Shown: piece after piece, positions 1 through 64,000 of the stretch
How positions within the stretch are numbered: position 1 is the stretch's first letter
Layout of the letters: each line of letters begins with the position of its first letter
Source of the DNA: a virus
Lineage: Duplodnaviria; Caudoviricetes
Strand: one strand, 5' to 3'
DNA length: 64,000 nucleotides
Virus record (IMG/VR): IMGVR_UViG_3300003541_000003
Location: 3,297 to 67,296 of that record
Position numbers and translations under genes: made by a program
Notes under the pieces: generated by a model
What the model saw: the letters and a program-made list of their open reading frames with translations, nothing else
What the model was told of the DNA's origin: nothing
The model's database searches: none

Positions 1-1
1 C

Positions 2-835
2 CCCCAATTTGGTTTCAGTAGAGACTTACGCACAAACAAGCTCTCACCTTTCCATAGCCGTGAGGCTCTTTCTATCGCTATGGAATTGGCAGATTACCTA
101 CAACCAGATGTATCGGTGTGGCTCGGAGATGTGAATGACTTTACCATGTGGACGGATAAATTCGTCAGGAATCCTGAGTATTACTTTACCGTCCAGCCAG
201 CCCTCATTGAAGCGGCATGGGTCATAAATCAGATTCATGCGCTCTCTAGTGAGTCTGTGGTGATTGAGGGAAATCACGACCAGAGACCACAGATTGCCAT
301 GACCACACATTTGCTGGATGCGTATAACCTACGACCAGCAGACAACATTGATGCAGAGGCAGTTTTATCGGTGGACAACTTGCTGGGGTTGAATCGGATG
401 GGGGTAAAGTATATCGGGGATTGGCAGAACGCAAATTATCATCTCAATAAAAATCTACAATGCACACATGGCAATATCGCTCGTGGTGGTACGCTGGCAA
501 CGGCAAGAGCCATGCTCGACAATCAGGCTATCTCTACCATTTTTGGACACATTCACCGTACCGAGATGGCAAGCAAGACGCTTGTAAATGGAGGCACTAA
601 GACGGTTACGGCTTTCTGCCCAGGGTGTTTATGTAAAACTGATGGAAGTGTTCCTGGCTCGAACAGAGAGGTTCAATGGCAACAGGGTCTCGCTGTGGTC
701 TACTATACAGACGAGGCTTACTCGATTGTGCCATTGCAGATTGAGAATGACACGGTGTTATTCGATGGGATTTTCTTCAAGGCGCATGACTACATGCCAG
801 AACTTAAGAAGTCAACTACTTGGGAGAATTGGTAA
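2..835 (+). CDS. Calcineurin-like metallophosphoesterase (5' end outside window)
   Basis: Frame is open from base 2 (PQFGF...). Motifs GDVND, GNHD, THG, FGHIHR. Confidence 0.85.
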   Translation, partial: PQFGFSRDLRTNKLSPFHSREALSIAMELADYLQPDVSVWLGDVNDFTMWTDKFVRNPEYYFTVQPALIEAAWVINQIHALSSESVVIEGNHDQRPQIAMTTHLLDAYNLRPADNIDAEAVLSVDNLLGLNRMGVKYIGDWQNANYHLNKNLQCTHGNIARGGTLATARAMLDNQAISTIFGHIHRTEMASKTLVNGGTKTVTAFCPGCLCKTDGSVPGSNREVQWQQGLAVVYYTDEAYSIVPLQIENDTVLFDGIFFKAHDYMPELKKSTTWENW

Positions 836-2148
836 TGATAGAATCAAGTTATAAAGACATGGGTAAGGAATACGAGTTTCAAACTTTTATCAGAAAGTAT
901 GCCCCTAAGAATGGTAAGAAATTTGTGGCTGGACAGTCCCATATTCCCGTAACGAAACAGCAGATTACGATGGGGGATAAGATGAACATGATTGAGGCAG
1001 TCCTCAAAGGCTGGCTCACGGAGGGGGAGTACGCAGACCGCTTTGCAAAACAACTCTCGCAGGTAGCAGAGAAACGCTTTGTAACTCTGGCTAATTCAGG
1101 CTCTAGTGCAAATCTTCTGGCAATGCTGGCTATGGCTGAGGCTAATAGAGCAATTGGGTCTCGTGATGTCATCACTTGCGCTACCGGATTCCCCACCACC
1201 GTCAATGCAATCATTCAGGCTGGCTTCTTTCCTAGATTTGTGGATGCTAATTCTCTGACGCTAAATTCTAGTGAGTGGCAAGTGTTGGAAATGATAAAAA
1301 GCCCTGAGGTTGCTGGAGTTATGCTGGCACACACTCTCGGCTTTCCTTTCCGTGAGGATTTGATTGCTGAGGAGTGCAGGAAACATGGAAAGTTTTTTGT
1401 GGTGGATTGCTGTGATGCTCTTGGCTCTGAAATTAACGGACATCCGGTGGGCTACTACGCAGACATCCACACCTATAGCTTTTATCCTGCTCACCACATC
1501 TCCACCGCAGAAGGTGGAGCAGTTGTAACACATGACCCCAAACTGGACAGGCTTATCAAGTCCTACCGTGATTGGGGTAGAGATTGCTGGTGCGGAACGG
1601 GAGTGGATAACACCTGCGGTTTGAGATTCACTCAGCAGTTCGGAGAGTTGCCTTTTGGATATGACCATAAGTACGTCTATTCCAGAATTGGTTACAACCT
1701 GAAAATGACTGACCTTCAAGCCTCTCTTGGGGAATCTCAGATACACAGGTTGAAAGACTTTACGCAAGTTAGACGCATGAACACCATGAAGTTGAGAGAG
1801 GGTCTCAGAGACCTGAACCATCGGATATTCTTCCCTGAGTATCCTGCTGAGACCAATCCCAGCCCCTTCGGATTCCCCATCACCTTCTTGGCTGGAGAAA
1901 CTAAGAAACGGAATGACCTAGTAACCTTCCTGACCAAGCGTAACATTGGCACTCGTCCTGTGTTCGCTGGAAACCTCACTCGTCAGCCAGCTTACATTGA
2001 TGCTGGATTTGTATTTGATGATTTCCCGTTGGATGATGCTGACTACATCATGAACAATACTTTGTGGATTGGGTGTCATCCATCTCTGACGGATGAAATG
2101 ATTACTTATATGATTGAGAGTGTCCAAGACTTTTTCAAAGGAGAATAG
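835..2148 (+). CDS. rfbH: CDP-4-keto-6-deoxyglucose 3-dehydrase (E1, DdhC/RfbH type; PMP and [2Fe-2S])
   Basis: DegT/DnrJ fold motifs NSGSSANL and DCCDALG. SFYPAHH has His at the usual Schiff-base Lys position. Fe-S segment GRDCWC..DNTC..YDHKY. Start placed at the TAATG overlap at 835 (track start 820). Confidence 0.9.
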   Translation: MIESSYKDMGKEYEFQTFIRKYAPKNGKKFVAGQSHIPVTKQQITMGDKMNMIEAVLKGWLTEGEYADRFAKQLSQVAEKRFVTLANSGSSANLLAMLAMAEANRAIGSRDVITCATGFPTTVNAIIQAGFFPRFVDANSLTLNSSEWQVLEMIKSPEVAGVMLAHTLGFPFREDLIAEECRKHGKFFVVDCCDALGSEINGHPVGYYADIHTYSFYPAHHISTAEGGAVVTHDPKLDRLIKSYRDWGRDCWCGTGVDNTCGLRFTQQFGELPFGYDHKYVYSRIGYNLKMTDLQASLGESQIHRLKDFTQVRRMNTMKLREGLRDLNHRIFFPEYPAETNPSPFGFPITFLAGETKKRNDLVTFLTKRNIGTRPVFAGNLTRQPAYIDAGFVFDDFPLDDADYIMNNTLWIGCHPSLTDEMITYMIESVQDFFKGE

Positions 2149-2149
2149 C

Positions 2150-3103
2150 ATGAAAAGAAATGTTTTTATAACTGGCATCACCGGACAGGATGGTTCGTAT
2201 CTGGCTGAACAGCATCTTCTCAGGGGAGATAATGTGCATGGTCTCGTCCGCAGAAATTCCACAAACAACTTGGGAAACATTGAGCACATCAAGGATAGGC
2301 TGGAGCTTTTTGAGGGAGACCTGACTGACCTTAGTGGACTTCGAGAAACTCTCAAACTGATACAACCAAATTACGTTTATAATCTTGCGGCTCAGTCGCA
2401 TGTGGGAACGTCCTATGACCTTCCTGACTACACGATGCAAGTAACGGGTATGGGAGCAATGAATCTCTTTCAGGCTGTGTGGGACATCTGCCCTGAGGCG
2501 CATGTATATCAGGCATCGTCCAGCGAGATGTTTGGACTTACCTCTGGTGGTACGTTTGGACAGAACGAGATGACCAAGTTTGACCCCATCTCTCCATACG
2601 CAGTTGCTAAAATGGCGGCTCACCAGATGGCACATATCTGGCGCAAGCGTGGTCTGTGGGTATCCTGTGGCATCCTGTTCAACCATGAGTCCGAGCGTAG
2701 GGGGGATAAATTCCTGACATCGAAGGTTGCGAAAGCGGCGGCTCGTAGAGAACCTGTAGTGCTTGGCAATCTAACAGCAATTCGAGATTGGGGCTATGCT
2801 CCTGAGTACACCGAGGGCATGACGATGATGCTGGAACATCCTGTGCCTGACGACTTTGTTCTGGCAACAGGAAAGACTTGCTCGGTGAATGATTTTGTGG
2901 AGTTATGCTACGAGGCTATGGGGTTGAATTGGTTGCAGTATGTAACCATCTCGGACGAATTCAAGCGTCCTGTGGAGACTGCTCCCTTAAAAGGAGATGC
3001 CACCAAAGCACATCATGTACTCGGATGGCATCATAAGACGGATGTGGATGGTCTGGCTACTCGAATGGTTGATTACTTCCGTACAACTCAGCCCAACGAC
3101 TAG
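2150..3103 (+). CDS. gmd: GDP-mannose 4,6-dehydratase
   Basis: ITGITGQDGSYLAE, YNLAAQSHV, QASSSEMFG, SPYAVAK, GILFNHES, RDWGYA. RBS GGAG precedes the ATG at 2150. Confidence 0.93.
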   Translation: MKRNVFITGITGQDGSYLAEQHLLRGDNVHGLVRRNSTNNLGNIEHIKDRLELFEGDLTDLSGLRETLKLIQPNYVYNLAAQSHVGTSYDLPDYTMQVTGMGAMNLFQAVWDICPEAHVYQASSSEMFGLTSGGTFGQNEMTKFDPISPYAVAKMAAHQMAHIWRKRGLWVSCGILFNHESERRGDKFLTSKVAKAAARREPVVLGNLTAIRDWGYAPEYTEGMTMMLEHPVPDDFVLATGKTCSVNDFVELCYEAMGLNWLQYVTISDEFKRPVETAPLKGDATKAHHVLGWHHKTDVDGLATRMVDYFRTTQPND

Positions 3104-3629
3104 GTAATACTTTCCAGCCACACAAGGCACAAACCAGAGACGAGGCGGCATTTGGGGCTATCTGTTTTTTCCAGAAGTCCTCGCCCCTCGTCTTTCCATT
3201 TCCAAAGACCTTCTTGCGGATTGAGGATGGGGGCATACAGATTACCTCAAATCCTTTCTCGGACATAGCCAGCATAGCAGAGGCACGAGCCTCAGCCAGT
3301 TGGGTTTGACCGTAAACCTCTCCATGACTGCTACCTTCCACAAGAGCAAATCCTGTAGAACGATGGATACACTCTTTGACTGCCTGACCTACATACTCCA
3401 TTCTGGTAATGGGGTTCTCTGACTGATTGAGTAGAAACTCAAAACTTCGAGTGATGTCTTTCTCAATAATGGTAAGTCCCATGTGTCTGCTACCAGGGTC
3501 TATGCCTACCACCAATGGGTAGGCATTTGACCATTTCATCTTGAACCTCTCCAGCAACTCAGGCGTGTCCTGTTCATGCACCGTTACGGTGTAGTTAGGG
3601 AAGGTGAGAGGTAAGGAGACCTTTATCAT
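3057..3629 (-). CDS. ruvC: RuvC-like Holliday junction resolvase (C-terminal acidic pair substituted)
   Basis: VVGIDPG, VEG, PSSIRKKVFGNG. NAASSL stands where DxxDAL is expected. Confidence 0.75.
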   Translation of the reverse strand: MIKVSLPLTFPNYTVTVHEQDTPELLERFKMKWSNAYPLVVGIDPGSRHMGLTIIEKDITRSFEFLLNQSENPITRMEYVGQAVKECIHRSTGFALVEGSSHGEVYGQTQLAEARASAMLAMSEKGFEVICMPPSSIRKKVFGNGKTRGEDFWKKQIAPNAASSLVCALCGWKVLPSRWAELYGSNQPFE

Positions 3630-4543
3630 TTGGTCTCCTTATCAAAGTTGGCAAGAGCATCTTTGAAAGGAACGAACACGGCATCTTGACCATCCTGAGC
3701 CTGAGCAAACAGCTTGGATATGAACCCATAACTATCGTCTCCCATTTTGATGACACGCTCCCGTTTGGCGATTCCGAGGTTTACACAATCAAAGACTGCG
3801 GATAGACCTGTATGGAATCCCTTACCGGAGAGATAGCACATTTGGAAAGTCTTATCTTCAACTCCCCAACGATTCTTCTCCAGCTTGCCTTCAATGAGGT
3901 ATGAACCATCATCGAATCCTTCCACCCTGCGGAGACGGATGCGAAGGCTTGCCAAAAACTTCTTGGCTGTACCGCCTGTGGTCTCACTTCCCCGACCCCC
4001 GATGATTTGGGAGAGATGGGAGATGACAAACACCACCGTTGGCGTTTCCTTGTTCCTGAGGACGTTTTGGATGCGCCTAGAAAACTGCGCTGTGATGTGT
4101 GCTCTACGACCCATGTTTGCCTCACCCATTTCTCCAGATGTTTCAGAGATTGGTGAGATTGCTCCAACCGAGTCTAGGATGCCCACATGCACATCTTCTC
4201 TGGCAATCACGGTAGCAAGGTGAGTAACGAATTCCTCGTCTGTATCTCCCTTGGCAATCTCAACTGTGCCATCGAATCCTGCATTCCGCATGATGTCCTG
4301 CATGTACTCAGGGTCAAGGGTTTCCAGAGCACCTACACAAATTGTTCCATTCGGAAATAGCCGAGACGAGATGTCCCAGCAGAAGGTAGACTTACCCACA
4401 CCTTCGTACCCATATAACTCAATGATGGTTCTGAGAGGAAAGCCACGCTCTCCTCTGCCATTCTGCAAGGCTCGGTCAAGAGACCAGAACCCTGTTTGCA
4501 CACGTTCAATGCTTGGTAATTTTCCGACAAGTGTTATAGGCAT
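3626..4543 (-). CDS. recA: RecA/UvsX-like recombinase
   Basis: RTIIELYGYEGVGKST (Walker A), ILDSVGA (Walker B), TTGGTAKKFLASLRIRL, EKNR. Confidence 0.9.
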   Translation of the reverse strand: MPITLVGKLPSIERVQTGFWSLDRALQNGRGERGFPLRTIIELYGYEGVGKSTFCWDISSRLFPNGTICVGALETLDPEYMQDIMRNAGFDGTVEIAKGDTDEEFVTHLATVIAREDVHVGILDSVGAISPISETSGEMGEANMGRRAHITAQFSRRIQNVLRNKETPTVVFVISHLSQIIGGRGSETTGGTAKKFLASLRIRLRRVEGFDDGSYLIEGKLEKNRWGVEDKTFQMCYLSGKGFHTGLSAVFDCVNLGIAKRERVIKMGDDSYGFISKLFAQAQDGQDAVFVPFKDALANFDKETK

Positions 4544-5217
4544 TATTCCCTCGAAATTCCTGCGCTAGAGCAGATGCGCTCGATAGCTTTTTTGGTTACT
4601 TCCAAATCGGTATCCACTTCGAGATACCCCAGCGAATAGGTCTGACCATTGCTGTATGCAATTAGGTCTCCATTTCGTTTCAACTGAATCGTAATGCCAC
4701 CCTTGCGAGGGGATTGACCCTTGATGTCTCTCAGGATGCCCCGAATGGTTGCATCGTCTGGAGCATTTGCTAACTCCTGCCATTCCTCGTCCTCTACCTC
4801 AAAGCCTTGTTCAAGCGTCTTTGCCATAGGGATAAGGGATTTCATGGGCTTGTTCTGGAGTTTATTGGATAGCTCCGCAGGGGTGAGGTTCTCTGCGAAC
4901 ATACCCCACACTCCCACGTAACGATTTATAGTTAACTTTGATATGCCGAGGACATCATAGAGGACATCCTCATAGGTGTCTGACACATCATACTCATGCC
5001 AATCTCGTTTCAGCATGTAGAGCAGTTTGGCTAGAGCAAGTCCACTCATGCGAAAGTTGGTGATATACAACTTTGCTCTGTCAAGGATGACCATGACATC
5101 TCCACTTGACTTAGCGTCATTATAGAAGGTGTCAATTTCTTCCAGCACAGGTTTGGGGTCAAACCGAATGGGCTGGTCGAGTGCGGAAACCAATTCCTCA
5201 TCTTGTGATTTAGACAT
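4543..5217 (-). CDS. Hypothetical protein, possible HTH (LGISKLTINRY)
   Basis: ORF coupled to recA. GGAG RBS precedes the ATG at 5217. Confidence 0.7.
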   Translation of the reverse strand: MSKSQDEELVSALDQPIRFDPKPVLEEIDTFYNDAKSSGDVMVILDRAKLYITNFRMSGLALAKLLYMLKRDWHEYDVSDTYEDVLYDVLGISKLTINRYVGVWGMFAENLTPAELSNKLQNKPMKSLIPMAKTLEQGFEVEDEEWQELANAPDDATIRGILRDIKGQSPRKGGITIQLKRNGDLIAYSNGQTYSLGYLEVDTDLEVTKKAIERICSSAGISRE

Positions 5218-5455
5218 CTGCGTTCTCCTTTGCAATCCAAAAGAATGTAGCGACAATTATTTCTCGAACATCATCGTCCGAGATGGGACATGTGCCATCC
5301 CCATTCCTATCACGCCACCGTGCCCACATCTCCATCTTGATGTCATGAATCGCATCGTCCAACTTTTGCTGTTCTTTGTGATTCAGGGTAGCGTAATAGT
5401 CATTGAAAAATTCGAGCTTTGATGGACTGATAGGTACAAGTTGTTCTATGGTCAT
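5210..5455 (-). CDS. Hypothetical protein
   Basis: 81-aa ORF in a tightly overlapping operon. Confidence 0.65.
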   Translation of the reverse strand: MTIEQLVPISPSKLEFFNDYYATLNHKEQQKLDDAIHDIKMEMWARWRDRNGDGTCPISDDDVREIIVATFFWIAKENADV

Positions 5456-5625
5456 TTGGTTTTATTCTCCTCTAAAACAATTTCTTTTACTTCTGACATG
5501 TTAATCCAGATGAAGGTTTCAGCTAGAACCATGAAAAAGACTGTGCCACTATCAAACATTTCATATCTCTTTGCTAGGTAATCCTTCTTTTCTCCATTTT
5601 TGTATAGGATAATTATGAAGTACAT
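5452..5625 (-). CDS. Small hypothetical protein (57 aa, MYFIIILYKNGEKK...), below the track cutoff
   Basis: Hand translated. Fills the gap exactly, with TGATG and ATGA overlaps at its ends. Confidence 0.65.
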   Translation of the reverse strand: MYFIIILYKNGEKKDYLAKRYEMFDSGTVFFMVLAETFIWINMSEVKEIVLEENKTK

Positions 5626-6209
5626 CAATTACCCCATTTCCCTGCTCGATAGAGCAGATTGATTAGAGCATACACCGCCATGTCCATGAGCGTGTCCTCA
5701 ATGGATTCATTCTTAGGCTCTTTGGGCTGGCTGAAATTCAGCAACTTTACTTCCAGATTGAATCCAGACAGGTTCATCAGACGAGCCATCTTGTCCCACA
5801 TGCGTGTAGCTAAACCTACCTCTCCTGTGCCAGCAATGTTCGCTGGGGAGTAGTCTGCATTCTTCTGGAGATGGACACGGTACATCTTTCCGAGTAGCTC
5901 ACGGAATGCTTGTGCCTGATTGGGACTCCGTATCTCGGTAAGATGTTTGGATTCGGGAACAGAAGGGTACTCATACACAGGGATTTCGAGAGATTCTGCA
6001 TATTTTCTTTCGGCACAGCAGTCTGCATCTGTAGTCCAATCAGGGAGCATTATCATCACATCACTTACAGCAATCAATTCCTTCCTTGCCTTATTTCCAG
6101 CAGAGGGTAGGAGGGTGCTATTACTGCACAACTCAATTTCTTCTTGAATGTCTCCTACATACTGACGATTGCTATATTCCTTCGTAGGAACAGACATATA
6201 GACTATCAT
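5625..6209 (-). CDS. DUF4406-like domain fused to DUF1599 (nucleotide-modification-associated) domain
   Basis: N-terminal SDVMIMLPDW..AERKYAESLEIPV. C-terminal KNADY..GLATRMWDKMARL..ESIEDTLMDMAVYA. Confidence 0.65.
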   Translation of the reverse strand: MIVYMSVPTKEYSNRQYVGDIQEEIELCSNSTLLPSAGNKARKELIAVSDVMIMLPDWTTDADCCAERKYAESLEIPVYEYPSVPESKHLTEIRSPNQAQAFRELLGKMYRVHLQKNADYSPANIAGTGEVGLATRMWDKMARLMNLSGFNLEVKLLNFSQPKEPKNESIEDTLMDMAVYALINLLYRAGKWGN

Positions 6210-6541
6210 TTCTTGCCTATATTCTTGAAGAATTCTTTTACAAGGGCATCTAGAGAACCAGAAACCTGCACCAATTCTCGTTTCTTTTCTACCATGTTGG
6301 GTTTTTCATCCAACGCCCCAGATTGCTCTGCGTAGTATGCCAGAGAGACAAGCCCCATGACATCGTCAGCAGTCTTTGTTCCAGAGAGCAACCATATCCA
6401 CATCTTGAACACCTCAGCGTACTCTGGTTTGTCTGCTGGAATCATCAACTCGAATTTCATTGCATCTGTGTCCATGAGCAGGACTGCATCCTGTTTGTTG
6501 AGCGTAATCACGACATTATCTTTTACTTCTGTTTTAGCCAT
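6206..6541 (-). CDS. Hypothetical protein
   Basis: 111-aa ORF with GGAG RBS; overlaps its neighbours. Confidence 0.7.
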   Translation of the reverse strand: MAKTEVKDNVVITLNKQDAVLLMDTDAMKFELMIPADKPEYAEVFKMWIWLLSGTKTADDVMGLVSLAYYAEQSGALDEKPNMVEKKRELVQVSGSLDALVKEFFKNIGKK

Positions 6542-7037
6542 ATAAACTCCTCTCTTTGATTATGTTGCAAAATTTGTAAATAGCCATAGAAAACTCGCCA
6601 TGACTACCTTGGATTAGACTGAGTGGATTAAGTGTTCCCATCACAAGAGGAGCACTCAGAAGGTCTGCCTTCATTGGAATCCCACTCACGGCTGTGGCTG
6701 TTAGCCCTGGAAAAAATGCGCCTACAACCTCAGAGCCTAGCATCAAGACTGCCTCTTTGCCAATAGCCTCTTGGATTGCCTGTTGCATGTGCCATTCACG
6801 TTCAGCCTCATCCTTTTTTACAATGTCGTGCAACCACAGGCATGTGTACCTCAGTTGAAAAAGGTCTACACCCCACTTCCCTAACTCCATTCGCATGATG
6901 TTTCCGTACACACCAGCGAAGGGGTATCCTGACTTTAAATCGTCAAGAGTCGGAGAGGGAGCAATCACAAGAATCTGTGATTTCTTATTACCTCTCGGTT
7001 GCACTATTCCTTTCTTACAAATTGGGCATTGTGCCAT
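6534..7037 (-). CDS. Family-4 uracil-DNA-glycosylase-like protein (SPO1 polymerase-associated type), degenerate
   Basis: CPIC..VQPRGNKKSQILVIAPSP..D..SGYPFAG..G..M..EL. Canonical GE(A/G)PG and HP motifs are altered. Start at the TAATG overlap at 7037. Confidence 0.65.
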   Translation of the reverse strand: MAQCPICKKGIVQPRGNKKSQILVIAPSPTLDDLKSGYPFAGVYGNIMRMELGKWGVDLFQLRYTCLWLHDIVKKDEAEREWHMQQAIQEAIGKEAVLMLGSEVVGAFFPGLTATAVSGIPMKADLLSAPLVMGTLNPLSLIQGSHGEFSMAIYKFCNIIKERSLYG

Positions 7038-7174
7038 TATTTCGTCCTGATAGCCTTTGCAATTTCTAACAGAGCAAAGACAATCGCTGATACCCACCAA
7101 TGAATTCGGGTACTGTCTCCTAATTCATTCCATGCACGTTCCAAACTATCTTCTACTTTAGTTTCATAGTCCAT
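7037..7174 (-). CDS. Small hypothetical protein (45 aa, MDYETKVEDS...)
   Basis: Hand translated. AAAGGAG RBS; first gene after the 7249-7276 promoter. Confidence 0.6.
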   Translation of the reverse strand: MDYETKVEDSLERAWNELGDSTRIHWWVSAIVFALLEIAKAIRTK

Positions 7175-7248
7175 CTTGAATCTCCTTTCTCTCAAAAGCT
7201 ATTTTCTGAAAAATTAAAAAATCTCACTTTTTTCCAGATTATCCGTAC

Positions 7249-7276
7249 ATTATACACCAGTTTGACACCGTGTCAA
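7249..7276 (-). promoter_or_regulatory. Sigma70-type promoter TTGACA-N16-TATAAT; -35 lies inside a perfect 15-bp palindrome
   Basis: Consensus hexamers read directly. TTGACACCGTGTCAA at 7262-7276. Confidence 0.8.
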
Positions 7277-7278
7277 GA

Positions 7279-7512
7279 CTACATCCATCGTGGAGGCATT
7301 CCTTTAGTTTGATGCTCTGTGCAGTAGATTGTGGTCTTATATTGTTTTCTACCAGTTAGAGTGCTGTATCCATTTTCTACTTTCTGGTGAATGAATTTCT
7401 TTCCACAAAGACTACAGTATACAGGTCTCTGTATCCACCAAAAAAATATGGGCATTCCTATGATTACCACAATTACTATGAGGAAGAATATTATCATGAT
7501 TTTGCTCCCCAA
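7279..7512 (-). CDS. Small membrane protein with CxxC zinc ribbon
   Basis: Hydrophobic N-terminus followed by YCSLCGK..IYC.EH. Confidence 0.55.
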   Translation of the reverse strand: MGSKIMIIFFLIVIVVIIGMPIFFWWIQRPVYCSLCGKKFIHQKVENGYSTLTGRKQYKTTIYCTEHQTKGMPPRWM

Positions 7513-9176
7513 TCTTTGCCAATGGATTTCTCAACACGAAATGGAACACTATCGTAGATTCCATGAGCAGATTCACACATCACCGTATCCAGCAAAGTTA
7601 GGATTTCTTCTGAACCTTTTGGAATGTCCACCACGATTTCGTCATGCACCACATTCACCACAGGGAAGGGTAGATGTTTGTCATAACACGCCTTGCGAAA
7701 GGTTGCGAGAGCAGTTTTGGTACAATCAGCCGCTCCCCCTTGAATCGGGGCATTGATGGCATTGTTCAACCATGAGTAGGAGTAGCGATTGACATACATT
7801 CTGCGTCCTGACTTAGTTTCCACATATCCGCATTTTTGAGCGGAGGCACGTTTGTCATCAATCCATTGTTTTACTCCCCAAAACTGACGGAAGTAGCCAC
7901 TCACGATTTCCTCAGCCTCCTCGTCCGACATCGGTTCTTCATCTGGAGACTTCTCGTTGTTTACCTTGCGCTGGAGACCTTGTGCGGTCAGACCGTAGCT
8001 CATGCCGAGGTTCATGGCTTTTGCGAGTTTCCTACGGGGGTCAGATTTTACCATAGTAGGGTCTTGGAACAATCTCTGCCCCACCAGAAGGTGAACATCT
8101 TTCCCTGAACGGATAATCTCCAATAAAGCCATATCCTGTGATTCATCTGCCGTGATACACGGTTCTTGCGCTGTGTAGTCCATGATTCCCAACTCGTTCC
8201 CATCGGATGCTATAAAGCACGAGCGATACTCTTTCGCAGAGGGGATATTCTGCAAGTTGGGGTCGGTGGATGACATTCTGCCTGTCTGTGCCTCAGAAAC
8301 ATTGTAATCAGCGTAGACATAGCCATCTTCCACATACTTCTCGATGAATTCCTCACCGTAGGTAGAGGATGCTTTTGCCAACTCACGATAGCGCAGGATT
8401 TGTCCTACCAACGGATGCTCTTTATATGGAGCTAATTCATCTGCGCCTGTGGAGGTCAGTTTGCGAAGTCCTGTGCTTTGCAGGACTGCTAAGACCTGCT
8501 TGGGGCTATTGGGGTTGAAGGTGAAATTCTCACGAATCTTCTCAGCCTCAGTCCGCTTGGTCTCAGCGATTTTGAGCCACTTATCCACATCCATCTTGAA
8601 TCCTTTGAGGTCAAGAACGGCATACATGGCAGGAAGGTCAATATTCTCATAAACAGCGTAATTCTTGTTAGACATTTCTTCCTGTTGTGCCATAGCAATT
8701 TTCCATGTAAGGGATGCGTCCAATGCGGCATACTCCAGCATTTCTCTGGTCATCTCGGTAGCGGTGGAGAATTCCTCACGTTCCTTCTTACTGACCAGAA
8801 TACCCAAATAACGCCTAGCAAGGTCTTTGAGACCAAAGCTATCGTAGAATCCGCTCCACAGGATGCGTTCCTGCATCATGGTGTCAATCACATCGTAGCG
8901 GTCTGGATAGTTGCACCAGCCACGAATGTGTGCAATATCAAACTTGGCATTGTGAAAGATGGGGGTGGCTTTACTCACCCGTTTGAGTGCCTCAGCTACC
9001 TTCCGTTCCTCTGTAACCACATAGACGGTTTCACCATCGGGGCAGAATTGGATGCTGGCAAAGTTGCCCTCTTTGGGACGATGCAGTTTCCACTTTCTTG
9101 CCCCGTAGATTTCTGTGTCTATGGCGCAGAGTGCTCCCTTCTCCAATACCGGAGGCAGGTCTTGAATTACGTTCAT
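7494..9176 (-). CDS. polA: Family A DNA polymerase (3'-5' exonuclease + polymerase)
   Basis: AIDTE, HNAKFD, YAALDA, GRMSSTDPNLQNIP, MDYTAQE, RKLAKAMNLGMSYG, NAPIQGGAAD, VHDEI. Start placed at the ATGA overlap at 9176 (track 9212). Confidence 0.95.
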   Translation of the reverse strand: MNVIQDLPPVLEKGALCAIDTEIYGARKWKLHRPKEGNFASIQFCPDGETVYVVTEERKVAEALKRVSKATPIFHNAKFDIAHIRGWCNYPDRYDVIDTMMQERILWSGFYDSFGLKDLARRYLGILVSKKEREEFSTATEMTREMLEYAALDASLTWKIAMAQQEEMSNKNYAVYENIDLPAMYAVLDLKGFKMDVDKWLKIAETKRTEAEKIRENFTFNPNSPKQVLAVLQSTGLRKLTSTGADELAPYKEHPLVGQILRYRELAKASSTYGEEFIEKYVEDGYVYADYNVSEAQTGRMSSTDPNLQNIPSAKEYRSCFIASDGNELGIMDYTAQEPCITADESQDMALLEIIRSGKDVHLLVGQRLFQDPTMVKSDPRRKLAKAMNLGMSYGLTAQGLQRKVNNEKSPDEEPMSDEEAEEIVSGYFRQFWGVKQWIDDKRASAQKCGYVETKSGRRMYVNRYSYSWLNNAINAPIQGGAADCTKTALATFRKACYDKHLPFPVVNVVHDEIVVDIPKGSEEILTLLDTVMCESAHGIYDSVPFRVEKSIGKDWGAKS

Positions 9177-9286
9177 CCTAACCGCCCACTTAATATGAGG
9201 TACAACGCCCATAATAGGAAGTATAGCCAGCAGACCACAAATCCTGCTAGAAATCCCTTTTGAAAGTCTTTGCTTGGTGGGTTCAT
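9173..9286 (-). CDS. Small membrane peptide (37 aa, MNPPSKDFQKGFLAGFVVCWLYFLLW...)
   Basis: Hand translated. Coupled to both neighbours by stop/start overlaps. Confidence 0.55.
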   Translation of the reverse strand: MNPPSKDFQKGFLAGFVVCWLYFLLWALYLILSGRLG

Positions 9287-9750
9287 TAGGTCTGCTTTCT
9301 CTGCAACTTGCTCAGGTACTCGAATGCCTCTCCAGCCTTCTCAAACACGATGTCCGCACAGTCAAGAATGAAGGCATGCTTGTGGAGACCTTCTGCATCC
9401 ATCACCACAATGGTGTGCTTTCCAAGCAGACTTGCCCATGCTAATTCCATGCAACTTCCGATGGAGACGATTTTTGCTCCAGAGAAGTCCACCAGCACGA
9501 TGTCTGACTGAGTAACCATCCACTTATCACGTTCTACAATGGCATGGTTGGTGGACACCGGATTGGTGATTCCATTTGTAACCAGAGGTTCACCACGATA
9601 CTTAGGGTCTGTCCTGAGATAGCCTTTGGCAATCATCGGATATAGGCAGTCATAGCCTACATCAGATAGACCTTTTACCAGATTCTCATAGTAGTCAATT
9701 ACTGCCTCCGGTGTCATTCCCGAAATGGGGTGTGCTAAATAAATCTTCAT
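9286..9750 (-). CDS. Nucleoside 2-deoxyribosyltransferase-like protein
   Basis: IYLAHPISG, ERDKWMVTQSDIVLV, SIGSCMELAWA. Confidence 0.8.
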   Translation of the reverse strand: MKIYLAHPISGMTPEAVIDYYENLVKGLSDVGYDCLYPMIAKGYLRTDPKYRGEPLVTNGITNPVSTNHAIVERDKWMVTQSDIVLVDFSGAKIVSIGSCMELAWASLLGKHTIVVMDAEGLHKHAFILDCADIVFEKAGEAFEYLSKLQRKQT

Positions 9751-9751
9751 T

Positions 9752-10222
9752 TTATATGTCCTTTCTAATTTCTGATACGGGGATTAATTCTGGTTCTGGG
9801 TATGTGCAAGTCCAGTTAGCCTCAGTAATCTCATAACCTGTCCAGAAGATAGGATTCATATAGTTTTCTGCACTAGGGTCAAGACATCCTTCGACCTGAC
9901 TCAACGCTGGCTGAGGAAGTAGTGTGTTGTTCACCCAACTCCAGTAGTTGCCTGTGCTTTCGGTTATTTCTTCACATGAATAAGCACCTGTTCCTGTTCC
10001 ATCCTCAAACAACACTTCATCACATTGGAGATAGTAGCATCCCTCATTCACTACCGTCAGCCCTGCATCTTTGATGGAAGTAATCACTTCTACTCCAACA
10101 TAATTCACCGATGCTGGGTCTGTGCAAATGCCCACCACATCAGCGTCCTCAGCTTGCGCTGGTTGTACCAGCAAGCCTCCTAGAAACAACATAATCATCA
10201 AACTCCATATAAACTTTTTCAT
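9752..10222 (-). CDS. Exported acidic protein with two G(I/C)CxDPxxxNY repeats
   Basis: Signal peptide MKKFIWSL..AQA. Repeats GICTDPASVNY and GCLDPSAENY. Confidence 0.65.
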   Translation of the reverse strand: MKKFIWSLMIMLFLGGLLVQPAQAEDADVVGICTDPASVNYVGVEVITSIKDAGLTVVNEGCYYLQCDEVLFEDGTGTGAYSCEEITESTGNYWSWVNNTLLPQPALSQVEGCLDPSAENYMNPIFWTGYEITEANWTCTYPEPELIPVSEIRKDI

Positions 10223-10223
10223 C

Positions 10224-10523
10224 TTATTTCTCCTTTTCTTTTTTGAATATGTCCATCAAAATCAGCATCACCAATTCCTTAGCGGTACGCTTCCTACTAA
10301 ATCCTACATATCTTCCTTTATATTCTCCTTTCTTCAATTCTATGGTATCAAAATGCCTACGAAACTTTGCCCACCTCATATCATCCTCAACCTCTGAGGC
10401 ATAGTAGGTATAATTTCCTTCTTCCTGAGTGCCTGTGCCATCGTTTCCTATAAGCAAAGTAAAGATTTCTTTGCTATTAGATTCTATACCAAAAGGCACT
10501 AATTCAACGGTAACTCTTAACAT
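10224..10523 (-). CDS. Hypothetical protein
   Basis: 99-aa ORF in operon. Confidence 0.7.
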   Translation of the reverse strand: MLRVTVELVPFGIESNSKEIFTLLIGNDGTGTQEEGNYTYYASEVEDDMRWAKFRRHFDTIELKKGEYKGRYVGFSRKRTAKELVMLILMDIFKKEKEK

Positions 10524-10540
10524 ATTCTAATGTTCCTTTC

Positions 10541-10921
10541 TTAGTATATGTCTGCTTCTGTGGCATCACAGTTTGCATATTTGGCTAATCTTTCAGCCCT
10601 AGTGGGAACACATTTCCATACTCCGTGTTTCACTCTTGACGACAATTCAGAGTCAATCTGCTCTTTCAAACCAATCATCTCTCCAATGTGTTCTTCTAGT
10701 CTATTTAGGTCTGCCTCAAAGCCCATTTGAGCCATTTCTCCAATAGGCTCTCCGCAGGAATAGGCATCTAGGGCTGTCCTTGAATCTTTTATAATATTTT
10801 CAGCTAGAACAACCCTCATAGCCATAAGGTCTCCCATGCCTACATCTGAAAGACGCTTGGTTGAATCGTTCAGGTAGGTTCTTGTAAGTTTTGCTATTCT
10901 TTGCTCAAATTCGTCTGCCAT
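10541..10921 (-). CDS. Hypothetical protein
   Basis: AAAGGA RBS precedes the ATG at 10921. Confidence 0.7.
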   Translation of the reverse strand: MADEFEQRIAKLTRTYLNDSTKRLSDVGMGDLMAMRVVLAENIIKDSRTALDAYSCGEPIGEMAQMGFEADLNRLEEHIGEMIGLKEQIDSELSSRVKHGVWKCVPTRAERLAKYANCDATEADIY

Positions 10922-10923
10922 TT

Positions 10924-12072
10924 TTATCCTTTCAGGTTGAACCATATTCCATCATCACCCCAAGCATGCTTGCCATCCCAATCCATTTGAATTGCGCCAG
11001 GGCATCCATGCTTGCGCCATCCACCACGTTGTTTCCACGAGAGCAGATAGCCCTTTTCATCTACTGGTGGGAGTGTGCCTTCATCCGATAAAGGATGGAA
11101 GTCTGTGTTCGGATTGTAGAGCATCCAGATGTCCCAACTCAACGCCTCAGCCAAACTCGTGTAACGTAGATGGTTCGGACGAGGTAGACCACCTGTGTAG
11201 TTACGATTCAGTTGCGAAAAGAGCATGGTTGGACACATCATGCGCTTTGCCATGCGAGACTGCACCAGATAGATGTTCGCCATCTCGCTTTCGCTGGTTT
11301 CGTTCTGAATCATCAGGTCAGCAAAGTCCGTGAGTATCAATCCAGCCTCATCTTTATACTTGTAGGCTTTATTGGCAATATCCTCAACGGACATGATTTC
11401 ATCAAAGATGATAAGCCTGTCCTGTTCCTCTTTGGAGAAGTTGTTGATTTCCAGCGCACGATTTTTGAATTCTGCCCCAGGCATTTCCAGCGTGAACATC
11501 AACGCCATCTTATCCTTATGCTCGACCAAGAATTTCTTGATGAACCGGATGCCAAATGACGTTTTTCCAACCCCAGGTGAGCCACCAACGGTAATCAAGC
11601 CCACCTTTGGTACTCCACCGAGATGTACGTCAATGGCGTTCCATCCTGTGAGCATGAACGGGTCATCCTCTGGAATAATCTGGCTCATGGGTACTCCATT
11701 GACCTGCTTGCCTTCCAGCATGTTGAATTTCTCAACCACCGGAGCAAAGTTTACTTCTTCACCTTTCCTCAGCTTTCTGATGAACACTTCCAAAGTATCC
11801 GCAGTCTGCGCTTGCAAAGCAGAGCGTTCTAGCATCTGGATGAAGTCAATCTTCGTTCCATTGATTTCCTTCGATGCGTCCATTGCGGCTTGCACAGGCG
11901 TGATGCCAAGTCTGGCTACCATATACTCTATGGAGTTATTGCCCTGCTTGTAATACTTCACACCTGAATCATACGGCTCAATAAACATCTCTGGACGAAT
12001 CGCCTCAACGGAGACCCGTCCTCGAAGTAATAAGCCAAACGTCATTTCAGATAGGGATGCCCAATCAGTCAA
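10924..12072 (-). CDS. dnaB: DnaB-like replicative helicase
   Basis: GGSPGVGKT, MFTLEM, LTDFADL, FSQLNR, LEALSWD-like segment, KQR. Confidence 0.85.
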   Translation of the reverse strand: MTDWASLSEMTFGLLLRGRVSVEAIRPEMFIEPYDSGVKYYKQGNNSIEYMVARLGITPVQAAMDASKEINGTKIDFIQMLERSALQAQTADTLEVFIRKLRKGEEVNFAPVVEKFNMLEGKQVNGVPMSQIIPEDDPFMLTGWNAIDVHLGGVPKVGLITVGGSPGVGKTSFGIRFIKKFLVEHKDKMALMFTLEMPGAEFKNRALEINNFSKEEQDRLIIFDEIMSVEDIANKAYKYKDEAGLILTDFADLMIQNETSESEMANIYLVQSRMAKRMMCPTMLFSQLNRNYTGGLPRPNHLRYTSLAEALSWDIWMLYNPNTDFHPLSDEGTLPPVDEKGYLLSWKQRGGWRKHGCPGAIQMDWDGKHAWGDDGIWFNLKG

Positions 12073-12649
12073 TGATTTTTCCTGCTCTCTCCTGAATTGC
12101 TAATCTAGCCATCGTGAAATATTCAGGGTCTCTCTCGATGCCTATGTAACTCCGATGATTCAACGAACAGACCTCTCCAACTGTTCCTGAACCCATGAAG
12201 GGGTCTAACACCGTGTCAAATGGATTGGTGTGATTCAGGACAAGTCTGGTCATCAATGAGAGAGGTTTCTTATATGGATGTTCCTTGCTTTCCACGAGGT
12301 CAGTAAAGACGTTGGTATATTGCGACCAATGCCTGTCTGCATTCCACGTTCCATCACCAAACACCATAATCATCTCGACAAAGCGAGAGTAGGACTTGCT
12401 AGTGTTTTTGGTAGAGATAGGTTTGACCCAAAACAGAATTTGTTTCGCTCTTTCTGGAAACCATTGATTCTCTGGTGGGCAGAAAATAATGATATTGCCT
12501 TTACAAATGCGTTCAAATTCATTCTGATATAGCTTTTTAGTTACAAGGTCGAAATCATACGGTGGGTCTGTGATTATACAATCCACCGTTTTACTTCCCT
12601 TTTGTGTAACGTAATCCAGAGAATTCTGATTAAGTATTTGTAGAGTCAT
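12065..12649 (-). CDS. N6-adenine/N4-cytosine DNA methyltransferase, beta class
   Basis: IITDPPY (motif IV) precedes HPYKKP and VLDPFMGSGT (motif I). Confidence 0.92.
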   Translation of the reverse strand: MTLQILNQNSLDYVTQKGSKTVDCIITDPPYDFDLVTKKLYQNEFERICKGNIIIFCPPENQWFPERAKQILFWVKPISTKNTSKSYSRFVEMIMVFGDGTWNADRHWSQYTNVFTDLVESKEHPYKKPLSLMTRLVLNHTNPFDTVLDPFMGSGTVGEVCSLNHRSYIGIERDPEYFTMARLAIQERAGKIID

Positions 12650-12867
12650 GCTGTTCCATCCTCAAACTCTGGACACTCAAATACAGGGGTAGTAATGTGA
12701 TGACGCACACAAATTGCGAACACATCTTTTGCAATTGGACAATTCTCTGCTGTGTCAGGCTTGAATTTAGCACAGGGATAAAAGCATAAGCAATTTTGCC
12801 GATGTTGTCCTTTGTTCTTAGATTCTACTGAAACTTCAACTCCGTGATGTTCATATTTTTCAATCAT
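12646..12867 (-). CDS. Cys-rich hypothetical protein
   Basis: 73-aa ORF with 6 Cys; overlaps neighbours. Confidence 0.65.
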   Translation of the reverse strand: MIEKYEHHGVEVSVESKNKGQHRQNCLCFYPCAKFKPDTAENCPIAKDVFAICVRHHITTPVFECPEFEDGTA

Positions 12868-13066
12868 GTTGTATCTCCTTTATAAGTGAATTGTTGTTAC
12901 TTGCCAGTAAGACTACTTCAGTATCGCTATCTTCTTTGTAATAGTTATCACCAGAATCAAATCCAGCAAAATTTTGGAGCAGTTGTCCCAGCCTCAAGTC
13001 TGGATAGCGAATCCACAATGCACGAATGAGGGCTAAAATCCTATCAATTCTGTTTATATCTCTCAT
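12860..13066 (-). CDS. Conserved small phage protein (MRDINRID..W..YPDLRLGQLL)
   Basis: Recognisable recurrent phage motif; function unknown. Confidence 0.7.
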   Translation of the reverse strand: MRDINRIDRILALIRALWIRYPDLRLGQLLQNFAGFDSGDNYYKEDSDTEVVLLASNNNSLIKEIQHD

Positions 13067-13599
13067 TCTAAATCTCCTTTCGTGAATAAAAAGTATGGAT
13101 GCTCTAACTCTGATGTTAGGGTCTCACAGAAGAATCTCCATTGGGGCAACTTGTGATTCTTGCGTTGCTGGTAGATATTCCTGAGAGCCTTGTAATTCGT
13201 TACCATGATTCTTCGTTGTAGGAATCCTTCTGGTAACTCATTCTTAACCTGCTCCAAGTTTCCCTGTTCAATCATGACATTGAGAGAGAAAAGGGTAGAG
13301 GGTAAGATAGGACTTTCAAAATCCTCTTTGGTCAGAGGTTTTTTGGTCAGCGTATACATGGTGGATTCAGAGAGCCACGAGCTACCAATGCGGTAGGTTG
13401 CCATCTGTTGCCACCAGTAACGGGGTGCGTCAATGTCCATCCAGACGGTGATGAATTCGAGAAATTTGTTGTGTCCACCATCCATCTGTGCCAGCCTATT
13501 GCAAACCTCAATCATATCCTCAGCATTTTGATTTCTGCTCAGAGATGTTCCAAGCAGAGCCTCAGCCAATCCATGTTCTTCAATTATTTTAACTTTCAT
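13063..13599 (-). CDS. thyX: Divergent ThyX-like flavin-dependent thymidylate synthase
   Basis: GHNKFLE, APRYWWQQMATYR, SESTMY, LPEGFLQ, NYKALRNIYQQRKNHKLPQW. Canonical RHR and SxRY motifs are altered. Confidence 0.65.
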   Translation of the reverse strand: MKVKIIEEHGLAEALLGTSLSRNQNAEDMIEVCNRLAQMDGGHNKFLEFITVWMDIDAPRYWWQQMATYRIGSSWLSESTMYTLTKKPLTKEDFESPILPSTLFSLNVMIEQGNLEQVKNELPEGFLQRRIMVTNYKALRNIYQQRKNHKLPQWRFFCETLTSELEHPYFLFTKGDLE

Positions 13600-13623
13600 T
13601 CTCCGCTCCTTTCGTAAGTGATT

Positions 13624-13908
13624 TCAGCACCTTGTTGTTTTGCCATACCAATTCTCTTTAGCTCCACAGTAAATACATATCCATTCTTTTGTTTCGTTTT
13701 CGTGACCAAATACATGACCATGTAATTTACAGGCTTCTTCTGGAGGTAAGGTTTTTCTATCAATTAAATCTATCATTACGTTGTATGCGTGTTTTACTCC
13801 ACGGTTGAAGTCAAATGAGCCATAATCTCTTTCCGTGTATGAACGTTCAGCAATTTCTTTGGCAAGCTCTTTTGTCAATTCAATAGACTGTACCTGTTTT
13901 TCGCTCAT
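13624..13908 (-). CDS. Hypothetical protein with C-terminal zinc ribbon
   Basis: Starts at the junction-repeat ATG. C..HGH..WICIYCG. Confidence 0.65.
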   Translation of the reverse strand: MSEKQVQSIELTKELAKEIAERSYTERDYGSFDFNRGVKHAYNVMIDLIDRKTLPPEEACKLHGHVFGHENETKEWICIYCGAKENWYGKTTRC

Positions 13909-13924
13909 TCTCCGCTCCTTTCGG

Positions 13925-14113
13925 CTACCATCCCATAAACTCGGGTAACGCCAAATATTCTTCTTCTGACATTTCAACAATTGTTAGCGTAACCGATGTT
14001 CCCACCTCTTGGTCGCCAGAAATAATCTCTCCATCTATTACATCTGGAAGTTTCTCAAATCGCTCAATATAACTTCCTTCAGCATCATTCCTAGTTATCT
14101 TTATGAGTTTCAT
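13925..14113 (-). CDS. Small acidic hypothetical protein
   Basis: Starts at the variant junction-repeat ATG. Ends EEEYLALPEFMGW. Confidence 0.65.
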   Translation of the reverse strand: MKLIKITRNDAEGSYIERFEKLPDVIDGEIISGDQEVGTSVTLTIVEMSEEEYLALPEFMGW

Positions 14114-14367
14114 TCTCCCTCGCTTTCGGGAGGGAGTGAAAAAATCCAATGGGTTATCATTGGCTCTTTCGCATCGTGGGGGCATCTGAGATTCCATGCC
14201 TTGATTGCTGATTCTAGGTCTATATGTTCTGCAATTTCTCCATATCTTTTAGGAAACTTACTTCCTTCTGCTCCACATTCTAAACATCGTATAAAGGCAT
14301 GGTTGGAATAGATAGTTTCCAATTTATCACTACCGCAGAATGGGCAGTTTTCGAGTTTGGTTGTCAT
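14110..14367 (-). CDS. Lar-family restriction-alleviation protein
   Basis: LENCPFCG..IRCLECGAEG..AIKAWNLR. Confidence 0.75.
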   Translation of the reverse strand: MTTKLENCPFCGSDKLETIYSNHAFIRCLECGAEGSKFPKRYGEIAEHIDLESAIKAWNLRCPHDAKEPMITHWIFSLPPESEGE

Positions 14368-14693
14368 TCTCCGCTCCTTTCGGGAGGAAGGGGGATACAC
14401 ATTCCAAAATATCTGACTATATTGCACTTTTCTAAATCATTGTGGTCTGGTAAAAAATACCACCCCATTATCTCGCCATATTTATCCTCAACCAGATACC
14501 ATCCCTCCTCTTTCGGTGGCTCTTTCACCGCATCGAGCCAGATGGGGGCGAGTTTCCGCAATTCAAGTAATTCGTGCGCCATACTATTTAGCAATACAAC
14601 TTCGCTCTCCTTGTGGTTTCGTCTTGTGTGCCAATTTATCCCCAATTCAATTATTTCGTGAAGTTGCTCATCGGTTGGTTTCATGTTAAACAT
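14364..14693 (-). CDS. DUF551-like protein
   Basis: WLDAVKEPP..GWYLV..IPLPP. Confidence 0.6.
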   Translation of the reverse strand: MFNMKPTDEQLHEIIELGINWHTRRNHKESEVVLLNSMAHELLELRKLAPIWLDAVKEPPKEEGWYLVEDKYGEIMGWYFLPDHNDLEKCNIVRYFGMCIPLPPERSGE

Positions 14694-15193
14694 TAGTTGT
14701 AATTCTCCTTTGCCTCAATCGCTTTCCACTTTCCATCCCAGCACTTCTGACAATAGACCCCAGCAAAGTAGCGACCACCAACTTCACCATGACGTTTGAT
14801 TTTAGTATCACAATCAGAGCAATGGATATATCCTTTGGTGTAATCTTCCATGCGCTCAATGACCTTATTGATAGCAGACTGTCTCCCCTTTTCGTCTCCA
14901 TCTACAAAGTTGGCTTTTGCTACTAGGTCAGACCCAACTGCATCCCAGATATTGAGCATGTCATTATGGAACATCCAACTGAACGGATGACCATATATAT
15001 CCGTAACAAAGTTGGATTCAAATTGACGAATGCCATTGACATCAAAGGTTATCTCGTGCATATCTTCACACAACTCAACACATTCCTTGTTGGTGTGCTT
15101 GACGATGAAGTCGCTGAAATTATACTTATTGATGAAGGGCTTGAACACAGGTCTAATCGTGCGGTGTTTCATTTCAAAGTGAGGTAAGTCCAT
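14693..15193 (-). CDS. Hypothetical protein with CxxC pairs
   Basis: HCSDC..YCQKC; coupled to neighbours. Confidence 0.7.
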   Translation of the reverse strand: MDLPHFEMKHRTIRPVFKPFINKYNFSDFIVKHTNKECVELCEDMHEITFDVNGIRQFESNFVTDIYGHPFSWMFHNDMLNIWDAVGSDLVAKANFVDGDEKGRQSAINKVIERMEDYTKGYIHCSDCDTKIKRHGEVGGRYFAGVYCQKCWDGKWKAIEAKENYN

Positions 15194-16117
15194 TTATTTA
15201 TCCTTTCTAATATTGAATGTGTATTTATTATCGCACGAAACCGTGTCTGCAACGAGAGTCTTAAGTTTCTCTAATCCAATTTTAATGTAGACATCGTTGC
15301 AATCCTTCGTGCCTTCTGGATAATCCAGCGTGAGCAACTTGCCACGCCATCCGAGTGAAGTTGCGAGTTTTACCGCATCGTGATAATCCTTTCCATCCCC
15401 ATCAGGGATGATGTAGATTTTCTTGCGAATCGTTGCGAACATCTCCGAGGGTAGACAGTGTCCAGCCGTTCCTGACATCGAGGGCAGACCAGCCACGCTC
15501 AATGTGATGGCATCCACAACTCCAAAGGTCAGGAATACATACTCACCATCTTTGAGCAATTTCCAATCGGGAACATAAATTTGAGGTTTCTGCCCTGGGG
15601 GAGTCATATAACGGATACCAAAATTCTGTTCAGCCACCTGTCCAGCACGAGCCACAATCCCTGTAATCTCTCGGTGTTCTCCAAGCACAGGAAAGGTGAA
15701 CCAGCCATCCAAGTAGCCGTACATCAGCTTATCCATGAGTGTCCAGATGCCCCGTTGTTTCAGGTAGTATCCGAGGTCTGGATTCATTGCCAGCCTACGG
15801 TGTCCTTCCAGCGCAATATCCTCAATGTCCATTTCGTCATCCATTCTACCCCACAGGTGAGGTCTGAGAGACCTCTGAGAAGGCTTGATGGACTTACCTT
15901 CGAGCCTTTGGAGCAGTTTGGTTGTCTTGCCATGCGCTCCGCAGGATAGACACCTGTAACTATCTGGATAAATGAACATGGAAGGGTTTGTTTCATCATG
16001 GAACAGGCAGTTACAGGTGAGGTATCCTGAGTACCGTTTGCAGGGAATCAGGTCTGCAATTTGGTCTAGTAAACTATCCATAGGATTTGAGCCTTGTTTT
16101 GAAGTCTGGAAGGGCAT
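15194..16117 (-). CDS. DnaG-type primase-like protein (CHC2 zinc finger + TOPRIM)
   Basis: CLFHDETNPS..RCLSCG; TOPRIM LTFGVVDA and IPDGD. The TOPRIM Glu is replaced by Phe. Confidence 0.8.
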   Translation of the reverse strand: MPFQTSKQGSNPMDSLLDQIADLIPCKRYSGYLTCNCLFHDETNPSMFIYPDSYRCLSCGAHGKTTKLLQRLEGKSIKPSQRSLRPHLWGRMDDEMDIEDIALEGHRRLAMNPDLGYYLKQRGIWTLMDKLMYGYLDGWFTFPVLGEHREITGIVARAGQVAEQNFGIRYMTPPGQKPQIYVPDWKLLKDGEYVFLTFGVVDAITLSVAGLPSMSGTAGHCLPSEMFATIRKKIYIIPDGDGKDYHDAVKLATSLGWRGKLLTLDYPEGTKDCNDVYIKIGLEKLKTLVADTVSCDNKYTFNIRKDK

Positions 16118-16469
16118 AAATAAGATGGGTCAAGAACGCTACCATCTTATTAGTAATAATGGGTAGGTCAGATGATTTGAAAATAAAGAAAGCTATTTTT
16201 CTTTGCGCCTCATTTTCTGGTCTCATTAAAGGATTAGAGTCTTTTGTGATTTCATCCAACGCCATACCATTAATCATCTCTAACAGCCTGATGAAATCTT
16301 TACAGGTATCAAGCGAATCAAAACCTGCATTAGTGAGCAATGTTTCAGACTCTATATGAGTAATCATCCAGCCGGAGGTTTTATCTTCCTGACAAGCAAA
16401 ATGCTTGCTTACTTTATCTCCCTTGACTAATATGCCTTCACTTTTGTAATAGATTTTATTTGTTGTCAA
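16074..16469 (-). CDS. Hypothetical protein
   Basis: 131-aa ORF with TTG start and GGAG RBS. Confidence 0.6.
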   Translation of the reverse strand: MTTNKIYYKSEGILVKGDKVSKHFACQEDKTSGWMITHIESETLLTNAGFDSLDTCKDFIRLLEMINGMALDEITKDSNPLMRPENEAQRKIAFFIFKSSDLPIITNKMVAFLTHLIYALPDFKTRLKSYG

Positions 16470-16486
16470 TTTATTTTCTCCTTAAT

Positions 16487-16584
16487 TGGGTGGTCAGGAT
16501 TTGAACCTGATTGACTATTTCGTATAAAACATTCAGAGGGTAGTCATCCAGAGCGTTAGTGTGTTCCCACCACACCGCCACCCA
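16487..16584 (-). ncRNA. tRNA-like RNA without a canonical anticodon arm
   Basis: Acceptor TGGGTGG/CCACCCA; D-like arm GTGT-GGTGGGA-ACAC; T arm TCAGG-TTCAAAT-CCTGA; central TGACTA/TAGTCA stem. Confidence 0.65.
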
Positions 16585-16591
16585 AATTTAC

Positions 16592-17245
16592 TTAGTCTAC
16601 TTCTTCCAAAGCGGTGATGGCATCCACATGCCCATCTTTCATGATGACCATGAGTTTGTAGCCAGCATCTTTGAGTCGAGTTTCGAGCGCAGGAAGGATG
16701 TTGTCAATGTAGGTCATTGTTCCCTTCTTGAACGCACCTGTAGCATCGAGGAAGTTTGCAGTCTGCTGGGTGTACTTGCTCTTTGGTTTGACAAAGGCAA
16801 CCTGACCCTCCAACTCCCCAAAGTTATAGCGCAGGAAGTATGGGATGACCAAACCAGCGTCTTTGCCTTCGATGATTTCGAGCAAAGCGGTAAACGCATC
16901 GTACTCGGTAACTCCAGCCTGACCTGTCTGCTTATCCACGAATTGCATCGTGTAATGCTGGGGGGCAGGGAGTTGGTCTTTCGGTGAGGCAAAACCAATA
17001 AATTTGCATTTGAATGCACCGGACACAGGGCTAAAGCTATACATCTTGTCAGCCTTAGCGTTTAGAGACACGAACCACTTTCCTGCACGAACATTCGCAG
17101 GGCATTGTTCAGGTGTCAGGTCGAACACCACATCAGGATTATCCTCAAAGGCAATCTTGATAGAGGTTTTAGTTACACGGACTGTTCCAATTCCACGCAG
17201 TCCTTTTTGTTTGGGGCTTTCTTTGGTAGCCCATTTTTCAGCCAT
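16592..17245 (-). CDS. Hypothetical replication-module protein (possible ssDNA-binding protein)
   Basis: 217-aa beta-rich ORF with acidic C-terminus, located upstream of primase. Function inferred from position only. Confidence 0.6.
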   Translation of the reverse strand: MAEKWATKESPKQKGLRGIGTVRVTKTSIKIAFEDNPDVVFDLTPEQCPANVRAGKWFVSLNAKADKMYSFSPVSGAFKCKFIGFASPKDQLPAPQHYTMQFVDKQTGQAGVTEYDAFTALLEIIEGKDAGLVIPYFLRYNFGELEGQVAFVKPKSKYTQQTANFLDATGAFKKGTMTYIDNILPALETRLKDAGYKLMVIMKDGHVDAITALEEVD

Positions 17246-17263
17246 GATTCAATTCTCCTTTCA

Positions 17264-17449
17264 TTATACGAGAAAGATTTTTTTCGCCCAGAAGAATCCA
17301 GCGATTGCTAGTGCAACTGGATAGGGCATCGGTTCGGCACTCATGAGGTTCTGGAATGTGAGATTCCATGCCAGCATGATTACCAGCGCAAAGAGCGCAT
17401 ACAGGACAACAAAAAGCAAAATGGTTGCTATTAGTTTCGAGACTTTCAT
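17264..17449 (-). CDS. Small two-helix membrane protein
   Basis: Two hydrophobic segments; AAGGAG RBS. Confidence 0.7.
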   Translation of the reverse strand: MKVSKLIATILLFVVLYALFALVIMLAWNLTFQNLMSAEPMPYPVALAIAGFFWAKKIFLV

Positions 17450-17460
17450 TGTTCTCCTTT

Positions 17461-17724
17461 CTATTTAGATTCTGAGTAGGTGGCACGAATCGCTTTTGCG
17501 AGATTCTGCATTGTGAGTGCCATACCATCAGGCGTGAGAGTATATTCAATCATGCCATCTAGTGTGTCCATGCCAGCAACATATTTTGGGTCATCGGGGA
17601 TTTCCACAACCACCCAAATATCTTTTGGCACGAGGGTTGGACTGAGGGGCTTATACTGAATCGGGTCAGTATTGCATTGAGTCCACTTCATCCTAATCTT
17701 TACAGTCTTTTCATTAGTCATCAT
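17461..17724 (-). CDS. Hypothetical protein
   Basis: AAGGAG RBS precedes the ATG at 17724. Confidence 0.65.
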   Translation of the reverse strand: MMTNEKTVKIRMKWTQCNTDPIQYKPLSPTLVPKDIWVVVEIPDDPKYVAGMDTLDGMIEYTLTPDGMALTMQNLAKAIRATYSESK

Positions 17725-17734
17725 TTTCTCCTTT

Positions 17735-18115
17735 CTATCTATGAGTTTTGAAGGGGTCGTCTGTCCAATCATCGTCAGACCCACCAATCAACAGGTCATC
17801 ATCCAGACTGTCATCCACAACGAGGATTTCCAGAGGTTTGATTTTTTCTAGGTAGTATTCACCACCAAACTTAATCTCTCGTGGAGCAAGATACGCCCAC
17901 AGGTGAAGGTCATCTGCGCCCGTATCGGGGTCAGGAATATCCGTCTTGACCAGACCAAAACCAAATTTAGGGTCTGCTCCATAGGGAACAGGAACACCCT
18001 GAAAGTAGCTATGGGGCTTGATTTCAACGCTGGTTTGGGTATCAGGAATGAGAAACTTGCATCCATTTGTGAATAACCTACGATTGACTAAAATCTTACG
18101 AAACTTAGTATCCAC
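17735..18115 (-). CDS. Hypothetical protein with acidic tail
   Basis: 126-aa ORF. Confidence 0.65.
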   Translation of the reverse strand: MDTKFRKILVNRRLFTNGCKFLIPDTQTSVEIKPHSYFQGVPVPYGADPKFGFGLVKTDIPDPDTGADDLHLWAYLAPREIKFGGEYYLEKIKPLEILVVDDSLDDDLLIGGSDDDWTDDPFKTHR

Positions 18116-18374
18116 GATAGTTGCCTACCATTCCACGCAGAACAGAAGAAAACATCTTGCCGTGAGCCTGTTCCATCTTTAACTGATGCTCTAGGCTGGC
18201 AATCCTATCCTCTAGGTGAGCCTTGCGCTGTTCCAGATTGACTCGATTGCTGAATTTGTACCCCATCGTGAGTAACTTCTCACAAACAGTAAGCTCACAC
18301 GCCAGAGTTGAAATCATCTCTTTCGTGTTCTTGCCTGTGTTATCGTGAGCATCCAACCAAATTGAACCATCCAT
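18105..18374 (-). CDS. Hypothetical coiled-coil protein
   Basis: AAGGAG RBS precedes the ATG at 18374. Confidence 0.6.
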   Translation of the reverse strand: MDGSIWLDAHDNTGKNTKEMISTLACELTVCEKLLTMGYKFSNRVNLEQRKAHLEDRIASLEHQLKMEQAHGKMFSSVLRGMVGNYRGY

Positions 18375-18562
18375 CTTATTTTTCTCCTTTCGTAAAATGC
18401 CATTCAAGGCGTGATATGTGGGGTGCAGGGGTGGTAAATGTACGGAGTTTCCTCTTTCCGTAGGGGCATTCATTAACTCTACTGGAAGTCTTAGGAATTC
18501 TCCATTACGCAATAAATTTATCCCTTACAAATTACCCTGCACCCCAAGGGATAGTGCGTATT

Positions 18563-18641
18563 TGGGAAAAGTAGGACTCGAACCTACACCGCTATTTCAA
18601 ACGGGGGATTATTCCTGCGCTACCATTACGCCATTTTCCCA
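18563..18641 (-). ncRNA. tRNA-like RNA with truncated anticodon arm and long variable arm
   Basis: GGGAAAA/TTTTCCC; D arm GCG-TAATGGTAG-CGC; GGA-ATAA-TCC mini hairpin; CCGTT/AGCGG arm; T arm GTAGG-TTCGAGT-CCTAC. Confidence 0.7.
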
Positions 18642-18662
18642 TTTCGACATTTTCATGTCTAG

Positions 18663-18736
18663 TGCGCCTAGCTGGACTCGAACCAGCAACCTAAGGATTA
18701 GAAGTCCTTTGCTCTATCCTGTTGAGCTACAAGCGC
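18663..18736 (-). tRNA. tRNA-Arg (anticodon UCU)
   Basis: Full cloverleaf: GCGCTTG/TAGGCGC, GCTC/GAGC, AAGGA-CTTCTAA-TCCTT, GCTGG-TTCGAGT-CCAGC. CCA is not encoded. Confidence 0.95.
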
Positions 18737-18759
18737 AACCTATTCAGTTGTAAAGTGCT

Positions 18760-18890
18760 GGGTGGGCTACTCGGTTAGATTCACCGAAGGCTTTTACATA
18801 GCCCACCCGAATCCTGCGCTGGCTGTACAAGGAGGTGTAGGAAACCAGCCAGCCCGTAGAAAGGTGTAAGAGGGTCAAGTCCTCTTACAA
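18760..18890 (-). ncRNA. Three-hairpin structured RNA at the 5' end of the tRNA transcript
   Basis: Stems at 18865-18889, 18818-18853 (CCTCCT loop) and 18760-18808. Confidence 0.55.
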
Positions 18891-18895
18891 ACCTA

Positions 18896-18923
18896 ATTAT
18901 ACACTATACTAGCTACTTGTCAA
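18896..18923 (-). promoter_or_regulatory. Sigma70-type promoter TTGACA-N16-TATAAT driving the RNA cluster
   Basis: Both consensus hexamers are exact. Confidence 0.8.
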
Positions 18924-19071
18924 GGGGCAACTTTGTGCCTTTGCCCCGACACTTTGGGCAAGTCCTACGTTCTGCGGTTTCCTCATTATGAGGATAGACC
19001 GTTACCCAGCCCTTACCATGACATTCGTTACAACGATTCTTCCAATTATTTTTTGTGCGTTGTTTACACAT
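18913..19071 (-). CDS. Small DnaJ-type zinc-finger protein (52 aa)
   Basis: Hand translated: CNECHGKG...CPKCRGKG. Overlaps the upstream stop. Confidence 0.7.
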   Translation of the reverse strand: MCKQRTKNNWKNRCNECHGKGWVTVYPHNEETAERRTCPKCRGKGTKLPLDK

Positions 19072-19381
19072 GATTTCTCACCTTAAAATGTGCATTGATT
19101 AGAGAGGCTATCATAATTGCCGTTTCTAGGCAATGATGAAACTTATCCGTAAACTCCACATCTCCACCTTGAAGTGTTGCATAATTTGACCATGAGATAG
19201 TTGCTCGTTCTTCTGGTTTCCCAATATGTTTTCCTACGGTTATAGAAATTCCTGCCTCAATTTCATGAGTAATGAATACATAGTCATCTCCATCCGTTAC
19301 TTTTACTCCCACGATGCTAGGTTCAAATTTAAATACGCTCGGTATTTCCTGCATCGAAGTCCACTTATATGTTATTTGCAT
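19064..19381 (-). CDS. Hypothetical protein
   Basis: 105-aa ORF with TAATG coupling. Confidence 0.65.
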   Translation of the reverse strand: MQITYKWTSMQEIPSVFKFEPSIVGVKVTDGDDYVFITHEIEAGISITVGKHIGKPEERATISWSNYATLQGGDVEFTDKFHHCLETAIMIASLINAHFKVRNHV

Positions 19382-19656
19382 TACAGGTCTCCTTTTATTT
19401 CCATGATAATGTCTTTTAGTTTATTTTCCAGTTGCTCCGTATCATGCCCACACATCCTATCATAGAACCAGCATAAATCTTTTATCATTCTAATTAGAAT
19501 TATCTTCCATCCCGTATCATCAGGAAAAACTGCTACATCATCCCACATAACCGTATGCCCAGCTTGATGTTTAGCCATCCCTATAATCGCTATCAGTTTG
19601 GCTCGATTGTGTATAGCTAATTGGTTAAGCATCTCGTGAAATTGATATTTAGGCAT
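19381..19656 (-). CDS. Hypothetical protein
   Basis: Start 19656 overlaps the upstream stop. Confidence 0.6.
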   Translation of the reverse strand: MPKYQFHEMLNQLAIHNRAKLIAIIGMAKHQAGHTVMWDDVAVFPDDTGWKIILIRMIKDLCWFYDRMCGHDTEQLENKLKDIIMEIKGDL

Positions 19657-19876
19657 GGTAGATTTCCTCTCCATCCCTGCAAACTGTGTTCATAGGTAAC
19701 TTGTAGATTACGAGGTCATCTTTAAACTCACCCCAATTGTAGGGCATTCCGCAATCCTCGCAATGTTTCTTCCATGCCTTGCTGAACAGGATACGCAAGG
19801 CAGAAGGATTCTTTGCCACTCCAACGAAGGAGAAACTGCGTGTTTCCAAAACTCCGAGACAAGTTGTATCAGCCAT
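19649..19876 (-). CDS. Hypothetical protein with CxxC
   Basis: HCEDCG; coupled to the methyltransferase. Confidence 0.6.
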   Translation of the reverse strand: MADTTCLGVLETRSFSFVGVAKNPSALRILFSKAWKKHCEDCGMPYNWGEFKDDLVIYKLPMNTVCRDGEEIYHA

Positions 19877-20774
19877 TAGCTTTCACTATCCTTTCTCCAA
19901 TCCATTTTGCGACATTTACGGTAACTGCGTTACCGAGTTGCTTGTAGCGTTGCGTGTCCGAGACTCCAGCAGTCCATCCATCGGGAAAGCCCTGCAATCT
20001 CTCACACTCCACAGGGGTTAGTCTACGAACCCCACCAGCCACCACCACAGGCATCCTGCGCTTTTCTGGCATCATCTGACCTTTGGTGAGCATGGCTACA
20101 TCCAGAGTATCTGATATTTGACCACCATCCCAATATCGAATCATTGAATTATTTTCATAAGTGATAGCTCCAGTATCGGGGGTAGGGGCTTGTCCTTTGT
20201 CTTTGCTCTCCGCAGGATTCCCTCCGCACATTTCTTGCTCAAATAATACTTCGCAGGAACGTGCGTTTCCAAGACTTCCGACAATAAAGATTCTTTTACG
20301 TCTCTGGGGGACACCGAAGAATTGAGAGTCAAGCAATCTCCATGATACGCAATACCCGAATTCTTGAAGTGGTTGGATGACCAGTTTGAAATCATGCCCA
20401 TTGTGAATAGAGAGTAGTCTTGGCACGTTCTCAATGACAACCCAGCTTGGTCGAATCTCTCCAATGATTCTGGAAAACTCATGCCAGAGTCCTGAACGAC
20501 TACCAAAAAGTCCTTGCCCGTGTCCAGCCTGAGATATATCTTGACAAGGGAATCCTCCGCAGAGAACGTCAATTTCTCCTGCGGTGAGTTTTGATACGTT
20601 TCTAACGTCATTGTATATTCCTTTCTCAGAGTTTATATTGAAATTATTGAACAGGATTTGCTGGCAATGGGGGTCATTATCACATTGCCATGCAACTTCC
20701 ATGCCAGCTTGCTCAAATCCTAAATCAAATCCACCAATGCCTGTGAACAGAGAACCTACTTTTAGTTTGGTCAT
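19869..20774 (-). CDS. C5-cytosine DNA methyltransferase
   Basis: LFTGIGGFDLG, GGFPCQD, IENV, QRRKRIF, RRLTPVECERLQGFPD, LGNAV. Confidence 0.95.
   Translation of the reverse strand: MTKLKVGSLFTGIGGFDLGFEQAGMEVAWQCDNDPHCQQILFNNFNINSEKGIYNDVRNVSKLTAGEIDVLCGGFPCQDISQAGHGQGLFGSRSGLWHEFSRIIGEIRPSWVVIENVPRLLSIHNGHDFKLVIQPLQEFGYCVSWRLLDSQFFGVPQRRKRIFIVGSLGNARSCEVLFEQEMCGGNPAESKDKGQAPTPDTGAITYENNSMIRYWDGGQISDTLDVAMLTKGQMMPEKRRMPVVVAGGVRRLTPVECERLQGFPDGWTAGVSDTQRYKQLGNAVTVNVAKWIGERIVKANG
20141..20611 (-). CDS. Nested alternative-frame gene inside the C5-MTase (M.EcoHK31I beta-subunit-like)
   Basis: 156 codons open in the +1 frame, with its own GAAAGGA RBS 7 nt upstream. C-terminal SLLSEVLE..VPAKYYLSKKCAEGILRRA..PLP. 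Confidence 0.75.
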   Translation of the reverse strand: MTLETYQNSPQEKLTFSAEDSLVKIYLRLDTGKDFLVVVQDSGMSFPESLERFDQAGLSLRTCQDYSLFTMGMISNWSSNHFKNSGIAYHGDCLTLNSSVSPRDVKESLLSEVLETHVPAKYYLSKKCAEGILRRAKTKDKPLPPILELSLMKIIQ

Positions 20775-20998
20775 TTGCTCTCCAAGATGATATGTAGTTT
20801 GACCTTCTCGATAAACTTTTCCTTATCGAACAGAACATTATCTTCTGCAAAGATTCTGCAAGCATCATCCACCAATTCCCATACCACCTGTTTGAACAGG
20901 GTATTGGCTAACTTCTTGCCAAACATCTTTGCAAATTTTTCATACTCCCTGCGGTGCATGCCTACTAATGCTTTTATTTCTCGGTCTTTGTTAATCAT
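20771..20998 (-). CDS. Hypothetical protein
   Basis: AGGAG RBS precedes the ATG at 20998; ends in the DNVLFDKEKF motif. Confidence 0.65.
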   Translation of the reverse strand: MINKDREIKALVGMHRREYEKFAKMFGKKLANTLFKQVVWELVDDACRIFAEDNVLFDKEKFIEKVKLHIILESK

Positions 20999-21206
20999 TT
21001 GATTTCTCCTCGTTGATATATAGCCAATACTCCACCGCATCATACAGGATTCTGTCTAAGAGAGCAGTTTGTAGTGGTGGAAAATCTCCACTTTTGATTT
21101 CTGGAAAACTCTTTGCTACTGATGTCCAAAAAGCATCTTGCGCTTTATCCGTAGCAGTCTTGATTCTTTCATCCGTTAGTTTTTTGTTAGTCAAGTTTAT
21201 TTTCAT
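20991..21206 (-). CDS. Hypothetical protein
   Basis: AAGGA RBS precedes the ATG at 21206. Confidence 0.6.
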   Translation of the reverse strand: MKINLTNKKLTDERIKTATDKAQDAFWTSVAKSFPEIKSGDFPPLQTALLDRILYDAVEYWLYINEEKSND

Positions 21207-21216
21207 TTCTTTTCCT

Positions 21217-21402
21217 TTATTGTAAGTTACAATCTTCTGGAAGGTTACAATTTTCACAGATTGTTTTGGAAACTTTCCTGACTTCATAAACCGTCATCCA
21301 CCTTCCAGATTTATCACGTTGCGAGTAATGCTGGGCATACACATCAATATATTTACCAGCATACTTTTTCAGCAGTTGCGCTTTTGTGTAGAGTTTAGTC
21401 AT
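21217..21402 (-). CDS. Hypothetical protein
   Basis: AAGGA RBS precedes the ATG at 21402. Confidence 0.55.
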   Translation of the reverse strand: MTKLYTKAQLLKKYAGKYIDVYAQHYSQRDKSGRWMTVYEVRKVSKTICENCNLPEDCNLQ

Positions 21403-21413
21403 TTGATTTTCCT

Positions 21414-22049
21414 TTATTGCCAAATGTCATCCTGACCACCCTCACGCACAATTCCGAAGGGGTAGTTGGTCAGGTCAATATCGAAGTTTCCCTTTGTGGG
21501 GGTACTTGACACGGTGTCAATATTTTTCTTGACAGAGATACAATGATTCTCAAACGCATCCCCTTCCATCACATACTCACCAGCAAAGGGAATGAACATG
21601 AGGTAGGCAGACCGATGGCAATGTTTACAAACTCCGAGCATGAGATGATTGCCATGTTTTTTCGAGGAGAAGAATTTAACTTTATGCCCATCCATTCTTA
21701 ACTTCTCCTTTGCCTCACTCCGAGCAAGACCAGCATCCGAGAGTTTTTCTTTTCTCCAAGTATATGTACCACCATACACCCCTTGATATGTTCCATATCC
21801 AGAGTGATTATAGTAGTTGCTGTAAGGATTGTAGGTGTTAGGTTTCATGGTAGTTACTGCGCTTGCTGGTGTGGCATATAAAACCTTTGGAGCATACTTC
21901 TCGTTTGAAGTAGCAGGTATGGTATCGAACAGGATACCCCCTGCGGATGCTAACGGATTTTTGCCATCCATTAAAAGTTTCAAGTTTTCTGTTTTTCCTT
22001 CTGCAATGAAGGGTGTGTTAGTTATCTCCATCATCAGGTGCATTACCAC
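21414..22049 (-). CDS. Hypothetical protein with Tyr/Gly-rich middle
   Basis: 211-aa ORF; contains one palindrome copy. Confidence 0.65.
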   Translation of the reverse strand: MVMHLMMEITNTPFIAEGKTENLKLLMDGKNPLASAGGILFDTIPATSNEKYAPKVLYATPASAVTTMKPNTYNPYSNYYNHSGYGTYQGVYGGTYTWRKEKLSDAGLARSEAKEKLRMDGHKVKFFSSKKHGNHLMLGVCKHCHRSAYLMFIPFAGEYVMEGDAFENHCISVKKNIDTVSSTPTKGNFDIDLTNYPFGIVREGGQDDIWQ

Positions 22050-22269
22050 CTGAATAGATTACACGGATTGCCCATCTATGGGCATCTCCATCCCAATAGG
22101 TTGTGAGTGAGGCAATGAAGGCATTGGGTTGGGTATCCAGCCAATCTGCACAGATTCGCATAGCGGTGGTGAGTTGGTTGGCTCGAAAGAGAGTGGACAG
22201 GAATCCACTATCTGTATTGACATCAAAGTTTACTTCTGGGGGGAGTTGGTTGGGGGTTGGAGTTTTCAT
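22018..22269 (-). CDS. Hypothetical protein, probably leaderless
   Basis: ATG lies 7 nt downstream of the -10 hexamer; no RBS. Confidence 0.6.
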   Translation of the reverse strand: MKTPTPNQLPPEVNFDVNTDSGFLSTLFRANQLTTAMRICADWLDTQPNAFIASLTTYWDGDAHRWAIRVIYSGGNAPDDGDN

Positions 22270-22275
22270 AGCTAT

Positions 22276-22304
22276 ATTCTATATCATGTACACCATCTTG
22301 TCAA
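22276..22304 (-). promoter_or_regulatory. Sigma70-type promoter TTGACA-N17-TAGAAT
   Basis: Hexamers read directly, immediately upstream of the minus-strand gene array. Confidence 0.75.
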
Positions 22305-22345
22305 GGGTCAATTTATGAGACTCTAATTATATGAGACTCTATAAG

Positions 22346-22431
22346 ATAGTTGCGACTTAATTGCAAGGCAAAAAGTTGCGACCAATAGTTGCGACTTAAT
22401 TGCGAGGCATAGTTGCGACAATAGTTGCGAC
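22346..22431. repeat. Five AGTTGCGAC direct repeats (iteron-like)
   Basis: Copies at 22348, 22374, 22387, 22411 and 22423, within two longer ATAGTTGCGACTTAATTGCRAGGCA units. Confidence 0.9.
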
Positions 22432-22432
22432 T

Positions 22433-22471
22433 GGGTTGGGGGTAGGGCATGAGGGGGCAGGGCTGGGCTGG
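22433..22471 (+). other. G-tract cluster (potential G-quadruplex)
   Basis: GGGTTGGGGGTAGGGCATGAGGGGGCAGGGCTGGG: six runs of three or more G. Confidence 0.55.
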
Positions 22472-22494
22472 CACAAATCTTGCAACCAGGTGCA

Positions 22495-22531
22495 GTTTCA
22501 CCTGGCGGAATAGGGTTTTACCTGATAAAAC
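22495..22531. repeat. Left 37-bp double-palindrome boundary site
   Basis: GTTTCACCTGGCGGAAT-AGG-GTTTTACCTGATAAAAC. About 26-27/37 identical to 26646-26682 in either orientation. Confidence 0.8.
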
Positions 22532-22725
22532 TTGCTCCTCCTCTTGCTCTGCTATACGCAATGTTAAATAATTATAGGCTCTCATGCTCTGAGAGCCTTT
22601 AAAAGTATATCTATCCGCAATAGGGGAGCTAAAACGGCAAGGGGAGCTAAAATCTAGGGTAAAGCGTATAGCTTAACATAACGCAAGTATACTCTATATG
22701 CTCTGATTAGGCAAGGGGAGCAATT

Positions 22726-22889
22726 TAGCCGTAAAATGATAGCTACTTCATATAATATATACTATACAGGCTCTAGGCTTTAGCAGGAGGAGAGCCGGAG
22801 CAAGGGGAGCATGCTCCTGCTAATGGCTCTAGCCTCCCTAGCCGTAAAATGATAGCTACTTCATATAATATAGTATATACAGGCTCTAG
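22726..22889. repeat. Two 51-bp direct repeats (48/51 identical, 113-bp period) plus four GGGGAGC motifs nearby
   Basis: TAGCCGTAAAATGATAGCTACTTCATATAATATA-nnn-TATACAGGCTCTAG at 22726 and 22839. Confidence 0.9.
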
Positions 22890-22957
22890 CTCCGGCTATA
22901 TAGGAGGATTATGGTATTATTAGGAATTAGACCGTTTTTGTCATATTCCATCCTGGT

Positions 22958-22992
22958 AAAAAAAGCTCCCTAGCTTATTAGGCTAGGGAGCT
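22958..22992 (-). terminator. Rho-independent terminator ending the island operon
   Basis: AGCTCCCTAGC/GCTAGGGAGCT 11-bp stem followed by T7 on the minus strand, just downstream of the peptidase stop. Confidence 0.85.
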
Positions 22993-23018
22993 ATCATTTA
23001 GCTAGAGCCTCCTAATCT

Positions 23019-23993
23019 CTAGCCGTTTATCATGCCTCTATTGCTAGGCTCTCCGCTAGCATGCCAAAAGCTAGCACAATTATCACATAGCCATGCCTCT
23101 AAATCATCATAATAAAGAGTATCGTTAGCAGGCTCTCCGCAATAATTGCATACCTCCATTTTAAGGTATCGCTCTTGCTCCGCTAGCTCCTCCTCTAGCT
23201 TGCTCCTCTTGCTCCGCTTGCTAGAGCTTGCTCCTATAAATCTATCGCTATCTAAAAGCTCCTCCTCTAGCCATGCTCCGCTATCTCTCCATGCTCCGCT
23301 ATCTCTCCATGAGGTAGAGCGTTTAGAGTAGCTTGCTCCTCCCTCATAGATAAATTTAGTATCCTTATAGCGGAGATAAAAGCGGTTTAAGAGCGTTAGA
23401 GCTTTTAGATAATTATTAACACTAACCCTGCATAATTTAGTGTGCTCTTGCTCATAGCCTATGCCCCAATTAACGCAAGTTACTCCTAGCTCTGTTAATT
23501 CTCTTATATCGCTATAAGAGCCTATAGCCGGAACTAAGCCTATAGATTTAAGAGCCTCTAAAATCTCTTTACTCTCATAATCGTATAATACAGGCTTTAA
23601 CTCCCTCCTATCGTATTCTAGGATTAAGTTGTAGTTATGGCTAGGCTTAAAATGAAAAGCGGAGCTATAGCCTTGCTCCTCATTATCTGTTAACAATATA
23701 TCGCTATCTATCCCTAGCAATGGTAGAGCCTCTAGGCATGTATAAACTCCTAGCCTGTCATCTAGGTTAGGGGAGAATATAAACTCCTCCCCTAGAGCCT
23801 TATATTTTATAAAATCCTTGCTCTTAGGGAATACAGTATCTAAATGAGCAATAGAAAGCCATTTAGAGCCTCTATCTATATAGATATAACGCTCCCCTTT
23901 AACCTCTATAACCTCTTTAGAATATTCTAAAAAGTAACTTTCTAGGGAACGGATACAATGCTTTTTTAAATCTCTTATAGATAGGTTAATCAT
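23019..23993 (-). CDS. M28/M42-like binuclear zinc peptidase with C-terminal Cys4 finger
   Basis: AHLDTV, LDDRLG, DNEE, YDRR, YEQEHT; then CNYCGE..LCDNC. 18-bp tandem duplication (WRDSGA x2) at 23271-23306. Confidence 0.75.
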   Translation of the reverse strand: MINLSIRDLKKHCIRSLESYFLEYSKEVIEVKGERYIYIDRGSKWLSIAHLDTVFPKSKDFIKYKALGEEFIFSPNLDDRLGVYTCLEALPLLGIDSDILLTDNEEQGYSSAFHFKPSHNYNLILEYDRRELKPVLYDYESKEILEALKSIGLVPAIGSYSDIRELTELGVTCVNWGIGYEQEHTKLCRVSVNNYLKALTLLNRFYLRYKDTKFIYEGGASYSKRSTSWRDSGAWRDSGAWLEEELLDSDRFIGASSSKRSKRSKLEEELAEQERYLKMEVCNYCGEPANDTLYYDDLEAWLCDNCASFWHASGEPSNRGMING

Positions 23994-25429
23994 TTTATAA
24001 ACTCACTAAAGCTAATAGCTCTAGCCTCCTCCCTCCTATTAGCTCTAGCCATTGCACTAAAGCAAGTAGAGCAATATATAACCTCCTCTTGCTCTACCTC
24101 TAGGCTTATAGAGCTATCTATCTCTACAATAGAGCCACAAGCGGAGCAAGTTACAAGCTCTAGGCTAGAGCATGCCTCACAAACCCAAAAGCCGTTTATA
24201 TCGCTAAAATTCTCCTCTAAATGATATTCTCCGCAATAGTTACAATATTCTGCTAAATCATCCCTACAATCGGAGCATAACGTTTGATTATCTACCTCCT
24301 CTAAATCTCCTCTATCGTTATCATAATATTCTCCGCAATTATCGCAAGCGGTAAAATTATCCTCTAGGCAAGAGGAGCATATAAAGCTATCTCTACTCTC
24401 TATATATTCTCCGCTATCGTTCTCATAATATTCTCCGCAATAGTTACAGTAGCTATACTCCCCTATACAATCGGAGCATATATCTCCATAACCTCTAACA
24501 TGGTATAAATCATCCGAGCTAAAGTATTCTCCACAATCTCTACAAGGCTCTACATCTTCATCCGCTAAAATCGCATAATCGCAATCTAGGCTTTTATTGC
24601 TAGGAATATTCTCCTGTTTAGCTATGAGGTATCCGCTAGAGCTATTTATATAGAGCATATAATCACTATCGCTATTGTTAAAGCCTACTCTAGCATAACT
24701 AAAGCCTAAGAATGTAGCTAAAGCTCTAGCCGTAACTATAGCCTCTAAACCGTAACTATTAAAGAGGAGCAAGCTATCTCTATAAGGCAAGAGCCATGCT
24801 CTAGCTATTCCACTATTAATGTTAGAGCTATCAGAATAAAACCTAATCGCTATGCCTCCATTAAGCCTTATGCTCTCTTTAGCGTTAGCTCTACCTCCCC
24901 AAAAGCAAGAGCCTCTATCTCCATAATCTCCACTATCCCAATTAATTTTATCGGTAAAATCGAAATTATAGAGCTTGCTCCCCTGCTCCCCTCTAACCTT
25001 GCCTATATAGCCTCCTAGCTCTGATAGCATGCTAGCGGATAGCTTAAGGCTAAAATTCTTATAGAGATAGCTATTAAATCTCTTTAGCCATGTACCACAA
25101 TATTCTCCCTTAGAGATAATCCAACTATCTCCGTTAATAGCCTCCATTGCCTCCATGAAACGGCTCTGATATCTCATTAACCTTAATACCTCATAAGGGA
25201 GATTATCCGTAATTAAGCCGTGTTTATTAGCAAGCTCTAGCAATTGCTCCCTAATGGAATAGAGCGTATTCTCACTAAAGTTAGAGGCAAGCTCTAGGCT
25301 ATAGAGCTTGTCAATGTCATAATCGTTATTAATCTCTATCTCCGGCTTAATCTCTCTGATAATTTCTAAAGCCGTTTTATTGCTCTCATTGCATGAGATT
25401 ATGCTTTCATCCTTAATAAATGTAGCCAT
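23990..25429 (-). CDS. 479-aa protein with five tandem Cys4 zinc fingers
   Basis: Ten CxxC motifs in the C-terminal half (CRDCGEY, CNYCGEY, CDNCGEY and others). Confidence 0.8.
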   Translation of the reverse strand: MATFIKDESIISCNESNKTALEIIREIKPEIEINNDYDIDKLYSLELASNFSENTLYSIREQLLELANKHGLITDNLPYEVLRLMRYQSRFMEAMEAINGDSWIISKGEYCGTWLKRFNSYLYKNFSLKLSASMLSELGGYIGKVRGEQGSKLYNFDFTDKINWDSGDYGDRGSCFWGGRANAKESIRLNGGIAIRFYSDSSNINSGIARAWLLPYRDSLLLFNSYGLEAIVTARALATFLGFSYARVGFNNSDSDYMLYINSSSGYLIAKQENIPSNKSLDCDYAILADEDVEPCRDCGEYFSSDDLYHVRGYGDICSDCIGEYSYCNYCGEYYENDSGEYIESRDSFICSSCLEDNFTACDNCGEYYDNDRGDLEEVDNQTLCSDCRDDLAEYCNYCGEYHLEENFSDINGFWVCEACSSLELVTCSACGSIVEIDSSISLEVEQEEVIYCSTCFSAMARANRREEARAISFSEFIK

Positions 25430-25432
25430 GCC

Positions 25433-25852
25433 TTAATTCTCCTTAATCGTTATGTTAATATCGTTAGCCGTTAGCTCTATCGTTAGAGGGAGATAGAGCT
25501 TAGTAAAATTAAACTTGCTAATAGAGCCATAACGCAATAGCTCCCCTAATAAATGCCCACTATAGCCGTTAGCTAAATAATGCTCTATCGCTTGTTTATA
25601 GTTAGCTATCCTAGCTAGAATAGCCGTTAGGATTTTATCGCTCATATATGAGTAGCTTGCCTCCTTGCTAAAGATAAGAGCCTCATATAAAGCCGTGTAT
25701 TTATCCTCATAAATAGCTAGATAACCTTTAAGCTCCTCTAGGTTATCTACCTCATAACGGCTAAGGTAAAATTTATTAATCGTGTTATGGAGGTTAACTA
25801 AATCTCCGTTAATCTCTTTAATATCTAAAATCGTTAGTCTATTCTTAGGCAT
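25433..25852 (-). CDS. Hypothetical early protein
   Basis: 139 aa with GAGGAG RBS. Confidence 0.7.
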   Translation of the reverse strand: MPKNRLTILDIKEINGDLVNLHNTINKFYLSRYEVDNLEELKGYLAIYEDKYTALYEALIFSKEASYSYMSDKILTAILARIANYKQAIEHYLANGYSGHLLGELLRYGSISKFNFTKLYLPLTIELTANDINITIKEN

Positions 25853-25870
25853 GATATTAGCTCCTCTATT

Positions 25871-34122: not shown

Positions 34123-34533
34123 ATGAGTACAAAGCATAAAGAGTTTTCTGTGGAGATGCCTGAATCTGATGTAGTATTCTCGTTTGTAATCAATCGTCCT
34201 CTTGTAACCTGTGAGGTTAGCAGGATTGGAGCGAATTACAAATTGATGTCTTGGGGAGTATCCTACTGCCGACCAATGGATAGCTGGAATGCAGAGGTAG
34301 GCGTTAGATTATCAGCTATTTCGGCTGTCAAGAAATTGACTCCAGAGGGAGTTTCTCAGAAGTCCACAATTAAGTATGTTATAGAGCAACTTGAACCTGC
34401 TTTGACTGCTCTGCATGACGAGGCAGAATATGAGCGTAGGAAAGAGTTAGCCTATCTTCGAGCGTATTTCCGTGAGGAATGTGGAGATTGTTGTGATGTA
34501 AATAAGTGTGCTAATGAGGTACTTCGTTCATGA
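34123..34533 (+). CDS. Hypothetical phage protein
   Basis: AAAGGAG RBS. GVSYCRPMDSWNAEVG motif. Confidence 0.7.
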   Translation: MSTKHKEFSVEMPESDVVFSFVINRPLVTCEVSRIGANYKLMSWGVSYCRPMDSWNAEVGVRLSAISAVKKLTPEGVSQKSTIKYVIEQLEPALTALHDEAEYERRKELAYLRAYFREECGDCCDVNKCANEVLRS

Positions 34534-35348
34534 ACCTATCCATGTCCATCTATGACCATGCTATGCAGATAAAGCCGAGCGAGGCTGTAGTTGGATTGGT
34601 GAGCAATAAGAGGATGCCTCCATTGGTAATCTTGGCTGGAGGGCGTGGGACACGACTATTTGGTAGCCGTGCTCCCATGCCTAAGCCGTTAGTAAGAATT
34701 GGAGACAAGCCTATCCTGTGGCACATCATCTCACACTATGCCTCTTATGGCATAAATGAAATCATTATTGCGGCAGGATACAAAGCAAATATGATTCAAA
34801 AATGGGTAGATGAGGAAGATTTTTACCATGATGGACTTAGCGTCTATGTGGCTGATACTGGAGAAAATACCATGACCGGAGGTCGTCTCCGTAGACTTGA
34901 AAGTGTGGTTCAGGATGATTTCTTCCACCTAACCTATGGAGATGGTATCAGTAACGTAGATATAAGTAAGTTGGAGGCTACCTTTGCCCTTCATACTGAC
35001 TGTGAGGCTATAGTTACTGTGGTTCATCCCCCTGCACGTTTTGGGCATGTGGAGTTATGCGACCAGCAGGGTCATTTTGGAAAGATTGCTTGTTTCGATG
35101 AAAAGCCTACGCAGGTGGGTTGGATAAATGGTGGATTTATGATGTTCACCAGAGAAATCTTTAAGCATCTTCATGATGACGGAGATTATCTGGAGAGACA
35201 ACCTATTCAGGAATTGGTGCATGATGGAAAAGTAATGTCGTATGTTCATGAGGGTTTCTGGCAATGTATAGATACTCCTCGTGATGTTGAGTACATGAAT
35301 AAGTTGTTTCATGAATTGTCCTATAAGGAAGAAGGAGAAATAACATGA
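34530..35348 (+). CDS. rfbF: Glucose-1-phosphate cytidylyltransferase
   Basis: LAGGRGTRL, PKPLVRIGDKPILWHI, DTGENTMTGGRL, LTYGDG, INGGF, FWQCIDT. Confidence 0.9.
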   Translation: MNLSMSIYDHAMQIKPSEAVVGLVSNKRMPPLVILAGGRGTRLFGSRAPMPKPLVRIGDKPILWHIISHYASYGINEIIIAAGYKANMIQKWVDEEDFYHDGLSVYVADTGENTMTGGRLRRLESVVQDDFFHLTYGDGISNVDISKLEATFALHTDCEAIVTVVHPPARFGHVELCDQQGHFGKIACFDEKPTQVGWINGGFMMFTREIFKHLHDDGDYLERQPIQELVHDGKVMSYVHEGFWQCIDTPRDVEYMNKLFHELSYKEEGEIT

Positions 35349-36313
35349 ATTGGCAAGGCAAAAAAGTCCTAATAACTGGAGCAAGTGGGTTTCTTGGAAC
35401 ATGGTTGAGCTTATATCTCAACAAGATAGGTGCTGAACCTGTAGGACTATGGCATGACCCCACCTATCCTCGCAAGATGGAGATGATGGGTTGGGTACAC
35501 GCAGACCTCAGAGATTTCGATGACATTCATAGAATTATCGCTGAGGTAAAGCCTGACATCGTTTTCCATTTAGGAGCACAGGCACTACATGGTGTCGGAA
35601 TGAGAGCACCTCTTTATACCATCCAGACGAATGTTATGGGAACAACGAATGTCCTAGAAGCCTGTCGTCAGATTGGTGGAGTGGGAGCAATCGTGGTGTC
35701 TACCAGCGATAAGGCTTACGGGGAGCAACCAAAACTTCCTTACACAGAGTTAGCCTCCATGAATGGCAAAGCACCCTATGAAGTGTCCAAGAGTTGTGCT
35801 GACCTAATCTCTCAGGGGTATCGCAAGACGTTTGTGATGCCCATTTCGGTAATACGCTGTGGAAACATCTTCGGTGGTGGAGACTATAACTTCTCTCGTC
35901 TGATTCCCTACACCATTCGTCAATGCCTGAGGAATGAAACCATTGTCTTGCGGAGTGATGGCACTCTGCTCAGGGATTATGTGTATGTAGAGGACGTTGT
36001 GGATGCCTTCCTCAAAGTAGCGGAGTCTGTTCATGATATTCGCAACTCGGATAATGAGGATTTCAATGTAAGTTACAACAAGCCTCAGACTGTGGAACAG
36101 GTTGTAGTTGGTATTACTGACCTCATGGACTGCTCCGATATTGAGATTAAGACTCAGACAGACCCTAGCCGCTTCTCTGCTGAAATCCCTGAACAATGGT
36201 TGGATAGTACAAAAATTCAGAAAAAACTCGGCTGGCAACCCATTATCGGGTATGATGAGGGTATGCAAAGAACGATTGGCTGGTATAATAAATACGTTGG
36301 AGGTAGCAAATGA
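35345..36313 (+). CDS. rfbG: CDP-glucose 4,6-dehydratase
   Basis: WQGKKVLITGASGFLG, TSDKAY, PYEVSK, RCGNIFGGGD. Confidence 0.88.
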   Translation: MNWQGKKVLITGASGFLGTWLSLYLNKIGAEPVGLWHDPTYPRKMEMMGWVHADLRDFDDIHRIIAEVKPDIVFHLGAQALHGVGMRAPLYTIQTNVMGTTNVLEACRQIGGVGAIVVSTSDKAYGEQPKLPYTELASMNGKAPYEVSKSCADLISQGYRKTFVMPISVIRCGNIFGGGDYNFSRLIPYTIRQCLRNETIVLRSDGTLLRDYVYVEDVVDAFLKVAESVHDIRNSDNEDFNVSYNKPQTVEQVVVGITDLMDCSDIEIKTQTDPSRFSAEIPEQWLDSTKIQKKLGWQPIIGYDEGMQRTIGWYNKYVGGSK

Positions 36314-36762
36314 TTGATGGAGTTAAAGTCATACAACTGGAAAAAGTGCCCGATGAGCGTGGATATGTAAGCCACATGCTCCGTGCAGACAGCCCGAATT
36401 TCAATGGGTTTGGAGAGATTTACTTTTCTGCAATCTACCCAGGGGCGATAAAGGCGTGGCATCTTCATAGAGTTATGGAGCTAAACTATGCCTGTATCTC
36501 TGGAATGATTAAGTTGGTGTTGTATGACAATCGAGAGGAATCTTCTACATATAAAGAGCAGATGGAATTATTTATTGGAGACCTGAATTACTGCCTTGTA
36601 AAGATTCCTCCGATGGTCTGGAACGGCTTTAAGGGCGTTAGTCAATTCACTTCTATTGTAGCGAATTGTGCTACTCATCCTCACACGATGGAAGAATTAG
36701 TCAGGTCTGACCCTCGTTCTGGTTTTCCCGTAGAATATAATTGGGATAGAAAAGATGGCTAA
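36310..36762 (+). CDS. rmlC: RmlC-like NDP-4-keto-6-deoxyhexose epimerase (cupin)
   Basis: DERGY, KAWHLH, VLYDNREES.T, IPPMVWNGF. Confidence 0.82.
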   Translation: MIDGVKVIQLEKVPDERGYVSHMLRADSPNFNGFGEIYFSAIYPGAIKAWHLHRVMELNYACISGMIKLVLYDNREESSTYKEQMELFIGDLNYCLVKIPPMVWNGFKGVSQFTSIVANCATHPHTMEELVRSDPRSGFPVEYNWDRKDG

Positions 36763-36782
36763 TTCTTTTGTGGAGGTAATTC

Positions 36783-39146
36783 ATGGCAAAAAGACCACGT
36801 AACTTGGAACAGACAAAGCAACCTGGGCAGATAAGTTTACAAGAACCAGCGTATTTATATAGGCTTGTGCCCCAATGGAGTATTCCCTCTTGGGCTGAGG
36901 CATCCGCATGGAGACGTTTTGTTCGCTACCAGCCCATTGCTATCGTCTGTCGTGAGACGCTTATTGCAAACCTTTTGGCTCTTGATTGGTTGATTGAGCC
37001 TAGAGAAAGCACGATGAGAGATGAGCTAAAAGCGGATATTAATTATTACACCAAGTTATTCAATGATTTTAGTGGTCTTGATTATGCCGGACACCTCTCT
37101 TGGTTATGTACAGACATTCTGGACTTACCCTTCGGTGGAGCGTCTGAGATAGGACGCATGGGAGATACTCCCGATGGAAAAGTAGCATGGGTAGAAAACC
37201 TCGATGCTGGTACGCTATTCCCTACTCTTAATGCAGACTTTCCTATTGGTCAGCGTATTCCAGATTCTCCTCAGGATGTAGTGTATTTCCCTGAGTATGC
37301 AATTGACCGTGTGTATATGTCTCCTCGGTCTGATATTAGGCGTAAAGGATGGGGGATGCCACCGCCTGAGAAGATTTATCTGGCAGTTGATATGCTCAGT
37401 CGTGGAGATAAGTATTATGCAAACCTCCTTCTGGATACACCAGAGGCAGGGATTTTAGATTTGGGAGATATGTCTAAGGCAAGCGCAGAGGATTGGGTTG
37501 GCAGTTTCAAGGCTATGTTGGCTGGTGTTGACCCCCTGAAAATTCCTGTGCTTTATGAACACGAGAACAAGATTGAGTTTATTCCCTTTGGTCAGCCCCC
37601 TTCAAAGATTATGTATGATGAGATTACCATGCGCTATGCGGCTATCGTATGCGCTGGATATGGCATGACCCTTGGAGACATCGGCATGTCGAGTGCAGGT
37701 GGTGGGGGTGGAGACACTCTCGCTGGCACAATCAGAAGTGAGCGCAAGACAAAGCGTACCGGACTTGCTGTCCTGAAATCAATGGTAAGAACGTACTTCA
37801 ATCGCATTCTTCCAGAGGATTTGCAGTTCAAGTTTGTGGATATTGACGATGAAGTAAATGTGAATCTTGGTCGTGCTAGATTGTCCTCAGCCAATGCGTT
37901 TGCCTCCATGATAGCGGCTGGTGTTATGACAGAGGAAGAAGTCAGAGCGCAATGGATTGCTGATGGTCTGGTATCCATTCCGATTTCGGAGAATATCCCA
38001 CCGGAGGCTCAGGCTAAGATTGACCAGAAAACTGCTCTGGCTGATGCAAAGACGAAACGTAATCCTGACACCTCTGATGTGGTTGGAGACCCCGTTGCTC
38101 CTGATAAGGGTGGGTGGGGAGACGTAAAACAGAATCAGGCTAGGATAGATGACCCTCAGCTTTTGGGTAATCTCGATATGGCATTCAAGGCTAGTTTCGA
38201 TAAGATGATGTCAAAGGATTTAGAAACACGCCTTACTCGTCTTGTGTGGAAAGCCGCAAAACTCTTTTATCCACAGGCAAGCGTAGTCGCTAAGTCTCTG
38301 ACACGAGAAGAAGTGCATGAATGGAATCTGTGGTTTGATGAAACCCTATTTGGGATGAGTAAACTTGAAGCTCCAGAGGTAGTAAAGAAAGCCCTCAATG
38401 ATTACATGGATGAGATGGATGCTGAGTTGGAGGAGGATGATTGGTGGGAGCTTGACCTTCCGGTTGGTACGTTAGTGGCGTTGTTCTCTCTGGCATATCT
38501 CTCTGGTATGAGATACTCTGCCTCAGATATGGCTCGTCAGTTATATATTCGTGGATTATTGGATTACCCTAACCTGACAAAGCCTTTCTCCATTGAGAAT
38601 AATCAGAGTATTATGGAAAAGCTCACTAAGATGGCTGAAACTTCCTTGTCTCAAATAAACAATGGAACAAAATATTATGTCAATCGCATTGTACTTTCTA
38701 AGGTTAAGGAAGCCTTTACCTCTGAGGAAGTGCTTTCAAGAATTGTTGATGGAGCTACCGTTGAAGATATATTGTCAGATGTAATGTTTACAAAGGCATT
38801 GGTCTCTGATATACTGGATGAAATCGGACTCACGATGCAGTCTCGTTTGGAAACCATCTCAGAGTTTGAGTTGGATAGAATAACAAACGAGGCTATCGTG
38901 GATGAGTATAGTAAGGTTGGTCTCTCTACAAAGTCGTGGGAATGCTATGGAAAGAATCCTTGTGAGGATTGCCTAGCAAACAGAGCGGCTGGTTACGTTC
39001 CTCTTAGCTTTGTCTATCAAAGTCCGATGGGAGGAGTGCTTAGACCAATAGCTCATCCACATTGCGAGTGTGGAATCCGATTCAATGATTCTGAGCTTGC
39101 GGCTCTTGCAGAGGAAGGTAATTTTGAAATCTGGTATGGTGAATAG
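36783..39146 (+). CDS. Portal protein with C-terminal MuF/gp7-like minor head domain
   Basis: Position after terL; portal-like N-terminal ~430 aa. C-terminal KSW..C.DC..N..PIAHPHCEC is typical of MuF ends. Confidence 0.75.
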   Translation: MAKRPRNLEQTKQPGQISLQEPAYLYRLVPQWSIPSWAEASAWRRFVRYQPIAIVCRETLIANLLALDWLIEPRESTMRDELKADINYYTKLFNDFSGLDYAGHLSWLCTDILDLPFGGASEIGRMGDTPDGKVAWVENLDAGTLFPTLNADFPIGQRIPDSPQDVVYFPEYAIDRVYMSPRSDIRRKGWGMPPPEKIYLAVDMLSRGDKYYANLLLDTPEAGILDLGDMSKASAEDWVGSFKAMLAGVDPLKIPVLYEHENKIEFIPFGQPPSKIMYDEITMRYAAIVCAGYGMTLGDIGMSSAGGGGGDTLAGTIRSERKTKRTGLAVLKSMVRTYFNRILPEDLQFKFVDIDDEVNVNLGRARLSSANAFASMIAAGVMTEEEVRAQWIADGLVSIPISENIPPEAQAKIDQKTALADAKTKRNPDTSDVVGDPVAPDKGGWGDVKQNQARIDDPQLLGNLDMAFKASFDKMMSKDLETRLTRLVWKAAKLFYPQASVVAKSLTREEVHEWNLWFDETLFGMSKLEAPEVVKKALNDYMDEMDAELEEDDWWELDLPVGTLVALFSLAYLSGMRYSASDMARQLYIRGLLDYPNLTKPFSIENNQSIMEKLTKMAETSLSQINNGTKYYVNRIVLSKVKEAFTSEEVLSRIVDGATVEDILSDVMFTKALVSDILDEIGLTMQSRLETISEFELDRITNEAIVDEYSKVGLSTKSWECYGKNPCEDCLANRAAGYVPLSFVYQSPMGGVLRPIAHPHCECGIRFNDSELAALAEEGNFEIWYGE

Positions 39147-39155
39147 GAGGATAAC

Positions 39156-39401
39156 ATGATTGGAATAACTGGTAAGTCAAAATCTACAGAAGAAGGGAGA
39201 ACAGAGATGGAAGGAAAAGAACTTAAAATCGTGATTCGTACTATCGCACAGAATCCACAGCCCGAAATTGGGGCATTCAGCGTGGAGCAGGTTGAGTCCT
39301 ACATCGGGATGTTCCTTAATGATGGTTGGAAACTGTTTGCTACCAACTACATCGGGCAAGCCCCAGAAGGATACATCTACTCATGGCAGTTGGTTCGCTA
39401 A
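39156..39401 (+). CDS. Hypothetical protein
   Basis: GGAGG RBS. Confidence 0.65.
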   Translation: MIGITGKSKSTEEGRTEMEGKELKIVIRTIAQNPQPEIGAFSVEQVESYIGMFLNDGWKLFATNYIGQAPEGYIYSWQLVR

Positions 39402-39706
39402 GTTTTATTGATTGGGTAGTATTCGCTGTTGTAGGGAGGCTTTTATTATTCTTGTTTATGAAAGCCCCCTACAGCAAGTGGGTCATGAAGATACATCCGT
39501 TCTTCGAGGATTTACTATCGTGTACGCTGTGTTCTGGTTTCTGGATGTATTTTATCTTGGCTTTTTTTATTGACGGAAATGTGATAAACTTTATCCAAAT
39601 ACCCGTATTAAGAGAAATTATAATAGGAGCAATAACAACTTTCGTAGTTTGGCTGGTTGAGGCTGGCTGGAACGAGAAATTTCAAAACTTGGTTATTGGA
39701 GGGTAG
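39383..39706 (+). CDS. DUF1360-like membrane protein
   Basis: Three hydrophobic segments and LLSCTLCSGFW. Confidence 0.6.
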   Translation: MAVGSLSFIDWVVFAVVGRLLLFLFMKAPYSKWVMKIHPFFEDLLSCTLCSGFWMYFILAFFIDGNVINFIQIPVLREIIIGAITTFVVWLVEAGWNEKFQNLVIGG

Positions 39707-39709
39707 TCT

Positions 39710-41512
39710 ATGCCGATTACAAAAGAAAAAGCTCCCAGCACGTTGCCCGATTCTGCAAAAGATTTATTTGTAGGAGCGTGGAATGGCGCATACGAAGGTA
39801 CATGCAAAGAGTCTGAAAGTCAGGATGAGCGTGATGCGTGTGCCAGCAAGATTGCGTGGTCTGCTGTGAAGAATAAGTATGCTAAAGGCGAAGATGGCAC
39901 ATGGCATGCCAAGGCAGACATTCTGAATGAGTTTTCTTTTGTTATCACGAAAGCAAGTATAGATAAATCCTCCGGTCAGATGCGCTGGATGGCAGTTGCC
40001 TCAGACACGGATGAAGATAGTTATAAGCAACGCATGTCCTTGGAACTGTTCAGCGATTTCATCACAAGAGCACAGCAGGATGTTGATGCACCAGTAGAGT
40101 TTCGGTCAGAATACTGGAAGGGTGGAATGCCCTACCTCTCTGTAAGCCACTACGATGATTTTAATGGTATGGGTTCTGCTGGAGAGACGGTCAATATTTA
40201 TATTGATGGAAACCGTCTAAAAGCAAAGGGGATTTGTTATGATACTCCTCTAGGTAGAGCGGCGTTCAATGCCATCAAGGAATCGCTTGACAATCCTAAT
40301 GAAGATAATAAGGTTCGCATTTCTATTGGGTTCTTGGATTGGAAACACACTCATAATGGTGTAACTTTTGAGCGCAAAAGCATTTATGATATATGTCCTG
40401 CATGTCGTAAAAGTAAAGAAAATGTGGTATTCTTAAGAGGGCAGTTGATTCATCTTGCTCTCACCAGAGTGCCTGTAAATCAGCGCACTACTATTGAAGC
40501 GGAGGTAACAAAGTCTATGACAACTAGGAAAGAGGATGCTGAATCCATTGTTGGTGCAGAAGAAGCCGAAAAGCTGGAAGAACTTTCTGTTGCAATGGTT
40601 GGCAAAAGCGAGGCTCTGGTGATTAAGGCAGATAGCCCCAATGAGCCAAATGACCCCCAAGAAGCTAATGATTTGATGGTAGATGGAAATGGTGCTCATA
40701 CCGGAACATCTACTGAGGATGTGCCAAATCCTGACACATCGGAGCAGGTAGACCGACCTAAGCAGGGTGAAGTTGCAAAGTCTGATGGAGAGGTTGCTTA
40801 TTCCTTGCCGTATGGTGGAGCTACTTCATTTGCAGAGGTAGAGGCATGGATGTCTGCTCAGGACAAACTGTACAAGGCGTATGACACTTGGTACACCTTT
40901 GAGACTTTAGCCTCAAATATTATGGGCAAAGAGGACATCGAGGACAAGCCGAAAGCGTTGGCTCAGCTTATGGCTGAGTGCAAGGACAAGCTCGAAACTA
41001 AGTCCTTTGCCATTATGGAAAAAATCGAAAAGGCTATGTTGGAAGGCGAGTCCTTCGTAACTAAGTCTGAGACACATCCTCTGGACGAGGCGTTTGCTCA
41101 GATGAAATCTGCCTTCGATAACACGGTGTCAAGTGAGATGCCGGATGAGGAAAAACTAATGGCTCTACAGCCAGCGTTGGACAATCTGGGAAATGTTCTG
41201 AGGGAATCAGTTAAGGCGCAAGCCGTTGTTACCGCAGACGAACCAGTACCGAGTATGGGTGTAGATGCCACTCAGTTGAAGGCAATCGTGGAAGATGTTA
41301 TTGCTCCGATTGCTGAAAAAGTGAATATACTTATGCAAGCGCAGTCAGCACAGGCTGGTCGGACAGTTGCCCCCCGCCAGGAAACCGTCCCTCAACGTAG
41401 GGGTCTCCCTGCTCAGTCTCCCCTGATTGCTAAAGCGTCCACAAGCGAGACTCCGAAGTTACACGAAATTGTGCTCCGGTCAGTCGGTCTTGGTGGAACA
41501 GAAAGACTGTAA
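39710..41512 (+). CDS. ChaB domain + HK97-type prohead protease + scaffold
   Basis: N-terminal LPDSAKDLF..AWNGAY..KIAWSAVKNKYAKGEDGTW (ChaB); SHY and ISIGF protease motifs; acidic helical C-terminus. Confidence 0.8.
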   Translation: MPITKEKAPSTLPDSAKDLFVGAWNGAYEGTCKESESQDERDACASKIAWSAVKNKYAKGEDGTWHAKADILNEFSFVITKASIDKSSGQMRWMAVASDTDEDSYKQRMSLELFSDFITRAQQDVDAPVEFRSEYWKGGMPYLSVSHYDDFNGMGSAGETVNIYIDGNRLKAKGICYDTPLGRAAFNAIKESLDNPNEDNKVRISIGFLDWKHTHNGVTFERKSIYDICPACRKSKENVVFLRGQLIHLALTRVPVNQRTTIEAEVTKSMTTRKEDAESIVGAEEAEKLEELSVAMVGKSEALVIKADSPNEPNDPQEANDLMVDGNGAHTGTSTEDVPNPDTSEQVDRPKQGEVAKSDGEVAYSLPYGGATSFAEVEAWMSAQDKLYKAYDTWYTFETLASNIMGKEDIEDKPKALAQLMAECKDKLETKSFAIMEKIEKAMLEGESFVTKSETHPLDEAFAQMKSAFDNTVSSEMPDEEKLMALQPALDNLGNVLRESVKAQAVVTADEPVPSMGVDATQLKAIVEDVIAPIAEKVNILMQAQSAQAGRTVAPRQETVPQRRGLPAQSPLIAKASTSETPKLHEIVLRSVGLGGTERL

Positions 41513-41559
41513 GCTGGTTAAGCCTAAAGCGTCAGCGAAACTACTTATTTTAGGAGGTT

Positions 41560-42717
41560 ATGATGGGTGAACCAGTTTTGGATATTGTGAATGGTGGGGC
41601 GTTTGTTCAAAAACAGACTGACCCTGTGATTAGTCCTACTTATGCGTTGCCTGTAGACTATGCGGCTCAGTACCCTGTGCCGTTGGACACCACCGAAATT
41701 ATCGCCATGTGCGAGGAAATTACTGCGTGGAAACGTCTGCCGGAAAAGAAAACTGCATTGAAGCAGGAGTTGTGGCGTGAGTTGAATGAGCTTGCTTTTA
41801 CTAGCGGTTCAAACTATATCGCCTTTGCCGATGGTGTGTGTCCTGAGGAATATTATCACGATGGTGATAATGCTTACGTCAACCTCAAAAACATCGGTGC
41901 TAAGAAATCCCTTGGTATTTCCGATATTATGCAGTCAGCCGCAGTTGCCGCCGCAAATTGGAATGGGATTAATGAACTGGTTGGTGGAGATGCTTCTGGA
42001 GAAGGTGTCCCTGGTGCGTTTAACGCAGGGACTTTCGCTCGTGAGCGTGTCGCTGACCTGAAAGAAAAAGAAGTCCGCTTGGGGATGACCCTTGTGATGA
42101 ATGGTTGGGATAGACTGCTTGTGGAAGGTGATGCCACGACTCGTCCGTTGGAATTTGACGGTATCGAGAATTACTTTGCTAACCGCTCCTGCACAGCCCA
42201 TACCAACTCCAACACCGCATCCGGTACGTTCTCTGCCGCTTCCTTTGACCGCTTCCTGACTGAAAGCTGTGCGAAGCCTACTGCTCTCTTTGGTAATCCT
42301 CAGGTGATGCAGGAGCTTTTAGCGGCTTACTTCCAGTTGGGTGCGGCTGGTTCGCAGGTGATTAACTACAATGACGGAAATCGAATCACCCCTGGCTTTA
42401 ACTTCGCCAGCTTTGTCAACACCGCCATTGGTCGCCTCGAAATTGTTGCAGATTCAAACTTCAATCTGCTCAACGCTGGTGGTGGAGCTATTCAGGGAGC
42501 GATTTATGCCCTGCGTATGTCCCACAACGGTGAACCTCTGGTGTATAAGATTACCCAGATTCCGTTAGCGTTGAAAGACCTGACCCCTGGTTGTACTGAA
42601 ATCGCCTTTGAAATTTGGGCTAAGACTGCGCTTGTTATCAAGCATTGTTGCGCTCATGGCGTGTACACGACTCAGGTTACTGGTCGTATCGCTTCCACTT
42701 GCCCCGTTATTGGGTAA
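41560..42717 (+). CDS. Major capsid protein
   Basis: 385 aa after protease/scaffold. Strong GGAGG RBS, high-expression codon bias, LEFDGI motif. Confidence 0.85.
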   Translation: MMGEPVLDIVNGGAFVQKQTDPVISPTYALPVDYAAQYPVPLDTTEIIAMCEEITAWKRLPEKKTALKQELWRELNELAFTSGSNYIAFADGVCPEEYYHDGDNAYVNLKNIGAKKSLGISDIMQSAAVAAANWNGINELVGGDASGEGVPGAFNAGTFARERVADLKEKEVRLGMTLVMNGWDRLLVEGDATTRPLEFDGIENYFANRSCTAHTNSNTASGTFSAASFDRFLTESCAKPTALFGNPQVMQELLAAYFQLGAAGSQVINYNDGNRITPGFNFASFVNTAIGRLEIVADSNFNLLNAGGGAIQGAIYALRMSHNGEPLVYKITQIPLALKDLTPGCTEIAFEIWAKTALVIKHCCAHGVYTTQVTGRIASTCPVIG

Positions 42718-42730
42718 GATTTAGAATGAA

Positions 42731-42755
42731 GGGGGAGAGCCTAAAAACTCTCCCC
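42731..42755 (+). terminator. GC-rich hairpin after the capsid gene (partial terminator or stabiliser)
   Basis: GGGGAGAG-8nt-CTCTCCCC; no long U run. Confidence 0.55.
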
Positions 42756-42783
42756 TATCTCATAATAAAGAAAGGACGGAAAT

Positions 42784-43032
42784 ATGAGTACAGATAAGTT
42801 TAATGTAGAACCGAAAGCAACCAGTAATTTCTACTTAGCGGCGGCGTTTCTGGCAACGGGAGCGGAGCTTGAAGATGTAGATAGAACAGACCCGAAGCAT
42901 ATTCGGTTTTTGTTTATAGGTACTGGTCTGACCGAGACTGAGAAAGCGTGGGACGCTAAAACTCTGACGGTCAATGCTCGTGAGTATGCAGATTCTATCC
43001 GTGAAATCAAACTTAAAATTCATCAGGAATAA
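42784..43032 (+). CDS. DUF5659-like protein
   Basis: TSNFYLAAAFLATG..IRFLF. Confidence 0.65.
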   Translation: MSTDKFNVEPKATSNFYLAAAFLATGAELEDVDRTDPKHIRFLFIGTGLTETEKAWDAKTLTVNAREYADSIREIKLKIHQE

Positions 43033-43034
43033 CG

Positions 43035-43280
43035 ATGATTAAGAATGATTCTGGTCAGGTCGCAATTGCCTACTATCAACCCAGCCCCAAGATGATTACC
43101 ATTGGAAATAAAGGCATTGTTTTTGTTGCTCAACATGCCGTATCTATGGCATGGGTAGATGAGGCAGATGTGCCACAGGTACTTGCAATTACCAAGTCAT
43201 GCTGTGGAGGAAATATTCATCCAGCTTTTCGCTATGCCACAGAAGGTCAAGTGAGAGTCTGGACAACTGGTGATAGGTGA
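43035..43280 (+). CDS. Small protein with CCGG motif (putative virion protein)
   Basis: VPQVLAITKSCCGG..F; resembles the C-terminus of 52128-52460. Confidence 0.65.
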   Translation: MIKNDSGQVAIAYYQPSPKMITIGNKGIVFVAQHAVSMAWVDEADVPQVLAITKSCCGGNIHPAFRYATEGQVRVWTTGDR

Positions 43281-43293
43281 AAGGAGACTTACA

Positions 43294-43575
43294 ATGTTAA
43301 TTGATTTTGCTACTTTAGCGGCTCAGGGTGCTCCTCTGGTTCTATTCGTTATCGCTCTAACTGAGTGGGTTAAACGAATGGGCGTTTCTGGAGAAGCGGC
43401 TCTCAATGGAATCGCAATGGTTATTGGTCTGATTTTGGGGGTTGGATATAAATTCAGCGTTTTGCCCCCCGTAACCTTTGCTGATTGGTTTGCGGCAGTC
43501 ATCTTCGGATTGATTCTCGGACTGTCCTCAATTGGTCTGTATAAATCTGGTGAGAGTATCGTAGCACGACTTTAA
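43294..43575 (+). CDS. Holin (three TM)
   Basis: VIALTEWVKRMG..IAMVIGLILG..FGLILGLSSIGLY; AAAGGAG RBS. Confidence 0.75.
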   Translation: MLIDFATLAAQGAPLVLFVIALTEWVKRMGVSGEAALNGIAMVIGLILGVGYKFSVLPPVTFADWFAAVIFGLILGLSSIGLYKSGESIVARL

Positions 43576-43600
43576 GACTATGAAGGGAGAATAAGATAAT

Positions 43601-44422
43601 ATGAGAAAAATAGCAGTCAACGGAACAAAAGGTAGACTTGGTAGCACCTTGGTTAGACTTTACCCAGGGTGCTACCCTTTGTTTGCTGATATAACAAACA
43701 AGCAAGCTGTCAAGGAAGAATTGGACAGAGTGAAGCCTGATGTGGTGATTCATTGTGCCGCTTTCACAGATGTGGACGCATGTGAGAATCAGCAGACCAA
43801 GACCTTAAATATAAACATGACCGGAGTGAATAATGTGCGGAGCAGTTTTGAAGGACGTATGGTTCTTATTAGCACGGATTATGTCTTTGATGGTAAGAAG
43901 GGCAAATACAAAGAGGATGCCAAACTCAATCCCATAAGCATATACGGAATGAGCAAGTTTGGTGGAGAGGGAGTGCTGGACATTTGGGACAGTCCTGAGG
44001 ACGTAATTATCCGTACCACCCTTCTCTACGGAGCGCAGAGCAAGCCAGATTTTGTGAGTAAACTTCTGGAGCAATTCGCCTCAACCGAAGGAGTTATTCC
44101 TGTAACCAACCGTCTCTATGGTAATCCTACCAATGTAGAGCATCTGGCTATGGGTATCATGGACTTGCTCAGTTTGCCGAAAGCTCCAAGAGTAGTGAAT
44201 ATCGCTGGAACAGATTACATCAATCGCTATGAGTTTGCTCTCATGATAGCGGATGTCTTTGGTCTGGATAAGGAAAGAATCGTTCCAAATCATGCTCCTC
44301 GAAAAGAAGGTGCGCCAAGACCGGAGAAGGCTGGACTAGATTTATCTCTGGCTAAGAAGTTGAAGATACGTCTCTTTCCTATTCATGAAGGATTGCTCTT
44401 GGCGAGGCAACTATGGAATTAG
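43601..44422 (+). CDS. rmlD: RmlD-like NDP-4-keto-sugar reductase
   Basis: GTKGRLG, HCAAFTDVDACE, ISTDYVFDG, YGMSK. Confidence 0.9.
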   Translation: MRKIAVNGTKGRLGSTLVRLYPGCYPLFADITNKQAVKEELDRVKPDVVIHCAAFTDVDACENQQTKTLNINMTGVNNVRSSFEGRMVLISTDYVFDGKKGKYKEDAKLNPISIYGMSKFGGEGVLDIWDSPEDVIIRTTLLYGAQSKPDFVSKLLEQFASTEGVIPVTNRLYGNPTNVEHLAMGIMDLLSLPKAPRVVNIAGTDYINRYEFALMIADVFGLDKERIVPNHAPRKEGAPRPEKAGLDLSLAKKLKIRLFPIHEGLLLARQLWN

Positions 44423-45144
44423 ACCTTTCAGTTATTCTGCTCAACTACAATTCCTCGGAATGGCTATCCAAGAGTTTGCTGGAAGTCATTAATCATGCTC
44501 CAGTTGAGGGAGTGGAAATTATCGTTGTGGATAATGGTTCAACGGATGAGGACTTCCTAGTGATGTTTGAATGGTGGAAGAAATACAAATCCATTCAGCC
44601 TATCCGATTTGTGAAAGCCCCAAAGAATCTCGGATTCTGTGGTGGGATGAATTTTGGAGTTGAGTATGCCAAAGGAAAGAATATCTTTCTTCTGAGCAAC
44701 GATGTCATTGTAAAAAGCAAGAACGTATTTACTGATGTCATTGATATGCTGGAGGGAAATGATAAGCTCCTTCTAGGTGGGCGCATCATTGATTGGGATA
44801 GTGGTTGGAACACCTACCCCAATCAAGGTCATGTCTACACGATTCCCTACTGTGAAGGCTATGCTCTCGCTATGAGCAAGAAAGCGTGGGAGGAGTTGGG
44901 TGGATTCGATGACAAATTTTATCCACATGATTTCGAGGACATGGATTTATCCATGACTGCTATGGAGCATGGGTTTACCCTCGCTCAAATGGACTCAGCA
45001 TATCTGTTCCATAACTGTGCAGGAACGGTGAAGTATGGTGTGGAACGTGAGGCAATCACGCTGAACAATCAAGCCAAGTTTGTAATCAAGTGGTTAGGCA
45101 AATTACCAGAAATGGTGGATAAAGGAGTAATATGCAGAAAATAA
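44413..45144 (+). CDS. Glycosyltransferase family 2
   Basis: SVILLNYN, VVDNGSTD, NLGFCGGMN, LSND, GGFDDKF..FEDMD. Confidence 0.9.
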   Translation: MELDLSVILLNYNSSEWLSKSLLEVINHAPVEGVEIIVVDNGSTDEDFLVMFEWWKKYKSIQPIRFVKAPKNLGFCGGMNFGVEYAKGKNIFLLSNDVIVKSKNVFTDVIDMLEGNDKLLLGGRIIDWDSGWNTYPNQGHVYTIPYCEGYALAMSKKAWEELGGFDDKFYPHDFEDMDLSMTAMEHGFTLAQMDSAYLFHNCAGTVKYGVEREAITLNNQAKFVIKWLGKLPEMVDKGVICRK

Positions 45145-46046
45145 AAGTAGTAATTTCTGGAATATTCTATCCGGTAACAATGATGGAATATTTTATTAGG
45201 GCGTTTGAGCGCAGAGAGGACGTTGAGCTAAAAACGGCTGGTTCGTTCTCTGGAGCATACATTCCTTGGAATGGTGGCATGTACATCAACCAGAAGTACG
45301 TCCGCACTCCAGACATCTGTTTGCCTTTTCCACCTCAACCGACTGACCCAACGTATGTTGAGAAGAAGTTGCCTTGGAAACCTGATTTGTGGATTCAGGT
45401 AGACGCTGGATGGCACTTCTCTCGCAGACCGGAGGCTACGAAATCTGTGGGAATTGCAACTGACCCTCATGTGCTGAATTATGACCCTCTCCGTGCTACT
45501 TCCGATATTTTATTCAATATGCAACTTGTATACAAACAGCCCTCAGATGTATACCTTCCCTATGCGTATGACCCTATGCTCCACAAGCATATCAAGGTGG
45601 AGACAGAATATGATGCTTGCCTAATTGGGTTGCAATACACTCAAAGACAGCAATTGATTGACGCTCTCCGCAGGGACTCTATATCTGTAAATCAGGATAT
45701 TGGAAAGGTCTACGAGGAGTTTGTACTGGCATATAACAAGAGTAAGGTTGCCCTCAACTGGTCGAGTTTGGATGACCTAAACGCTCGAACTTTCGAGGCT
45801 ATGGGAATGGGCATTCCTCTGGTAACGAACCGTGTAACAGACCTAAGCAACTTCTTCGTAGAAGGTGAACACTATCTTGGTTTCAATGACATCCCTGAGG
45901 CGATTATACAGGTGAAGAAAGTTTTAGATAACCCTGAGGAGGCTGAACACATGGCTCGTTCTGCTCATCGAAAAGCAAAAGCTGGGCATACTTACGACAT
46001 TCGAGTATCGCAAATCTTGGATAGGTGTGGTTATGGAAAACTTTAA
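45132..46046 (+). CDS. CgeB/YkvP-like glycosyltransferase (GT-B)
   Basis: YLPYAYDP, YNKSKVALN, LNARTFEAMGMG, HTYDIR. Confidence 0.8.
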   Translation: MQKIKVVISGIFYPVTMMEYFIRAFERREDVELKTAGSFSGAYIPWNGGMYINQKYVRTPDICLPFPPQPTDPTYVEKKLPWKPDLWIQVDAGWHFSRRPEATKSVGIATDPHVLNYDPLRATSDILFNMQLVYKQPSDVYLPYAYDPMLHKHIKVETEYDACLIGLQYTQRQQLIDALRRDSISVNQDIGKVYEEFVLAYNKSKVALNWSSLDDLNARTFEAMGMGIPLVTNRVTDLSNFFVEGEHYLGFNDIPEAIIQVKKVLDNPEEAEHMARSAHRKAKAGHTYDIRVSQILDRCGYGKL

Positions 46047-46350
46047 TATCATTCATAATGCTGGTACTCCTGATAAGGCTAAACTTCCGAATGGACGCTG
46101 GGTTCACCGAGAAGAAAAACTCTTTATCGTAGAGATGAAGAAGTTTGTGATATGCGCTCCCTATGATAATCACTTTATTTATGAAACGAAGATTCCGCAG
46201 ATGGCATCCTTTATGTGTACCTGTGGAGCACCTGCCGTAATCATTGGCTCGAACCAGTATAAACAGGATGCCTCTCCTACTGATACCGGAGAGTTGTTCG
46301 TCTGTTTCTTCCATGCCTCTACTGGCAAGCATGCGGATGGCACTACATGA
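46027..46350 (+). CDS. Hypothetical protein (Cys/His motifs)
   Basis: FMCTCG..VCFFH; inside the GT block. Confidence 0.65.
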   Translation: MVMENFNIIHNAGTPDKAKLPNGRWVHREEKLFIVEMKKFVICAPYDNHFIYETKIPQMASFMCTCGAPAVIIGSNQYKQDASPTDTGELFVCFFHASTGKHADGTT

Positions 46351-46940
46351 AAAGTCCTTGGATGAGGCTAAAGAAAAATTTAGAAATCCTGAGGGATGAC
46401 ATCTATCCTCAACCTATGGACATCGGGCACATGCGCTGGACTGCACGAGCAATCTGCATGATGAAGCCCCATATAGGAGATGTGGGAAATGTGTTGGATG
46501 TTGGCTGTGGAGTTGGCTATGCCGAAAAGTGGTTCAGGAGAATTGGTATAACTGATTATGTAGGAGTGTCTCTTGGGGAGGATGTCTCTGTAGCAGTAAA
46601 CAGGGGTCTATGGGTATATGAGAATGATTTTCATTTCCTTCCTTGGCAGGATGGAGATTTTGACATGATATTCTCTAGGCATTCCTTGGAACACTCTCCT
46701 ATGCCTCTGCTGGCTCTTATGGAGTGGCATCGAGTCTCAAATAAATATCTCGGTCTGGTTCTACCTAATCCCGAACATTGGGGCTGGGCAGGACGAAACC
46801 ACTACAGCGTTATGAATCAGACTCAGATTGAATTTTTACTGGAGGTAGCTGGCTGGGTTGTGGTCATGAAGAATGTAGAAATTCCAGAAGAATTTATCTA
46901 TCTATGTAAAAAGAAATCGGAGGAGAAAATTGAAAATTGA
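46347..46940 (+). CDS. Class I SAM-dependent methyltransferase
   Basis: VLDVGCGVG, DFHFLPW.DGDFD, SRHSLEH. Confidence 0.85.
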   Translation: MKSPWMRLKKNLEILRDDIYPQPMDIGHMRWTARAICMMKPHIGDVGNVLDVGCGVGYAEKWFRRIGITDYVGVSLGEDVSVAVNRGLWVYENDFHFLPWQDGDFDMIFSRHSLEHSPMPLLALMEWHRVSNKYLGLVLPNPEHWGWAGRNHYSVMNQTQIEFLLEVAGWVVVMKNVEIPEEFIYLCKKKSEEKIEN

Positions 46941-47964
46941 TATATTGGCAACACATGGAAGTCCTCTAGGAGTTACTTCTCAGTCTATCTATGGAGAGGA
47001 CGGACGCATGGGAGTAGGTGGAGCAGAGTTAGCTCTCCTGACCATGTGTGAAGGATGGGCACATGCTGGTCATGAGATAACCCTGTATAACAATCCTTCG
47101 CAGGTAGATTCTTTGAAGTTTAACCAGCAACGATTAGCAACATTCAACCCAAAACAGGATAGAGATTTTCTAATCGTCTTTAGAGCACCAACCTCCTTAG
47201 CGGCTGGAGCAAAGGGAAAGCAAATTTGGTGGAGTACCGACCAGTACACAATTGATGATTATGCTGTTTTTGGAAAGCGTGTGGATAAGATTGTGTGTAT
47301 TAGCCCATATCATCAGGAGTATTTTAAGCAACGCTATGGCTTGAATAACACGGTGTCAATTGACCTGCCTGTGAGACAATGGGACTATGAGCAGGAAATT
47401 GAGCGGATTCCTTTCCGGTGTTTATTCTCATCTGTTCCAGATAGAGGTCTGGATAACATGCTTATGCTGTGGAATGACATCAAGGATGCAATTCCAGAAG
47501 CCAGCTTGATGATTACCTCAGACTATAGATTGTGGGGATGCCCCTCACCTGGGAATGAGAGATTTAGGATGAGGTCAATGAACCTCCGAGATGTAACTTT
47601 TGCTGGTGCTCTTTACCGCATAGATTTTGTGAAAGAACAACTCAGAGCAGATGTGCTGACATATCCCTGTACCTATGAGGAGTTGTTCTGCTATGCAGTA
47701 GCCGAGGCAGAGATGGCTGGAGCAATGCCCTTTACAACTACTCTGGGAGCATTGCCTACAACCAATATGGGATACCTATTCAACTTTGCTGAGTTTAGTT
47801 TCAAACGTCATAGAGATTTGTATGTCGCAAATTTGGCAAAATTCTTATATGACAAAGATAAGGAAAAGCAGAGGTCAGAGTTACAAGAAAAAGCCTTTAG
47901 CAGATTTGCTTTGCCGTTTATAATGGAGCAATGGGATAAATTAGTTTTTGAGGAGGATAAATAG
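46930..47964 (+). CDS. Glycosyltransferase family 4-like
   Basis: GVGGAE, SSVPDRGL, YPCTYEELFCYAVAEAEMAG. Confidence 0.85.
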   Translation: MKIDILATHGSPLGVTSQSIYGEDGRMGVGGAELALLTMCEGWAHAGHEITLYNNPSQVDSLKFNQQRLATFNPKQDRDFLIVFRAPTSLAAGAKGKQIWWSTDQYTIDDYAVFGKRVDKIVCISPYHQEYFKQRYGLNNTVSIDLPVRQWDYEQEIERIPFRCLFSSVPDRGLDNMLMLWNDIKDAIPEASLMITSDYRLWGCPSPGNERFRMRSMNLRDVTFAGALYRIDFVKEQLRADVLTYPCTYEELFCYAVAEAEMAGAMPFTTTLGALPTTNMGYLFNFAEFSFKRHRDLYVANLAKFLYDKDKEKQRSELQEKAFSRFALPFIMEQWDKLVFEEDK

Positions 47965-47965
47965 C

Positions 47966-49117
47966 ATGAAATTGATTTACTTTTCGGATTTTGACTTGCA
48001 GGGTTCTGGATACCGGAACATCTCAATTCCCTTATGTGAGGGATTGGCTAAGGATGGTCATGAGGTTAAGGTAGTTGGTCTTGCTTATCACGGAGAGGAA
48101 CATACCTTTCCATTCAGCATGATTCCATGTAGAAATTTTGGAGAGGCTGGAGCAATTATCCATAACCTTCGTGAGTTATGGAATCCAGATGCAATAGTTG
48201 TTGCTGGAGATATTCCTTGGCATCAAACTGTTTTAGCAACGATGAGACAACAGCAATATGGAAAGAGGCTTCCTTATATTGGAATCTTTCCTGTTGAGAG
48301 TGAACCTCTCTGTTTGGATTGGGCTTCTATCCTTATGGAGATGGATGCTCAATTGTGTATCTCTGAATTTGGAACAGAGGAATGCAAGAAGTTGAATGTA
48401 CCTGCCGAGCATCTAATTGTAGGCATAGACACAAAGGCATGGAGAGTGCCAAAGATTTCTGAGAGCAAAGCAATCCGTAAGGCTCTTGGATACAAAGAAG
48501 ATGAGTTTATCGTGCTGACTGTGGCTGATAATCAGGAACGCAAGAACCTCGCTCGTGGCATGGAGGCGATTTCATATTTTCGTAAGAAGTACGGAAAACC
48601 CGTTGTGTATAATCTTGTAACCAGAGAGCACATGCGGATTGGTTGGAAGTTGAGAACCTTTGCCTCTCAGGACGAAGTTGCCATCAATGACATTCTGAGA
48701 ATCTATGAGCGTGGTATGTCTTTTCAAGAGTTGTGGTCTCTGTATGCAATCTCTGATGCGTTCCTACTTCCCAGCCGTTCAGAGGGATTGGGGATGCCAA
48801 TTTTGGAGGCTATGGCATGTGGTGTGCCCTGCGTGGCTACGGATGCCTGTGCAATCCACGACCATCTAAAAGACGGTAGGGGGTATCTTATCAAACCCGA
48901 CTTCGTGTACCCCGATACCTTTGGTAACGGTAATCGGTACATGGTTGGAATTAAGACTACTGGAAACATACTATTGGATTTAGCTACTAAGGGTGCTGTT
49001 CCAGACATGCAGGAGAAGGCTCTCCAATATGTAAAAGACCGCAAGTGGAGTGTTTCTGTAAAGCACCTTATCAATGTAGTCAAGAGAGTTGTGCCAAAGG
49101 AGGATAAAAATGTCTAA
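47966..49117 (+). CDS. Glycosyltransferase family 4
   Basis: VADNQERKNL, LLPSRSEGLGMPILEAMACGVPCVATD. Confidence 0.9.
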   Translation: MKLIYFSDFDLQGSGYRNISIPLCEGLAKDGHEVKVVGLAYHGEEHTFPFSMIPCRNFGEAGAIIHNLRELWNPDAIVVAGDIPWHQTVLATMRQQQYGKRLPYIGIFPVESEPLCLDWASILMEMDAQLCISEFGTEECKKLNVPAEHLIVGIDTKAWRVPKISESKAIRKALGYKEDEFIVLTVADNQERKNLARGMEAISYFRKKYGKPVVYNLVTREHMRIGWKLRTFASQDEVAINDILRIYERGMSFQELWSLYAISDAFLLPSRSEGLGMPILEAMACGVPCVATDACAIHDHLKDGRGYLIKPDFVYPDTFGNGNRYMVGIKTTGNILLDLATKGAVPDMQEKALQYVKDRKWSVSVKHLINVVKRVVPKEDKNV

Positions 49118-49940
49118 ACGAAATAGAGGTAGGTTTGTTGCAAATAGACCAAATCAGATAAAGTTTGTCCAGAATGCAGTTGATGTGGTCATCCCTGTTT
49201 ATGGGGAATTCAATTTCTTGAAGGAATGCTTGGCTAGACTTCCTGAGGCTATGGGAGATGTTCCCTACCATGTATATGTAGTGGATAATGCCAGCCCTAA
49301 TCGTGAGGTTGCTACTGCGTTCTTCGCTGAGAATAAGGTAGAGCGTTTGATTACTCTCAAAAATAATGTAGGCTACCCAGGTGGATGCAACACCGGAGTG
49401 AGGATGGGGAAATCTTCCTACATCCTGATTCTAACCCCCGATGTTTGGTATCAGCCTAATGCCGTAGCAGAGATGTATAAAACTTTGGTCTCTGACCCTA
49501 CCATCGGAATTGTGTGTCCTAAGTTGGTTTTTCCAGAGAATACTCCGCATGGTCGTGCTGGAACGGTGCAACACGCTGGGGTAGATTTCAACATTCGTGC
49601 TGAACCTGTGCATACTTTTATTGGGTGGAATAAAGACCATCCAAAAGTAAATGTTCAAGCGGAAGTGCCAGCCTGTACCGGAGCGAGTTTCCTTACTCGC
49701 AGGTCATTGTGGAATCAGGTTGGAGGATTTTTTGAGGGGTACGGAGTTGGAACATACGAGGACATTGAATACTGCCTGACTATTGGTTCTCTCGGATTCA
49801 GGGTAATATACGAGCCGAAGGCAGAGGCAACTCATCATGTGAATGCTACCAATCAGGCATACCCACTTGGATTGAATTCTCAGATTTTTCAGGTTCGTTG
49901 TGGTTCAATGTTATCATGGACTCAATGGCTTAGATTTTAG
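49110..49940 (+). CDS. Glycosyltransferase family 2
   Basis: DVVIPVY, VVDNAS, NVGYPGGCNTG, CTGASFL, GGFFEGY..EDIEYC. Confidence 0.88.
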   Translation: MSKRNRGRFVANRPNQIKFVQNAVDVVIPVYGEFNFLKECLARLPEAMGDVPYHVYVVDNASPNREVATAFFAENKVERLITLKNNVGYPGGCNTGVRMGKSSYILILTPDVWYQPNAVAEMYKTLVSDPTIGIVCPKLVFPENTPHGRAGTVQHAGVDFNIRAEPVHTFIGWNKDHPKVNVQAEVPACTGASFLTRRSLWNQVGGFFEGYGVGTYEDIEYCLTIGSLGFRVIYEPKAEATHHVNATNQAYPLGLNSQIFQVRCGSMLSWTQWLRF

Positions 49941-49949
49941 GAGGTTATC

Positions 49950-50183
49950 ATGGAAAAAGAAGTAAAACCGAAAGTGGAAGATAAGCATTTTGTACTAGCG
50001 GAGTTTGATGCGTCTGGTGATATAATTGGTTTGAGAATGCAGGGGGTAAGTGTGTTTCAGTTGCTTGGTTTGGCATCGTACCTAGAGGTGCAAGCAAAAG
50101 CTGATTTGATGAAGATGAGAGAAATAGCAGAACAGCAAGCCGAACTTCAATCAACTGTGCCGAAAGGGATACTGAAACCATGA
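49950..50183 (+). CDS. Hypothetical protein
   Basis: GGAGG RBS. Confidence 0.65.
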   Translation: MEKEVKPKVEDKHFVLAEFDASGDIIGLRMQGVSVFQLLGLASYLEVQAKADLMKMREIAEQQAELQSTVPKGILKP

Positions 50184-50857
50184 TTTTTTATCCATACCAC
50201 AATCCAATAATCCTCACCGACTCTCTCTATACGAGTTACGGTGGGTTCACAGGTTCATCCACTCCGAACCAACGGGCGGCGGCATATCTACTTGCTGAGA
50301 TGCAGATGACAGAGCACCTCAGTACCTTCCTGTTGCCCACAACGGTTACAGGCTCGTATTTCTACCCATCCATAGGTTCTCGTCTTATTCTGGAATATGG
50401 TTATCTCTGGTCTGTGAATGGAGTTACCATCCTTGCTCACGAGTGTCCATGTGTAGTGGAAGAATTTGAAGGATGCGCTACGATTTTATCTGATACTTAC
50501 GGAGCGATTGTTATTTCAGATAAAGAGGTTATGTCTTGTGGTGGATGTTGTGGAGAGATGATTGCTCCGTTCTCTGTGGAAGTTTCCTTTACCGCAGGAC
50601 TGCCATCTGGAACATCGTACCAGCCTAATATGTTGCTTGCGTTGACGATGGCGGCAGGTAATAACTTGAAGGAGATTACTGACCCTGGAGCATTGGAGGC
50701 TGGTGCAGGAGACGCAGGTGTGGAAGAATTCCTTGCCGTAAACTATCATGAGATTCGCAAGAGACTTGGCAGGAACATCTTTGGAAACAGTCCGGTGGCG
50801 AACAAGATTGGTATGCTTACCGAGACGCTGAAACATAAGAGGGCATTGAAACTATGA
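50180..50857 (+). CDS. Head-tail adaptor (probable)
   Basis: First of a run of neck-sized genes; Cys cluster. Call based on synteny. Confidence 0.6.
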   Translation: MIFYPYHNPIILTDSLYTSYGGFTGSSTPNQRAAAYLLAEMQMTEHLSTFLLPTTVTGSYFYPSIGSRLILEYGYLWSVNGVTILAHECPCVVEEFEGCATILSDTYGAIVISDKEVMSCGGCCGEMIAPFSVEVSFTAGLPSGTSYQPNMLLALTMAAGNNLKEITDPGALEAGAGDAGVEEFLAVNYHEIRKRLGRNIFGNSPVANKIGMLTETLKHKRALKL

Positions 50858-51231
50858 CAGCAGGATTAAACATCCATGTTCGTTTCTGGAGGATGACTAC
50901 GCCAGTTGATGATGAGATTGGTGGAGCACTTCCTACGGGCACGATTATCTATGATGACATCTCTGCTCGTATAGAGCCCGTAAGACCAGATTACATTTTA
51001 ATCCAACAGGGGATTGAAACTACTAATCTTTATACCTGTGTATGCCGACCTCCTAACCTTGCCATCAAGGAATATGATGAGGTTGAGGTGGTGTTTCCCC
51101 TGAATCATAATCTGATAAATAAGAGAATGTTAGTCCGAAATATACAGGACACAAGTATCCATCCCAGCGATAGTAGAGGGTATCTTATCCTTACGTTGCA
51201 GAGGAAGTTTGATGCTCATGCTCTGGTGTAA
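50854..51231 (+). CDS. Head closure / stopper protein (probable)
   Basis: DDEIGG..ISARIEP..IKEYDEV; synteny. Confidence 0.6.
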   Translation: MTAGLNIHVRFWRMTTPVDDEIGGALPTGTIIYDDISARIEPVRPDYILIQQGIETTNLYTCVCRPPNLAIKEYDEVEVVFPLNHNLINKRMLVRNIQDTSIHPSDSRGYLILTLQRKFDAHALV

Positions 51232-51233
51232 TC

Positions 51234-51773
51234 ATGGCTAGATACGGAGATATTTCTGGCTCTCGTAAAACGGGTTCTGGAATTAAGTTTGAGATAGATG
51301 CCCAAGGCATGACCAGAGAGATTGAAAGAGCCATGCGAGGACTTACAGAAGTTAAAATAGTTAAAGGTATGCAAATTGGACTACGAAATTTTGCTGAATT
51401 AGTAGCACAGGATGTGCGAGAGAACGCTCCTGCTAAACATCTCAGAGAAAATGTTTCTGTAAAAAGTGTAGAAGTTGAAGGAATAGGAAAGTATAAAGTT
51501 AATATTATAGTAGATACTCCAGATGCTCGTGCTTGGGAGTTTGGGTCTGGTGAGCATGCAACTAAAGGAACTCCAAAAAGATACCTGATTAAACCTAAAG
51601 AGGGTAATAAATCATTAAGTTTTTACTGGAAAACTAAAGGTAAATGGGTTGTGCTTCCAAAGGTGCATCATCCTGGGATTGCGGCTAAACCATATCTAGC
51701 TCCTGCAATGAGAAGGAATTTAAGGAGAATCAACGTTCTAATAGCGGAGGGTATAAGAAGTGTTAAATACTAA
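51234..51773 (+). CDS. HK97 gp10-like tail completion protein
   Basis: AWEFGSG..HHPGIAAKPYLAPAM. Confidence 0.8.
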   Translation: MARYGDISGSRKTGSGIKFEIDAQGMTREIERAMRGLTEVKIVKGMQIGLRNFAELVAQDVRENAPAKHLRENVSVKSVEVEGIGKYKVNIIVDTPDARAWEFGSGEHATKGTPKRYLIKPKEGNKSLSFYWKTKGKWVVLPKVHHPGIAAKPYLAPAMRRNLRRINVLIAEGIRSVKY

Positions 51774-52176
51774 TTCTATTCAAGAAGCTCTTGTGAAATA
51801 TCTAAAAGCAGATGCAATTTTAGTTGCTATGCTTTCTAGCTCTGGGGAGATTAAAGAAGATAACTGGCAGGGAGTAGCTTTTAAATATCCTGCTGTGCGT
51901 GTAGATATACGAAATCAAGATACTGGAACTGAGAATAGCTGTGCCTATTCTTTGGTATCTTTTGCCGTACTATGCTATAGTGAACAGAAGTCCAGCAAAG
52001 AAGCCAATAACATAGCATGGCGTGTTTTGGAAATATTCCATAATCATTCTTTTTCTTATAATGGAATATATTTTTCACGGGTTAGAAATATGGGTCTGAT
52101 TCCAGCACAACGAAAGGATGACACAACATGGGTAGCAGAAGTGAATCTCGAAAGCCGTATGCAATTATCAATATAG
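51760..52176 (+). CDS. Tail terminator (DUF3168/gp17-like)
   Basis: IQEALVKYLKAD..YPAVRV; sits before the tail tube gene. Confidence 0.7.
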   Translation: MLNTNSIQEALVKYLKADAILVAMLSSSGEIKEDNWQGVAFKYPAVRVDIRNQDTGTENSCAYSLVSFAVLCYSEQKSSKEANNIAWRVLEIFHNHSFSYNGIYFSRVRNMGLIPAQRKDDTTWVAEVNLESRMQLSI

Positions 52177-52460
52177 AGGATGACTTGCCTGTTGTTGAAA
52201 CGGACAAATCGGACTATAATAGTCAAGAAACCGACTCTAGCGTGGATGAGGTTTATACCGTAACATCCATGAGAGCCGCCCGATTGATTGTAGAAATCCC
52301 TGGCGGGAGGACACTAACATTCGATGGGGCTGGGTCTGAGGTAAAGGTTTCTTTGAAAGAGGCTGAGTTTTTGCTCAGTCTAAAACGAGGACGAGCATGC
52401 TGTGGCGGTCAGCAAGGAAGTCCACTATTCACTTTAGTAGGAGGTAAATTATGGGTCTAG
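52128..52460 (+). CDS. Small protein with CCGG motif
   Basis: EAEFLLSLKRGRACCGG..LF; AAAGGA RBS. Confidence 0.6.
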   Translation: MGSRSESRKPYAIINIEDDLPVVETDKSDYNSQETDSSVDEVYTVTSMRAARLIVEIPGGRTLTFDGAGSEVKVSLKEAEFLLSLKRGRACCGGQQGSPLFTLVGGKLWV

Positions 52461-53080
52461 TAACTGGCTCAGTTTTGGGAAATGTTGAAACCCAAGATGA
52501 CATGATTATCGAGGGTGCGCCTTATATTTACTTCCAGAAATACGACCAAGCTGAACTCAATCATCCCGATGGTTCGGGATATTATTGGGGTTTGACAGGC
52601 ACGACTCAGTATCCAGCATACTTGCTCGGATGTATTCAGGATGTGAGTCTCGGAGAAGATGTAACGATGAATGCGGTGAGGTGCGATACCTCTGGCGACA
52701 AAGACGTTGTTCAGAGACGTAACCATCTTGAATTCACATTCAGTCTTACTTCTCTGATGCCTCTCTCTGTGTTGGCGTATATTTTGGGAGCATCCACCCC
52801 CACCATCGTAGGTTCTATTGAAAAGATGGGGATTGGAAATATTAACAATAACCTGTATTGGCATGTTTATGCGCCGAAGGTGTATGACGAAGCCACAGGA
52901 GATTACCTCGCAATCACCTTGCATCGTGCAAAGTTTGTGGATGCGTGGACGATTAACATGAAGGCTGGAGAACCTTGGCAGGTTACTGGTATCAAGTTGT
53001 GGGCATTTGCCGATGACAACATGCCAGCAGGTCAGGAATTCGCTACTGTTATTCGTGCTGACCCTAGCCTAGTACCGTAA
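52451..53080 (+). CDS. Major tail (tube) protein
   Basis: 209 aa with GGAGG RBS; precedes chaperones and tape measure. Confidence 0.75.
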   Translation: MGLVTGSVLGNVETQDDMIIEGAPYIYFQKYDQAELNHPDGSGYYWGLTGTTQYPAYLLGCIQDVSLGEDVTMNAVRCDTSGDKDVVQRRNHLEFTFSLTSLMPLSVLAYILGASTPTIVGSIEKMGIGNINNNLYWHVYAPKVYDEATGDYLAITLHRAKFVDAWTINMKAGEPWQVTGIKLWAFADDNMPAGQEFATVIRADPSLVP

Positions 53081-53089
53081 GGTTGGCTA

Positions 53090-53767
53090 GTGTCAAACAA
53101 GAAGATAGAAATTCAGGTGGGCACGGAGACCCACACGGTTGAGAAAGCCCACCTGAAAAAATGGTTACAACTTACTAAGATATATGAGAGATTCCTGAAA
53201 GTCAATAAGACCTCCACATATTCAGATATGGCAGAAGTCATCTATGAGTATTTGGATGTAGCATTGAGTCAGGAATCTTTTGATTGGAGTAAGCAAAGTT
53301 GGATTGATACGATAAAATGTTTCATAGCAATTTCTGTACTAAATGCTCCAGACTTGGTTACTCCAATGATGAGGGTTCAACAGAGTCCAGATAAAGAAGA
53401 ACCGCCTTGGGAGTATCCAGAAAGATTGTGGTATTTTTGGGCAACAATTTTTGCCTCAAAGTTTGGATGGTCATTAGAATACATAGCAGAATTAGAGATA
53501 GAGGATGCTTTCGGACTAATACAAGAGATTCAGATGAATGACCAATTTGAATTAGAAAGTCGCTGGCAAATGACTGAGATTGCTTATCAGTATAATGATG
53601 CTACAAAGAAGTCTGAGTTTAAGCCTTATCCAAGACCAGATTGGATGTTGCCTAAAGTAGAGATTAAGAAGATACCAATTTTACGTTCTATGCTTCCGCT
53701 TGGTGTTGTGGAGGATGTAGGTAAAATGTTTACAGAAAGTGTTATTGATGGGAATACTAAACCTTAA
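53090..53767 (+). CDS. Tail assembly chaperone (probable)
   Basis: Position; C-terminal FASKFGWSLEYIAEL. Confidence 0.6.
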   Translation: MSNKKIEIQVGTETHTVEKAHLKKWLQLTKIYERFLKVNKTSTYSDMAEVIYEYLDVALSQESFDWSKQSWIDTIKCFIAISVLNAPDLVTPMMRVQQSPDKEEPPWEYPERLWYFWATIFASKFGWSLEYIAELEIEDAFGLIQEIQMNDQFELESRWQMTEIAYQYNDATKKSEFKPYPRPDWMLPKVEIKKIPILRSMLPLGVVEDVGKMFTESVIDGNTKP

Positions 53768-54047
53768 AGATGCTTTGACTTTATACTCAATATTAGAACC
53801 ATATTTATTTGAAGTGGAATATAATATGTCTGATGAGGAGTATATTTTAGAGATTCTAATAAGAATGAAAGAGGCTGGTCAAAGTACACAAGTTTTCAGG
53901 TTGATGGCAGTTGGTACGGATAAGGATGCTGAGGAATTTCTTAGGTTGCCTATCAATAAAGTAATTCCGATGATAAAAAATAAACTAAAAGAAAATTATA
54001 TTTTGTATCTAAGGCAACTTATTAAGGAGCTAAAAAATGCCAACTGA
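53748..54047 (+). CDS. Second tail-assembly-region protein
   Basis: Between chaperone and tape measure. Confidence 0.55.
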   Translation: MGILNLKDALTLYSILEPYLFEVEYNMSDEEYILEILIRMKEAGQSTQVFRLMAVGTDKDAEEFLRLPINKVIPMIKNKLKENYILYLRQLIKELKNAN

Positions 54048-56514
54048 TTTTAGTAGTCAAGCAGATGCCATGTTGAATCTAATCATAAAAGCAACCTTAG
54101 ATAAGGGTTCTATGGAACAGGCTCGTAGAGAAGCCGCTGACCTTATGAACAAAATGGCAAACGATGTTAAGGGACAAACTGGAGGGGCAGATTTTAGCCC
54201 CATGTTTAAGAAATTAGCCGATGACATTGGCAATGTTGGAAATGTAGCTAAAAAGACAGGCTTAGAGGGGTACTTTTCAAAGTGGACATCTGGACTTACT
54301 GATTTTGGGGCAATTGCTGAGGGAGTCTTTGGGGGAATTATAGGGGTAACGGCTGTTCAGGCAGTTCAAAAGCTGTTTGAGATGTTAATTTCATATTTAT
54401 CCGAAGCGGCACAAATGGCATTGGTTTTTGAGAAAAGCATGACCTCAATGGAATTGGGTATTCGTGCCATGCAACGTAATGGTTTGGATATTAGTATGGA
54501 AGGATTCTATGAAGAAATAGACAGGGTTCAAAAGAAATTCAAAATTTTCTCTGAGGTTGATGTTATTCAGGGTTCGAGTGTTTTTGTAAACAACATGCGA
54601 GAAATGGGAGTGAGTGTTGAGCAACTAAGTACCGTCATGGATATATCAGGAAAGATTGCAATTCTTTCTGGTAAGTCTTATGAAGAAACTGCAACAGTCA
54701 TTAACAGAGCCGTAGTTACTGGTTACGCTCGTACTCTTAACTCAGTTATGAAGGGTACAGTAGTTACTGAAAGGTTGGCACAGAAAGAGGCTGAGAGATT
54801 AGGAATTCTCGATAAAACATATTCTCAGATGTCTGCACAAGAACGAACAATGGTAGTAATCTCTTTGTTGAGCAGAGAAATTGCTAAATACGGAACAGAT
54901 ATTGAGGATGTAACTGAGAAGGATGTTTATGAGCTAACTGAGTCTCAGCAGATATTGGAGAAACAAAAGACCTTATTAGGAGAATCTATCCTTCCTATTT
55001 GGAATTATATTTTAAAAATAATCACCACTATAGTTACAGAATTATCCGCAAGTCTTGGATTTATTATTGGATTATTTTCTACCATAATTCAACTTGCGGA
55101 AGTAGCAGAAAAATTCATAGAGGGATTCTTAACAACCGGCACGATTGAGGGAGCGGCTGAGGCGGCAAATGCAAAGTGGGAAGAATTAAAAAAGACGATA
55201 ATGGATACTTTGAATGCCGCTCTTAGATTCTTTACCTTAGGAGCACTTGGAAATCAGATTACCCCTGGAATGGTGGATGTTCCAGAGAGTGAAAAAGGAA
55301 AATACGCTGAGGATGATTCAGACTTAGTTACTCAGGAAGAAAAAGATAGTGCAGAGGAAAGACTTTCTATAGAAAAGAGTTATGCAGAAAGTTCTGTAAA
55401 GATAGAAGAAGATAGGGTTGATAAGATTGAAGATGCCGCAATTGACCTTGCTCGTAAACTAGAGGATATAGATAGAGACCTTGCGAGAGACTTAGAAAAA
55501 GCGGCAAGAAAACTAGAATTTGATTTAGATAGCATTAACATAGATGCCGCTAATCGTAAAGCGGAGGCTCAACGTAAGTACGCTGAGAAAGAATTAGAGG
55601 CGGCTCAGAGATTGCAAGACCAACTTCGAGAGTTGCGTGAGAAGGCTATCTTTGATTTAGAAGAATCTCTGCGTAGGGGAGATATTCGTCAAGCTAGATT
55701 AATTTTACGTCAGTATAGATTTGATAAAAAACAATTAAACGAGAAGGCTAATAATGCTTCCAGAGACCGAGCACAAGAATATGCCGCAGAATTAGCTGAC
55801 ATTGAGCGTCAGAGAGAACAACGAAGAAAAGAACGTCTTATAGAATATGCCCAGCAACTTGATGACATGAATCGTCAGGCGGCGTATGCTCGTGAAGATG
55901 CTAATAGAGCCTATAAGCAGAAGTTGGCTGATATTGAGTTATGGAACAGGCGAGAGATTGAAGCCAATCGTGCAAAGTATGAGCAAGAGTTAAGAGATTT
56001 ACAAGCTAAACTCAATGCTGAAATTGCTATGGAACAGAAAGCCGCAGACACCATAACTGCCATACATGCGGCTGAGGCTCATGTTGGAGTAGTTCCTAAT
56101 TCTGGTACAACGGCGCAGGAGAGAGCCGATGCTACTGGATATACTAGAGGCTTGAATGGTGCTAATAATACTAATTCAATCGTTCTAGGTGGTGGTTCTG
56201 TTCCTACTACTGGTAGTGCTTCTGTTGGAGATTGGATTAGTAATGTTTTGCAAAGCATTTTTGGAGCATTTGGTTTTGCGAAAGGTGGAACAGTAGTTGC
56301 TAGTAAACCTACTGTAGCAATGTTTGGAGAGGCTGGAACGGAGATGGCAACTTTTACTCCAATATCTCAGATGGGAAGAAATCAAGGTAATGTTGGAGGA
56401 AGCGGAAAATTGGCGTTAGAAATTTTACTTTCTCCAGATTTACAAGCTAGGATTATTCAGAACACTCTCACAGAGATGGGCAATATTATTACGTCTGTGG
56501 AAAGGTCAAGATAA
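54037..56514 (+). CDS. Tail tape measure protein
   Basis: 825 aa helical, with hydrophobic middle, long E/R/K coiled coil and C-terminal FAKGG..PTVAMFGEAG. Confidence 0.88.
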   Translation: MPTDFSSQADAMLNLIIKATLDKGSMEQARREAADLMNKMANDVKGQTGGADFSPMFKKLADDIGNVGNVAKKTGLEGYFSKWTSGLTDFGAIAEGVFGGIIGVTAVQAVQKLFEMLISYLSEAAQMALVFEKSMTSMELGIRAMQRNGLDISMEGFYEEIDRVQKKFKIFSEVDVIQGSSVFVNNMREMGVSVEQLSTVMDISGKIAILSGKSYEETATVINRAVVTGYARTLNSVMKGTVVTERLAQKEAERLGILDKTYSQMSAQERTMVVISLLSREIAKYGTDIEDVTEKDVYELTESQQILEKQKTLLGESILPIWNYILKIITTIVTELSASLGFIIGLFSTIIQLAEVAEKFIEGFLTTGTIEGAAEAANAKWEELKKTIMDTLNAALRFFTLGALGNQITPGMVDVPESEKGKYAEDDSDLVTQEEKDSAEERLSIEKSYAESSVKIEEDRVDKIEDAAIDLARKLEDIDRDLARDLEKAARKLEFDLDSINIDAANRKAEAQRKYAEKELEAAQRLQDQLRELREKAIFDLEESLRRGDIRQARLILRQYRFDKKQLNEKANNASRDRAQEYAAELADIERQREQRRKERLIEYAQQLDDMNRQAAYAREDANRAYKQKLADIELWNRREIEANRAKYEQELRDLQAKLNAEIAMEQKAADTITAIHAAEAHVGVVPNSGTTAQERADATGYTRGLNGANNTNSIVLGGGSVPTTGSASVGDWISNVLQSIFGAFGFAKGGTVVASKPTVAMFGEAGTEMATFTPISQMGRNQGNVGGSGKLALEILLSPDLQARIIQNTLTEMGNIITSVERSR

Positions 56515-56873
56515 TGCCGTACAAAATTAACAATGTTACTCTAACTTTACAGCCTTCCTCCGGTTCATGGAAATCTAGGGATACAGTAGGAGTAGATGGA
56601 AATGGTCATCCTGTGTATCCTGCGGCTCGTCAATTTGAGATGAGGTGGGATTTGATTACTGAGGCAGAGTTTTATGAGTTGCAAAATATGTATGATACTT
56701 TGATGCTTTATACTGGAACAACTACCGTTACCCTCCCTCGTTATAAGCCCGTATCTGGAGTCTATACTTACGATACCTATACTGGTTGTGTGATTTATGA
56801 ACCAGAGTCGGGAGACTTTTTTGAAATGTATCGGCAGAATGCTCGGATACTGATTGTGAATATACGAACATGA
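56514..56873 (+). CDS. Distal tail protein (probable)
   Basis: Small beta-rich protein right after the tape measure. Confidence 0.6.
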   Translation: MPYKINNVTLTLQPSSGSWKSRDTVGVDGNGHPVYPAARQFEMRWDLITEAEFYELQNMYDTLMLYTGTTTVTLPRYKPVSGVYTYDTYTGCVIYEPESGDFFEMYRQNARILIVNIRT

Positions 56874-59776
56874 GCCAAATAAATGCTGTTGAATTGTCCC
56901 AAATAAGAAGTCGTCCTCATCAGACGAGATTGTGGTTATCTATTTATAAGCCCAAGACCAGATTTCAGGCAGTAATCCTGAGTGGTACAAATGATGGAAT
57001 GAATGTGTACTACACCGGAGTTATTACTGGCTCTTATGGCTTGATTCAACCCAACAGTACCATGCTCGTAGGCACATCCCTTGGAGCATGGGACATTGGC
57101 AGAGTGCGTGTGCGGTCTGCCACAGGAACGTATGTTAAGGTAGCTCCGAATGATGATATTCCTTGGAACACAGGACAATATCTAACGGTGTTAGATTTAC
57201 ATGAGGCATTTCCTATTTATTGGGGATATGATAGTGCAATGATTGATAGTGATGACGATACTCTCTTATTTGCAGATTGGGACGTTAGATACACTAATCA
57301 GAATTCTGTGTTAGGAACACAGGTATGTATGGGAGGCAACTATGCTGGCTTCATGGAAGATTCCGTTTTTTATACTTCTAGCGGTACTTCTAATTGTAAA
57401 GGTGAGGCTATTTCAGCCTATGAGTGGTGGTTCGAGGGTGCAACCGTTACAGGGTCTACTTCTGCCGACCCTGGCTATATCAGTTATTCTAGCCCTGGTC
57501 ATTATATTACTAGGCTTAAGGTAACTAGCGCATCTGGTGGGGTAGACTATGGTTATCGTCATGTGTCTATCTACAACAGGTCTGACAAACAACCAATCAG
57601 AAATTGGGGAATGGAGAGTCTCTCTGGGACTAGGGATGAAGGAGGATATAGCTCCTCTATCTGGGTTCGAGAAATCTTGCCTAACCTTCTTGAAAATTCT
57701 ATTGTAGTCATCTTCGCTGATGAGGAATATTATGGAGGAGATAAAGTAAGCATTGGAGGCAACCAACGGAATCGTCAAAAGATTGTGTTCTCTGGGTACA
57801 TTTCTGGAGATTCTATTTCCTATGATTATCAGAATTCCGTAACCTCTTTTGAAGCAGAGAGTATAACTGGAATCATGAAAGAGAAAGAGGGGATGTCATT
57901 TTCCTTTGATGATGTAACCTCTGCTACTAAGTGGCAACATATTCAAGGCATGTCCATGAAAAGGGCTATTTGGGAATATACAAAGATTTTATCTACCATA
58001 GGAGAAGTGGCAGATGTTCGTTATATTGGAACAGATGTGTTATTGGATTTCTTTGAAGGAGCGGCAACTAATTTATATGATTCCTTGAATCCTTACTTAC
58101 AAAATAGAATAAGTGGACAGATGGTATCAGATAGGCAGGGTACAATCTTTATTGAACCTGGAATCAACATTACACATAATGCTACTGGTGTATATCCTGT
58201 TGCTTTGGATATGCAGAAAATGGATTGGATAGATGAACCTACTTTTAGGCTCAGTCAGTTTGCAGAAGTATCCTACACAGAAATTGGAGGCTCAAAGTAT
58301 GTTGGTTCTGGATTGGCTACTCCCTATATGTCTAATGCCCCAGGAAATATAGCAAAATATTCTGGAAAGGCTGAGATGGGGTCATACGACTTGATGGTAG
58401 CTTCACAGACTGAGTTGAATCAAAAGTGCGGAGATGCTTTTGCATTTTTGAATGCCAAATATCCAGAAGTAACTTTTAGGTTGGCTGGGAATTATCGTAA
58501 TTTGGATATTGCTCCATACGAGCAGATTTTAGTTACATTGAATAAAGAGGATACTCACCGTCAGATTGTTCTTAGTAAAGCTCCTTTCTATGTCGAGGGC
58601 ATGAATTGGTCATTCTCTGCTGAGGAAGGAAGCCTTCTTCCTGAGATTACTTTGCATGAGATTACTCATAGTTTAGCTGATGGTCAGACTTTGCCCATTC
58701 CTCAAACCGGAGACGAAAACCCAGGATATTTACCAGATTTTCCTGATTTTGGTTTTCCAAATTTTTGTGCTGGTGAGGGTTTGTCAGAACAACCGTATAT
58801 TGTAATTACAGACCCAGAGTTGCCTATATGTGAAGGAGATATTCATGGAGCGGCAAATGGAGCATGGAGTACAGTTCGTGGAATAACTTTATATTCTAAT
58901 TCTCCAGTAACATTCAGAGTACCATACGGATTTTGGTATAGAGGGTCTAGTTATGATAACCGGACTAGCTATACACTAAATGCGAAGTGGTACAAGAGAG
59001 ATGTAAACTCTAATCCAATTGGAGCTTGGGTAGAAGATACTGATGATACTTGGTATCAGATATACCTTTGTGATAGTGCAGGAAATCGTCTTGGTCAGGC
59101 AATAAAAGACCCCGTTATTGGGAACGGTCAACAAAGAACTGGAGTGTTTAGTTTAGCTCAGGGGATGTTTGTAAAATCTATGGAGATAGCATTAAATTCA
59201 GACCTCAATCCTATAACCTCTGTGGATTGGTCTCCATATACCCTATATACAGATAACCAATTTACTTATAAACTTACTGTTAATGGAGCAGAAATTATTG
59301 ATTATGTAAGACGAGACCAAAATTTTCCTTTTGCTTCTGGATATGAAAATGGAAGTATCTGGACACCCAGAGCAGGAGGTGGGTATCCAGATACTCGTTG
59401 GTTCGATGTTATTTTCGATTTGTATACTTCCATGTGGAATAGCTCCTCTAACCCATCGGACTATCAGTATCTTACAGCATGGAAAATTAGTGATGGAGTA
59501 ACCGTTCCGGTAGATATGCCTGTTGCTGACCGCATAAAACATATTGGTACTTCTTGGAGTCCATATTATAAATTAGGAACATATAGTATGGTTTGGAGAC
59601 CCACAGCCGTTCCCAATACTCGTAGTCTAACAGCAAAAAGTAGCTATAGAATGTCTGGAGGATTTGATGCCGTAAGTAGGCAGAAAACTCTTATCTCTAT
59701 TGTGGTGATGGCATCTCACATGCTGGTTATTGACAGCTTCTTATTATGGAACGTCTGTTGGGGAGGACACACATAA
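56870..59776 (+). CDS. Tail tip / baseplate hub protein
   Basis: 968 aa; N-terminal PKD-like segment (YEWWFEG..YSSPGHY); synteny. Confidence 0.65.
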   Translation: MSQINAVELSQIRSRPHQTRLWLSIYKPKTRFQAVILSGTNDGMNVYYTGVITGSYGLIQPNSTMLVGTSLGAWDIGRVRVRSATGTYVKVAPNDDIPWNTGQYLTVLDLHEAFPIYWGYDSAMIDSDDDTLLFADWDVRYTNQNSVLGTQVCMGGNYAGFMEDSVFYTSSGTSNCKGEAISAYEWWFEGATVTGSTSADPGYISYSSPGHYITRLKVTSASGGVDYGYRHVSIYNRSDKQPIRNWGMESLSGTRDEGGYSSSIWVREILPNLLENSIVVIFADEEYYGGDKVSIGGNQRNRQKIVFSGYISGDSISYDYQNSVTSFEAESITGIMKEKEGMSFSFDDVTSATKWQHIQGMSMKRAIWEYTKILSTIGEVADVRYIGTDVLLDFFEGAATNLYDSLNPYLQNRISGQMVSDRQGTIFIEPGINITHNATGVYPVALDMQKMDWIDEPTFRLSQFAEVSYTEIGGSKYVGSGLATPYMSNAPGNIAKYSGKAEMGSYDLMVASQTELNQKCGDAFAFLNAKYPEVTFRLAGNYRNLDIAPYEQILVTLNKEDTHRQIVLSKAPFYVEGMNWSFSAEEGSLLPEITLHEITHSLADGQTLPIPQTGDENPGYLPDFPDFGFPNFCAGEGLSEQPYIVITDPELPICEGDIHGAANGAWSTVRGITLYSNSPVTFRVPYGFWYRGSSYDNRTSYTLNAKWYKRDVNSNPIGAWVEDTDDTWYQIYLCDSAGNRLGQAIKDPVIGNGQQRTGVFSLAQGMFVKSMEIALNSDLNPITSVDWSPYTLYTDNQFTYKLTVNGAEIIDYVRRDQNFPFASGYENGSIWTPRAGGGYPDTRWFDVIFDLYTSMWNSSSNPSDYQYLTAWKISDGVTVPVDMPVADRIKHIGTSWSPYYKLGTYSMVWRPTAVPNTRSLTAKSSYRMSGGFDAVSRQKTLISIVVMASHMLVIDSFLLWNVCWGGHT

Positions 59777-62151
59777 TGGTAAAAACTAATTTTCTAAAAA
59801 GCAAGTTACGAACTTTTCAACAGCAACCAAAAGTATTTCCTGCAACAATAGGAGATGGGGCTGGAAATGTATTTGTTAAAAACAGACCTAACTATATATG
59901 GATAAGGATTCCTGGTCAACCAGTTACTCAGGTATTCAACAATAAAATTGCTCCAGAATTAGACCTTCCTGTTATGGTTGGATATGACCCAGCAGAGCCT
60001 AGCAGATTTCAAGTAATTAGTGTTAGGACTTCTTCAGGAAAATTTGGTGGAACTTCTGATAATACTGTGTTCGCTGTTCCTTCTCACCATAAGTCGCATG
60101 AGTGGATGGCGGTAGGAGGTGGTGATGATATTGTTTTTACTCAGCTTAGACAATTTTTGCCTTTGCGTCCTACTCCGATGGGAGGAATGGAAGTAAATAT
60201 TTATAGGAATATAAATTATCTAAACAATCAATGGATGGGAGTCTCAGGTCAGGATATAGATTTAACTGAGGCTATTCCTTGGACAGGCGCATACTTCGGA
60301 CTAATCTATGTGGATACCGATGGCACTTTGGATATGCTCACCGGAACACTCAGAAACATCAAAACGCTGGAAATTACAGATATTCCTAAGCCCATACCTA
60401 ATACTTATCCAGTTGCGGCGGTGCGACTCTATGGTGGTCAAACTGGTTTGTTTGAGTCTAGGCAGGATACAGACATTATTGACCTCAGAATGTTTAATAT
60501 TCCTATTCCACCTACGGGGTCTGGTGGTGGACATATCATCTATGATGAGGGAGTTCTTCTTCCTACAGAACCGAAGATGAATTTTACGGGACAGTATGTA
60601 ACCGCTTCGGATGACCCTACGAATACTCAGACGGTAGTGCGTGTAGATGATACTCGTTGGGAGGACATCAACCGCATGGGGTTTGCAATAACCCCTGAAT
60701 CTACACTCTCTTTTGACCCTGCTACCTACACACTCACGCTGGCTAAAATCGGAGCGAATTGGTCTTATTTTCGTAGAGGAAGAAAGAACATTATCACTTC
60801 CAATAAGACCTGTGTACTTACTGGTTCTCCTCCAGCGAAGGGCACATACTTCATATATATAGATGATGATATTGGCACGTTGTCTCAGATGACAACTCCT
60901 TGGACGTTGAATGATACAAAAGTTTGTGTGGCAATTATCCAATGGGATAATTCTCTAACTCCTAAATATCAATTAGAGGATGAGCGTCATACCGTAGCAA
61001 TTGACCGCAGGATGCACCAATTTATTCACGAAAGTGAAGGAACACATTATGTTTCTGGTGGAATTCCTACAGGAATGGTAATAACTACAGATACAGATGC
61101 CGCAGTTTGTTTTGGAGTTTCCCCCTGTGTCATTGATGATGAAGATTTGAAATGGTCATTAGCGGAGTTGATTGACCCCAATGGAGTATCTGGAACATAT
61201 ACAATTATGTATCGTAATGGTCTTGGTGTATATGATTGGAAAACTTCCAATATGCCTTATTCTTATCATACTGGTGGATACATTGATTGGGATAATGCTG
61301 GAGTATTGACTGAGGGTTCAAGCACTCAATATTATAACTACTATCTAATAGCAACAAATATTAATGGTCAGGCTAGATTCATATTGATGCCTGGTCGGGG
61401 AAATTTTAACACATCTGCTTTGGCTTATGCGGAAGATATTAAGACCTTTGACTTTTCTGGATTTCCGATTCCAGAAGTAATAGTTTTATATCAGTTTACT
61501 TATCAGGCTAGAAACTCTTATGGTTCTACAGGAAAAGCTAGACTAGAAAGAGCACCGCAGAAAATTATTACTTCGGTAGTTTCTATAGGGACAACCGGAG
61601 GTGGTCTGGACGGTCATAGAATTATAAATGAATCCAATGTTCCAATGACTCAGAGAGGCAACCTCGCCTTTGCTGGAAGTGTTGCAGTAACCGATGATGC
61701 TGGGAGTAATCAAACGCTGGTAACAATTACGGTAACTGGTACTGTTCCAGGGCACACAATTCAAGACGAAGGCACACCTCTAACTACCAGACCCAAGCTC
61801 AATTTCAAGGGAGCGAATGTCTGGGCACAGGATAATGCAGGAGATAACGCAACGGATGTCATTATATCTGGCTCGTCTGCTGGTGGTACTCTTGGAGGAG
61901 TTGGTGCGTCTCCACAGGTGGCATTCTGGAAAGACCCCACCACCCTCAACGGAGATGATGAATTCAAGTTTGTAACTGGCACGGTGGATGTGCATAAATA
62001 TGTGAAAGCTGGTGGTCAGTATTCTAAGATGAGCACGGACATCAACGTGGTGGTGGAATCTGGCTATAGCTGGATTGTGTCAAGTGGATATGAAGTTGCG
62101 GCAGGGGTGGTTTTGGAAATAGCCTCTGGTGCAGTAATGGAGATAATCTAA
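59776..62151 (+). CDS. Tail fibre / receptor-binding-region protein
   Basis: T/G/S-rich, with repeated GGH.I.DEG..LT.RPK(L/M)NF.G..V.A.D modules. Start at the TAATG overlap. Confidence 0.7.
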   Translation: MVKTNFLKSKLRTFQQQPKVFPATIGDGAGNVFVKNRPNYIWIRIPGQPVTQVFNNKIAPELDLPVMVGYDPAEPSRFQVISVRTSSGKFGGTSDNTVFAVPSHHKSHEWMAVGGGDDIVFTQLRQFLPLRPTPMGGMEVNIYRNINYLNNQWMGVSGQDIDLTEAIPWTGAYFGLIYVDTDGTLDMLTGTLRNIKTLEITDIPKPIPNTYPVAAVRLYGGQTGLFESRQDTDIIDLRMFNIPIPPTGSGGGHIIYDEGVLLPTEPKMNFTGQYVTASDDPTNTQTVVRVDDTRWEDINRMGFAITPESTLSFDPATYTLTLAKIGANWSYFRRGRKNIITSNKTCVLTGSPPAKGTYFIYIDDDIGTLSQMTTPWTLNDTKVCVAIIQWDNSLTPKYQLEDERHTVAIDRRMHQFIHESEGTHYVSGGIPTGMVITTDTDAAVCFGVSPCVIDDEDLKWSLAELIDPNGVSGTYTIMYRNGLGVYDWKTSNMPYSYHTGGYIDWDNAGVLTEGSSTQYYNYYLIATNINGQARFILMPGRGNFNTSALAYAEDIKTFDFSGFPIPEVIVLYQFTYQARNSYGSTGKARLERAPQKIITSVVSIGTTGGGLDGHRIINESNVPMTQRGNLAFAGSVAVTDDAGSNQTLVTITVTGTVPGHTIQDEGTPLTTRPKLNFKGANVWAQDNAGDNATDVIISGSSAGGTLGGVGASPQVAFWKDPTTLNGDDEFKFVTGTVDVHKYVKAGGQYSKMSTDINVVVESGYSWIVSSGYEVAAGVVLEIASGAVMEII

Positions 62152-62639
62152 TGTCTAAACTGCTTATGGTCGGAATGGCAACTCGCCCCGAAACCCCCGA
62201 TGCTGGGAAAGTTTTACTCTATGCCAAAGGTAAACGATTATATGCTCTTGATGAAGATGGCAAAGAATTCAATTTGAATCAAGATGGCTGGGGTCTCCAA
62301 TTTATGATTGGAAATTATTTACAGGCTATAGGAGTTGGATATAAAGGTTTTGTTCAAGTGCCTTATGATTGTTATATTGATAAGGTATCCTTGGCTGGAG
62401 ATATTACGGGTTCAAATACAAGAGTTGATATATGGAAATCAAGCACCTATCCCCCTACTGCCGCTGGGTCTATTGTGGGTGGGATTCTAATTCCCTACAC
62501 AGGAATGGCATATTATGAAGATACTGCGTTAGTCGGATGGTCAACTGGAATTAATGAAGGAGAGTTTCTAGGTTTTTATGTAACGGGTTCAAGTAGCACA
62601 ACGATGTTAATTGTTTCTCTCTCTGGAAGGAAGTTGTAA
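62151..62639 (+). CDS. Minor tail protein
   Basis: TPDAGKVLLYAK motif; tail cluster. Confidence 0.6.
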   Translation: MSKLLMVGMATRPETPDAGKVLLYAKGKRLYALDEDGKEFNLNQDGWGLQFMIGNYLQAIGVGYKGFVQVPYDCYIDKVSLAGDITGSNTRVDIWKSSTYPPTAAGSIVGGILIPYTGMAYYEDTALVGWSTGINEGEFLGFYVTGSSSTTMLIVSLSGRKL

Positions 62640-63412
62640 TGCCTAGAATAATTACTGGTACTACTTCTTTCGAGGTTTTTTCTGGAGAGTCATTCAAGCA
62701 TTGGGTAATGACTCCAAATGAGGAGGATGCAGACCTAGTTCTTTTGTGGGAAGGGTATAATTTTGCAGGAACTATGCCCATGCTTGATTTATCTTGGGTT
62801 ACTGGTAGATATAGTGCTATGGGAAATTCTATTACGGCAGTTATACGGTCTGATAGAGTTTGGCAGGCTGGAATTTCCTACATATCTCATTACATTACTG
62901 GAATTAATTATTCTTGTGCACCTAATAGCTCTGGAATGCTCTGTGGACAGATTGGAGTTTCGGATACATGGAATCATTGTACTGCTAAGGTTTTATGGGT
63001 AACTTCGGTGGAACGAGATTATGGCGACCAGATATACGGATATAGAAATGGAAGTCAGTATCAAGGGATAGGCACAGGAACATATCGTTCAATTCTAACT
63101 ATATTAACTAATCCAGAAAGTCTTATACTTGGAATAGCCTGTTGTTCTGGAACAAGTCCAACACAAGAAATTATTTATGAGTCTGGTCAAATTGACCTTT
63201 ATACGGGCATATCTCCCTATGGAAGTTCGGTAGGAGAAGTAGCAACTTTTAGATTTTTTACTCAGCTTCCTACTCCAACTGGAGTAAATAATGTAGATTT
63301 AGTTAACGCTTATCTTAAAAAACCCACTCCAACTATAGGAGCTTTGCTGGCAATGTCATACGGTATAGCTTATAGAGAAGTGAGTCAATATAAAGTGCAG
63401 TCTAATTTTTAG
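62639..63412 (+). CDS. Minor tail protein
   Basis: Beta-rich; tail cluster. Confidence 0.6.
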   Translation: MPRIITGTTSFEVFSGESFKHWVMTPNEEDADLVLLWEGYNFAGTMPMLDLSWVTGRYSAMGNSITAVIRSDRVWQAGISYISHYITGINYSCAPNSSGMLCGQIGVSDTWNHCTAKVLWVTSVERDYGDQIYGYRNGSQYQGIGTGTYRSILTILTNPESLILGIACCSGTSPTQEIIYESGQIDLYTGISPYGSSVGEVATFRFFTQLPTPTGVNNVDLVNAYLKKPTPTIGALLAMSYGIAYREVSQYKVQSNF

Positions 63413-63421
63413 GAGGATAGT

Positions 63422-64000: not shown

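What the first reader, a model, noticed from the sequence alone, without database searches (positions are those of the whole stretch)
747..47359. Ten copies of a 13-15 bp palindrome (TRACACSGTGTYA) on promoters and inside genes
Seen: copies start at 747, 7262, 12205, 21506, 27159, 29577, 31316, 32059, 41118 and 47345; three are the perfect TTGACACSGTGTCAA. Rough expectation at equal base frequencies is about 0.01 copies per 64 kb. One copy contains the -35 of the 7249-7276 promoter, one fills the spacer of the 27148 promoter, one lies ~50 nt downstream of the leftward 31.4-kb promoter, and one sits between the terS RBS and ATG. The seven intragenic copies all read (D/N)-T-V-(S/L) in otherwise unrelated proteins, so the DNA motif appears to shape the protein. 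Known: mycobacteriophage L5 uses dispersed 13-bp stoperators; parS and matS are dispersed palindromes. This motif matches neither consensus as I know them. Inference: a genome-wide operator/roadblock, partition or packaging-site system with an unidentified binder. Candidates are 31484-31834, 4543-5217 and the DUF5659-like protein, or a host protein.
Basis: partly seen in the sequence, partly recalled or inferred. Interest (0 to 1): 0.85.

Follow-up and report, generated by a model that had tools for sequence, protein, structure and literature searches.

The report
Dispersed phage palindrome, ParB-like binder
A 13-bp palindrome repeated ten times across this 67-kb phage genome is real, is conserved in related and even unrelated phages, overlaps key promoters, and is most likely the binding site of an unstudied phage protein that resembles the DNA-binding part of ParB/KorB.

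Summary
TRACACSGTGTYA occurs exactly 10 times, against 0.002-0.009 expected, and no copy in the window has 1-2 mismatches.

The sites are under DNA-level selection. Relatives keep them at the same places inside diverged flanks. More distant relatives carry lineage variants: AAACACSGTGTTT x10, TTACACSGTGTAA x4, AAACAGWCTGTTT x7. Three sites lie on or within about 50 nt of three of the window's six near-consensus sigma70-type promoters. One overlaps a -35 that is conserved in five phages.

The only non-structural, non-sugar protein shared by the three motif-bearing complete genomes is window 4543-5217(-), 224 aa. It is absent from two motif-less complete genomes. It has no Pfam or PHROG match. 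Its model has an HTH core that repeatedly, but weakly, matches KorB, SopB, ParB and VirB DNA-binding domains, and it lacks the CTPase domain.

Independently, unrelated 59-67% GC phages with the same GACACNGTGTC core encode a true ParB_N+HTH_ParB protein in the same position next to RecA.

No ParA, integrase or Tet/JBP gene was found.

Best reading: a KorB/OB-like operator network of a CTPase-less ParB-type binder in a probably virulent phage. Binding and function are inferred, not shown. I class it as a new variant of a known kind.

The parts
748..760 (.). Site 1, TGACACGGTGTTA. It lies in the 3' end of a 470-aa gene, about 60 nt upstream of the DegT aminotransferase start (820).
   Evidence: The same place is occupied in relative L041.
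7263..7275 (.). Site 2, perfect 15-mer TTGACACCGTGTCAA. It is intergenic after the PolA gene, and its TTGACA is the -35 of the leftward promoter.
   Evidence: The site plus -10 is the only conserved block of this spacer in G000, L041, L042 and L044. It is also present in L053.
7249..7276 (-). 12/12 consensus sigma70-type promoter (TTGACA-16-TATAAT). It heads the tightly packed leftward gene run 7100..3057, which includes the candidate binder, the RecA-like gene and the RuvC-like gene.
12206..12218. Site 3, TAACACCGTGTCA. It lies inside the N6/N4 DNA methyltransferase gene and encodes the DTVL of the ..DTVLDPFMGS.. motif.
   Evidence: An identical site is present in the L041 orthologue while the flanking third codon positions differ.
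21507..21519 (.). Site 4, perfect 15-mer, inside a 211-aa gene of unknown function.
27160..27172 (.). Site 5, TGACACCGTGTTA. It fills the spacer of the rightward promoter at 27148..27176.
   Evidence: site centre at -17. G003 site 70086 has the same placement, in a TTGACA-16-TATAAT spacer.
27148..27176 (+). 11/12 promoter, TTGACA-17-TATTAT with TG.
29578..29590 (.). Site 6. It starts 2 nt after the ATG of an 89-aa gene (M-T-D-T-V-S).
31317..31329 (.). Site 7. It is centred about +47 of the leftward consensus promoter, in an 870-bp stretch without a convincing ORF.
31377..31405 (-). 12/12 consensus leftward promoter. It stands back to back with the 12/12 rightward promoter 31420..31447, which heads the HNH-terS-terL-structural genes.
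32060..32072 (.). Site 8, perfect 15-mer. It covers the last codons of the HNH gene, between GAAAGGA and the ATG (32074) of the small terminase.
   Evidence: The SD-site-ATG arrangement is conserved in L042. G003 has a site 6 nt before an ATG upstream of terL, and G002 has one at the terL start.
41119..41131 (.). Site 9, inside the 600-aa head-module gene (F-D-N-T-V-S).
   Evidence: The orthologous position carries TTGACACGGTGTTT in L006, L007 and L008, with variable third codon positions around it.
47346..47358 (.). Site 10, inside a GT4-type glycosyltransferase gene.
4543..5217 (-). Candidate binder, 224 aa. It has an HTH core (residues about 58-111 within a ParB/KorB-like helical domain, about 54-168) and a C-terminal three-strand sheet plus helix. 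It has no ParB_N domain.
3057..4543 (-). RecA-like gene (3626-4543) and RuvC-like resolvase gene (3057-3629), immediately downstream of the candidate. This neighbourhood is conserved.

Best explanation
The ten palindromes are duplex-DNA binding sites for a dimer of a phage-encoded protein, window 4543-5217(-). This protein is a divergent, CTPase-less relative of the ParB/KorB DNA-binding domain.

Proposed mechanism:
- The protein is transcribed from the promoter at 7276..7249, whose -35 lies inside a site, so it would repress its own operon.
- It would also occlude the promoter at 27148 (site in the spacer).
- It would sit just downstream of the leftward 31405 promoter and just ahead of the terminase genes.
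- The intragenic copies would act as secondary binding or roadblock sites.

Together this makes a KorB/OB-like global control network in a probably virulent phage.

Shown: the sites exist, are under DNA-level selection and overlap promoters; the protein's phyletic pattern and fold are compatible with this role.
Inferred: that this protein binds the sites, and that binding represses transcription.
For: 1. Non-random and all-or-none: 10 copies against about 0.005 expected, with no 1-2-mismatch copies in the window.

2. Conservation in relatives.
- L041 has sites at the same three places as G000.
- The post-PolA promoter with its -35 inside the site is kept in G000, L041, L042, L044 and L053, while the surrounding spacer cannot be aligned.
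- Intragenic site 41119 is orthologous in L006, L007 and L008, with variable third codon positions around it.

3. Lineage variants keep the architecture: G003 has 10x AAACACSGTGTTT, L013 has 4x TTACACSGTGTAA, L050 has 5x AACACSGTGTT, and G002 has 7x AAACAGWCTGTTT.

4. Promoter overlap. In G000, 3 of 10 sites lie within 70 nt of the 7 strongest promoter matches; 0 of 2000 random placements reached this. G003 also has a spacer site.

5. Phyletic profile.
- The 224-aa protein is the only non-structural, non-sugar protein shared by G000, G002 and G003.
- It is absent from motif-less G001 and G004 by hmmsearch --max.
- G003 keeps it although it has no detectable homologue of G000's PolA, DnaB-like helicase or RecA-like protein.

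6. Fold.
- AF2 model pLDDT 89.6.
- The best VIA match is KorB 8qa8 (Z 5.6, rmsd 2.9 A over 95 residues). SopB scores 5.1, KorB DBD 1r71 4.9, VirB 4.7 and ParB-parS 4.6. Sigma region 4 and DeoR HTHs match residues 58-111.
- The Foldseek top hit is P1 ParB-DNA (E 0.04).
- The ESM Atlas structure rows are ParB/SopB_HTH families.
- hhalign aligns residues 57-166 with the DNA-binding domain (153-249) of a phage ParB family (P 0.0014).
- Both families share a G-L-H-P-x-x-[IV]-x-R ... P-[DE]-[DE]-[IV] pattern.

7. Independent convergence.
- An exact 15-mer scan of IMG/VR found multi-copy contigs only in unrelated 62-66% GC phages.
- One of these, G008, encodes a true ParB_N+HTH_ParB protein directly after a RecA-like gene, with a site in the gap between them.
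- Homologues of that ParB on 142-kb and 144-kb contigs have the same synteny and carry GACACSGTGTC or TTGACACAGTGTCAA sites.

8. RNA hairpins of the motif are no more stable than shuffled sequence. This fits recognition of duplex DNA.
Against: - No binding data exist.
- The ParB/KorB resemblance is weak: Z is at most 7, hhalign probability is 17%, and Pfam KorB, HTH_ParB and ParB_N give no hit in G000 even at E <= 10.
- G000 and G003 share the ACACSGTGT core although their candidate proteins are only 22% identical.
- Some contigs with a homologue show no clear motif or only one copy in the 7-21 kb fetched: L051, L049, L046 and L052.
- G007 has 9 sites but neither protein in the 58% of the genome held.
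- The gene always sits in a recombination module (UDG, RecA, RuvC), which could point to a non-transcriptional role.
- Three other strong promoters (18923, 22304, 31420) have no site.
- Most small ORFs are unannotated, so another phage binder is possible.
Confidence: 0.5

Rival explanations
1. The same protein-site pair exists, but its main job is not transcription. The sites would be loading or organising points for phage DNA, coupled to recombination-dependent replication, condensation or marking of phage DNA. Promoter overlap would be secondary.
For: In every relative the gene sits with UDG, RecA-like and RuvC, EndoVII or exonuclease genes. The full-length phage ParB occupies the same slot. 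Six to seven of the ten sites are intragenic and are spread at 2-9 kb intervals. G000, G002 and G003 all have a site-free stretch of about 20-30 kb over the tail genes.
Against: The protein has no CTPase domain for sliding or spreading. The best-conserved sites are the promoter ones. The size of the largest gap alone is not significant (own estimate, p about 0.36 for G000).
Confidence: 0.2
2. A conserved host DNA-binding protein recognises the palindrome, and the phages exploit it. One example would be a widely conserved factor that reads GACAC-type half-sites. The WhiA GACAC motif is recalled from memory only.
For: The identical 15-mer occurs in multiple copies in phages with unrelated gene content and very different G+C: 43% in G000 against 62-66% in G007, G008 and G015. 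G007 carries 9 sites without either candidate gene in the part held.
Against: The flanks, and in G002 the core, change between phage lineages. This is what co-evolution with a phage-borne binder would produce. G+C from 35 to 67% implies very different hosts. Both phage groups carry a ParB-type candidate in the same gene neighbourhood. The host is unknown, so host sites could not be counted. A scan of bacterial genomes found no homologue of the candidate.
Confidence: 0.13
3. The sites are packaging (pac/cos), replication-origin or site-specific nicking signals used by the terminase/HNH or replication machinery.
For: A site abuts the terS start in G000 and L042 and lies at the terminase genes in G003 and G002. 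An HNH endonuclease gene precedes terS.
Against: Ten dispersed, strand-symmetric copies, several inside core promoters, do not fit a single pac/cos or origin. L044 has no site at terS. TerL and its neighbours are also present in motif-less G001 and G004.
Confidence: 0.06
4. The sites are targets of a sequence-specific DNA modification, by the phage C5 or N6/N4 methyltransferase or a hypermodification pathway that uses the many glycosyltransferases.
For: The phage encodes a C5-MTase, an N6/N4-MTase, a sugar-nucleotide pathway and five glycosyltransferases. ParB-like activators of phage thymine dioxygenases are known (PMC13229309).
Against: No Tet/JBP dioxygenase is present in G000, G002, G003, G007 or G008. 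Those activator ParBs lack a DNA-binding domain, the opposite of this protein (PMC13229309 abstract). G000's N6/N4 methyltransferase has no homologue in G002 or G003. A 13-15 bp target is atypical for methyltransferases (established knowledge).
Confidence: 0.05
5. Plasmid-prophage centromere (parS/sopC-like) sites for partition.
For: The candidate has a ParB-type fold. Dispersed palindromic centromeres are known in N15 (recalled from memory).
Against: No ParA-type ATPase (AAA_31, CbiA) is found in G000, G002 or G003, and no tyrosine integrase. The candidate has no ParB_N domain. The gene set looks virulent.
Confidence: 0.03
6. The motif acts as an RNA or single-strand DNA hairpin, for example a translational operator at terS or a hairpin promoter.
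For: The SD-palindrome-ATG arrangement before terS is conserved in G000 and L042, and a hairpin could shorten the 17-nt SD-ATG distance. In G015 the motif is the tip of 27-31 bp palindromes.
Against: Folding energies are -2 to -6 kcal/mol with z about 0, and in two of four contexts the palindrome is not in the best fold. The C and G flanking the centre stay complementary although they would lie in the loop. Sites in promoter spacers are not transcribed from those promoters.
Confidence: 0.03

Closest known systems
KorB and its OB operators on plasmid RK2 (ParB-family global repressor)
   Same: An odd palindrome with a central G/C: the OB core is TTTAGCGGCTAAA in the oligo given in PMC11790492. 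Multiple copies are dispersed over one replicon. Some are promoter-proximal and others are up to >1 kb from any promoter (PMC11790492, Main). The regulator's DNA-binding domain is the best fold match here. The regulator's own operon would be under site control (inferred here).
   Different: KorB has a CTP-binding N-terminal domain, slides as a clamp, partners with IncC/ParA and KorA, and serves plasmid partition. The phage protein has no ParB_N or KorB Pfam match, no ParA and a different sequence motif, and some of its sites overlap the -35 or the spacer. The figure of 12 OB sites is from my memory, not from a tool.
Chromosomal and plasmid ParB-parS (Spo0J, P1 ParB, SopB, VirB)
   Same: A dimeric HTH domain reads an inverted repeat built on CAC/GTG. 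Weak fold and profile similarity cover the same domain. True ParB_N+HTH_ParB proteins sit in the same gene slot in other phages that carry the same core motif.
   Different: Canonical parS (TGTTNCACGTGAAACA, from memory) has an even centre, CACGTG, and that hexamer is absent from this genome. There is no CTPase domain and no ParA. The sites are spread genome-wide rather than clustered.
Stoperators of mycobacteriophage L5 (gp71 sites)
   Same: A 13-bp site repeated many times over a phage genome, partly overlapping a -35 (TGTCAA/TTGACA) and partly within transcription units.
   Different: L5 sites are asymmetric and oriented with transcription, and they belong to the immunity repressor of a temperate phage (established knowledge). 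Here the site is a perfect palindrome, no integrase or immunity cassette was found, and the candidate binder is unrelated.
MatP-matS of enterobacteria
   Same: A 13-bp odd palindrome containing TGAC/GTCA, dispersed in about 20 copies.
   Different: In the matS consensus GTGACRNYGTCAC (from memory) TGAC lies one base nearer the centre. MatP is a host protein of gamma-proteobacteria. This phage's ribosome-binding sites and its GH25+SH3 endolysin point to a Gram-positive host.

Membership tests
ParB/KorB superfamily (for the candidate binder 4543-5217) | N-terminal ParB_N (CTP-binding, GERRxRA) domain | tested here: not met
   PF02195 gives no hit in G000, G002 or G003 at E <= 1-10. The profile of phage ParBs does not hit G000 under hmmsearch --max. 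The model has only helices before the HTH.
ParB/KorB superfamily (for the candidate binder 4543-5217) | ParB/KorB-type HTH DNA-binding domain | tested here: inconclusive
   Fold: KorB Z 5.6-6.4, ParB 4.6-7.0, SopB 4.8-5.1, VirB 4.7, rmsd 2.7-3.6 A over 93-108 residues. Foldseek: P1 ParB, E 0.04. hhalign: DBD to DBD, P 0.0014, probability 17%. Pfam PF17762 and PF08535 give no hit.
ParB/KorB superfamily (for the candidate binder 4543-5217) | C-terminal dimerisation domain | tested here: inconclusive
   The model ends in a three-strand sheet plus helix (residues 176-219, pLDDT about 90). The P1 ParB alignment spans 187 columns at high rmsd. No oligomer model was possible.
ParB/KorB superfamily (for the candidate binder 4543-5217) | Cognate inverted-repeat site present on the same replicon | tested here: met
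   Ten palindromes in G000. There are 7-10 in G002 and G003, which carry homologues, and none in G001 and G004, which lack them. That the protein binds them was not testable.
ParABS partition system | ParA-type Walker ATPase partner | tested here: not met
   PF13614 and PF01656 give no hit in G000, G002, G003, G007 or G008, while all 14 control genomes hit.
KorB/OB-type global operator network | Short palindromic operator in many dispersed copies, both promoter-proximal and distal | tested here: met
   Three sites lie at -27, -17 and +47 of strong promoters; the rest lie 0.6-16 kb from one.
KorB/OB-type global operator network | Site-dependent repression by the cognate protein | not testable with these tools
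   Needs reporter assays, EMSA or ChIP.
L5-type stoperators | Asymmetric site oriented with transcription, bound by an immunity repressor of a temperate phage | tested here: not met
   The site is a palindrome. The central base shows no strand bias in G000: 6 G and 4 C. No tyrosine integrase was found and no ParA.
Canonical parS / matS | Match to the consensus TGTTNCACGTGAAACA or GTGACRNYGTCAC | tested here: not met
   CACGTG occurs 0 times in the genome. The motif has an extra central base relative to parS, and its TGAC lies one base further from the centre than in matS. Both consensus sequences are from my own knowledge.

The most novel reading that the evidence does not exclude
A large, unnamed family of about 220-aa phage proteins (514 clusters at 50% identity) would be CTPase-less descendants of an orphan phage ParB. 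Together with full-length orphan ParBs of large high-GC phages, they would read a parS-like site widened by one base pair (ACAC-N-GTGT). They would use 7-13 dispersed copies as a genome-wide silencing or timing network in virulent phages, working like KorB but without a clamp. One possible mechanism is a repressor that is titrated as the genome replicates.
Probability: 0.35. Interest if true: 0.8.

Novelty: new variant of a known kind. Interest (0 to 1): 0.62.

Why it matters
Dispersed, strictly conserved palindromes turn up in many phage genomes and are rarely explained.

This case offers four things:
- a concrete site-protein pair that can be tested with one EMSA;
- a protein family of more than 500 sequence clusters that has no name;
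- a link to the ParB/KorB world, where long-range gene silencing is a current topic;
- natural specificity variants (TGACAC, AAACAC, TTACAC, GGACAC, AAACAG) that could show how ParB-type domains change their target.

If the reading holds, it would show how a virulent phage with host-type consensus promoters controls them without a sigma factor or RNA polymerase of its own. It would also give orthogonal operator-repressor pairs for engineering.

Tried and rejected
- Close cultured relatives: none. Megablast against INPHARED found nothing. The best terL hits are 28% identical. The phage ParB has only about 30% hits to Gordonia and Staphylococcus ParB-like genes.
- Candidate 31484-31834: no PHROG, Pfam or Atlas lead, and the wrong phyletic pattern.
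- Other small ORFs: forty further ORFs were scanned in Pfam or PHROGs and none matched a DNA-binding family.
- Sequence route to ParB/KorB: the profile against PDB sequences gave only noise. Pfam on 47 family members gave no family.
- RK2 record: not in the plasmid collection, so KorB could not be aligned directly.
The metagenome scan gave one short contig. The bacterial-genome scan gave none.
- Host search by 'relatives': not possible for a virus record, so host-site enrichment was not tested.
- Literature: no paper in the library contains the motif in a relevant context. DUF3102, an Atlas lead, is not discussed anywhere useful.
- Tet/JBP-ParB hypermodification: rejected because no dioxygenase is present.
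- RNA hairpin: rejected on folding energies.

Full report
**What the window is.** The window covers bases 3297-67296 of a 67,296-bp virus record. The record's two ends overlap by 66 bp, and it is classed as complete with terminal repeats.

The left arm is transcribed leftward and carries a replication and recombination module:
- family-A DNA polymerase, 7494-9212
- DnaB-like helicase, 10924-12072
- primase, 15194-16117
- N6/N4 methyltransferase and C5 methyltransferase
- RecA-like gene, 3626-4543
- RuvC-like gene, 3057-3629

The right arm carries a GH25+SH3 endolysin, an HNH gene, terS, terL (32591-34111), head and tail genes, and a sugar-nucleotide and glycosyltransferase set.

No tyrosine integrase, ParA-type ATPase or Tet/JBP dioxygenase was found. 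Strong AGGAG ribosome sites and the endolysin type suggest a Gram-positive host, but the host is unknown. The nearest cultured phages share only about 28% terL identity.

TRACACSGTGTYA occurs exactly ten times, at the reported places.
- 100 shuffles gave no copy, and Markov models of order 1-4 expect 0.002-0.009.
- The set is all-or-none. The window has no copy with one or two mismatches, although 2.6 are expected.
- Every ACACSGTGT in the genome is a full site. CACWGTG and CACGTG are absent.
- One single-mismatch copy lies outside the window.
- Half-sites come in two forms, TTGACAC (11) and ATAACAC (5), plus 4 others (read).
- The frame claim is right: seven intragenic copies read [DN]TV[SL].

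Part of the frame bias is forced. One frame contains TGA/TAA, and another would encode Cys with Pro/Arg. Relatives show the same avoidance: G002 sites read KQ[ST]V in 4 of 4 cases, and G003 sites read NTV[FL] five times and KHGV twice.

**The sites are under selection as DNA.** TerL relatives from IMG/VR and homologue-bearing contigs from other assemblies give a graded series.

Closer relatives:
- L041 has sites at the same three places as G000: before DegT, after PolA, and inside the methyltransferase gene. They are identical within flanks that differ at third codon positions.
- The intergenic spacer after PolA cannot be aligned among G000, L041, L042 and L044, except for TTGACACSGTGTYA and a -10 at fixed distance. 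L053 has the same site.
- The GAAAGGA-site-ATG arrangement before terS recurs in L042.
- Intragenic site 41119 is at the orthologous position in L006, L007 and L008, where neighbouring codons vary.

More distant genomes keep the architecture but change letters:

| Genome or contig | Copies | Motif |
|---|---|---|
| G003 | 10 | AAACACSGTGTTT |
| L013 (7 kb) | 4 | TTACACSGTGTAA |
| L050 (21 kb, 54% GC) | 5 | AACACSGTGTT |
| G002 (35% GC) | 7 | AAACAGWCTGTTT |

The two complete terL relatives G001 and G004 have no such family.

Intragenic sites are not orthologous between G000 and G003, yet each genome has ten.

**Relation to transcription.** The window has six near-consensus sigma70-type promoters.
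- Three carry a site: in the -35 (7276), in the spacer (27148) and at about +47 (31405).
- No random placement of ten sites reached three hits in 2000 trials.
- G003 also has a site filling a TTGACA-16-TATAAT spacer, and L044 has a second -35 site.

Occupancy at these positions would exclude RNA polymerase. That is an inference from promoter geometry.

The 7276 promoter heads a tightly packed leftward gene run that contains the candidate binder, so autoregulation is plausible.

RNA hairpins of the motif are weak and no better than shuffles. The bases next to the centre stay complementary in all lineages. Both points argue for a dimer reading duplex DNA.

**The candidate binder.** Among all G000 proteins, those shared with both G002 and G003 but absent from G001 and G004 are virion parts, sugar enzymes and one other protein: window 4543-5217(-), 224 aa. 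Sensitive profile searches confirm this pattern. G003 keeps the protein although it has no detectable homologue of G000's polymerase, helicase or RecA-like protein.

The family:
- It is large: 514 clusters at 50% identity, all about 220 aa.
- It has no Pfam or PHROG match.
- In every fetched contig the gene lies next to, or within about 1.2 kb upstream of, a RecA-like gene.

Structure. The model (pLDDT 89.6) shows a helical domain with an HTH at about residues 58-111, and a C-terminal sheet plus helix.

Fold and profile searches:
- VIA-align returns KorB, SopB, VirB and ParB DNA-binding domains for residues about 54-168: Z 4.6-5.6 with the better model and up to 7.0 with the first.
- Foldseek's first hit is the P1 ParB-DNA complex.
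- The ESM Atlas structure rows are ParB/SopB families.
- A profile-profile comparison aligns residues 57-166 with the DNA-binding domain of a phage ParB family (P 0.0014, probability 17%).

Each of these is weak by the tools' own standards, and Pfam KorB, HTH_ParB and ParB_N models do not match. I therefore treat 'ParB/KorB-like DNA-binding domain without the CTPase domain' as likely but not established.

**An independent line of evidence.** I scanned IMG/VR for the exact 15-mer. It found 65 loci, and only three contigs held several copies: G007 (9), G008 (4) and G015 (3). All are 62-66% GC and unrelated to G000 in gene content. G007 has a T4-like tail sheath.

These contigs lack the 224-aa family. 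However, G008 encodes a true ParB_N+HTH_ParB protein directly after a RecA-like gene, with a site in the 100-bp gap between them.

Homologues of that ParB on 142-kb and 144-kb contigs show the order UDG-PolA ... RecA - ParB - exonuclease and no ParA. They carry CTGGACACSGTGTCCAG three times, or TTGACACAGTGTCAA once.

So two unrelated phage groups share three features: an ACAC-N-GTGT palindrome family, a RecA-adjacent gene slot, and a ParB-type or ParB-like protein in that slot. The two protein families also share a G-L-H-P-x-x-[IV]-x-R ... P-[DE]-[DE]-[IV] pattern at the HTH. This raises my confidence that the 224-aa protein is the binder. The same data could also fit a very conserved host factor.

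**Weak points.**
- Binding has not been shown.
- Some contigs with a homologue show no clear site, or only one, in the 7-21 kb available: L046, L049, L051, L052.
- G007 lacks both proteins in the 58% of the genome held.
- Three strong promoters carry no site.
- The conserved recombination neighbourhood leaves room for a role in DNA organisation or recombination-dependent replication rather than transcription.
- G003's sites have an unexplained asymmetry: C is the central base in 9 of 10, and a TTTTCTC extension lies on one strand whatever the gene direction.

**Comparison with known systems.** The closest functional analogue is KorB with its OB operators on RK2. That system uses an odd palindrome with central G/C, in dispersed proximal and distal copies, read by a ParB-family regulator (PMC11790492). 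The system here differs in four ways: no CTPase clamp domain, no ParA or KorA partner found, a different sequence, and a host replicon that is a probably virulent phage.
- It is not an L5-type stoperator set, because the site is symmetric and no lysogeny genes are present.
- It matches neither canonical parS nor matS.
- The ParB-dependent thymine dioxygenase systems of phages (PMC13229309) are excluded. No dioxygenase is present, and those ParBs lack the DNA-binding domain.

**Verdict.** This is a real, conserved, promoter-linked palindrome network with a specific, testable candidate binder. I class it as a new variant of a known kind. Interest is 0.62.

Noticed in passing
G003 (L023-L026) sites at 1729-70086: All ten G003 sites share one orientation on the + strand: central C in 9 of 10, and an extension GTGTTTTCTC in about 6. 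This holds although the genes around them run on both strands. A polar feature on a palindrome is unexplained.
   Followed up: partly
G002 (L031-L034), 7 sites from 12211 to 52489: A relative at 35% GC uses a different core, AAACAGWCTGTTT, with the same architecture and a site at the terL start. It is a natural specificity switch.
   Followed up: partly
G015 (L125) 3717 and 8228: In a 62% GC contig the same 15-mer is the centre of perfect 27-bp and 31-bp palindromes.
   Followed up: no
window 47359-64000 plus genome 1-4043: There are no sites over the tail-gene module (about 20 kb). G003 (20.7-40.7 kb) and G002 (52.5 kb, through the end, to 12.2 kb) have the same site-free stretch over their tail genes.
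   Followed up: partly
window 30610-31483: An 870-bp stretch has no convincing ORF. It lies downstream of a 12/12 consensus leftward promoter that stands back to back with a 12/12 rightward promoter, which suggests a possible non-coding RNA region.
   Followed up: no
window 820-3103, 34530-36762, 43601-49940: A sugar-nucleotide pathway is spread through the late genes: NTP transferase, 4,6-dehydratases, 3,5-epimerase-like, RmlD-like and DegT aminotransferase, plus about five glycosyltransferases. G002 and G003 share it; G001 and G004 do not.
   Followed up: partly
whole genome: CACGTG occurs 0 times in 67 kb, and CACWGTG also 0 times. This may reflect avoidance of a restriction site or of near-cognate sites.
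   Followed up: no
window 18562-18736: There is a tRNA-Arg(TCT) and, next to it, an ARAGORN 'tRNA-???' with a two-base anticodon call.
   Followed up: no
L044 4340-6658; L050 6214-8652: Relatives carry inteins in the DnaB-like helicase (with LAGLIDADG) and in the family-A polymerase. G000 does not.
   Followed up: no
window 13063-13599: The 178-aa protein matched only a PHROG of unknown function here, but the same-length gene at the corresponding place in L041 carries a Thy1 (ThyX) Pfam hit. Phage-made modified or extra pyrimidine supply is possible.
   Followed up: no

Follow-up and report, generated by a model that had tools for sequence, protein, structure and literature searches.

In Yersinia pseudotuberculosis and Salmonella, CDP-ascarylose and CDP-3,6-dideoxyhexoses are made by a pathway whose parts we take to be DdhA/AscA, DdhB/AscB, DdhC/AscC (E1), DdhD/AscD (E3), AscE, and AscF. 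CDP-4-keto-3,6-dideoxyglucose is the common intermediate of the CDP-3,6-dideoxyhexose pathways (PMC5399914). The tailed phage analysed here has the same first three enzyme families, its E1 carries His220 and the four-Cys signature identically to the Yersinia E1, and the roles of AscE and AscF could be filled by a cupin and an SDR reductase. Unlike the bacterial pathways, the phage set has no E3, is virus-encoded at three separate places within a structural operon, and is linked to soluble glycosyltransferases (GTs) instead of the Wzx/Wzy O-antigen machinery; its cupin also belongs to a distinct 149-aa subfamily, and its RfbF and RfbG fall below the equivalog cut-offs. As a [2Fe-2S] homologue without a dedicated E3, the phage E1 resembles the SpnQ-type TDP-sugar 3-dehydratases of actinomycete natural products, for which general ferredoxin or flavodoxin reductase pairs replace E3 (PMC8987622). 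However, the substrates of SpnQ are dTDP-2,6-dideoxy sugars of secondary metabolism, and the phage E1 is much closer to the CDP-specific E1.

In mycobacteriophages, the products of GT and O-methyltransferase genes act on capsid and tail tube proteins and modify them (PMC11600133, PMC12363180, citing Freeman 2023), and cluster O has three tandem GTs downstream of a methyltransferase gene (PMC11600133). Che8, Corndog, and Myrna are likewise tailed phages with GTs and an O-methyltransferase-type gene; unlike theirs, the glycosylation considered here is predicted from genes, the source being wetland metagenomes. Che8, Corndog, and Myrna use host sugar nucleotides, as far as is known, whereas the present phage brings six enzymes of its own to provide rare deoxy sugars. 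Giant viruses synthesise nucleotide sugars themselves (GDP-mannose 4,6-dehydratase, GMD, and GDP-fucose/rhamnose enzymes in chloroviruses; viosamine, rhamnose, and bacillosamine pathways in mimivirus) and decorate the capsid with their own GTs, independently of host glycosylation routes. The phage is similar in that nucleotide-sugar synthesis, GMD included, and GTs are virus-encoded, but it is a 67-kb tailed phage with a CDP-linked 3,6-dideoxy route that uses an iron-sulfur E1, and we know of no such route in giant viruses.

We consider it slightly more probable than the contrary that these genes form a late, soluble assembly line whose glycans probably go onto virion proteins and which is fed by phage-made CDP-3,6-dideoxy-L-hexose.

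Genome and late operon

The IMG/VR genome is complete (67,296 bp), and the same phage was found again in wetland metagenomes of several studies. The window, that is, the whole stretch of 64,000 nucleotides that was analysed, covers bases 3297-67296 of the record. The two ends of the 67,296-bp record have 66 bases in common, which fits a genome that is circular or circularly permuted; on this reading, the late strand ends with E1 and GMD, after the tail genes. The landmarks of the late region are as follows.

31420..31447, + strand: sigma-70-type perfect consensus promoter (12/12 hexamer matches), upstream of the late operon
32591-34111, late-strand context as in the preliminary description: terL
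36783-39146: portal, weakly supported
41560..42717, + strand: major capsid protein (MCP), phrog_212 at 5.7e-05
43270-43575: three-TM protein of the PHROG 'holin' family

The genes of the late operon are co-oriented, with stops overlapping the next starts. In the scan from 32 to 50 kb, no comparable promoter or strong terminator was found; a hairpin lies at 42732-42755, just 3' of the MCP gene. Most likely, the sugar and transferase genes are expressed late, with one consensus promoter ahead of the operon.

Sugar-nucleotide enzymes

835..2148, + strand: E1-type PMP/[2Fe-2S] nucleotide-sugar 3-dehydratase (RfbH/DdhC/AscC family; NF011936, 3BCX, motifs)
2114..3103, + strand: GMD, with a likely start at ATG 2150, 2 nt past the E1 stop
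34530..35348, + strand: glucose-1-phosphate cytidylyltransferase-like, RfbF/DdhA type (TIGR02623, 1TZF)
35345..36313, + strand: CDP-glucose 4,6-dehydratase-like, RfbG/DdhB type (TIGR02622, 1WVG, 1RKX)
36310..36762, + strand: 149/150-aa RmlC-superfamily cupin, putative 5-(3,5-)epimerase (PF00908, PF05523, 3EJK)
43601..44422, + strand: RmlD-like NAD(P)H 4-ketoreductase (PF04321, TIGR01214), first gene of the capsid-adjacent cassette

The preliminary description had named all of these except GMD as one pathway on the late strand. Both the positions of the five enzymes and their families hold in the profile and PDB matches. The RfbF-like protein, whose start overlaps the orf150 stop, scores 200.8 bits for TIGR02623 (cut-off 300; next family 82 bits), and in PDB it is closest to 1TZF, the Glc-1-P cytidylyltransferase of Salmonella (2e-45; next 3e-17). 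The RfbG-like gene overlaps each neighbour by 4 nt; its product scores 226.5 bits for TIGR02622 (cut-off 278) and best matches the CDP-glucose 4,6-dehydratases 1WVG (1.5e-49) and 1RKX (5e-45). The RmlD-like protein reaches 168 bits for PF04321, 163 bits for TIGR01214 (cut-off 224), and 1.5e-29 with PDB RmlDs. For GMD, the values are 314 bits for PF16363, 308 bits for TIGR01472 (cut-off 415), 4e-76 with 1N7G, and 1e-71 with 1RPN, and the SSE, YxxxK, and NHESxRRG motifs are aligned. Since RfbF, RfbG, RmlD, and GMD are all below the NCBI equivalog cut-offs, their nucleotide and sugar specificity could differ. E1, on the other hand, is above the NCBI RfbH equivalog cut-off (NF011936, 484.7 vs 423 bits).

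The cupin matches PF00908 (37 bits), PF05523 (27.6 bits), and, best in PDB, the 'dTDP sugar isomerase' 3EJK (4.6e-31). It is not a canonical RmlC: in a weak alignment the catalytic Tyr of RmlC is not lined up and the H-x-H motif is ketoisomerase-like. Its family, a separate 149-aa subfamily, is abundant and 60–65% identical across phyla; in Chloracidobacterium, a nucleotidyltransferase-dehydratase-cupin-reductase operon has it in the place of RmlC, and in three cellular loci (L144, L116, L094) it adjoins E1. These same loci speak for a single pathway, as the five genes are contiguous there (RfbF-RfbG-cupin-RmlD-E1 in L144, similar in the other two) and in related phages. In bacterial loci with full flanks, RfbF and RfbG adjoin E1 in 39-40 of 46.

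In the trees, the RfbF-like protein groups with the cassette RfbFs of capsid relatives, and E1 with L003, L004, and L029, each in a clade made up of phages only; the RmlD-like protein is in a mostly phage clade. The window cupin nests among cellular sequences, apart from the cassette cupins, and the parts therefore have a mosaic history.

Glycan cassette after the capsid gene

The RmlD-like gene opens a 6.3-kb run that ends at 49940.

44413..45144, + strand: GT2 glycosyltransferase, cassette core (PF00535 at 3.4e-17; no TM segment)
45132..46046, + strand: GT1-like (Glyco_trans_1_2, CgeB-like) glycosyltransferase, cassette core (PF13524 at 2.9e-25)
46027..46350, + strand: orf107, conserved Cys/His-rich small protein, cassette core (no Pfam family)
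46347..46940, + strand: SAM-dependent methyltransferase, MT (PF08241 at 1.8e-11, PF13489), also in relatives' cassettes
46930..47964, + strand: GT4-like glycosyltransferase (PF13439 weak, 27.9 bits)
47948..49117, + strand: GT4 glycosyltransferase, conserved in relatives (PF00534 at 3.9e-20)
49089..49940, + strand: GT2 glycosyltransferase, last cassette gene (PF00535 at 3.4e-17)

We have found 41 MCP relatives in IMG/VR, 54–69% identical. The GT2-GT1-orf107 core lies right after the MCP gene in 24 of the 30 with at least 5 kb downstream, and the orf107 homologue follows the GT1-like gene in most relatives. Copies of the GT4-like gene at 46930..47964 occur in the same order, 38–50% identical, and the last GT2 is followed by homologues of the head-completion and neck genes at 50180-51773. 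In seven capsid-related phages, the MCP gene is followed by one unit, RmlD-GT2-GT1-orf107-MT-RfbF-RfbG-cupin-E1-GT4-GT4-GT2, whereas in this phage the sugar-pathway genes sit at three sites of the structural operon. That is, the pathway is 'scattered', as first described, in this phage but not in its relatives with 55–70% identical capsid proteins, where it is one conserved capsid-adjacent cassette. The window RfbF, RmlD, E1, GT1-like, GT4, and MT proteins cluster with cassette copies of related phages, and the first cassette position is held by RmlD in relatives as well. The sugar-supply genes of relatives vary: an iron-sulfur E1, a ColD-like dehydratase, or none. Such a pathway had also been thought unusual for an ordinary tailed phage, which is right for deposited phages, where it is rare and the GT1-like gene and the transferases have no detectable similarity; among uncultured phages it is common, with at least 84 IMG/VR stretches encoding an E1 relative.

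Target of the glycan

We infer that the MCP is the most likely acceptor. It is rather unlikely that the glycan is real but directed at something other than the virion, be it a host envelope polymer or receptor that is remodelled late (for example to block superinfection or avoid trapping of progeny), or phage DNA or a small molecule that is glycosylated. Such a target would fit with the MCP itself, of which no sequence feature tracks cassette presence and whose C-terminus is conserved to the same degree whether or not a relative has the cassette. At the same post-capsid site, one relative (L187) has unrelated cargo, namely an ADP-ribosyltransferase, a ParB-like protein, and a homing-endonuclease-type (NUMOD3) protein; therefore position alone is no proof of capsid function. 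Known phage GTs also modify DNA and host O-antigen, according to PMC12619734 (citing Markine-Goriaynoff 2004, Pyle 2024). However, the hydrophobicity scan found no TM-like segment in any GT or sugar enzyme, the 13 module genes have no match to flippase, polymerase, polyprenyl-phosphate priming transferase, or GtrA/B-like families, and the Pfam scan of 19 early-strand proteins and one late-strand ORF gave no hydroxymethylase, its DNA-modification genes being a C5 methyltransferase and an N6/N4 methyltransferase. The genes themselves are within the head module, overlapping, in the same orientation, and beside the MCP gene in most relatives, as counted above.

GMD and the number of sugar routes

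GMD, which directly follows E1, was missing from the first enzyme list. In this phage and in two others (L003, GMD 76% identical; L004, 55%), E1 adjoins GMD and not RfbG.

We have weighed, as an improbable alternative, two separate routes instead of one. RfbF-RfbG-cupin and the RmlD-like reductase would yield a CDP-6-deoxy-L-hexose, as in the E1-less four-gene operon of the Chloracidobacterium type, where the 149-aa cupin family functions without E1; the E1-GMD pair would act on GDP-mannose, with E1 as an iron-sulfur stand-in for ColD, to yield a colitose-type GDP-3,6-dideoxyhexose. The abutting of E1 and GMD in these three phages agrees with this, as do their closeness in L035 and L021, the complete phage genomes G010 and G012 that have E1 and GMD without an RfbG-type dehydratase, and the ColD-like dehydratases (His present, Cys absent) in the E1 slot of the L166, L181, L182, and L195 cassettes. 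But E1 is far nearer to the CDP-specific Yersinia E1 (3BCX, E = 5e-110, residues 26-434) than to ColD (7e-30), quite apart from passing the RfbH cut-off. The contiguous cassettes have E1 right after RfbF-RfbG-cupin and no GMD in the fetched 21-kb loci; three such records (G016, G039, G041) have GMD elsewhere on the contig. GMD and E1 can also be neighbours without depending on each other, as in the L018 group, where GMD is partnered by an SDR and a fucosyltransferase of its own. We also know of no E1-type enzyme acting on a GDP sugar, in line with PMC8987622.

E1 and its electron supply

The segment SFYPAHH with His220, together with Cys193/251/253/261 in the same numbering as in the Yersinia E1, supports the earlier view that E1 is probably a C3-deoxygenase and not an aminotransferase. 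Among the 78 viral E1 copies that are long enough to align, His220 and Cys251/253/261 are kept in all 78 and Cys193 in 75, which argues for selection on the iron-sulfur chemistry. Profiles for E3-type reductase, flavodoxin, and ferredoxin domains (PF00175, PF00111, PF00970, PF00258, PF00037) have no match in the whole phage genome. E3 is likewise absent in 50 of 50 E1-bearing virus records and was not found near E1 in 80 bacterial E1 loci. Phage and bacterial members of this E1 clade thus lack it as a rule, and its absence is nothing special here. Borrowing of a host reductase, as proposed before, has its precedent in SpnQ (PMC8987622), and the phage E1 may draw its electrons in this way. That E1 is instead idle in vivo or an SpnQ-like transaminase, giving a 6-deoxy or 4-amino-4,6-dideoxy hexose and not a 3,6-dideoxyhexose, would suit the E3-less genome and the transamination by SpnQ in the absence of a reductase, but it is very improbable, since the Yersinia E1 does not transaminate under similar conditions (PMC8987622), the His and Cys residues are retained in viral E1s, and bacterial E1 operons normally have no E3.

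Proposed pathway

In the single route that we favour, the RfbF-like enzyme would form CDP-glucose, and the RfbG-like enzyme would convert it to CDP-4-keto-6-deoxyglucose. The iron-sulfur E1 would then remove the 3-OH and, as the phage encodes no E3, take the electrons from the general ferredoxin or flavodoxin system of the host; the 150-aa cupin would epimerise C5, and the RmlD-like reductase would reduce C4 to give CDP-3,6-dideoxy-L-hexose. GMD would contribute a GDP-6-deoxyhexose precursor, and the five membrane-free GTs and the methyltransferase would assemble a methylated oligosaccharide. Its acceptor would be soluble, and a virion protein, for instance the capsid, is the likeliest candidate. 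Substrates, electron donor, stereochemistry, and acceptor are here those that we infer from the gene set. Ascarylose is 3-deoxy-L-rhamnose, and for this reason it would be the logical, though unproven, product if the cupin and reductase act like RmlC and RmlD.

Overall, the first interpretation stands in its enzyme identities, E1 chemistry, lack of E3, and single pathway, and is revised in the scattering of the genes and the overlooked GMD. A complete 3,6-dideoxy-sugar set with five GTs among the late genes is unreported in cultured phages and recurrent in uncultured ones, and the best reading is that the sugar-nucleotide pool is supplied in part by the phage itself.

Identity of the sugar enzymes

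Every enzyme that the preliminary description had assigned to a phage-made CDP-ascarylose-type pathway was recovered where it had been placed, together with a GDP-mannose 4,6-dehydratase (GMD) that had been overlooked. The genes concerned, with the capsid gene used as reference, are as follows.

835-2148, plus strand: E1, an RfbH/DdhC/AscC-type 3-dehydratase
3' of E1, plus strand: GMD, likely start two bases after the E1 stop
34530-36762, plus strand: RfbF-like, RfbG-like and cupin genes
41560-42717, plus strand: major capsid protein (MCP)
43601-44422, plus strand: RmlD-like reductase

Among the named set, the identity of E1 is the strongest call from sequence. The protein has the DegT/aspartate-aminotransferase fold (PF01041 at 2.4e-68), scores 484.7 bits against the RfbH equivalog NF011936 (NCBI cut-off 423), and can be aligned over its full length with 3BCX, the crystal structure of Yersinia E1 (5e-110, residues 26-434). 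Its FYPAHH falls on the FYPAHH of 3BCX, with the catalytic His220 where the Schiff-base Lys would stand, and Cys193, 251, 253 and 261 (Yersinia numbering) are present, fitting the C-X57-C-X-C-X7-C iron-sulfur motif of the E1 family (PMC8987622). His220 and Cys251/253/261 are found in all of the 78 aligned viral E1 sequences, and Cys193 in 75 of them. Overall, these residues and the score above the equivalog cut-off bear out the earlier assignment to the iron-sulfur type, not the aminotransferase type. The co-encoded RfbF and RfbG and the conserved neighbourhoods suggest that E1 would use CDP-4-keto-6-deoxy-D-glucose.

Neither the RfbF-like nor the RfbG-like protein reaches its equivalog cut-off, yet CDP-glucose enzymes are clearly the closest: the former matches PDB 1TZF at 2e-45 (next match 3e-17), and the closest PDB structures of the latter are 1WVG and 1RKX. 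The supposed RmlC-like epimerase is indeed a cupin of the RmlC superfamily, but it belongs to a separate 150-aa subfamily with 3EJK as best PDB match, and in a weak alignment the RmlC catalytic Tyr did not line up. Members of this 149-aa cupin family are numerous and share 60-65% identity between phyla. In Chloracidobacterium, the family stands where RmlC would be expected in a nucleotidyltransferase-dehydratase-cupin-reductase-GT4 operon, which supports a putative epimerase role.

Ascarylose is 3-deoxy-L-rhamnose, that is, 3,6-dideoxy-L-arabino-hexose. If D-glucose keeps C2 untouched, loses the 3-OH, is inverted at C5 and undergoes RmlD-type reduction at C4, the predicted product is, as we take it, ascarylose. 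A C4 reduction opposite to the RmlD type would give the L-lyxo isomer, a point of stereochemistry beyond sequence. The GMD has intact catalytic motifs and would supply GDP-4-keto-6-deoxymannose. We saw no reductase dedicated to it, and can only speculate that its product is reduced by the RmlD-like enzyme or by a side activity of GMD itself.

Gene order in cells and phages

Two lines of comparative evidence, from cellular loci and from capsid-related phages, argue that the five named enzymes form one system. On the cellular side, 39-40 of the 46 bacterial loci with full flanks have RfbF and RfbG next to E1, and one Helarchaeota MAG and two Chloroflexota MAGs carry precisely these five genes side by side. 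The cupin and the RmlD-like SDR, the candidate 5-epimerase and 4-reductase, occur in linkage with E1 both in cells and in phages.

In seven IMG/VR phages with MCPs 55-70% identical to that of the window, the genes form a single block directly 3' of MCP, in the order RmlD-GT2-GT1-orf107-MT-RfbF-RfbG-cupin-E1-GT4-GT4-GT2. The window itself has the RmlD-like gene first, then GT2, a CgeB-like GT, orf107, a methyltransferase (MT), GT4, GT4 and GT2. A profile search gave 41 MCP relatives, 30 of which had at least 5 kb downstream and were usable for counting this cassette; GT2-GT1-orf107 directly follows MCP and its small neighbours in 24 of the 30. The downstream border of the cassette is made up of homologues of head-completion/neck genes (50180-51773 in the window).

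In the trees, the window's RfbF, RmlD, E1, GT and MT genes group with their counterparts in the cassettes of related phages, whereas its cupin nests among cellular sequences. The present three-site layout, with one site between terL and portal, one after the capsid gene and one where the tail operon ends, thus derives from the contiguous cassette by rearrangement and partial replacement. The genes had rightly been called scattered for this genome, with its three late-operon sites, but the relatives keep one block after MCP. What this genome adds is the whole pathway, early and late steps together, in a single phage, the dispersal over three late-operon sites, and the extra GMD.

The adjacency of E1 and GMD, which is kept in two comparison loci (L003 and L004), might instead point to a colitose-like GDP route that uses an iron-sulfur enzyme. 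GMD is common to this system and the GDP-colitose pathway (GMD, ColD, ColC), but the 3-dehydratase here is an iron-sulfur E1, which ColD, a protein without the cluster, matches at 7e-30 only; no ColC- or GFS-like SDR occurs among the scanned late genes. The route is further disfavoured by the closeness of E1 to the CDP-specific E1 and by the cassettes in which E1 comes directly after RfbF-RfbG-cupin, three of these phages carrying GMD elsewhere on the contig.

The likely acceptor

The stretch from MCP to the neck genes contains five GTs and one methyltransferase, in one orientation and with stops that overlap the following starts. According to two papers that cite Freeman et al. 2023 (PMC11600133, PMC12363180), mycobacteriophage GTs and an O-methyltransferase modify capsid and tail tube proteins. 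The likeness is the presence of GT and methyltransferase genes among structural genes, a feature kept in 24 of the 30 capsid relatives. On the other hand, no homology to the Che8/Corndog GTs was detected for the GT1-like protein, the one GT compared, which had no tblastn match at 1e-8 in 50,697 deposited phage records.

A hydrophobicity scan found a transmembrane-like segment in none of the 13 module proteins, and none of them matched flippase, polymerase or priming-transferase families. No hydroxymethylase for DNA glycosylation was present among the early genes scanned. In addition, the module genes lie 3' of a single perfect consensus promoter (31420-31447), with strong internal signals absent. 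Soluble, co-oriented genes under one promoter, at a fixed position by the capsid gene, together with these negative results, favour a soluble virion protein as the probable acceptor.

A glycan target other than the virion is unlikely in our view, though two observations speak for it: the C-terminus of MCP is equally conserved with and without the cassette and gives no hint of an acceptor site, and one relative carries unrelated cargo at the same post-MCP site.

The missing E3 and the electron supply

A dedicated flavin/[2Fe-2S] reductase partner, E3 (DdhD/AscD), does not accompany this E1. Extending the search to the rest of the genome, as the preliminary description had suggested, revealed none: PF00175, PF00111 and PF00970 have no match anywhere, and FNR-type NAD-/FAD-binding, plant-type ferredoxin, flavodoxin and 4Fe-4S ferredoxin domains were not detectable in the whole genome. 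PF00175 (NAD_binding_1) is absent from all 50 E1-bearing virus records, 22 of them at least 90% complete. For the 80 bacterial E1 loci closest in sequence to that of the phage, motif scans reaching 10 kb to either side confirmed nothing as E3, returning only radical-SAM/SPASM proteins, one methyltransferase and one unverified 512-aa ORF; one complete bacterial chromosome has no PF00175 domain near E1.

The idea of a host reductase borrowed in place of E3 is reasonable, since the E1 homologue SpnQ is served by general ferredoxin or flavodoxin reductase pairs (PMC8987622), but the absence of E3 is the common state and not an oddity of this phage. An idle or transaminating E1 is unlikely because the cluster ligands are strictly conserved.

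Two phage proteins were considered as redox partners and rejected. The first, a 227-aa PAS-domain protein (1732-2415 in the genome numbering of the record's own locus, L002), is encoded two genes upstream of E1 at the end of the tail operon and is kept in the related contig L003. With hydrophobic segments in its N-terminal part and the PAS domain in its C-terminal part, it is membrane-anchored and lacks the LOV flavin motif. The second, orf107 as a small redox carrier, was dismissed because cassettes without any 3-dehydratase carry it too.

The phage genome and its relatives in databases

The window comprises bases 3297-67296 of an IMG/VR virus record of 67,296 bp. The record is rated 100% complete by CheckV, and 66 bases are common to both of its ends, as would fit a circular or circularly permuted genome. 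The two strands are organized as follows.

~3-26 kb, minus strand: replication and DNA-modification genes (RuvC; RecA homologue, via the Pfam match of the L003 counterpart; DnaG-type zinc-finger protein, a putative primase; C5 DNA methyltransferase; N6/N4 DNA methyltransferase; ThyX-like protein)
~27 kb onwards, over the record's ends into window positions 1-3103, plus strand: late genes (GH25-SH3 endolysin, terL, weakly supported portal, MCP, neck genes, tail genes)

The replication strand of L003 has PolA and DnaB genes too. Nucleoside 2-deoxyribosyltransferase-like and weak ThyX-like proteins are encoded at 9286-9750 and 13063-13599 (minus strand) in the early region with the C5 and N6/N4 methyltransferases. 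Directly 5' of MCP, a 600-aa protein (39710-41512) with an N-terminal ChaB domain (2e-11) is kept in all capsid relatives. The palindrome TRACACSGTGTYA occurs in 10 exact copies in the window, against 0.16 expected by chance (748, 7263, 12206, 21507, 27160, 29578, 31317, 32060, 41119 and 47346); one copy lies 75 nt 5' of the E1 start, one ~100 nt 5' of the consensus late promoter, and one within the first GT4 gene.

Wetland and sediment metagenomes of several studies contain the same DNA, with no RNA data set among the listed sequencing runs that contain it. In the 50,697 deposited phage records, the terL-portal block has no blastn match and MCP no tblastn match. E1 matches only eight deposited phage records, all at 42% identity or less (Synechococcus phages, one 2.6-kb Salmonella fragment, and three metagenomic/single-cell viral records), while the nearest bacterial E1 sequences, from many phyla, are 43-48% identical.

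Variation in the lineage and its meaning

The sugar-supply part of the cassette differs among the capsid relatives.

3-dehydratase content of cassettes in capsid relatives (IMG/VR loci)
Iron-sulfur E1 in the cassette: L172, L176, L192, L193, L197, L199, L022, L027, L050
ColD-like dehydratase (His kept, Cys absent) in the E1 slot: L166, L181, L182, L195
No dehydratase within the 10-kb flank: L165, L173, L194, L200

With nine iron-sulfur and four ColD-like cassettes, at least 13 of the 24 carry a 3-dehydratase of either type. The four loci with the ColD-like protein have no GMD within their 10-kb flanks. In a further capsid relative (L187:11233-18791), the post-MCP island holds other cargo in place of the glycan cassette, namely a NUMOD3 homing-endonuclease-type protein, an ADP-ribosyltransferase (exoenzyme family) and a 1022-aa ddrB-ParB protein. 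Such unrelated cargo marks the post-MCP site as a general cargo hotspot.

In a separate group of complete ~65-kb phages, E1 is linked to a ThDP enzyme and an SDR, which is the YerE/YerF arrangement of yersiniose synthesis. This module adjoins GMD, a fucose-synthase-like SDR and a GT10 fucosyltransferase. In a complete 65,258-bp phage (IMG/VR 3300034012_000625, L018:4070-13919), one overlapping operon comprises GT2, GT10 fucosyltransferase, GMD, SDR, GT2, an Anp1-like GT, iron-sulfur E1, a 593-aa ThDP enzyme and SDR; L016, L017 and L006 are similar. The 593-aa enzyme is acetolactate-synthase-like and YerE-like, and the phage has no RfbG-type dehydratase. The operon is a predicted yersiniose-like branched dideoxy-sugar module. 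In another virus record (IMG/VR 3300032156_000002, G041:C1:21946-23982), a GMD homologue lies in two halves ~1 kb apart within a single 957-aa open frame, which may reflect an intein or other in-frame insertion.

We tentatively propose, while regarding it as possible and somewhat short of probable, that these phages represent an uncultured 50-110-kb lineage with a capsid-adjacent, O-antigen-like island. In this island, supply modules (iron-sulfur E1, ColD-like, or none) would be swapped among relatives around a conserved GT2-CgeB-like GT-orf107 core. The virions would display rare 3,6-dideoxy sugars that diversify and are synthesized with no E3 of their own, and the glycans would be under O-antigen-like diversifying selection; the yersiniose-like module is from other E1-bearing phages, which may or may not share this capsid lineage.

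Both the glycosylation of virions and the synthesis of sugar nucleotides by viral enzymes are already known. We found no paper on an E1 or a 3,6-dideoxyhexose pathway in a phage. For glycoengineering, a compact pathway to CDP-3,6-dideoxyhexoses that does without E3 and comes with soluble transferases for these sugars would be of interest. The variable island by the capsid gene offers a concrete and testable system in which sugar-supply genes vary round a conserved transferase core. If the virions of common environmental phages do carry a coat of rare dideoxy sugars of the phages' own making, glycosylation of virions would be a widespread trait and not a mycobacteriophage curiosity, and the sugar content would vary; this would bear on adsorption, decoy avoidance, grazing, particle stability and antigenicity.

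What the first reader, a model, noticed from the sequence alone, without database searches (positions are those of the whole stretch)
20141..20611. Second gene nested in another frame inside the C5-methyltransferase
Seen: a 156-codon same-strand ORF lies wholly inside the MTase gene in the +1 frame, with its own GAAAGGA Shine-Dalgarno 7 nt before the ATG. It ends in SLLSEVLE..VPAKYYLSKKCAEGILRRA..PLP. Known: M.EcoHK31I is a heterodimer whose beta chain is encoded in an alternative frame within the alpha gene. Here the main frame still carries an RRLTPVECERLQGFPD motif, so what the nested chain adds (target recognition, regulation) is open.
Basis: partly seen in the sequence, partly recalled or inferred. 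Interest (0 to 1): 0.7.

Follow-up and report, generated by a model that had tools for sequence, protein, structure and literature searches.

The report
Hidden subunit gene inside phage methylase
A second, unannotated protein is encoded one base out of step inside this phage's DNA cytosine methyltransferase gene; it is kept under selection in nearly all related phage methylases (phage P1 dmt included) and most likely works as a small subunit that clamps onto the enzyme.

Summary
A 156-codon ORF (20141-20611, minus strand) lies in the +1 frame inside a 301-aa C5 methyltransferase gene (19869-20774), with GAAAGGA 7 nt before its ATG.

It is not a chance frame.
- Synonymous permutation of the methylase codons gives a +1 frame this open in about 1 of 1000 trials.
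- The same +1 frame is open for at least 120 codons in 83 of 85 relatives; the +2 frame has a median of 29.
- Downstream of motif VIII the nested frame is twice as conserved as the methylase frame (48% against 24%; 17% expected as a by-product).
- There, third-position wobble follows the nested frame.

The two relatives with a closed +1 frame still carry the module. In one it is fused in frame to the methylase C-terminus.

A complex prediction places nested residues 77-156 against the strand before motif VIII, the target-recognition region and motif IX (score 0.83, best control 0.00).

My reading is a small beta subunit. It supplies in trans the segment that single-chain enzymes such as E. coli Dcm encode just after motif VIII.

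It resembles M.EcoHK31I alpha/beta but is a variant: alpha keeps motif IX and beta lacks it.

This scan has already reported the same hidden gene on at least eight other genomes.

The parts
19869..20774 (-). alpha: C5 cytosine DNA methyltransferase CDS, 301 aa, motifs I, IV, VI, VIII, IX and X all in this frame
   Evidence: ORF. Pfam PF00145, E = 1.8e-72. Motif coordinates. M.HhaI is the best solved relative, 2.9e-36.
20141..20611 (-). beta: nested +1-frame CDS, 156 aa, wholly inside alpha
   Evidence: ORF. Openness P = 0.001. The +1 frame is open in 83/85 relatives. 114 called homologues of similar length. phrog_16143, E = 4.3e-9.
20619..20625 (-). Shine-Dalgarno-like GAAAGGA, 7 nt upstream of the beta ATG (20609-20611)
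   Evidence: Read. In relatives an SD-like word precedes the first ATG of the +1 ORF in 45/71 loci, against 22% for other ATG triplets in the same genes (Fisher P = 4e-13).
20144..20383 (-). beta residues 77-156: the conserved C-terminal module. It holds the invariant KYYLS (20237-20251) and GILRR (20207-20221) and makes nearly all of the predicted interface with alpha (one contact, residue 71, lies outside).
   Evidence: Invariant columns in alignment A2. Interface list. Helices 126-138 and 145-155 with pLDDT above 90.
20141..20279 (-). dual-coding tail downstream of motif VIII, where the nested frame is the better-conserved frame and the alpha frame reads as a weakly conserved linker
   Evidence: Pairwise identity is 48% in the nested frame and 24% in the MTase frame, with nulls of 16.6% and 19.5%. 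The most variable codon position is nested position 3.
20292..20306 (-). alpha motif VIII (QRRKR). The strand just before it (alpha 142-147) is predicted to pair with beta 84-88.
19980..20030 (-). alpha motif IX, predicted to touch beta KYYLS and beta 110-114
20538..20555 (-). alpha motif IV (catalytic PCQ). It overlaps the weakly constrained N-terminal part of beta.

Best explanation
The nested ORF is a genuine overlapping gene. It is translated from its own SD and ATG inside the methyltransferase mRNA and encodes a small beta subunit of a two-chain phage C5 cytosine methyltransferase.

Beta residues 1-70 are a poorly constrained, probably disordered leader. Their sequence is largely dictated by alpha motifs IV-VI in the other frame. 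Residues 77-156 are the functional module. They fold onto alpha by adding a strand to the edge strand that precedes motif VIII, and they pack the KYYLS segment and two basic helices against the target-recognition region and motif IX. In this way beta supplies in trans the piece that single-chain enzymes such as E. coli Dcm encode directly after motif VIII. Alpha cannot encode that piece itself, because it reads the same DNA in the other frame as a linker.

Shown here: the frame is open, selected and coding-like; it is present in essentially every relative; and it is found fused to methyltransferase parts elsewhere. Inferred: binding to alpha (prediction only), the need for beta in methylation, and the equivalence with the Dcm segment.
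For: 1. Openness. 163 stop-free codons against a null of 69 +/- 20, P = 0.001. In relatives the +1 frame across motif VIII has a median of 177 codons against 29 for +2, and is at least 120 codons long in 83/85 loci.
2. Selection. In 53 loci, downstream of motif VIII, nested-frame identity is 48% against 24% for the MTase frame. 16.6% is expected if only the MTase protein were conserved. Nucleotide entropy there peaks at nested codon position 3 (1.60 against 1.13 and 0.93), which is a coding signature of the nested frame.
3. Start signal. GAAAGGA sits 7 nt before the ATG. SD-like words precede the first ATG in 63% of relatives against a 22% background.
4. Obligate association. The only two relatives with a closed +1 frame still carry the module. 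L042 has it fused in frame after motif X of a complete MTase. L055 has the gene split by an insertion carrying an HNH endonuclease.
5. Fusions. 1102 longer proteins have beta plus core fused in frame to recognition region, motif IX and motif X. Others have it fused to the N-terminal half, motifs I-VI.
6. Complex prediction. Score 0.83, best of 3 controls 0.00. That mark was reached by 58 of 80 solved complexes and 2 of 110 mismatched pairs; these counts hold only roughly because my own alignments were used. The runs agree in at least 78% of contacts, and the partner's pLDDT is at least 56. The interface is beta 77-156 (plus residue 71) with alpha 118-162, 171-181, 211-221 and 234-260, plus alpha 287 and 291.
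7. Beta folded alone is disordered except for its last two helices, as expected for a chain that folds on its partner.
8. The best hhalign placement of the beta profile on E. coli Dcm is residues 293-339, immediately after motif VIII. This is weak: P = 0.025, probability 1.9%.
9. Beta's first ~110 residues are homologous to the +1-frame proteins of relatives with the EcoHK31I-like layout (E = 1.4e-14).
Against: - There is no direct evidence of translation: no peptide and no ribosome footprint.
- Alpha carries all ten canonical motifs and a recognition region with the TL dipeptide, so it could be active alone.
- Part of the sequence conservation and of the type A/type B homology is forced by the overlapping, highly conserved alpha motifs. 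Upstream of motif VIII the wobble follows the MTase frame, and nested identity is only 34% against a 25.5% null.
- The likeness to the Dcm segment is not statistically secure.
- Beta has no Pfam or PDB relative.
- The complex score is a model's confidence, not a measurement.
Confidence: 0.65

Rival explanations
1. The +1 frame is a non-coding by-product. It stays open and looks conserved only because the overlapping methyltransferase motifs and codon usage constrain the DNA.
For: Upstream of motif VIII the variability pattern follows the MTase frame, and most of the nested identity there (34%) is expected from the MTase protein alone (25.5%).
Against: Downstream of motif VIII the nested frame is twice as conserved as the MTase frame and nearly three times its by-product expectation, and wobble sits at nested position 3. 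83/85 +1 frames are open against a median of 29 codons for +2. Openness in the window has P = 0.001. The same module exists as in-frame domains of other proteins.
Confidence: 0.03
2. Beta is a relic of a split-gene ancestor in which the +1 frame ran on into recognition region, motif IX and motif X. In this fused form it may still be made but is dispensable.
For: Split forms exist among close relatives: 6 of 61 loci have motif IX in the beta ORF and 10 have it in a third ORF. 1102 long in-frame forms were found. Alpha here has every canonical motif.
Against: 35 of 61 loci share the window's layout. In nearly all relatives the beta frame closes 49-75 codons after motif VIII, and the core is strongly conserved among them. 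A dispensable relic would accumulate stops. None of the 85 relatives lacks the module altogether.
Confidence: 0.12
3. Beta is an independent protein with another role, for example a regulator of methyltransferase expression or a DNA-binding or anti-defence factor, that merely shares the DNA.
For: The C-terminal helices are basic (Arg/Lys rich) and confidently helical. No family annotation constrains its function.
Against: Every fusion partner seen is a methyltransferase part. The complex prediction passes with controls at 0.00. The module is never seen away from a C5 methyltransferase in the loci examined.
Confidence: 0.1
4. The frame is used through programmed ribosomal frameshifting from alpha, giving a chimeric isoform rather than a separate protein.
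For: Some relatives have the MTase N-terminal half in frame with the beta core (P0071 type). An earlier scan note reports a homopolymer switch at another locus (not tested here).
Against: A shift after motif VIII would give a product that lacks the recognition region and motifs IX and X. Beta has its own ATG with an SD, and such starts are enriched in relatives. The open frame extends about 100 codons upstream of any useful shift site. I saw no obvious slippery heptamer near the beta stop when reading.
Confidence: 0.05

Closest known systems
M.EcoHK31I alpha/beta (E. coli HK31, YGGCCR), as described in PMC2836561, which cites Lee, Kam and Shaw 1995
   Same: Beta is encoded entirely inside the alpha gene, on the same strand, in another frame. 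Alpha is about 300 aa and beta about 160-180 aa. The N-terminal part of beta is the less important part: in EcoHK31I, deletions of 42-67 residues are tolerated when the chains are tethered, and here residues 1-70 are outside the predicted interface except residue 71.
   Different: In EcoHK31I, alpha has motifs I-VIII, X and the recognition domain, and beta holds motif IX. Here alpha keeps motif IX, and beta has no motif-IX box but ends in the KYYLS/GILRR module. I could not obtain the EcoHK31I sequence, so direct homology is untested. Relatives with the EcoHK31I-like layout (type A; 9 loci, none with motif IX in the main frame) are homologous to this beta over its first ~110 residues.
Unannotated +1-frame ORF inside dmt of phage P1 (NC_005856, dmt at 66412-68676)
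   Same: A 163-codon +1 ORF crosses motifs IV-VIII of the C5 domain and has the same C-terminal core. The +2 frame there is open for only 30 codons. This is the same family as the window's beta.
   Different: The P1 alpha is a 754-aa bifunctional enzyme. The nested ORF is not annotated in that heavily annotated record. No experiment on it is known to me.
Split C5 methyltransferases with overlapping halves (long in-frame forms P0265-P0384); M.AquI alpha/beta, from my own knowledge, as the classic split enzyme
   Same: They contain the same beta leader and core. The enzyme is assembled from more than one polypeptide.
   Different: In the split forms the +1 frame continues through the recognition region and motifs IX and X, so beta is the whole C-terminal half. 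In the window that half is back in the alpha frame and beta stops after the core.
E. coli Dcm (single chain), segment 293-339 just after motif VIII
   Same: It shows the same order of short features as the beta core, and it is the best hhalign placement of the beta profile on Dcm.
   Different: In Dcm the segment is in frame, and it lies about 14 residues after motif VIII rather than overlapping it. The similarity is weak (P = 0.025), so homology is not shown.

Membership tests
C5 cytosine DNA methyltransferase (Pfam PF00145) | Profile match over the curated cut-off, with motifs I, IV (PCQ), VI (ENV), VIII, IX and X in one frame | tested here: met
   245 bits against a cut-off of 22. Applies to alpha only.
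EcoHK31I-type two-polypeptide C5 methyltransferase | Beta chain encoded wholly within the alpha gene in an alternative frame of the same strand | tested here: met
EcoHK31I-type two-polypeptide C5 methyltransferase | Alpha lacks motif IX and beta carries it | tested here: not met
   Alpha residues 249-265 are motif IX. Beta has no such box. In type A relatives the box is in the +1 protein (hhalign E = 7.5e-5 to motif IX) and absent from the main frame in 9/9 loci.
EcoHK31I-type two-polypeptide C5 methyltransferase | Both polypeptides are needed for methylation | not testable with these tools
   Only a complex prediction is available.
EcoHK31I-type two-polypeptide C5 methyltransferase | Sequence homology to M.EcoHK31I alpha and beta | not tested
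   The 1995 paper is not held. PMC2836561 has no supplement held. No source name pointed to it among the hits.
Nested 'type B' beta family (phrog_16143; alignment A2) | +1-frame ORF across motifs IV-VIII that ends about 55-70 codons after motif VIII, with invariant KYYLS and GILRR | tested here: met
   phrog_16143, E = 4.3e-9. Invariant columns. The window's +1 frame closes 54 codons after motif VIII, just under the usual range.
Overlapping protein-coding gene (general criteria) | Purifying selection on the second frame beyond what the first frame imposes | tested here: met
Overlapping protein-coding gene (general criteria) | Evidence of translation | not testable with these tools
   Only start-signal enrichment is available.

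The most novel reading that the evidence does not exclude
Most phage, plasmid and prophage 'orphan' C5 methyltransferases of this clade, P1 Dmt included, are obligate multi-chain enzymes. A constant adaptor module is written in the +1 frame over the catalytic motifs and bridges the catalytic half to an exchangeable recognition half. Dual coding keeps catalytic piece and adaptor inseparable while recognition domains are swapped, and annotated single-gene clones that silence the hidden frame would be inactive or mis-specific.
Probability: 0.4. Interest if true: 0.8.

Novelty: new variant of a known kind. Interest (0 to 1): 0.65.

Why it matters
Long same-strand overlapping genes with proven function are rare in bacteria and phages. 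This one appears to be present in thousands of methyltransferase genes and is almost never annotated, even in phage P1.

If beta is needed for activity or specificity, three things follow:
- Methylome predictions, REBASE-style assignments and recombinant expression of these enzymes (for example codon-optimised genes, which destroy the second frame) would be systematically misled.
- It would extend the single EcoHK31I curiosity into a general design principle for mobile C5 methyltransferases.
- It offers a natural two- or three-piece scaffold for engineered split methyltransferases.

Tried and rejected
- **Pfam:** no family for beta, its 29 homologues or the type A betas.
- **PDB by sequence:** nothing for beta alone or as a profile.
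- **ESM Atlas:** only unnamed viral clusters.
- **Fold of L042:** folding the natural fusion protein of L042 without an alignment gave pLDDT 30, which is unusable. This spent the second structure job, so I could not compare a fused model with solved methyltransferases.
- **EcoHK31I sequence:** PMC306636 is not held, no supplement is held, and no hit of the type A profile search bore a telling name.
- **Canonical methyltransferases through the genome search:** not possible, because the window is a virus record and W handles have no relatives.
- **Megablast of window 10000-34000 against phage records:** no match.
- **Literature searches:** searches for the motifs and for overlapping-frame methyltransferases found nothing on this layout.
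- **Nearest relative L090:** I hoped to use it for a pairwise substitution test, but its frames are broken in three places, probably by assembly indels, so I dropped it.
- **Programmed frameshifting:** considered and set aside; see the rivals.
- **Sequencing runs:** I did not use sequencing-run tools, because RNA coverage cannot tell the two frames apart.

Full report
**What is there.**
The window is part of a 67,296-base virus record. On the minus strand, 19869-20774 encodes a 301-aa C5 cytosine methyltransferase (alpha).
- Pfam PF00145 matches at 1.8e-72, and M.HhaI is the best solved relative.
- Motifs I, IV, VI, VIII, IX and X are all in this frame.
- The gene sits in a tightly packed run of small minus-strand ORFs of unknown function.

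Inside it, offset by 163 nt (+1 frame), is a 156-codon ORF, 20141-20611 (beta). GAAAGGA lies 7 nt before its ATG.

**Is the frame more than chance?**
- Permuting synonymous codons within the gene gives a longest +1 open run of 69 +/- 20 codons, against 163 observed (P = 0.001). It also predicts 5.2 stops in the nested span, against none observed.
- I fetched 80 viral loci whose methyltransferase is 33-56% identical, four annotated phage records and two metagenome loci.
- In 85 loci where motifs IV to VIII lie in one frame, the +1 frame across motif VIII is open for a median of 177 codons, against 29 for +2. It reaches at least 120 codons in 83 loci, against 7 for +2.
- tblastn of the window's beta hits the +1 frame of the methyltransferase in 69 of 86 loci.
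- In the four annotated phage records the hit also lies in the +1 frame of the annotated methylase gene, and no nested CDS is annotated there.

**Is it selected as protein?**
I used 53 loci that share the window's type of +1 ORF.
- From motif IV to VIII, the methyltransferase frame is 62% identical and the nested frame 34%. The nested figure is modestly above the 25.5% expected if only the methyltransferase protein were kept.
- Downstream of motif VIII the picture inverts. The nested frame is 48% identical and the methyltransferase frame 24%, with by-product expectations of 16.6% and 19.5%.
- Nucleotide entropy by codon position says the same. Upstream, the most variable position is methyltransferase position 3. 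In the tail it is nested position 3 (1.60), while methyltransferase position 3 is the least variable (0.85).
- An SD-like word precedes the first ATG of the +1 ORF in 45 of 71 loci, against 22% for other ATG triplets in the same genes (Fisher P = 4e-13).
- KYYLS and GILRR are invariant in 30 aligned betas.

I conclude that the nested ORF is a real coding gene. Its functional part is the C-terminal half.

**A family of layouts.**
The relatives fall into groups.
- **Type B (the window's kind).** The +1 ORF ends about 55-70 codons after motif VIII with the KYYLS/GILRR core. Of 61 unique loci:
  - 35 have motif IX in the alpha ORF, as here;
  - 6 have the +1 frame running on through the recognition region and motifs IX and X (a split enzyme);
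  - 10 have that half in a third ORF;
  - 10 could not be classified, because of a contig end or a motif-pattern miss.
- **Type A (9 loci).** These have a different, longer +1 protein that ends in a box aligning to motif IX (hhalign E = 7.5e-5). Their main frame lacks motif IX in 9 of 9 loci. That is the layout PMC2836561 describes for M.EcoHK31I.
- Type A and type B betas are homologous over their first ~110 residues (E = 1.4e-14). Part of that is forced by the shared alpha motifs.

The databases hold at least 114 beta-sized homologues. They also hold 1102 longer proteins in which beta plus core is fused in frame to the recognition region and motifs IX and X, and at least 4997 type A proteins. 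Nearly all are unnamed.

**Natural experiments.**
Only two of the 85 loci have a closed +1 frame.
- In L042 the module is instead fused in frame to the C-terminus of a complete methyltransferase, after motif X.
- In L055 the gene is interrupted, between motif VIII and the core, by an insertion that carries an HNH endonuclease.

Other proteins fuse the core to the N-terminal half, motifs I-VI, while motifs VIII to X continue in the -1 frame (P0071 type). So the module is never lost, and every fusion partner is a methyltransferase part. These are classic 'Rosetta stone' arguments for physical association.

**How it probably works.**
Folded alone, beta is disordered except for two C-terminal helices with pLDDT above 90.

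The complex prediction of alpha with beta passes.
- Score 0.83; best of 3 controls 0.00.
- That mark was reached by 58 of 80 solved complexes and 2 of 110 mismatched pairs. These counts hold only roughly because my own alignments were used.
- The runs agree in at least 78% of contacts, and the partner's pLDDT is at least 56.
- No like complex is solved for beta, so the pass is not memory of such a complex.

Predicted contacts:
- beta 84-88 pair with alpha 142-147, the edge strand before motif VIII;
- beta 110-114 touch alpha P156 and E256;
- KYYLS touches alpha R250 and T253 in motif IX;
- alpha 171-181 and 211-221 (linker and recognition region) are also at the interface;
- beta residues 1-70 are not.

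The best placement of the beta profile on E. coli Dcm is residues 293-339, directly after motif VIII. The same order of short features appears there, but the statistics are weak (P = 0.025).

My model is that beta is a small adaptor subunit. It bridges the catalytic domain and the recognition/motif IX domain, and it supplies in trans the segment that single-chain enzymes carry after motif VIII. Alpha reads that same DNA in another frame as a poorly conserved linker. The nearest relative (L090) has a different recognition region between conserved flanks, while its beta is 62% identical. This fits a constant module rather than a specificity determinant. Binding, requirement for activity and the Dcm equivalence are all inferred, not shown.

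**Phage P1.**
Following a lead from earlier scan notes, I checked dmt of P1 myself. It has a 163-codon +1 ORF with the same core, and its +2 frame is open for only 30 codons. The ORF is absent from the very detailed annotation of NC_005856.

**Known or new.**
The principle, a beta chain in another frame inside alpha, has been known since M.EcoHK31I. The window fails one defining feature of that system, because motif IX is in alpha and not in beta. I found no paper that describes this variant, but that search cannot exclude one. PHROGs already holds the family as phrog_16143 under the label 'DNA methyltransferase', so gene callers sometimes pick it up.

This scan has reported the same hidden gene on at least eight other genomes. 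My tests here are independent of those notes. I rate it a new variant of a known kind.

Noticed in passing
window 18562-18641 (-), next to tRNA-Arg(TCT) at 18662-18736 (-): A second tRNA-like gene. Rfam tRNA scores 47.8 bits, but ARAGORN cannot assign it ('???', two-base anticodon 'cc'). The fold shows a long variable arm and a 3-bp anticodon stem with a 4-nt loop. It may be an aberrant or degenerate phage tRNA.
   Followed up: partly
L055:1980-2640: In one relative the methyltransferase and nested gene pair is interrupted, between motif VIII and the beta core, by about 0.6 kb that encodes an HNH homing-endonuclease-like ORF in a third frame. It could be an intron or another mobile insertion. 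Splicing was not tested.
   Followed up: no
L090:2340-3310: The nearest relative (76-84% nucleotide identity at the two ends of the gene, on a 66.5-kb contig) has a quite different recognition region between the conserved flanks. Its alpha, beta and C-terminal parts lie in three different frames. Indel errors of a long-read assembly are the likely cause, and the gene caller there called beta but not the methyltransferase.
   Followed up: partly
L057, L059, L067 and about 7 more loci: Three-piece versions. Alpha stops 24-96 codons after motif VIII, beta is nested as usual, and the recognition region with motifs IX and X lies in a separate ORF.
   Followed up: partly
protein P0318: A 482-aa protein in which beta core, recognition region and motifs IX and X are followed in frame by motif I of a methyltransferase. 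This suggests a permuted gene order, with the C-terminal half ahead of the N-terminal half.
   Followed up: no
window 18913-19071 (-): A 52-aa ORF with two CxxC pairs (zinc-ribbon-like) and a weak match to Q-like antiterminator phrog_127 (2.5e-4), just downstream of the small-ORF cluster that holds the methyltransferase.
   Followed up: no
window 20771-20774 and 19869-19876: The methyltransferase ATG overlaps the stop of the upstream ORF (ATGA). Its last codons overlap the start of the next ORF by 8 nt. This suggests translational coupling along a run of unknown small genes.
   Followed up: no
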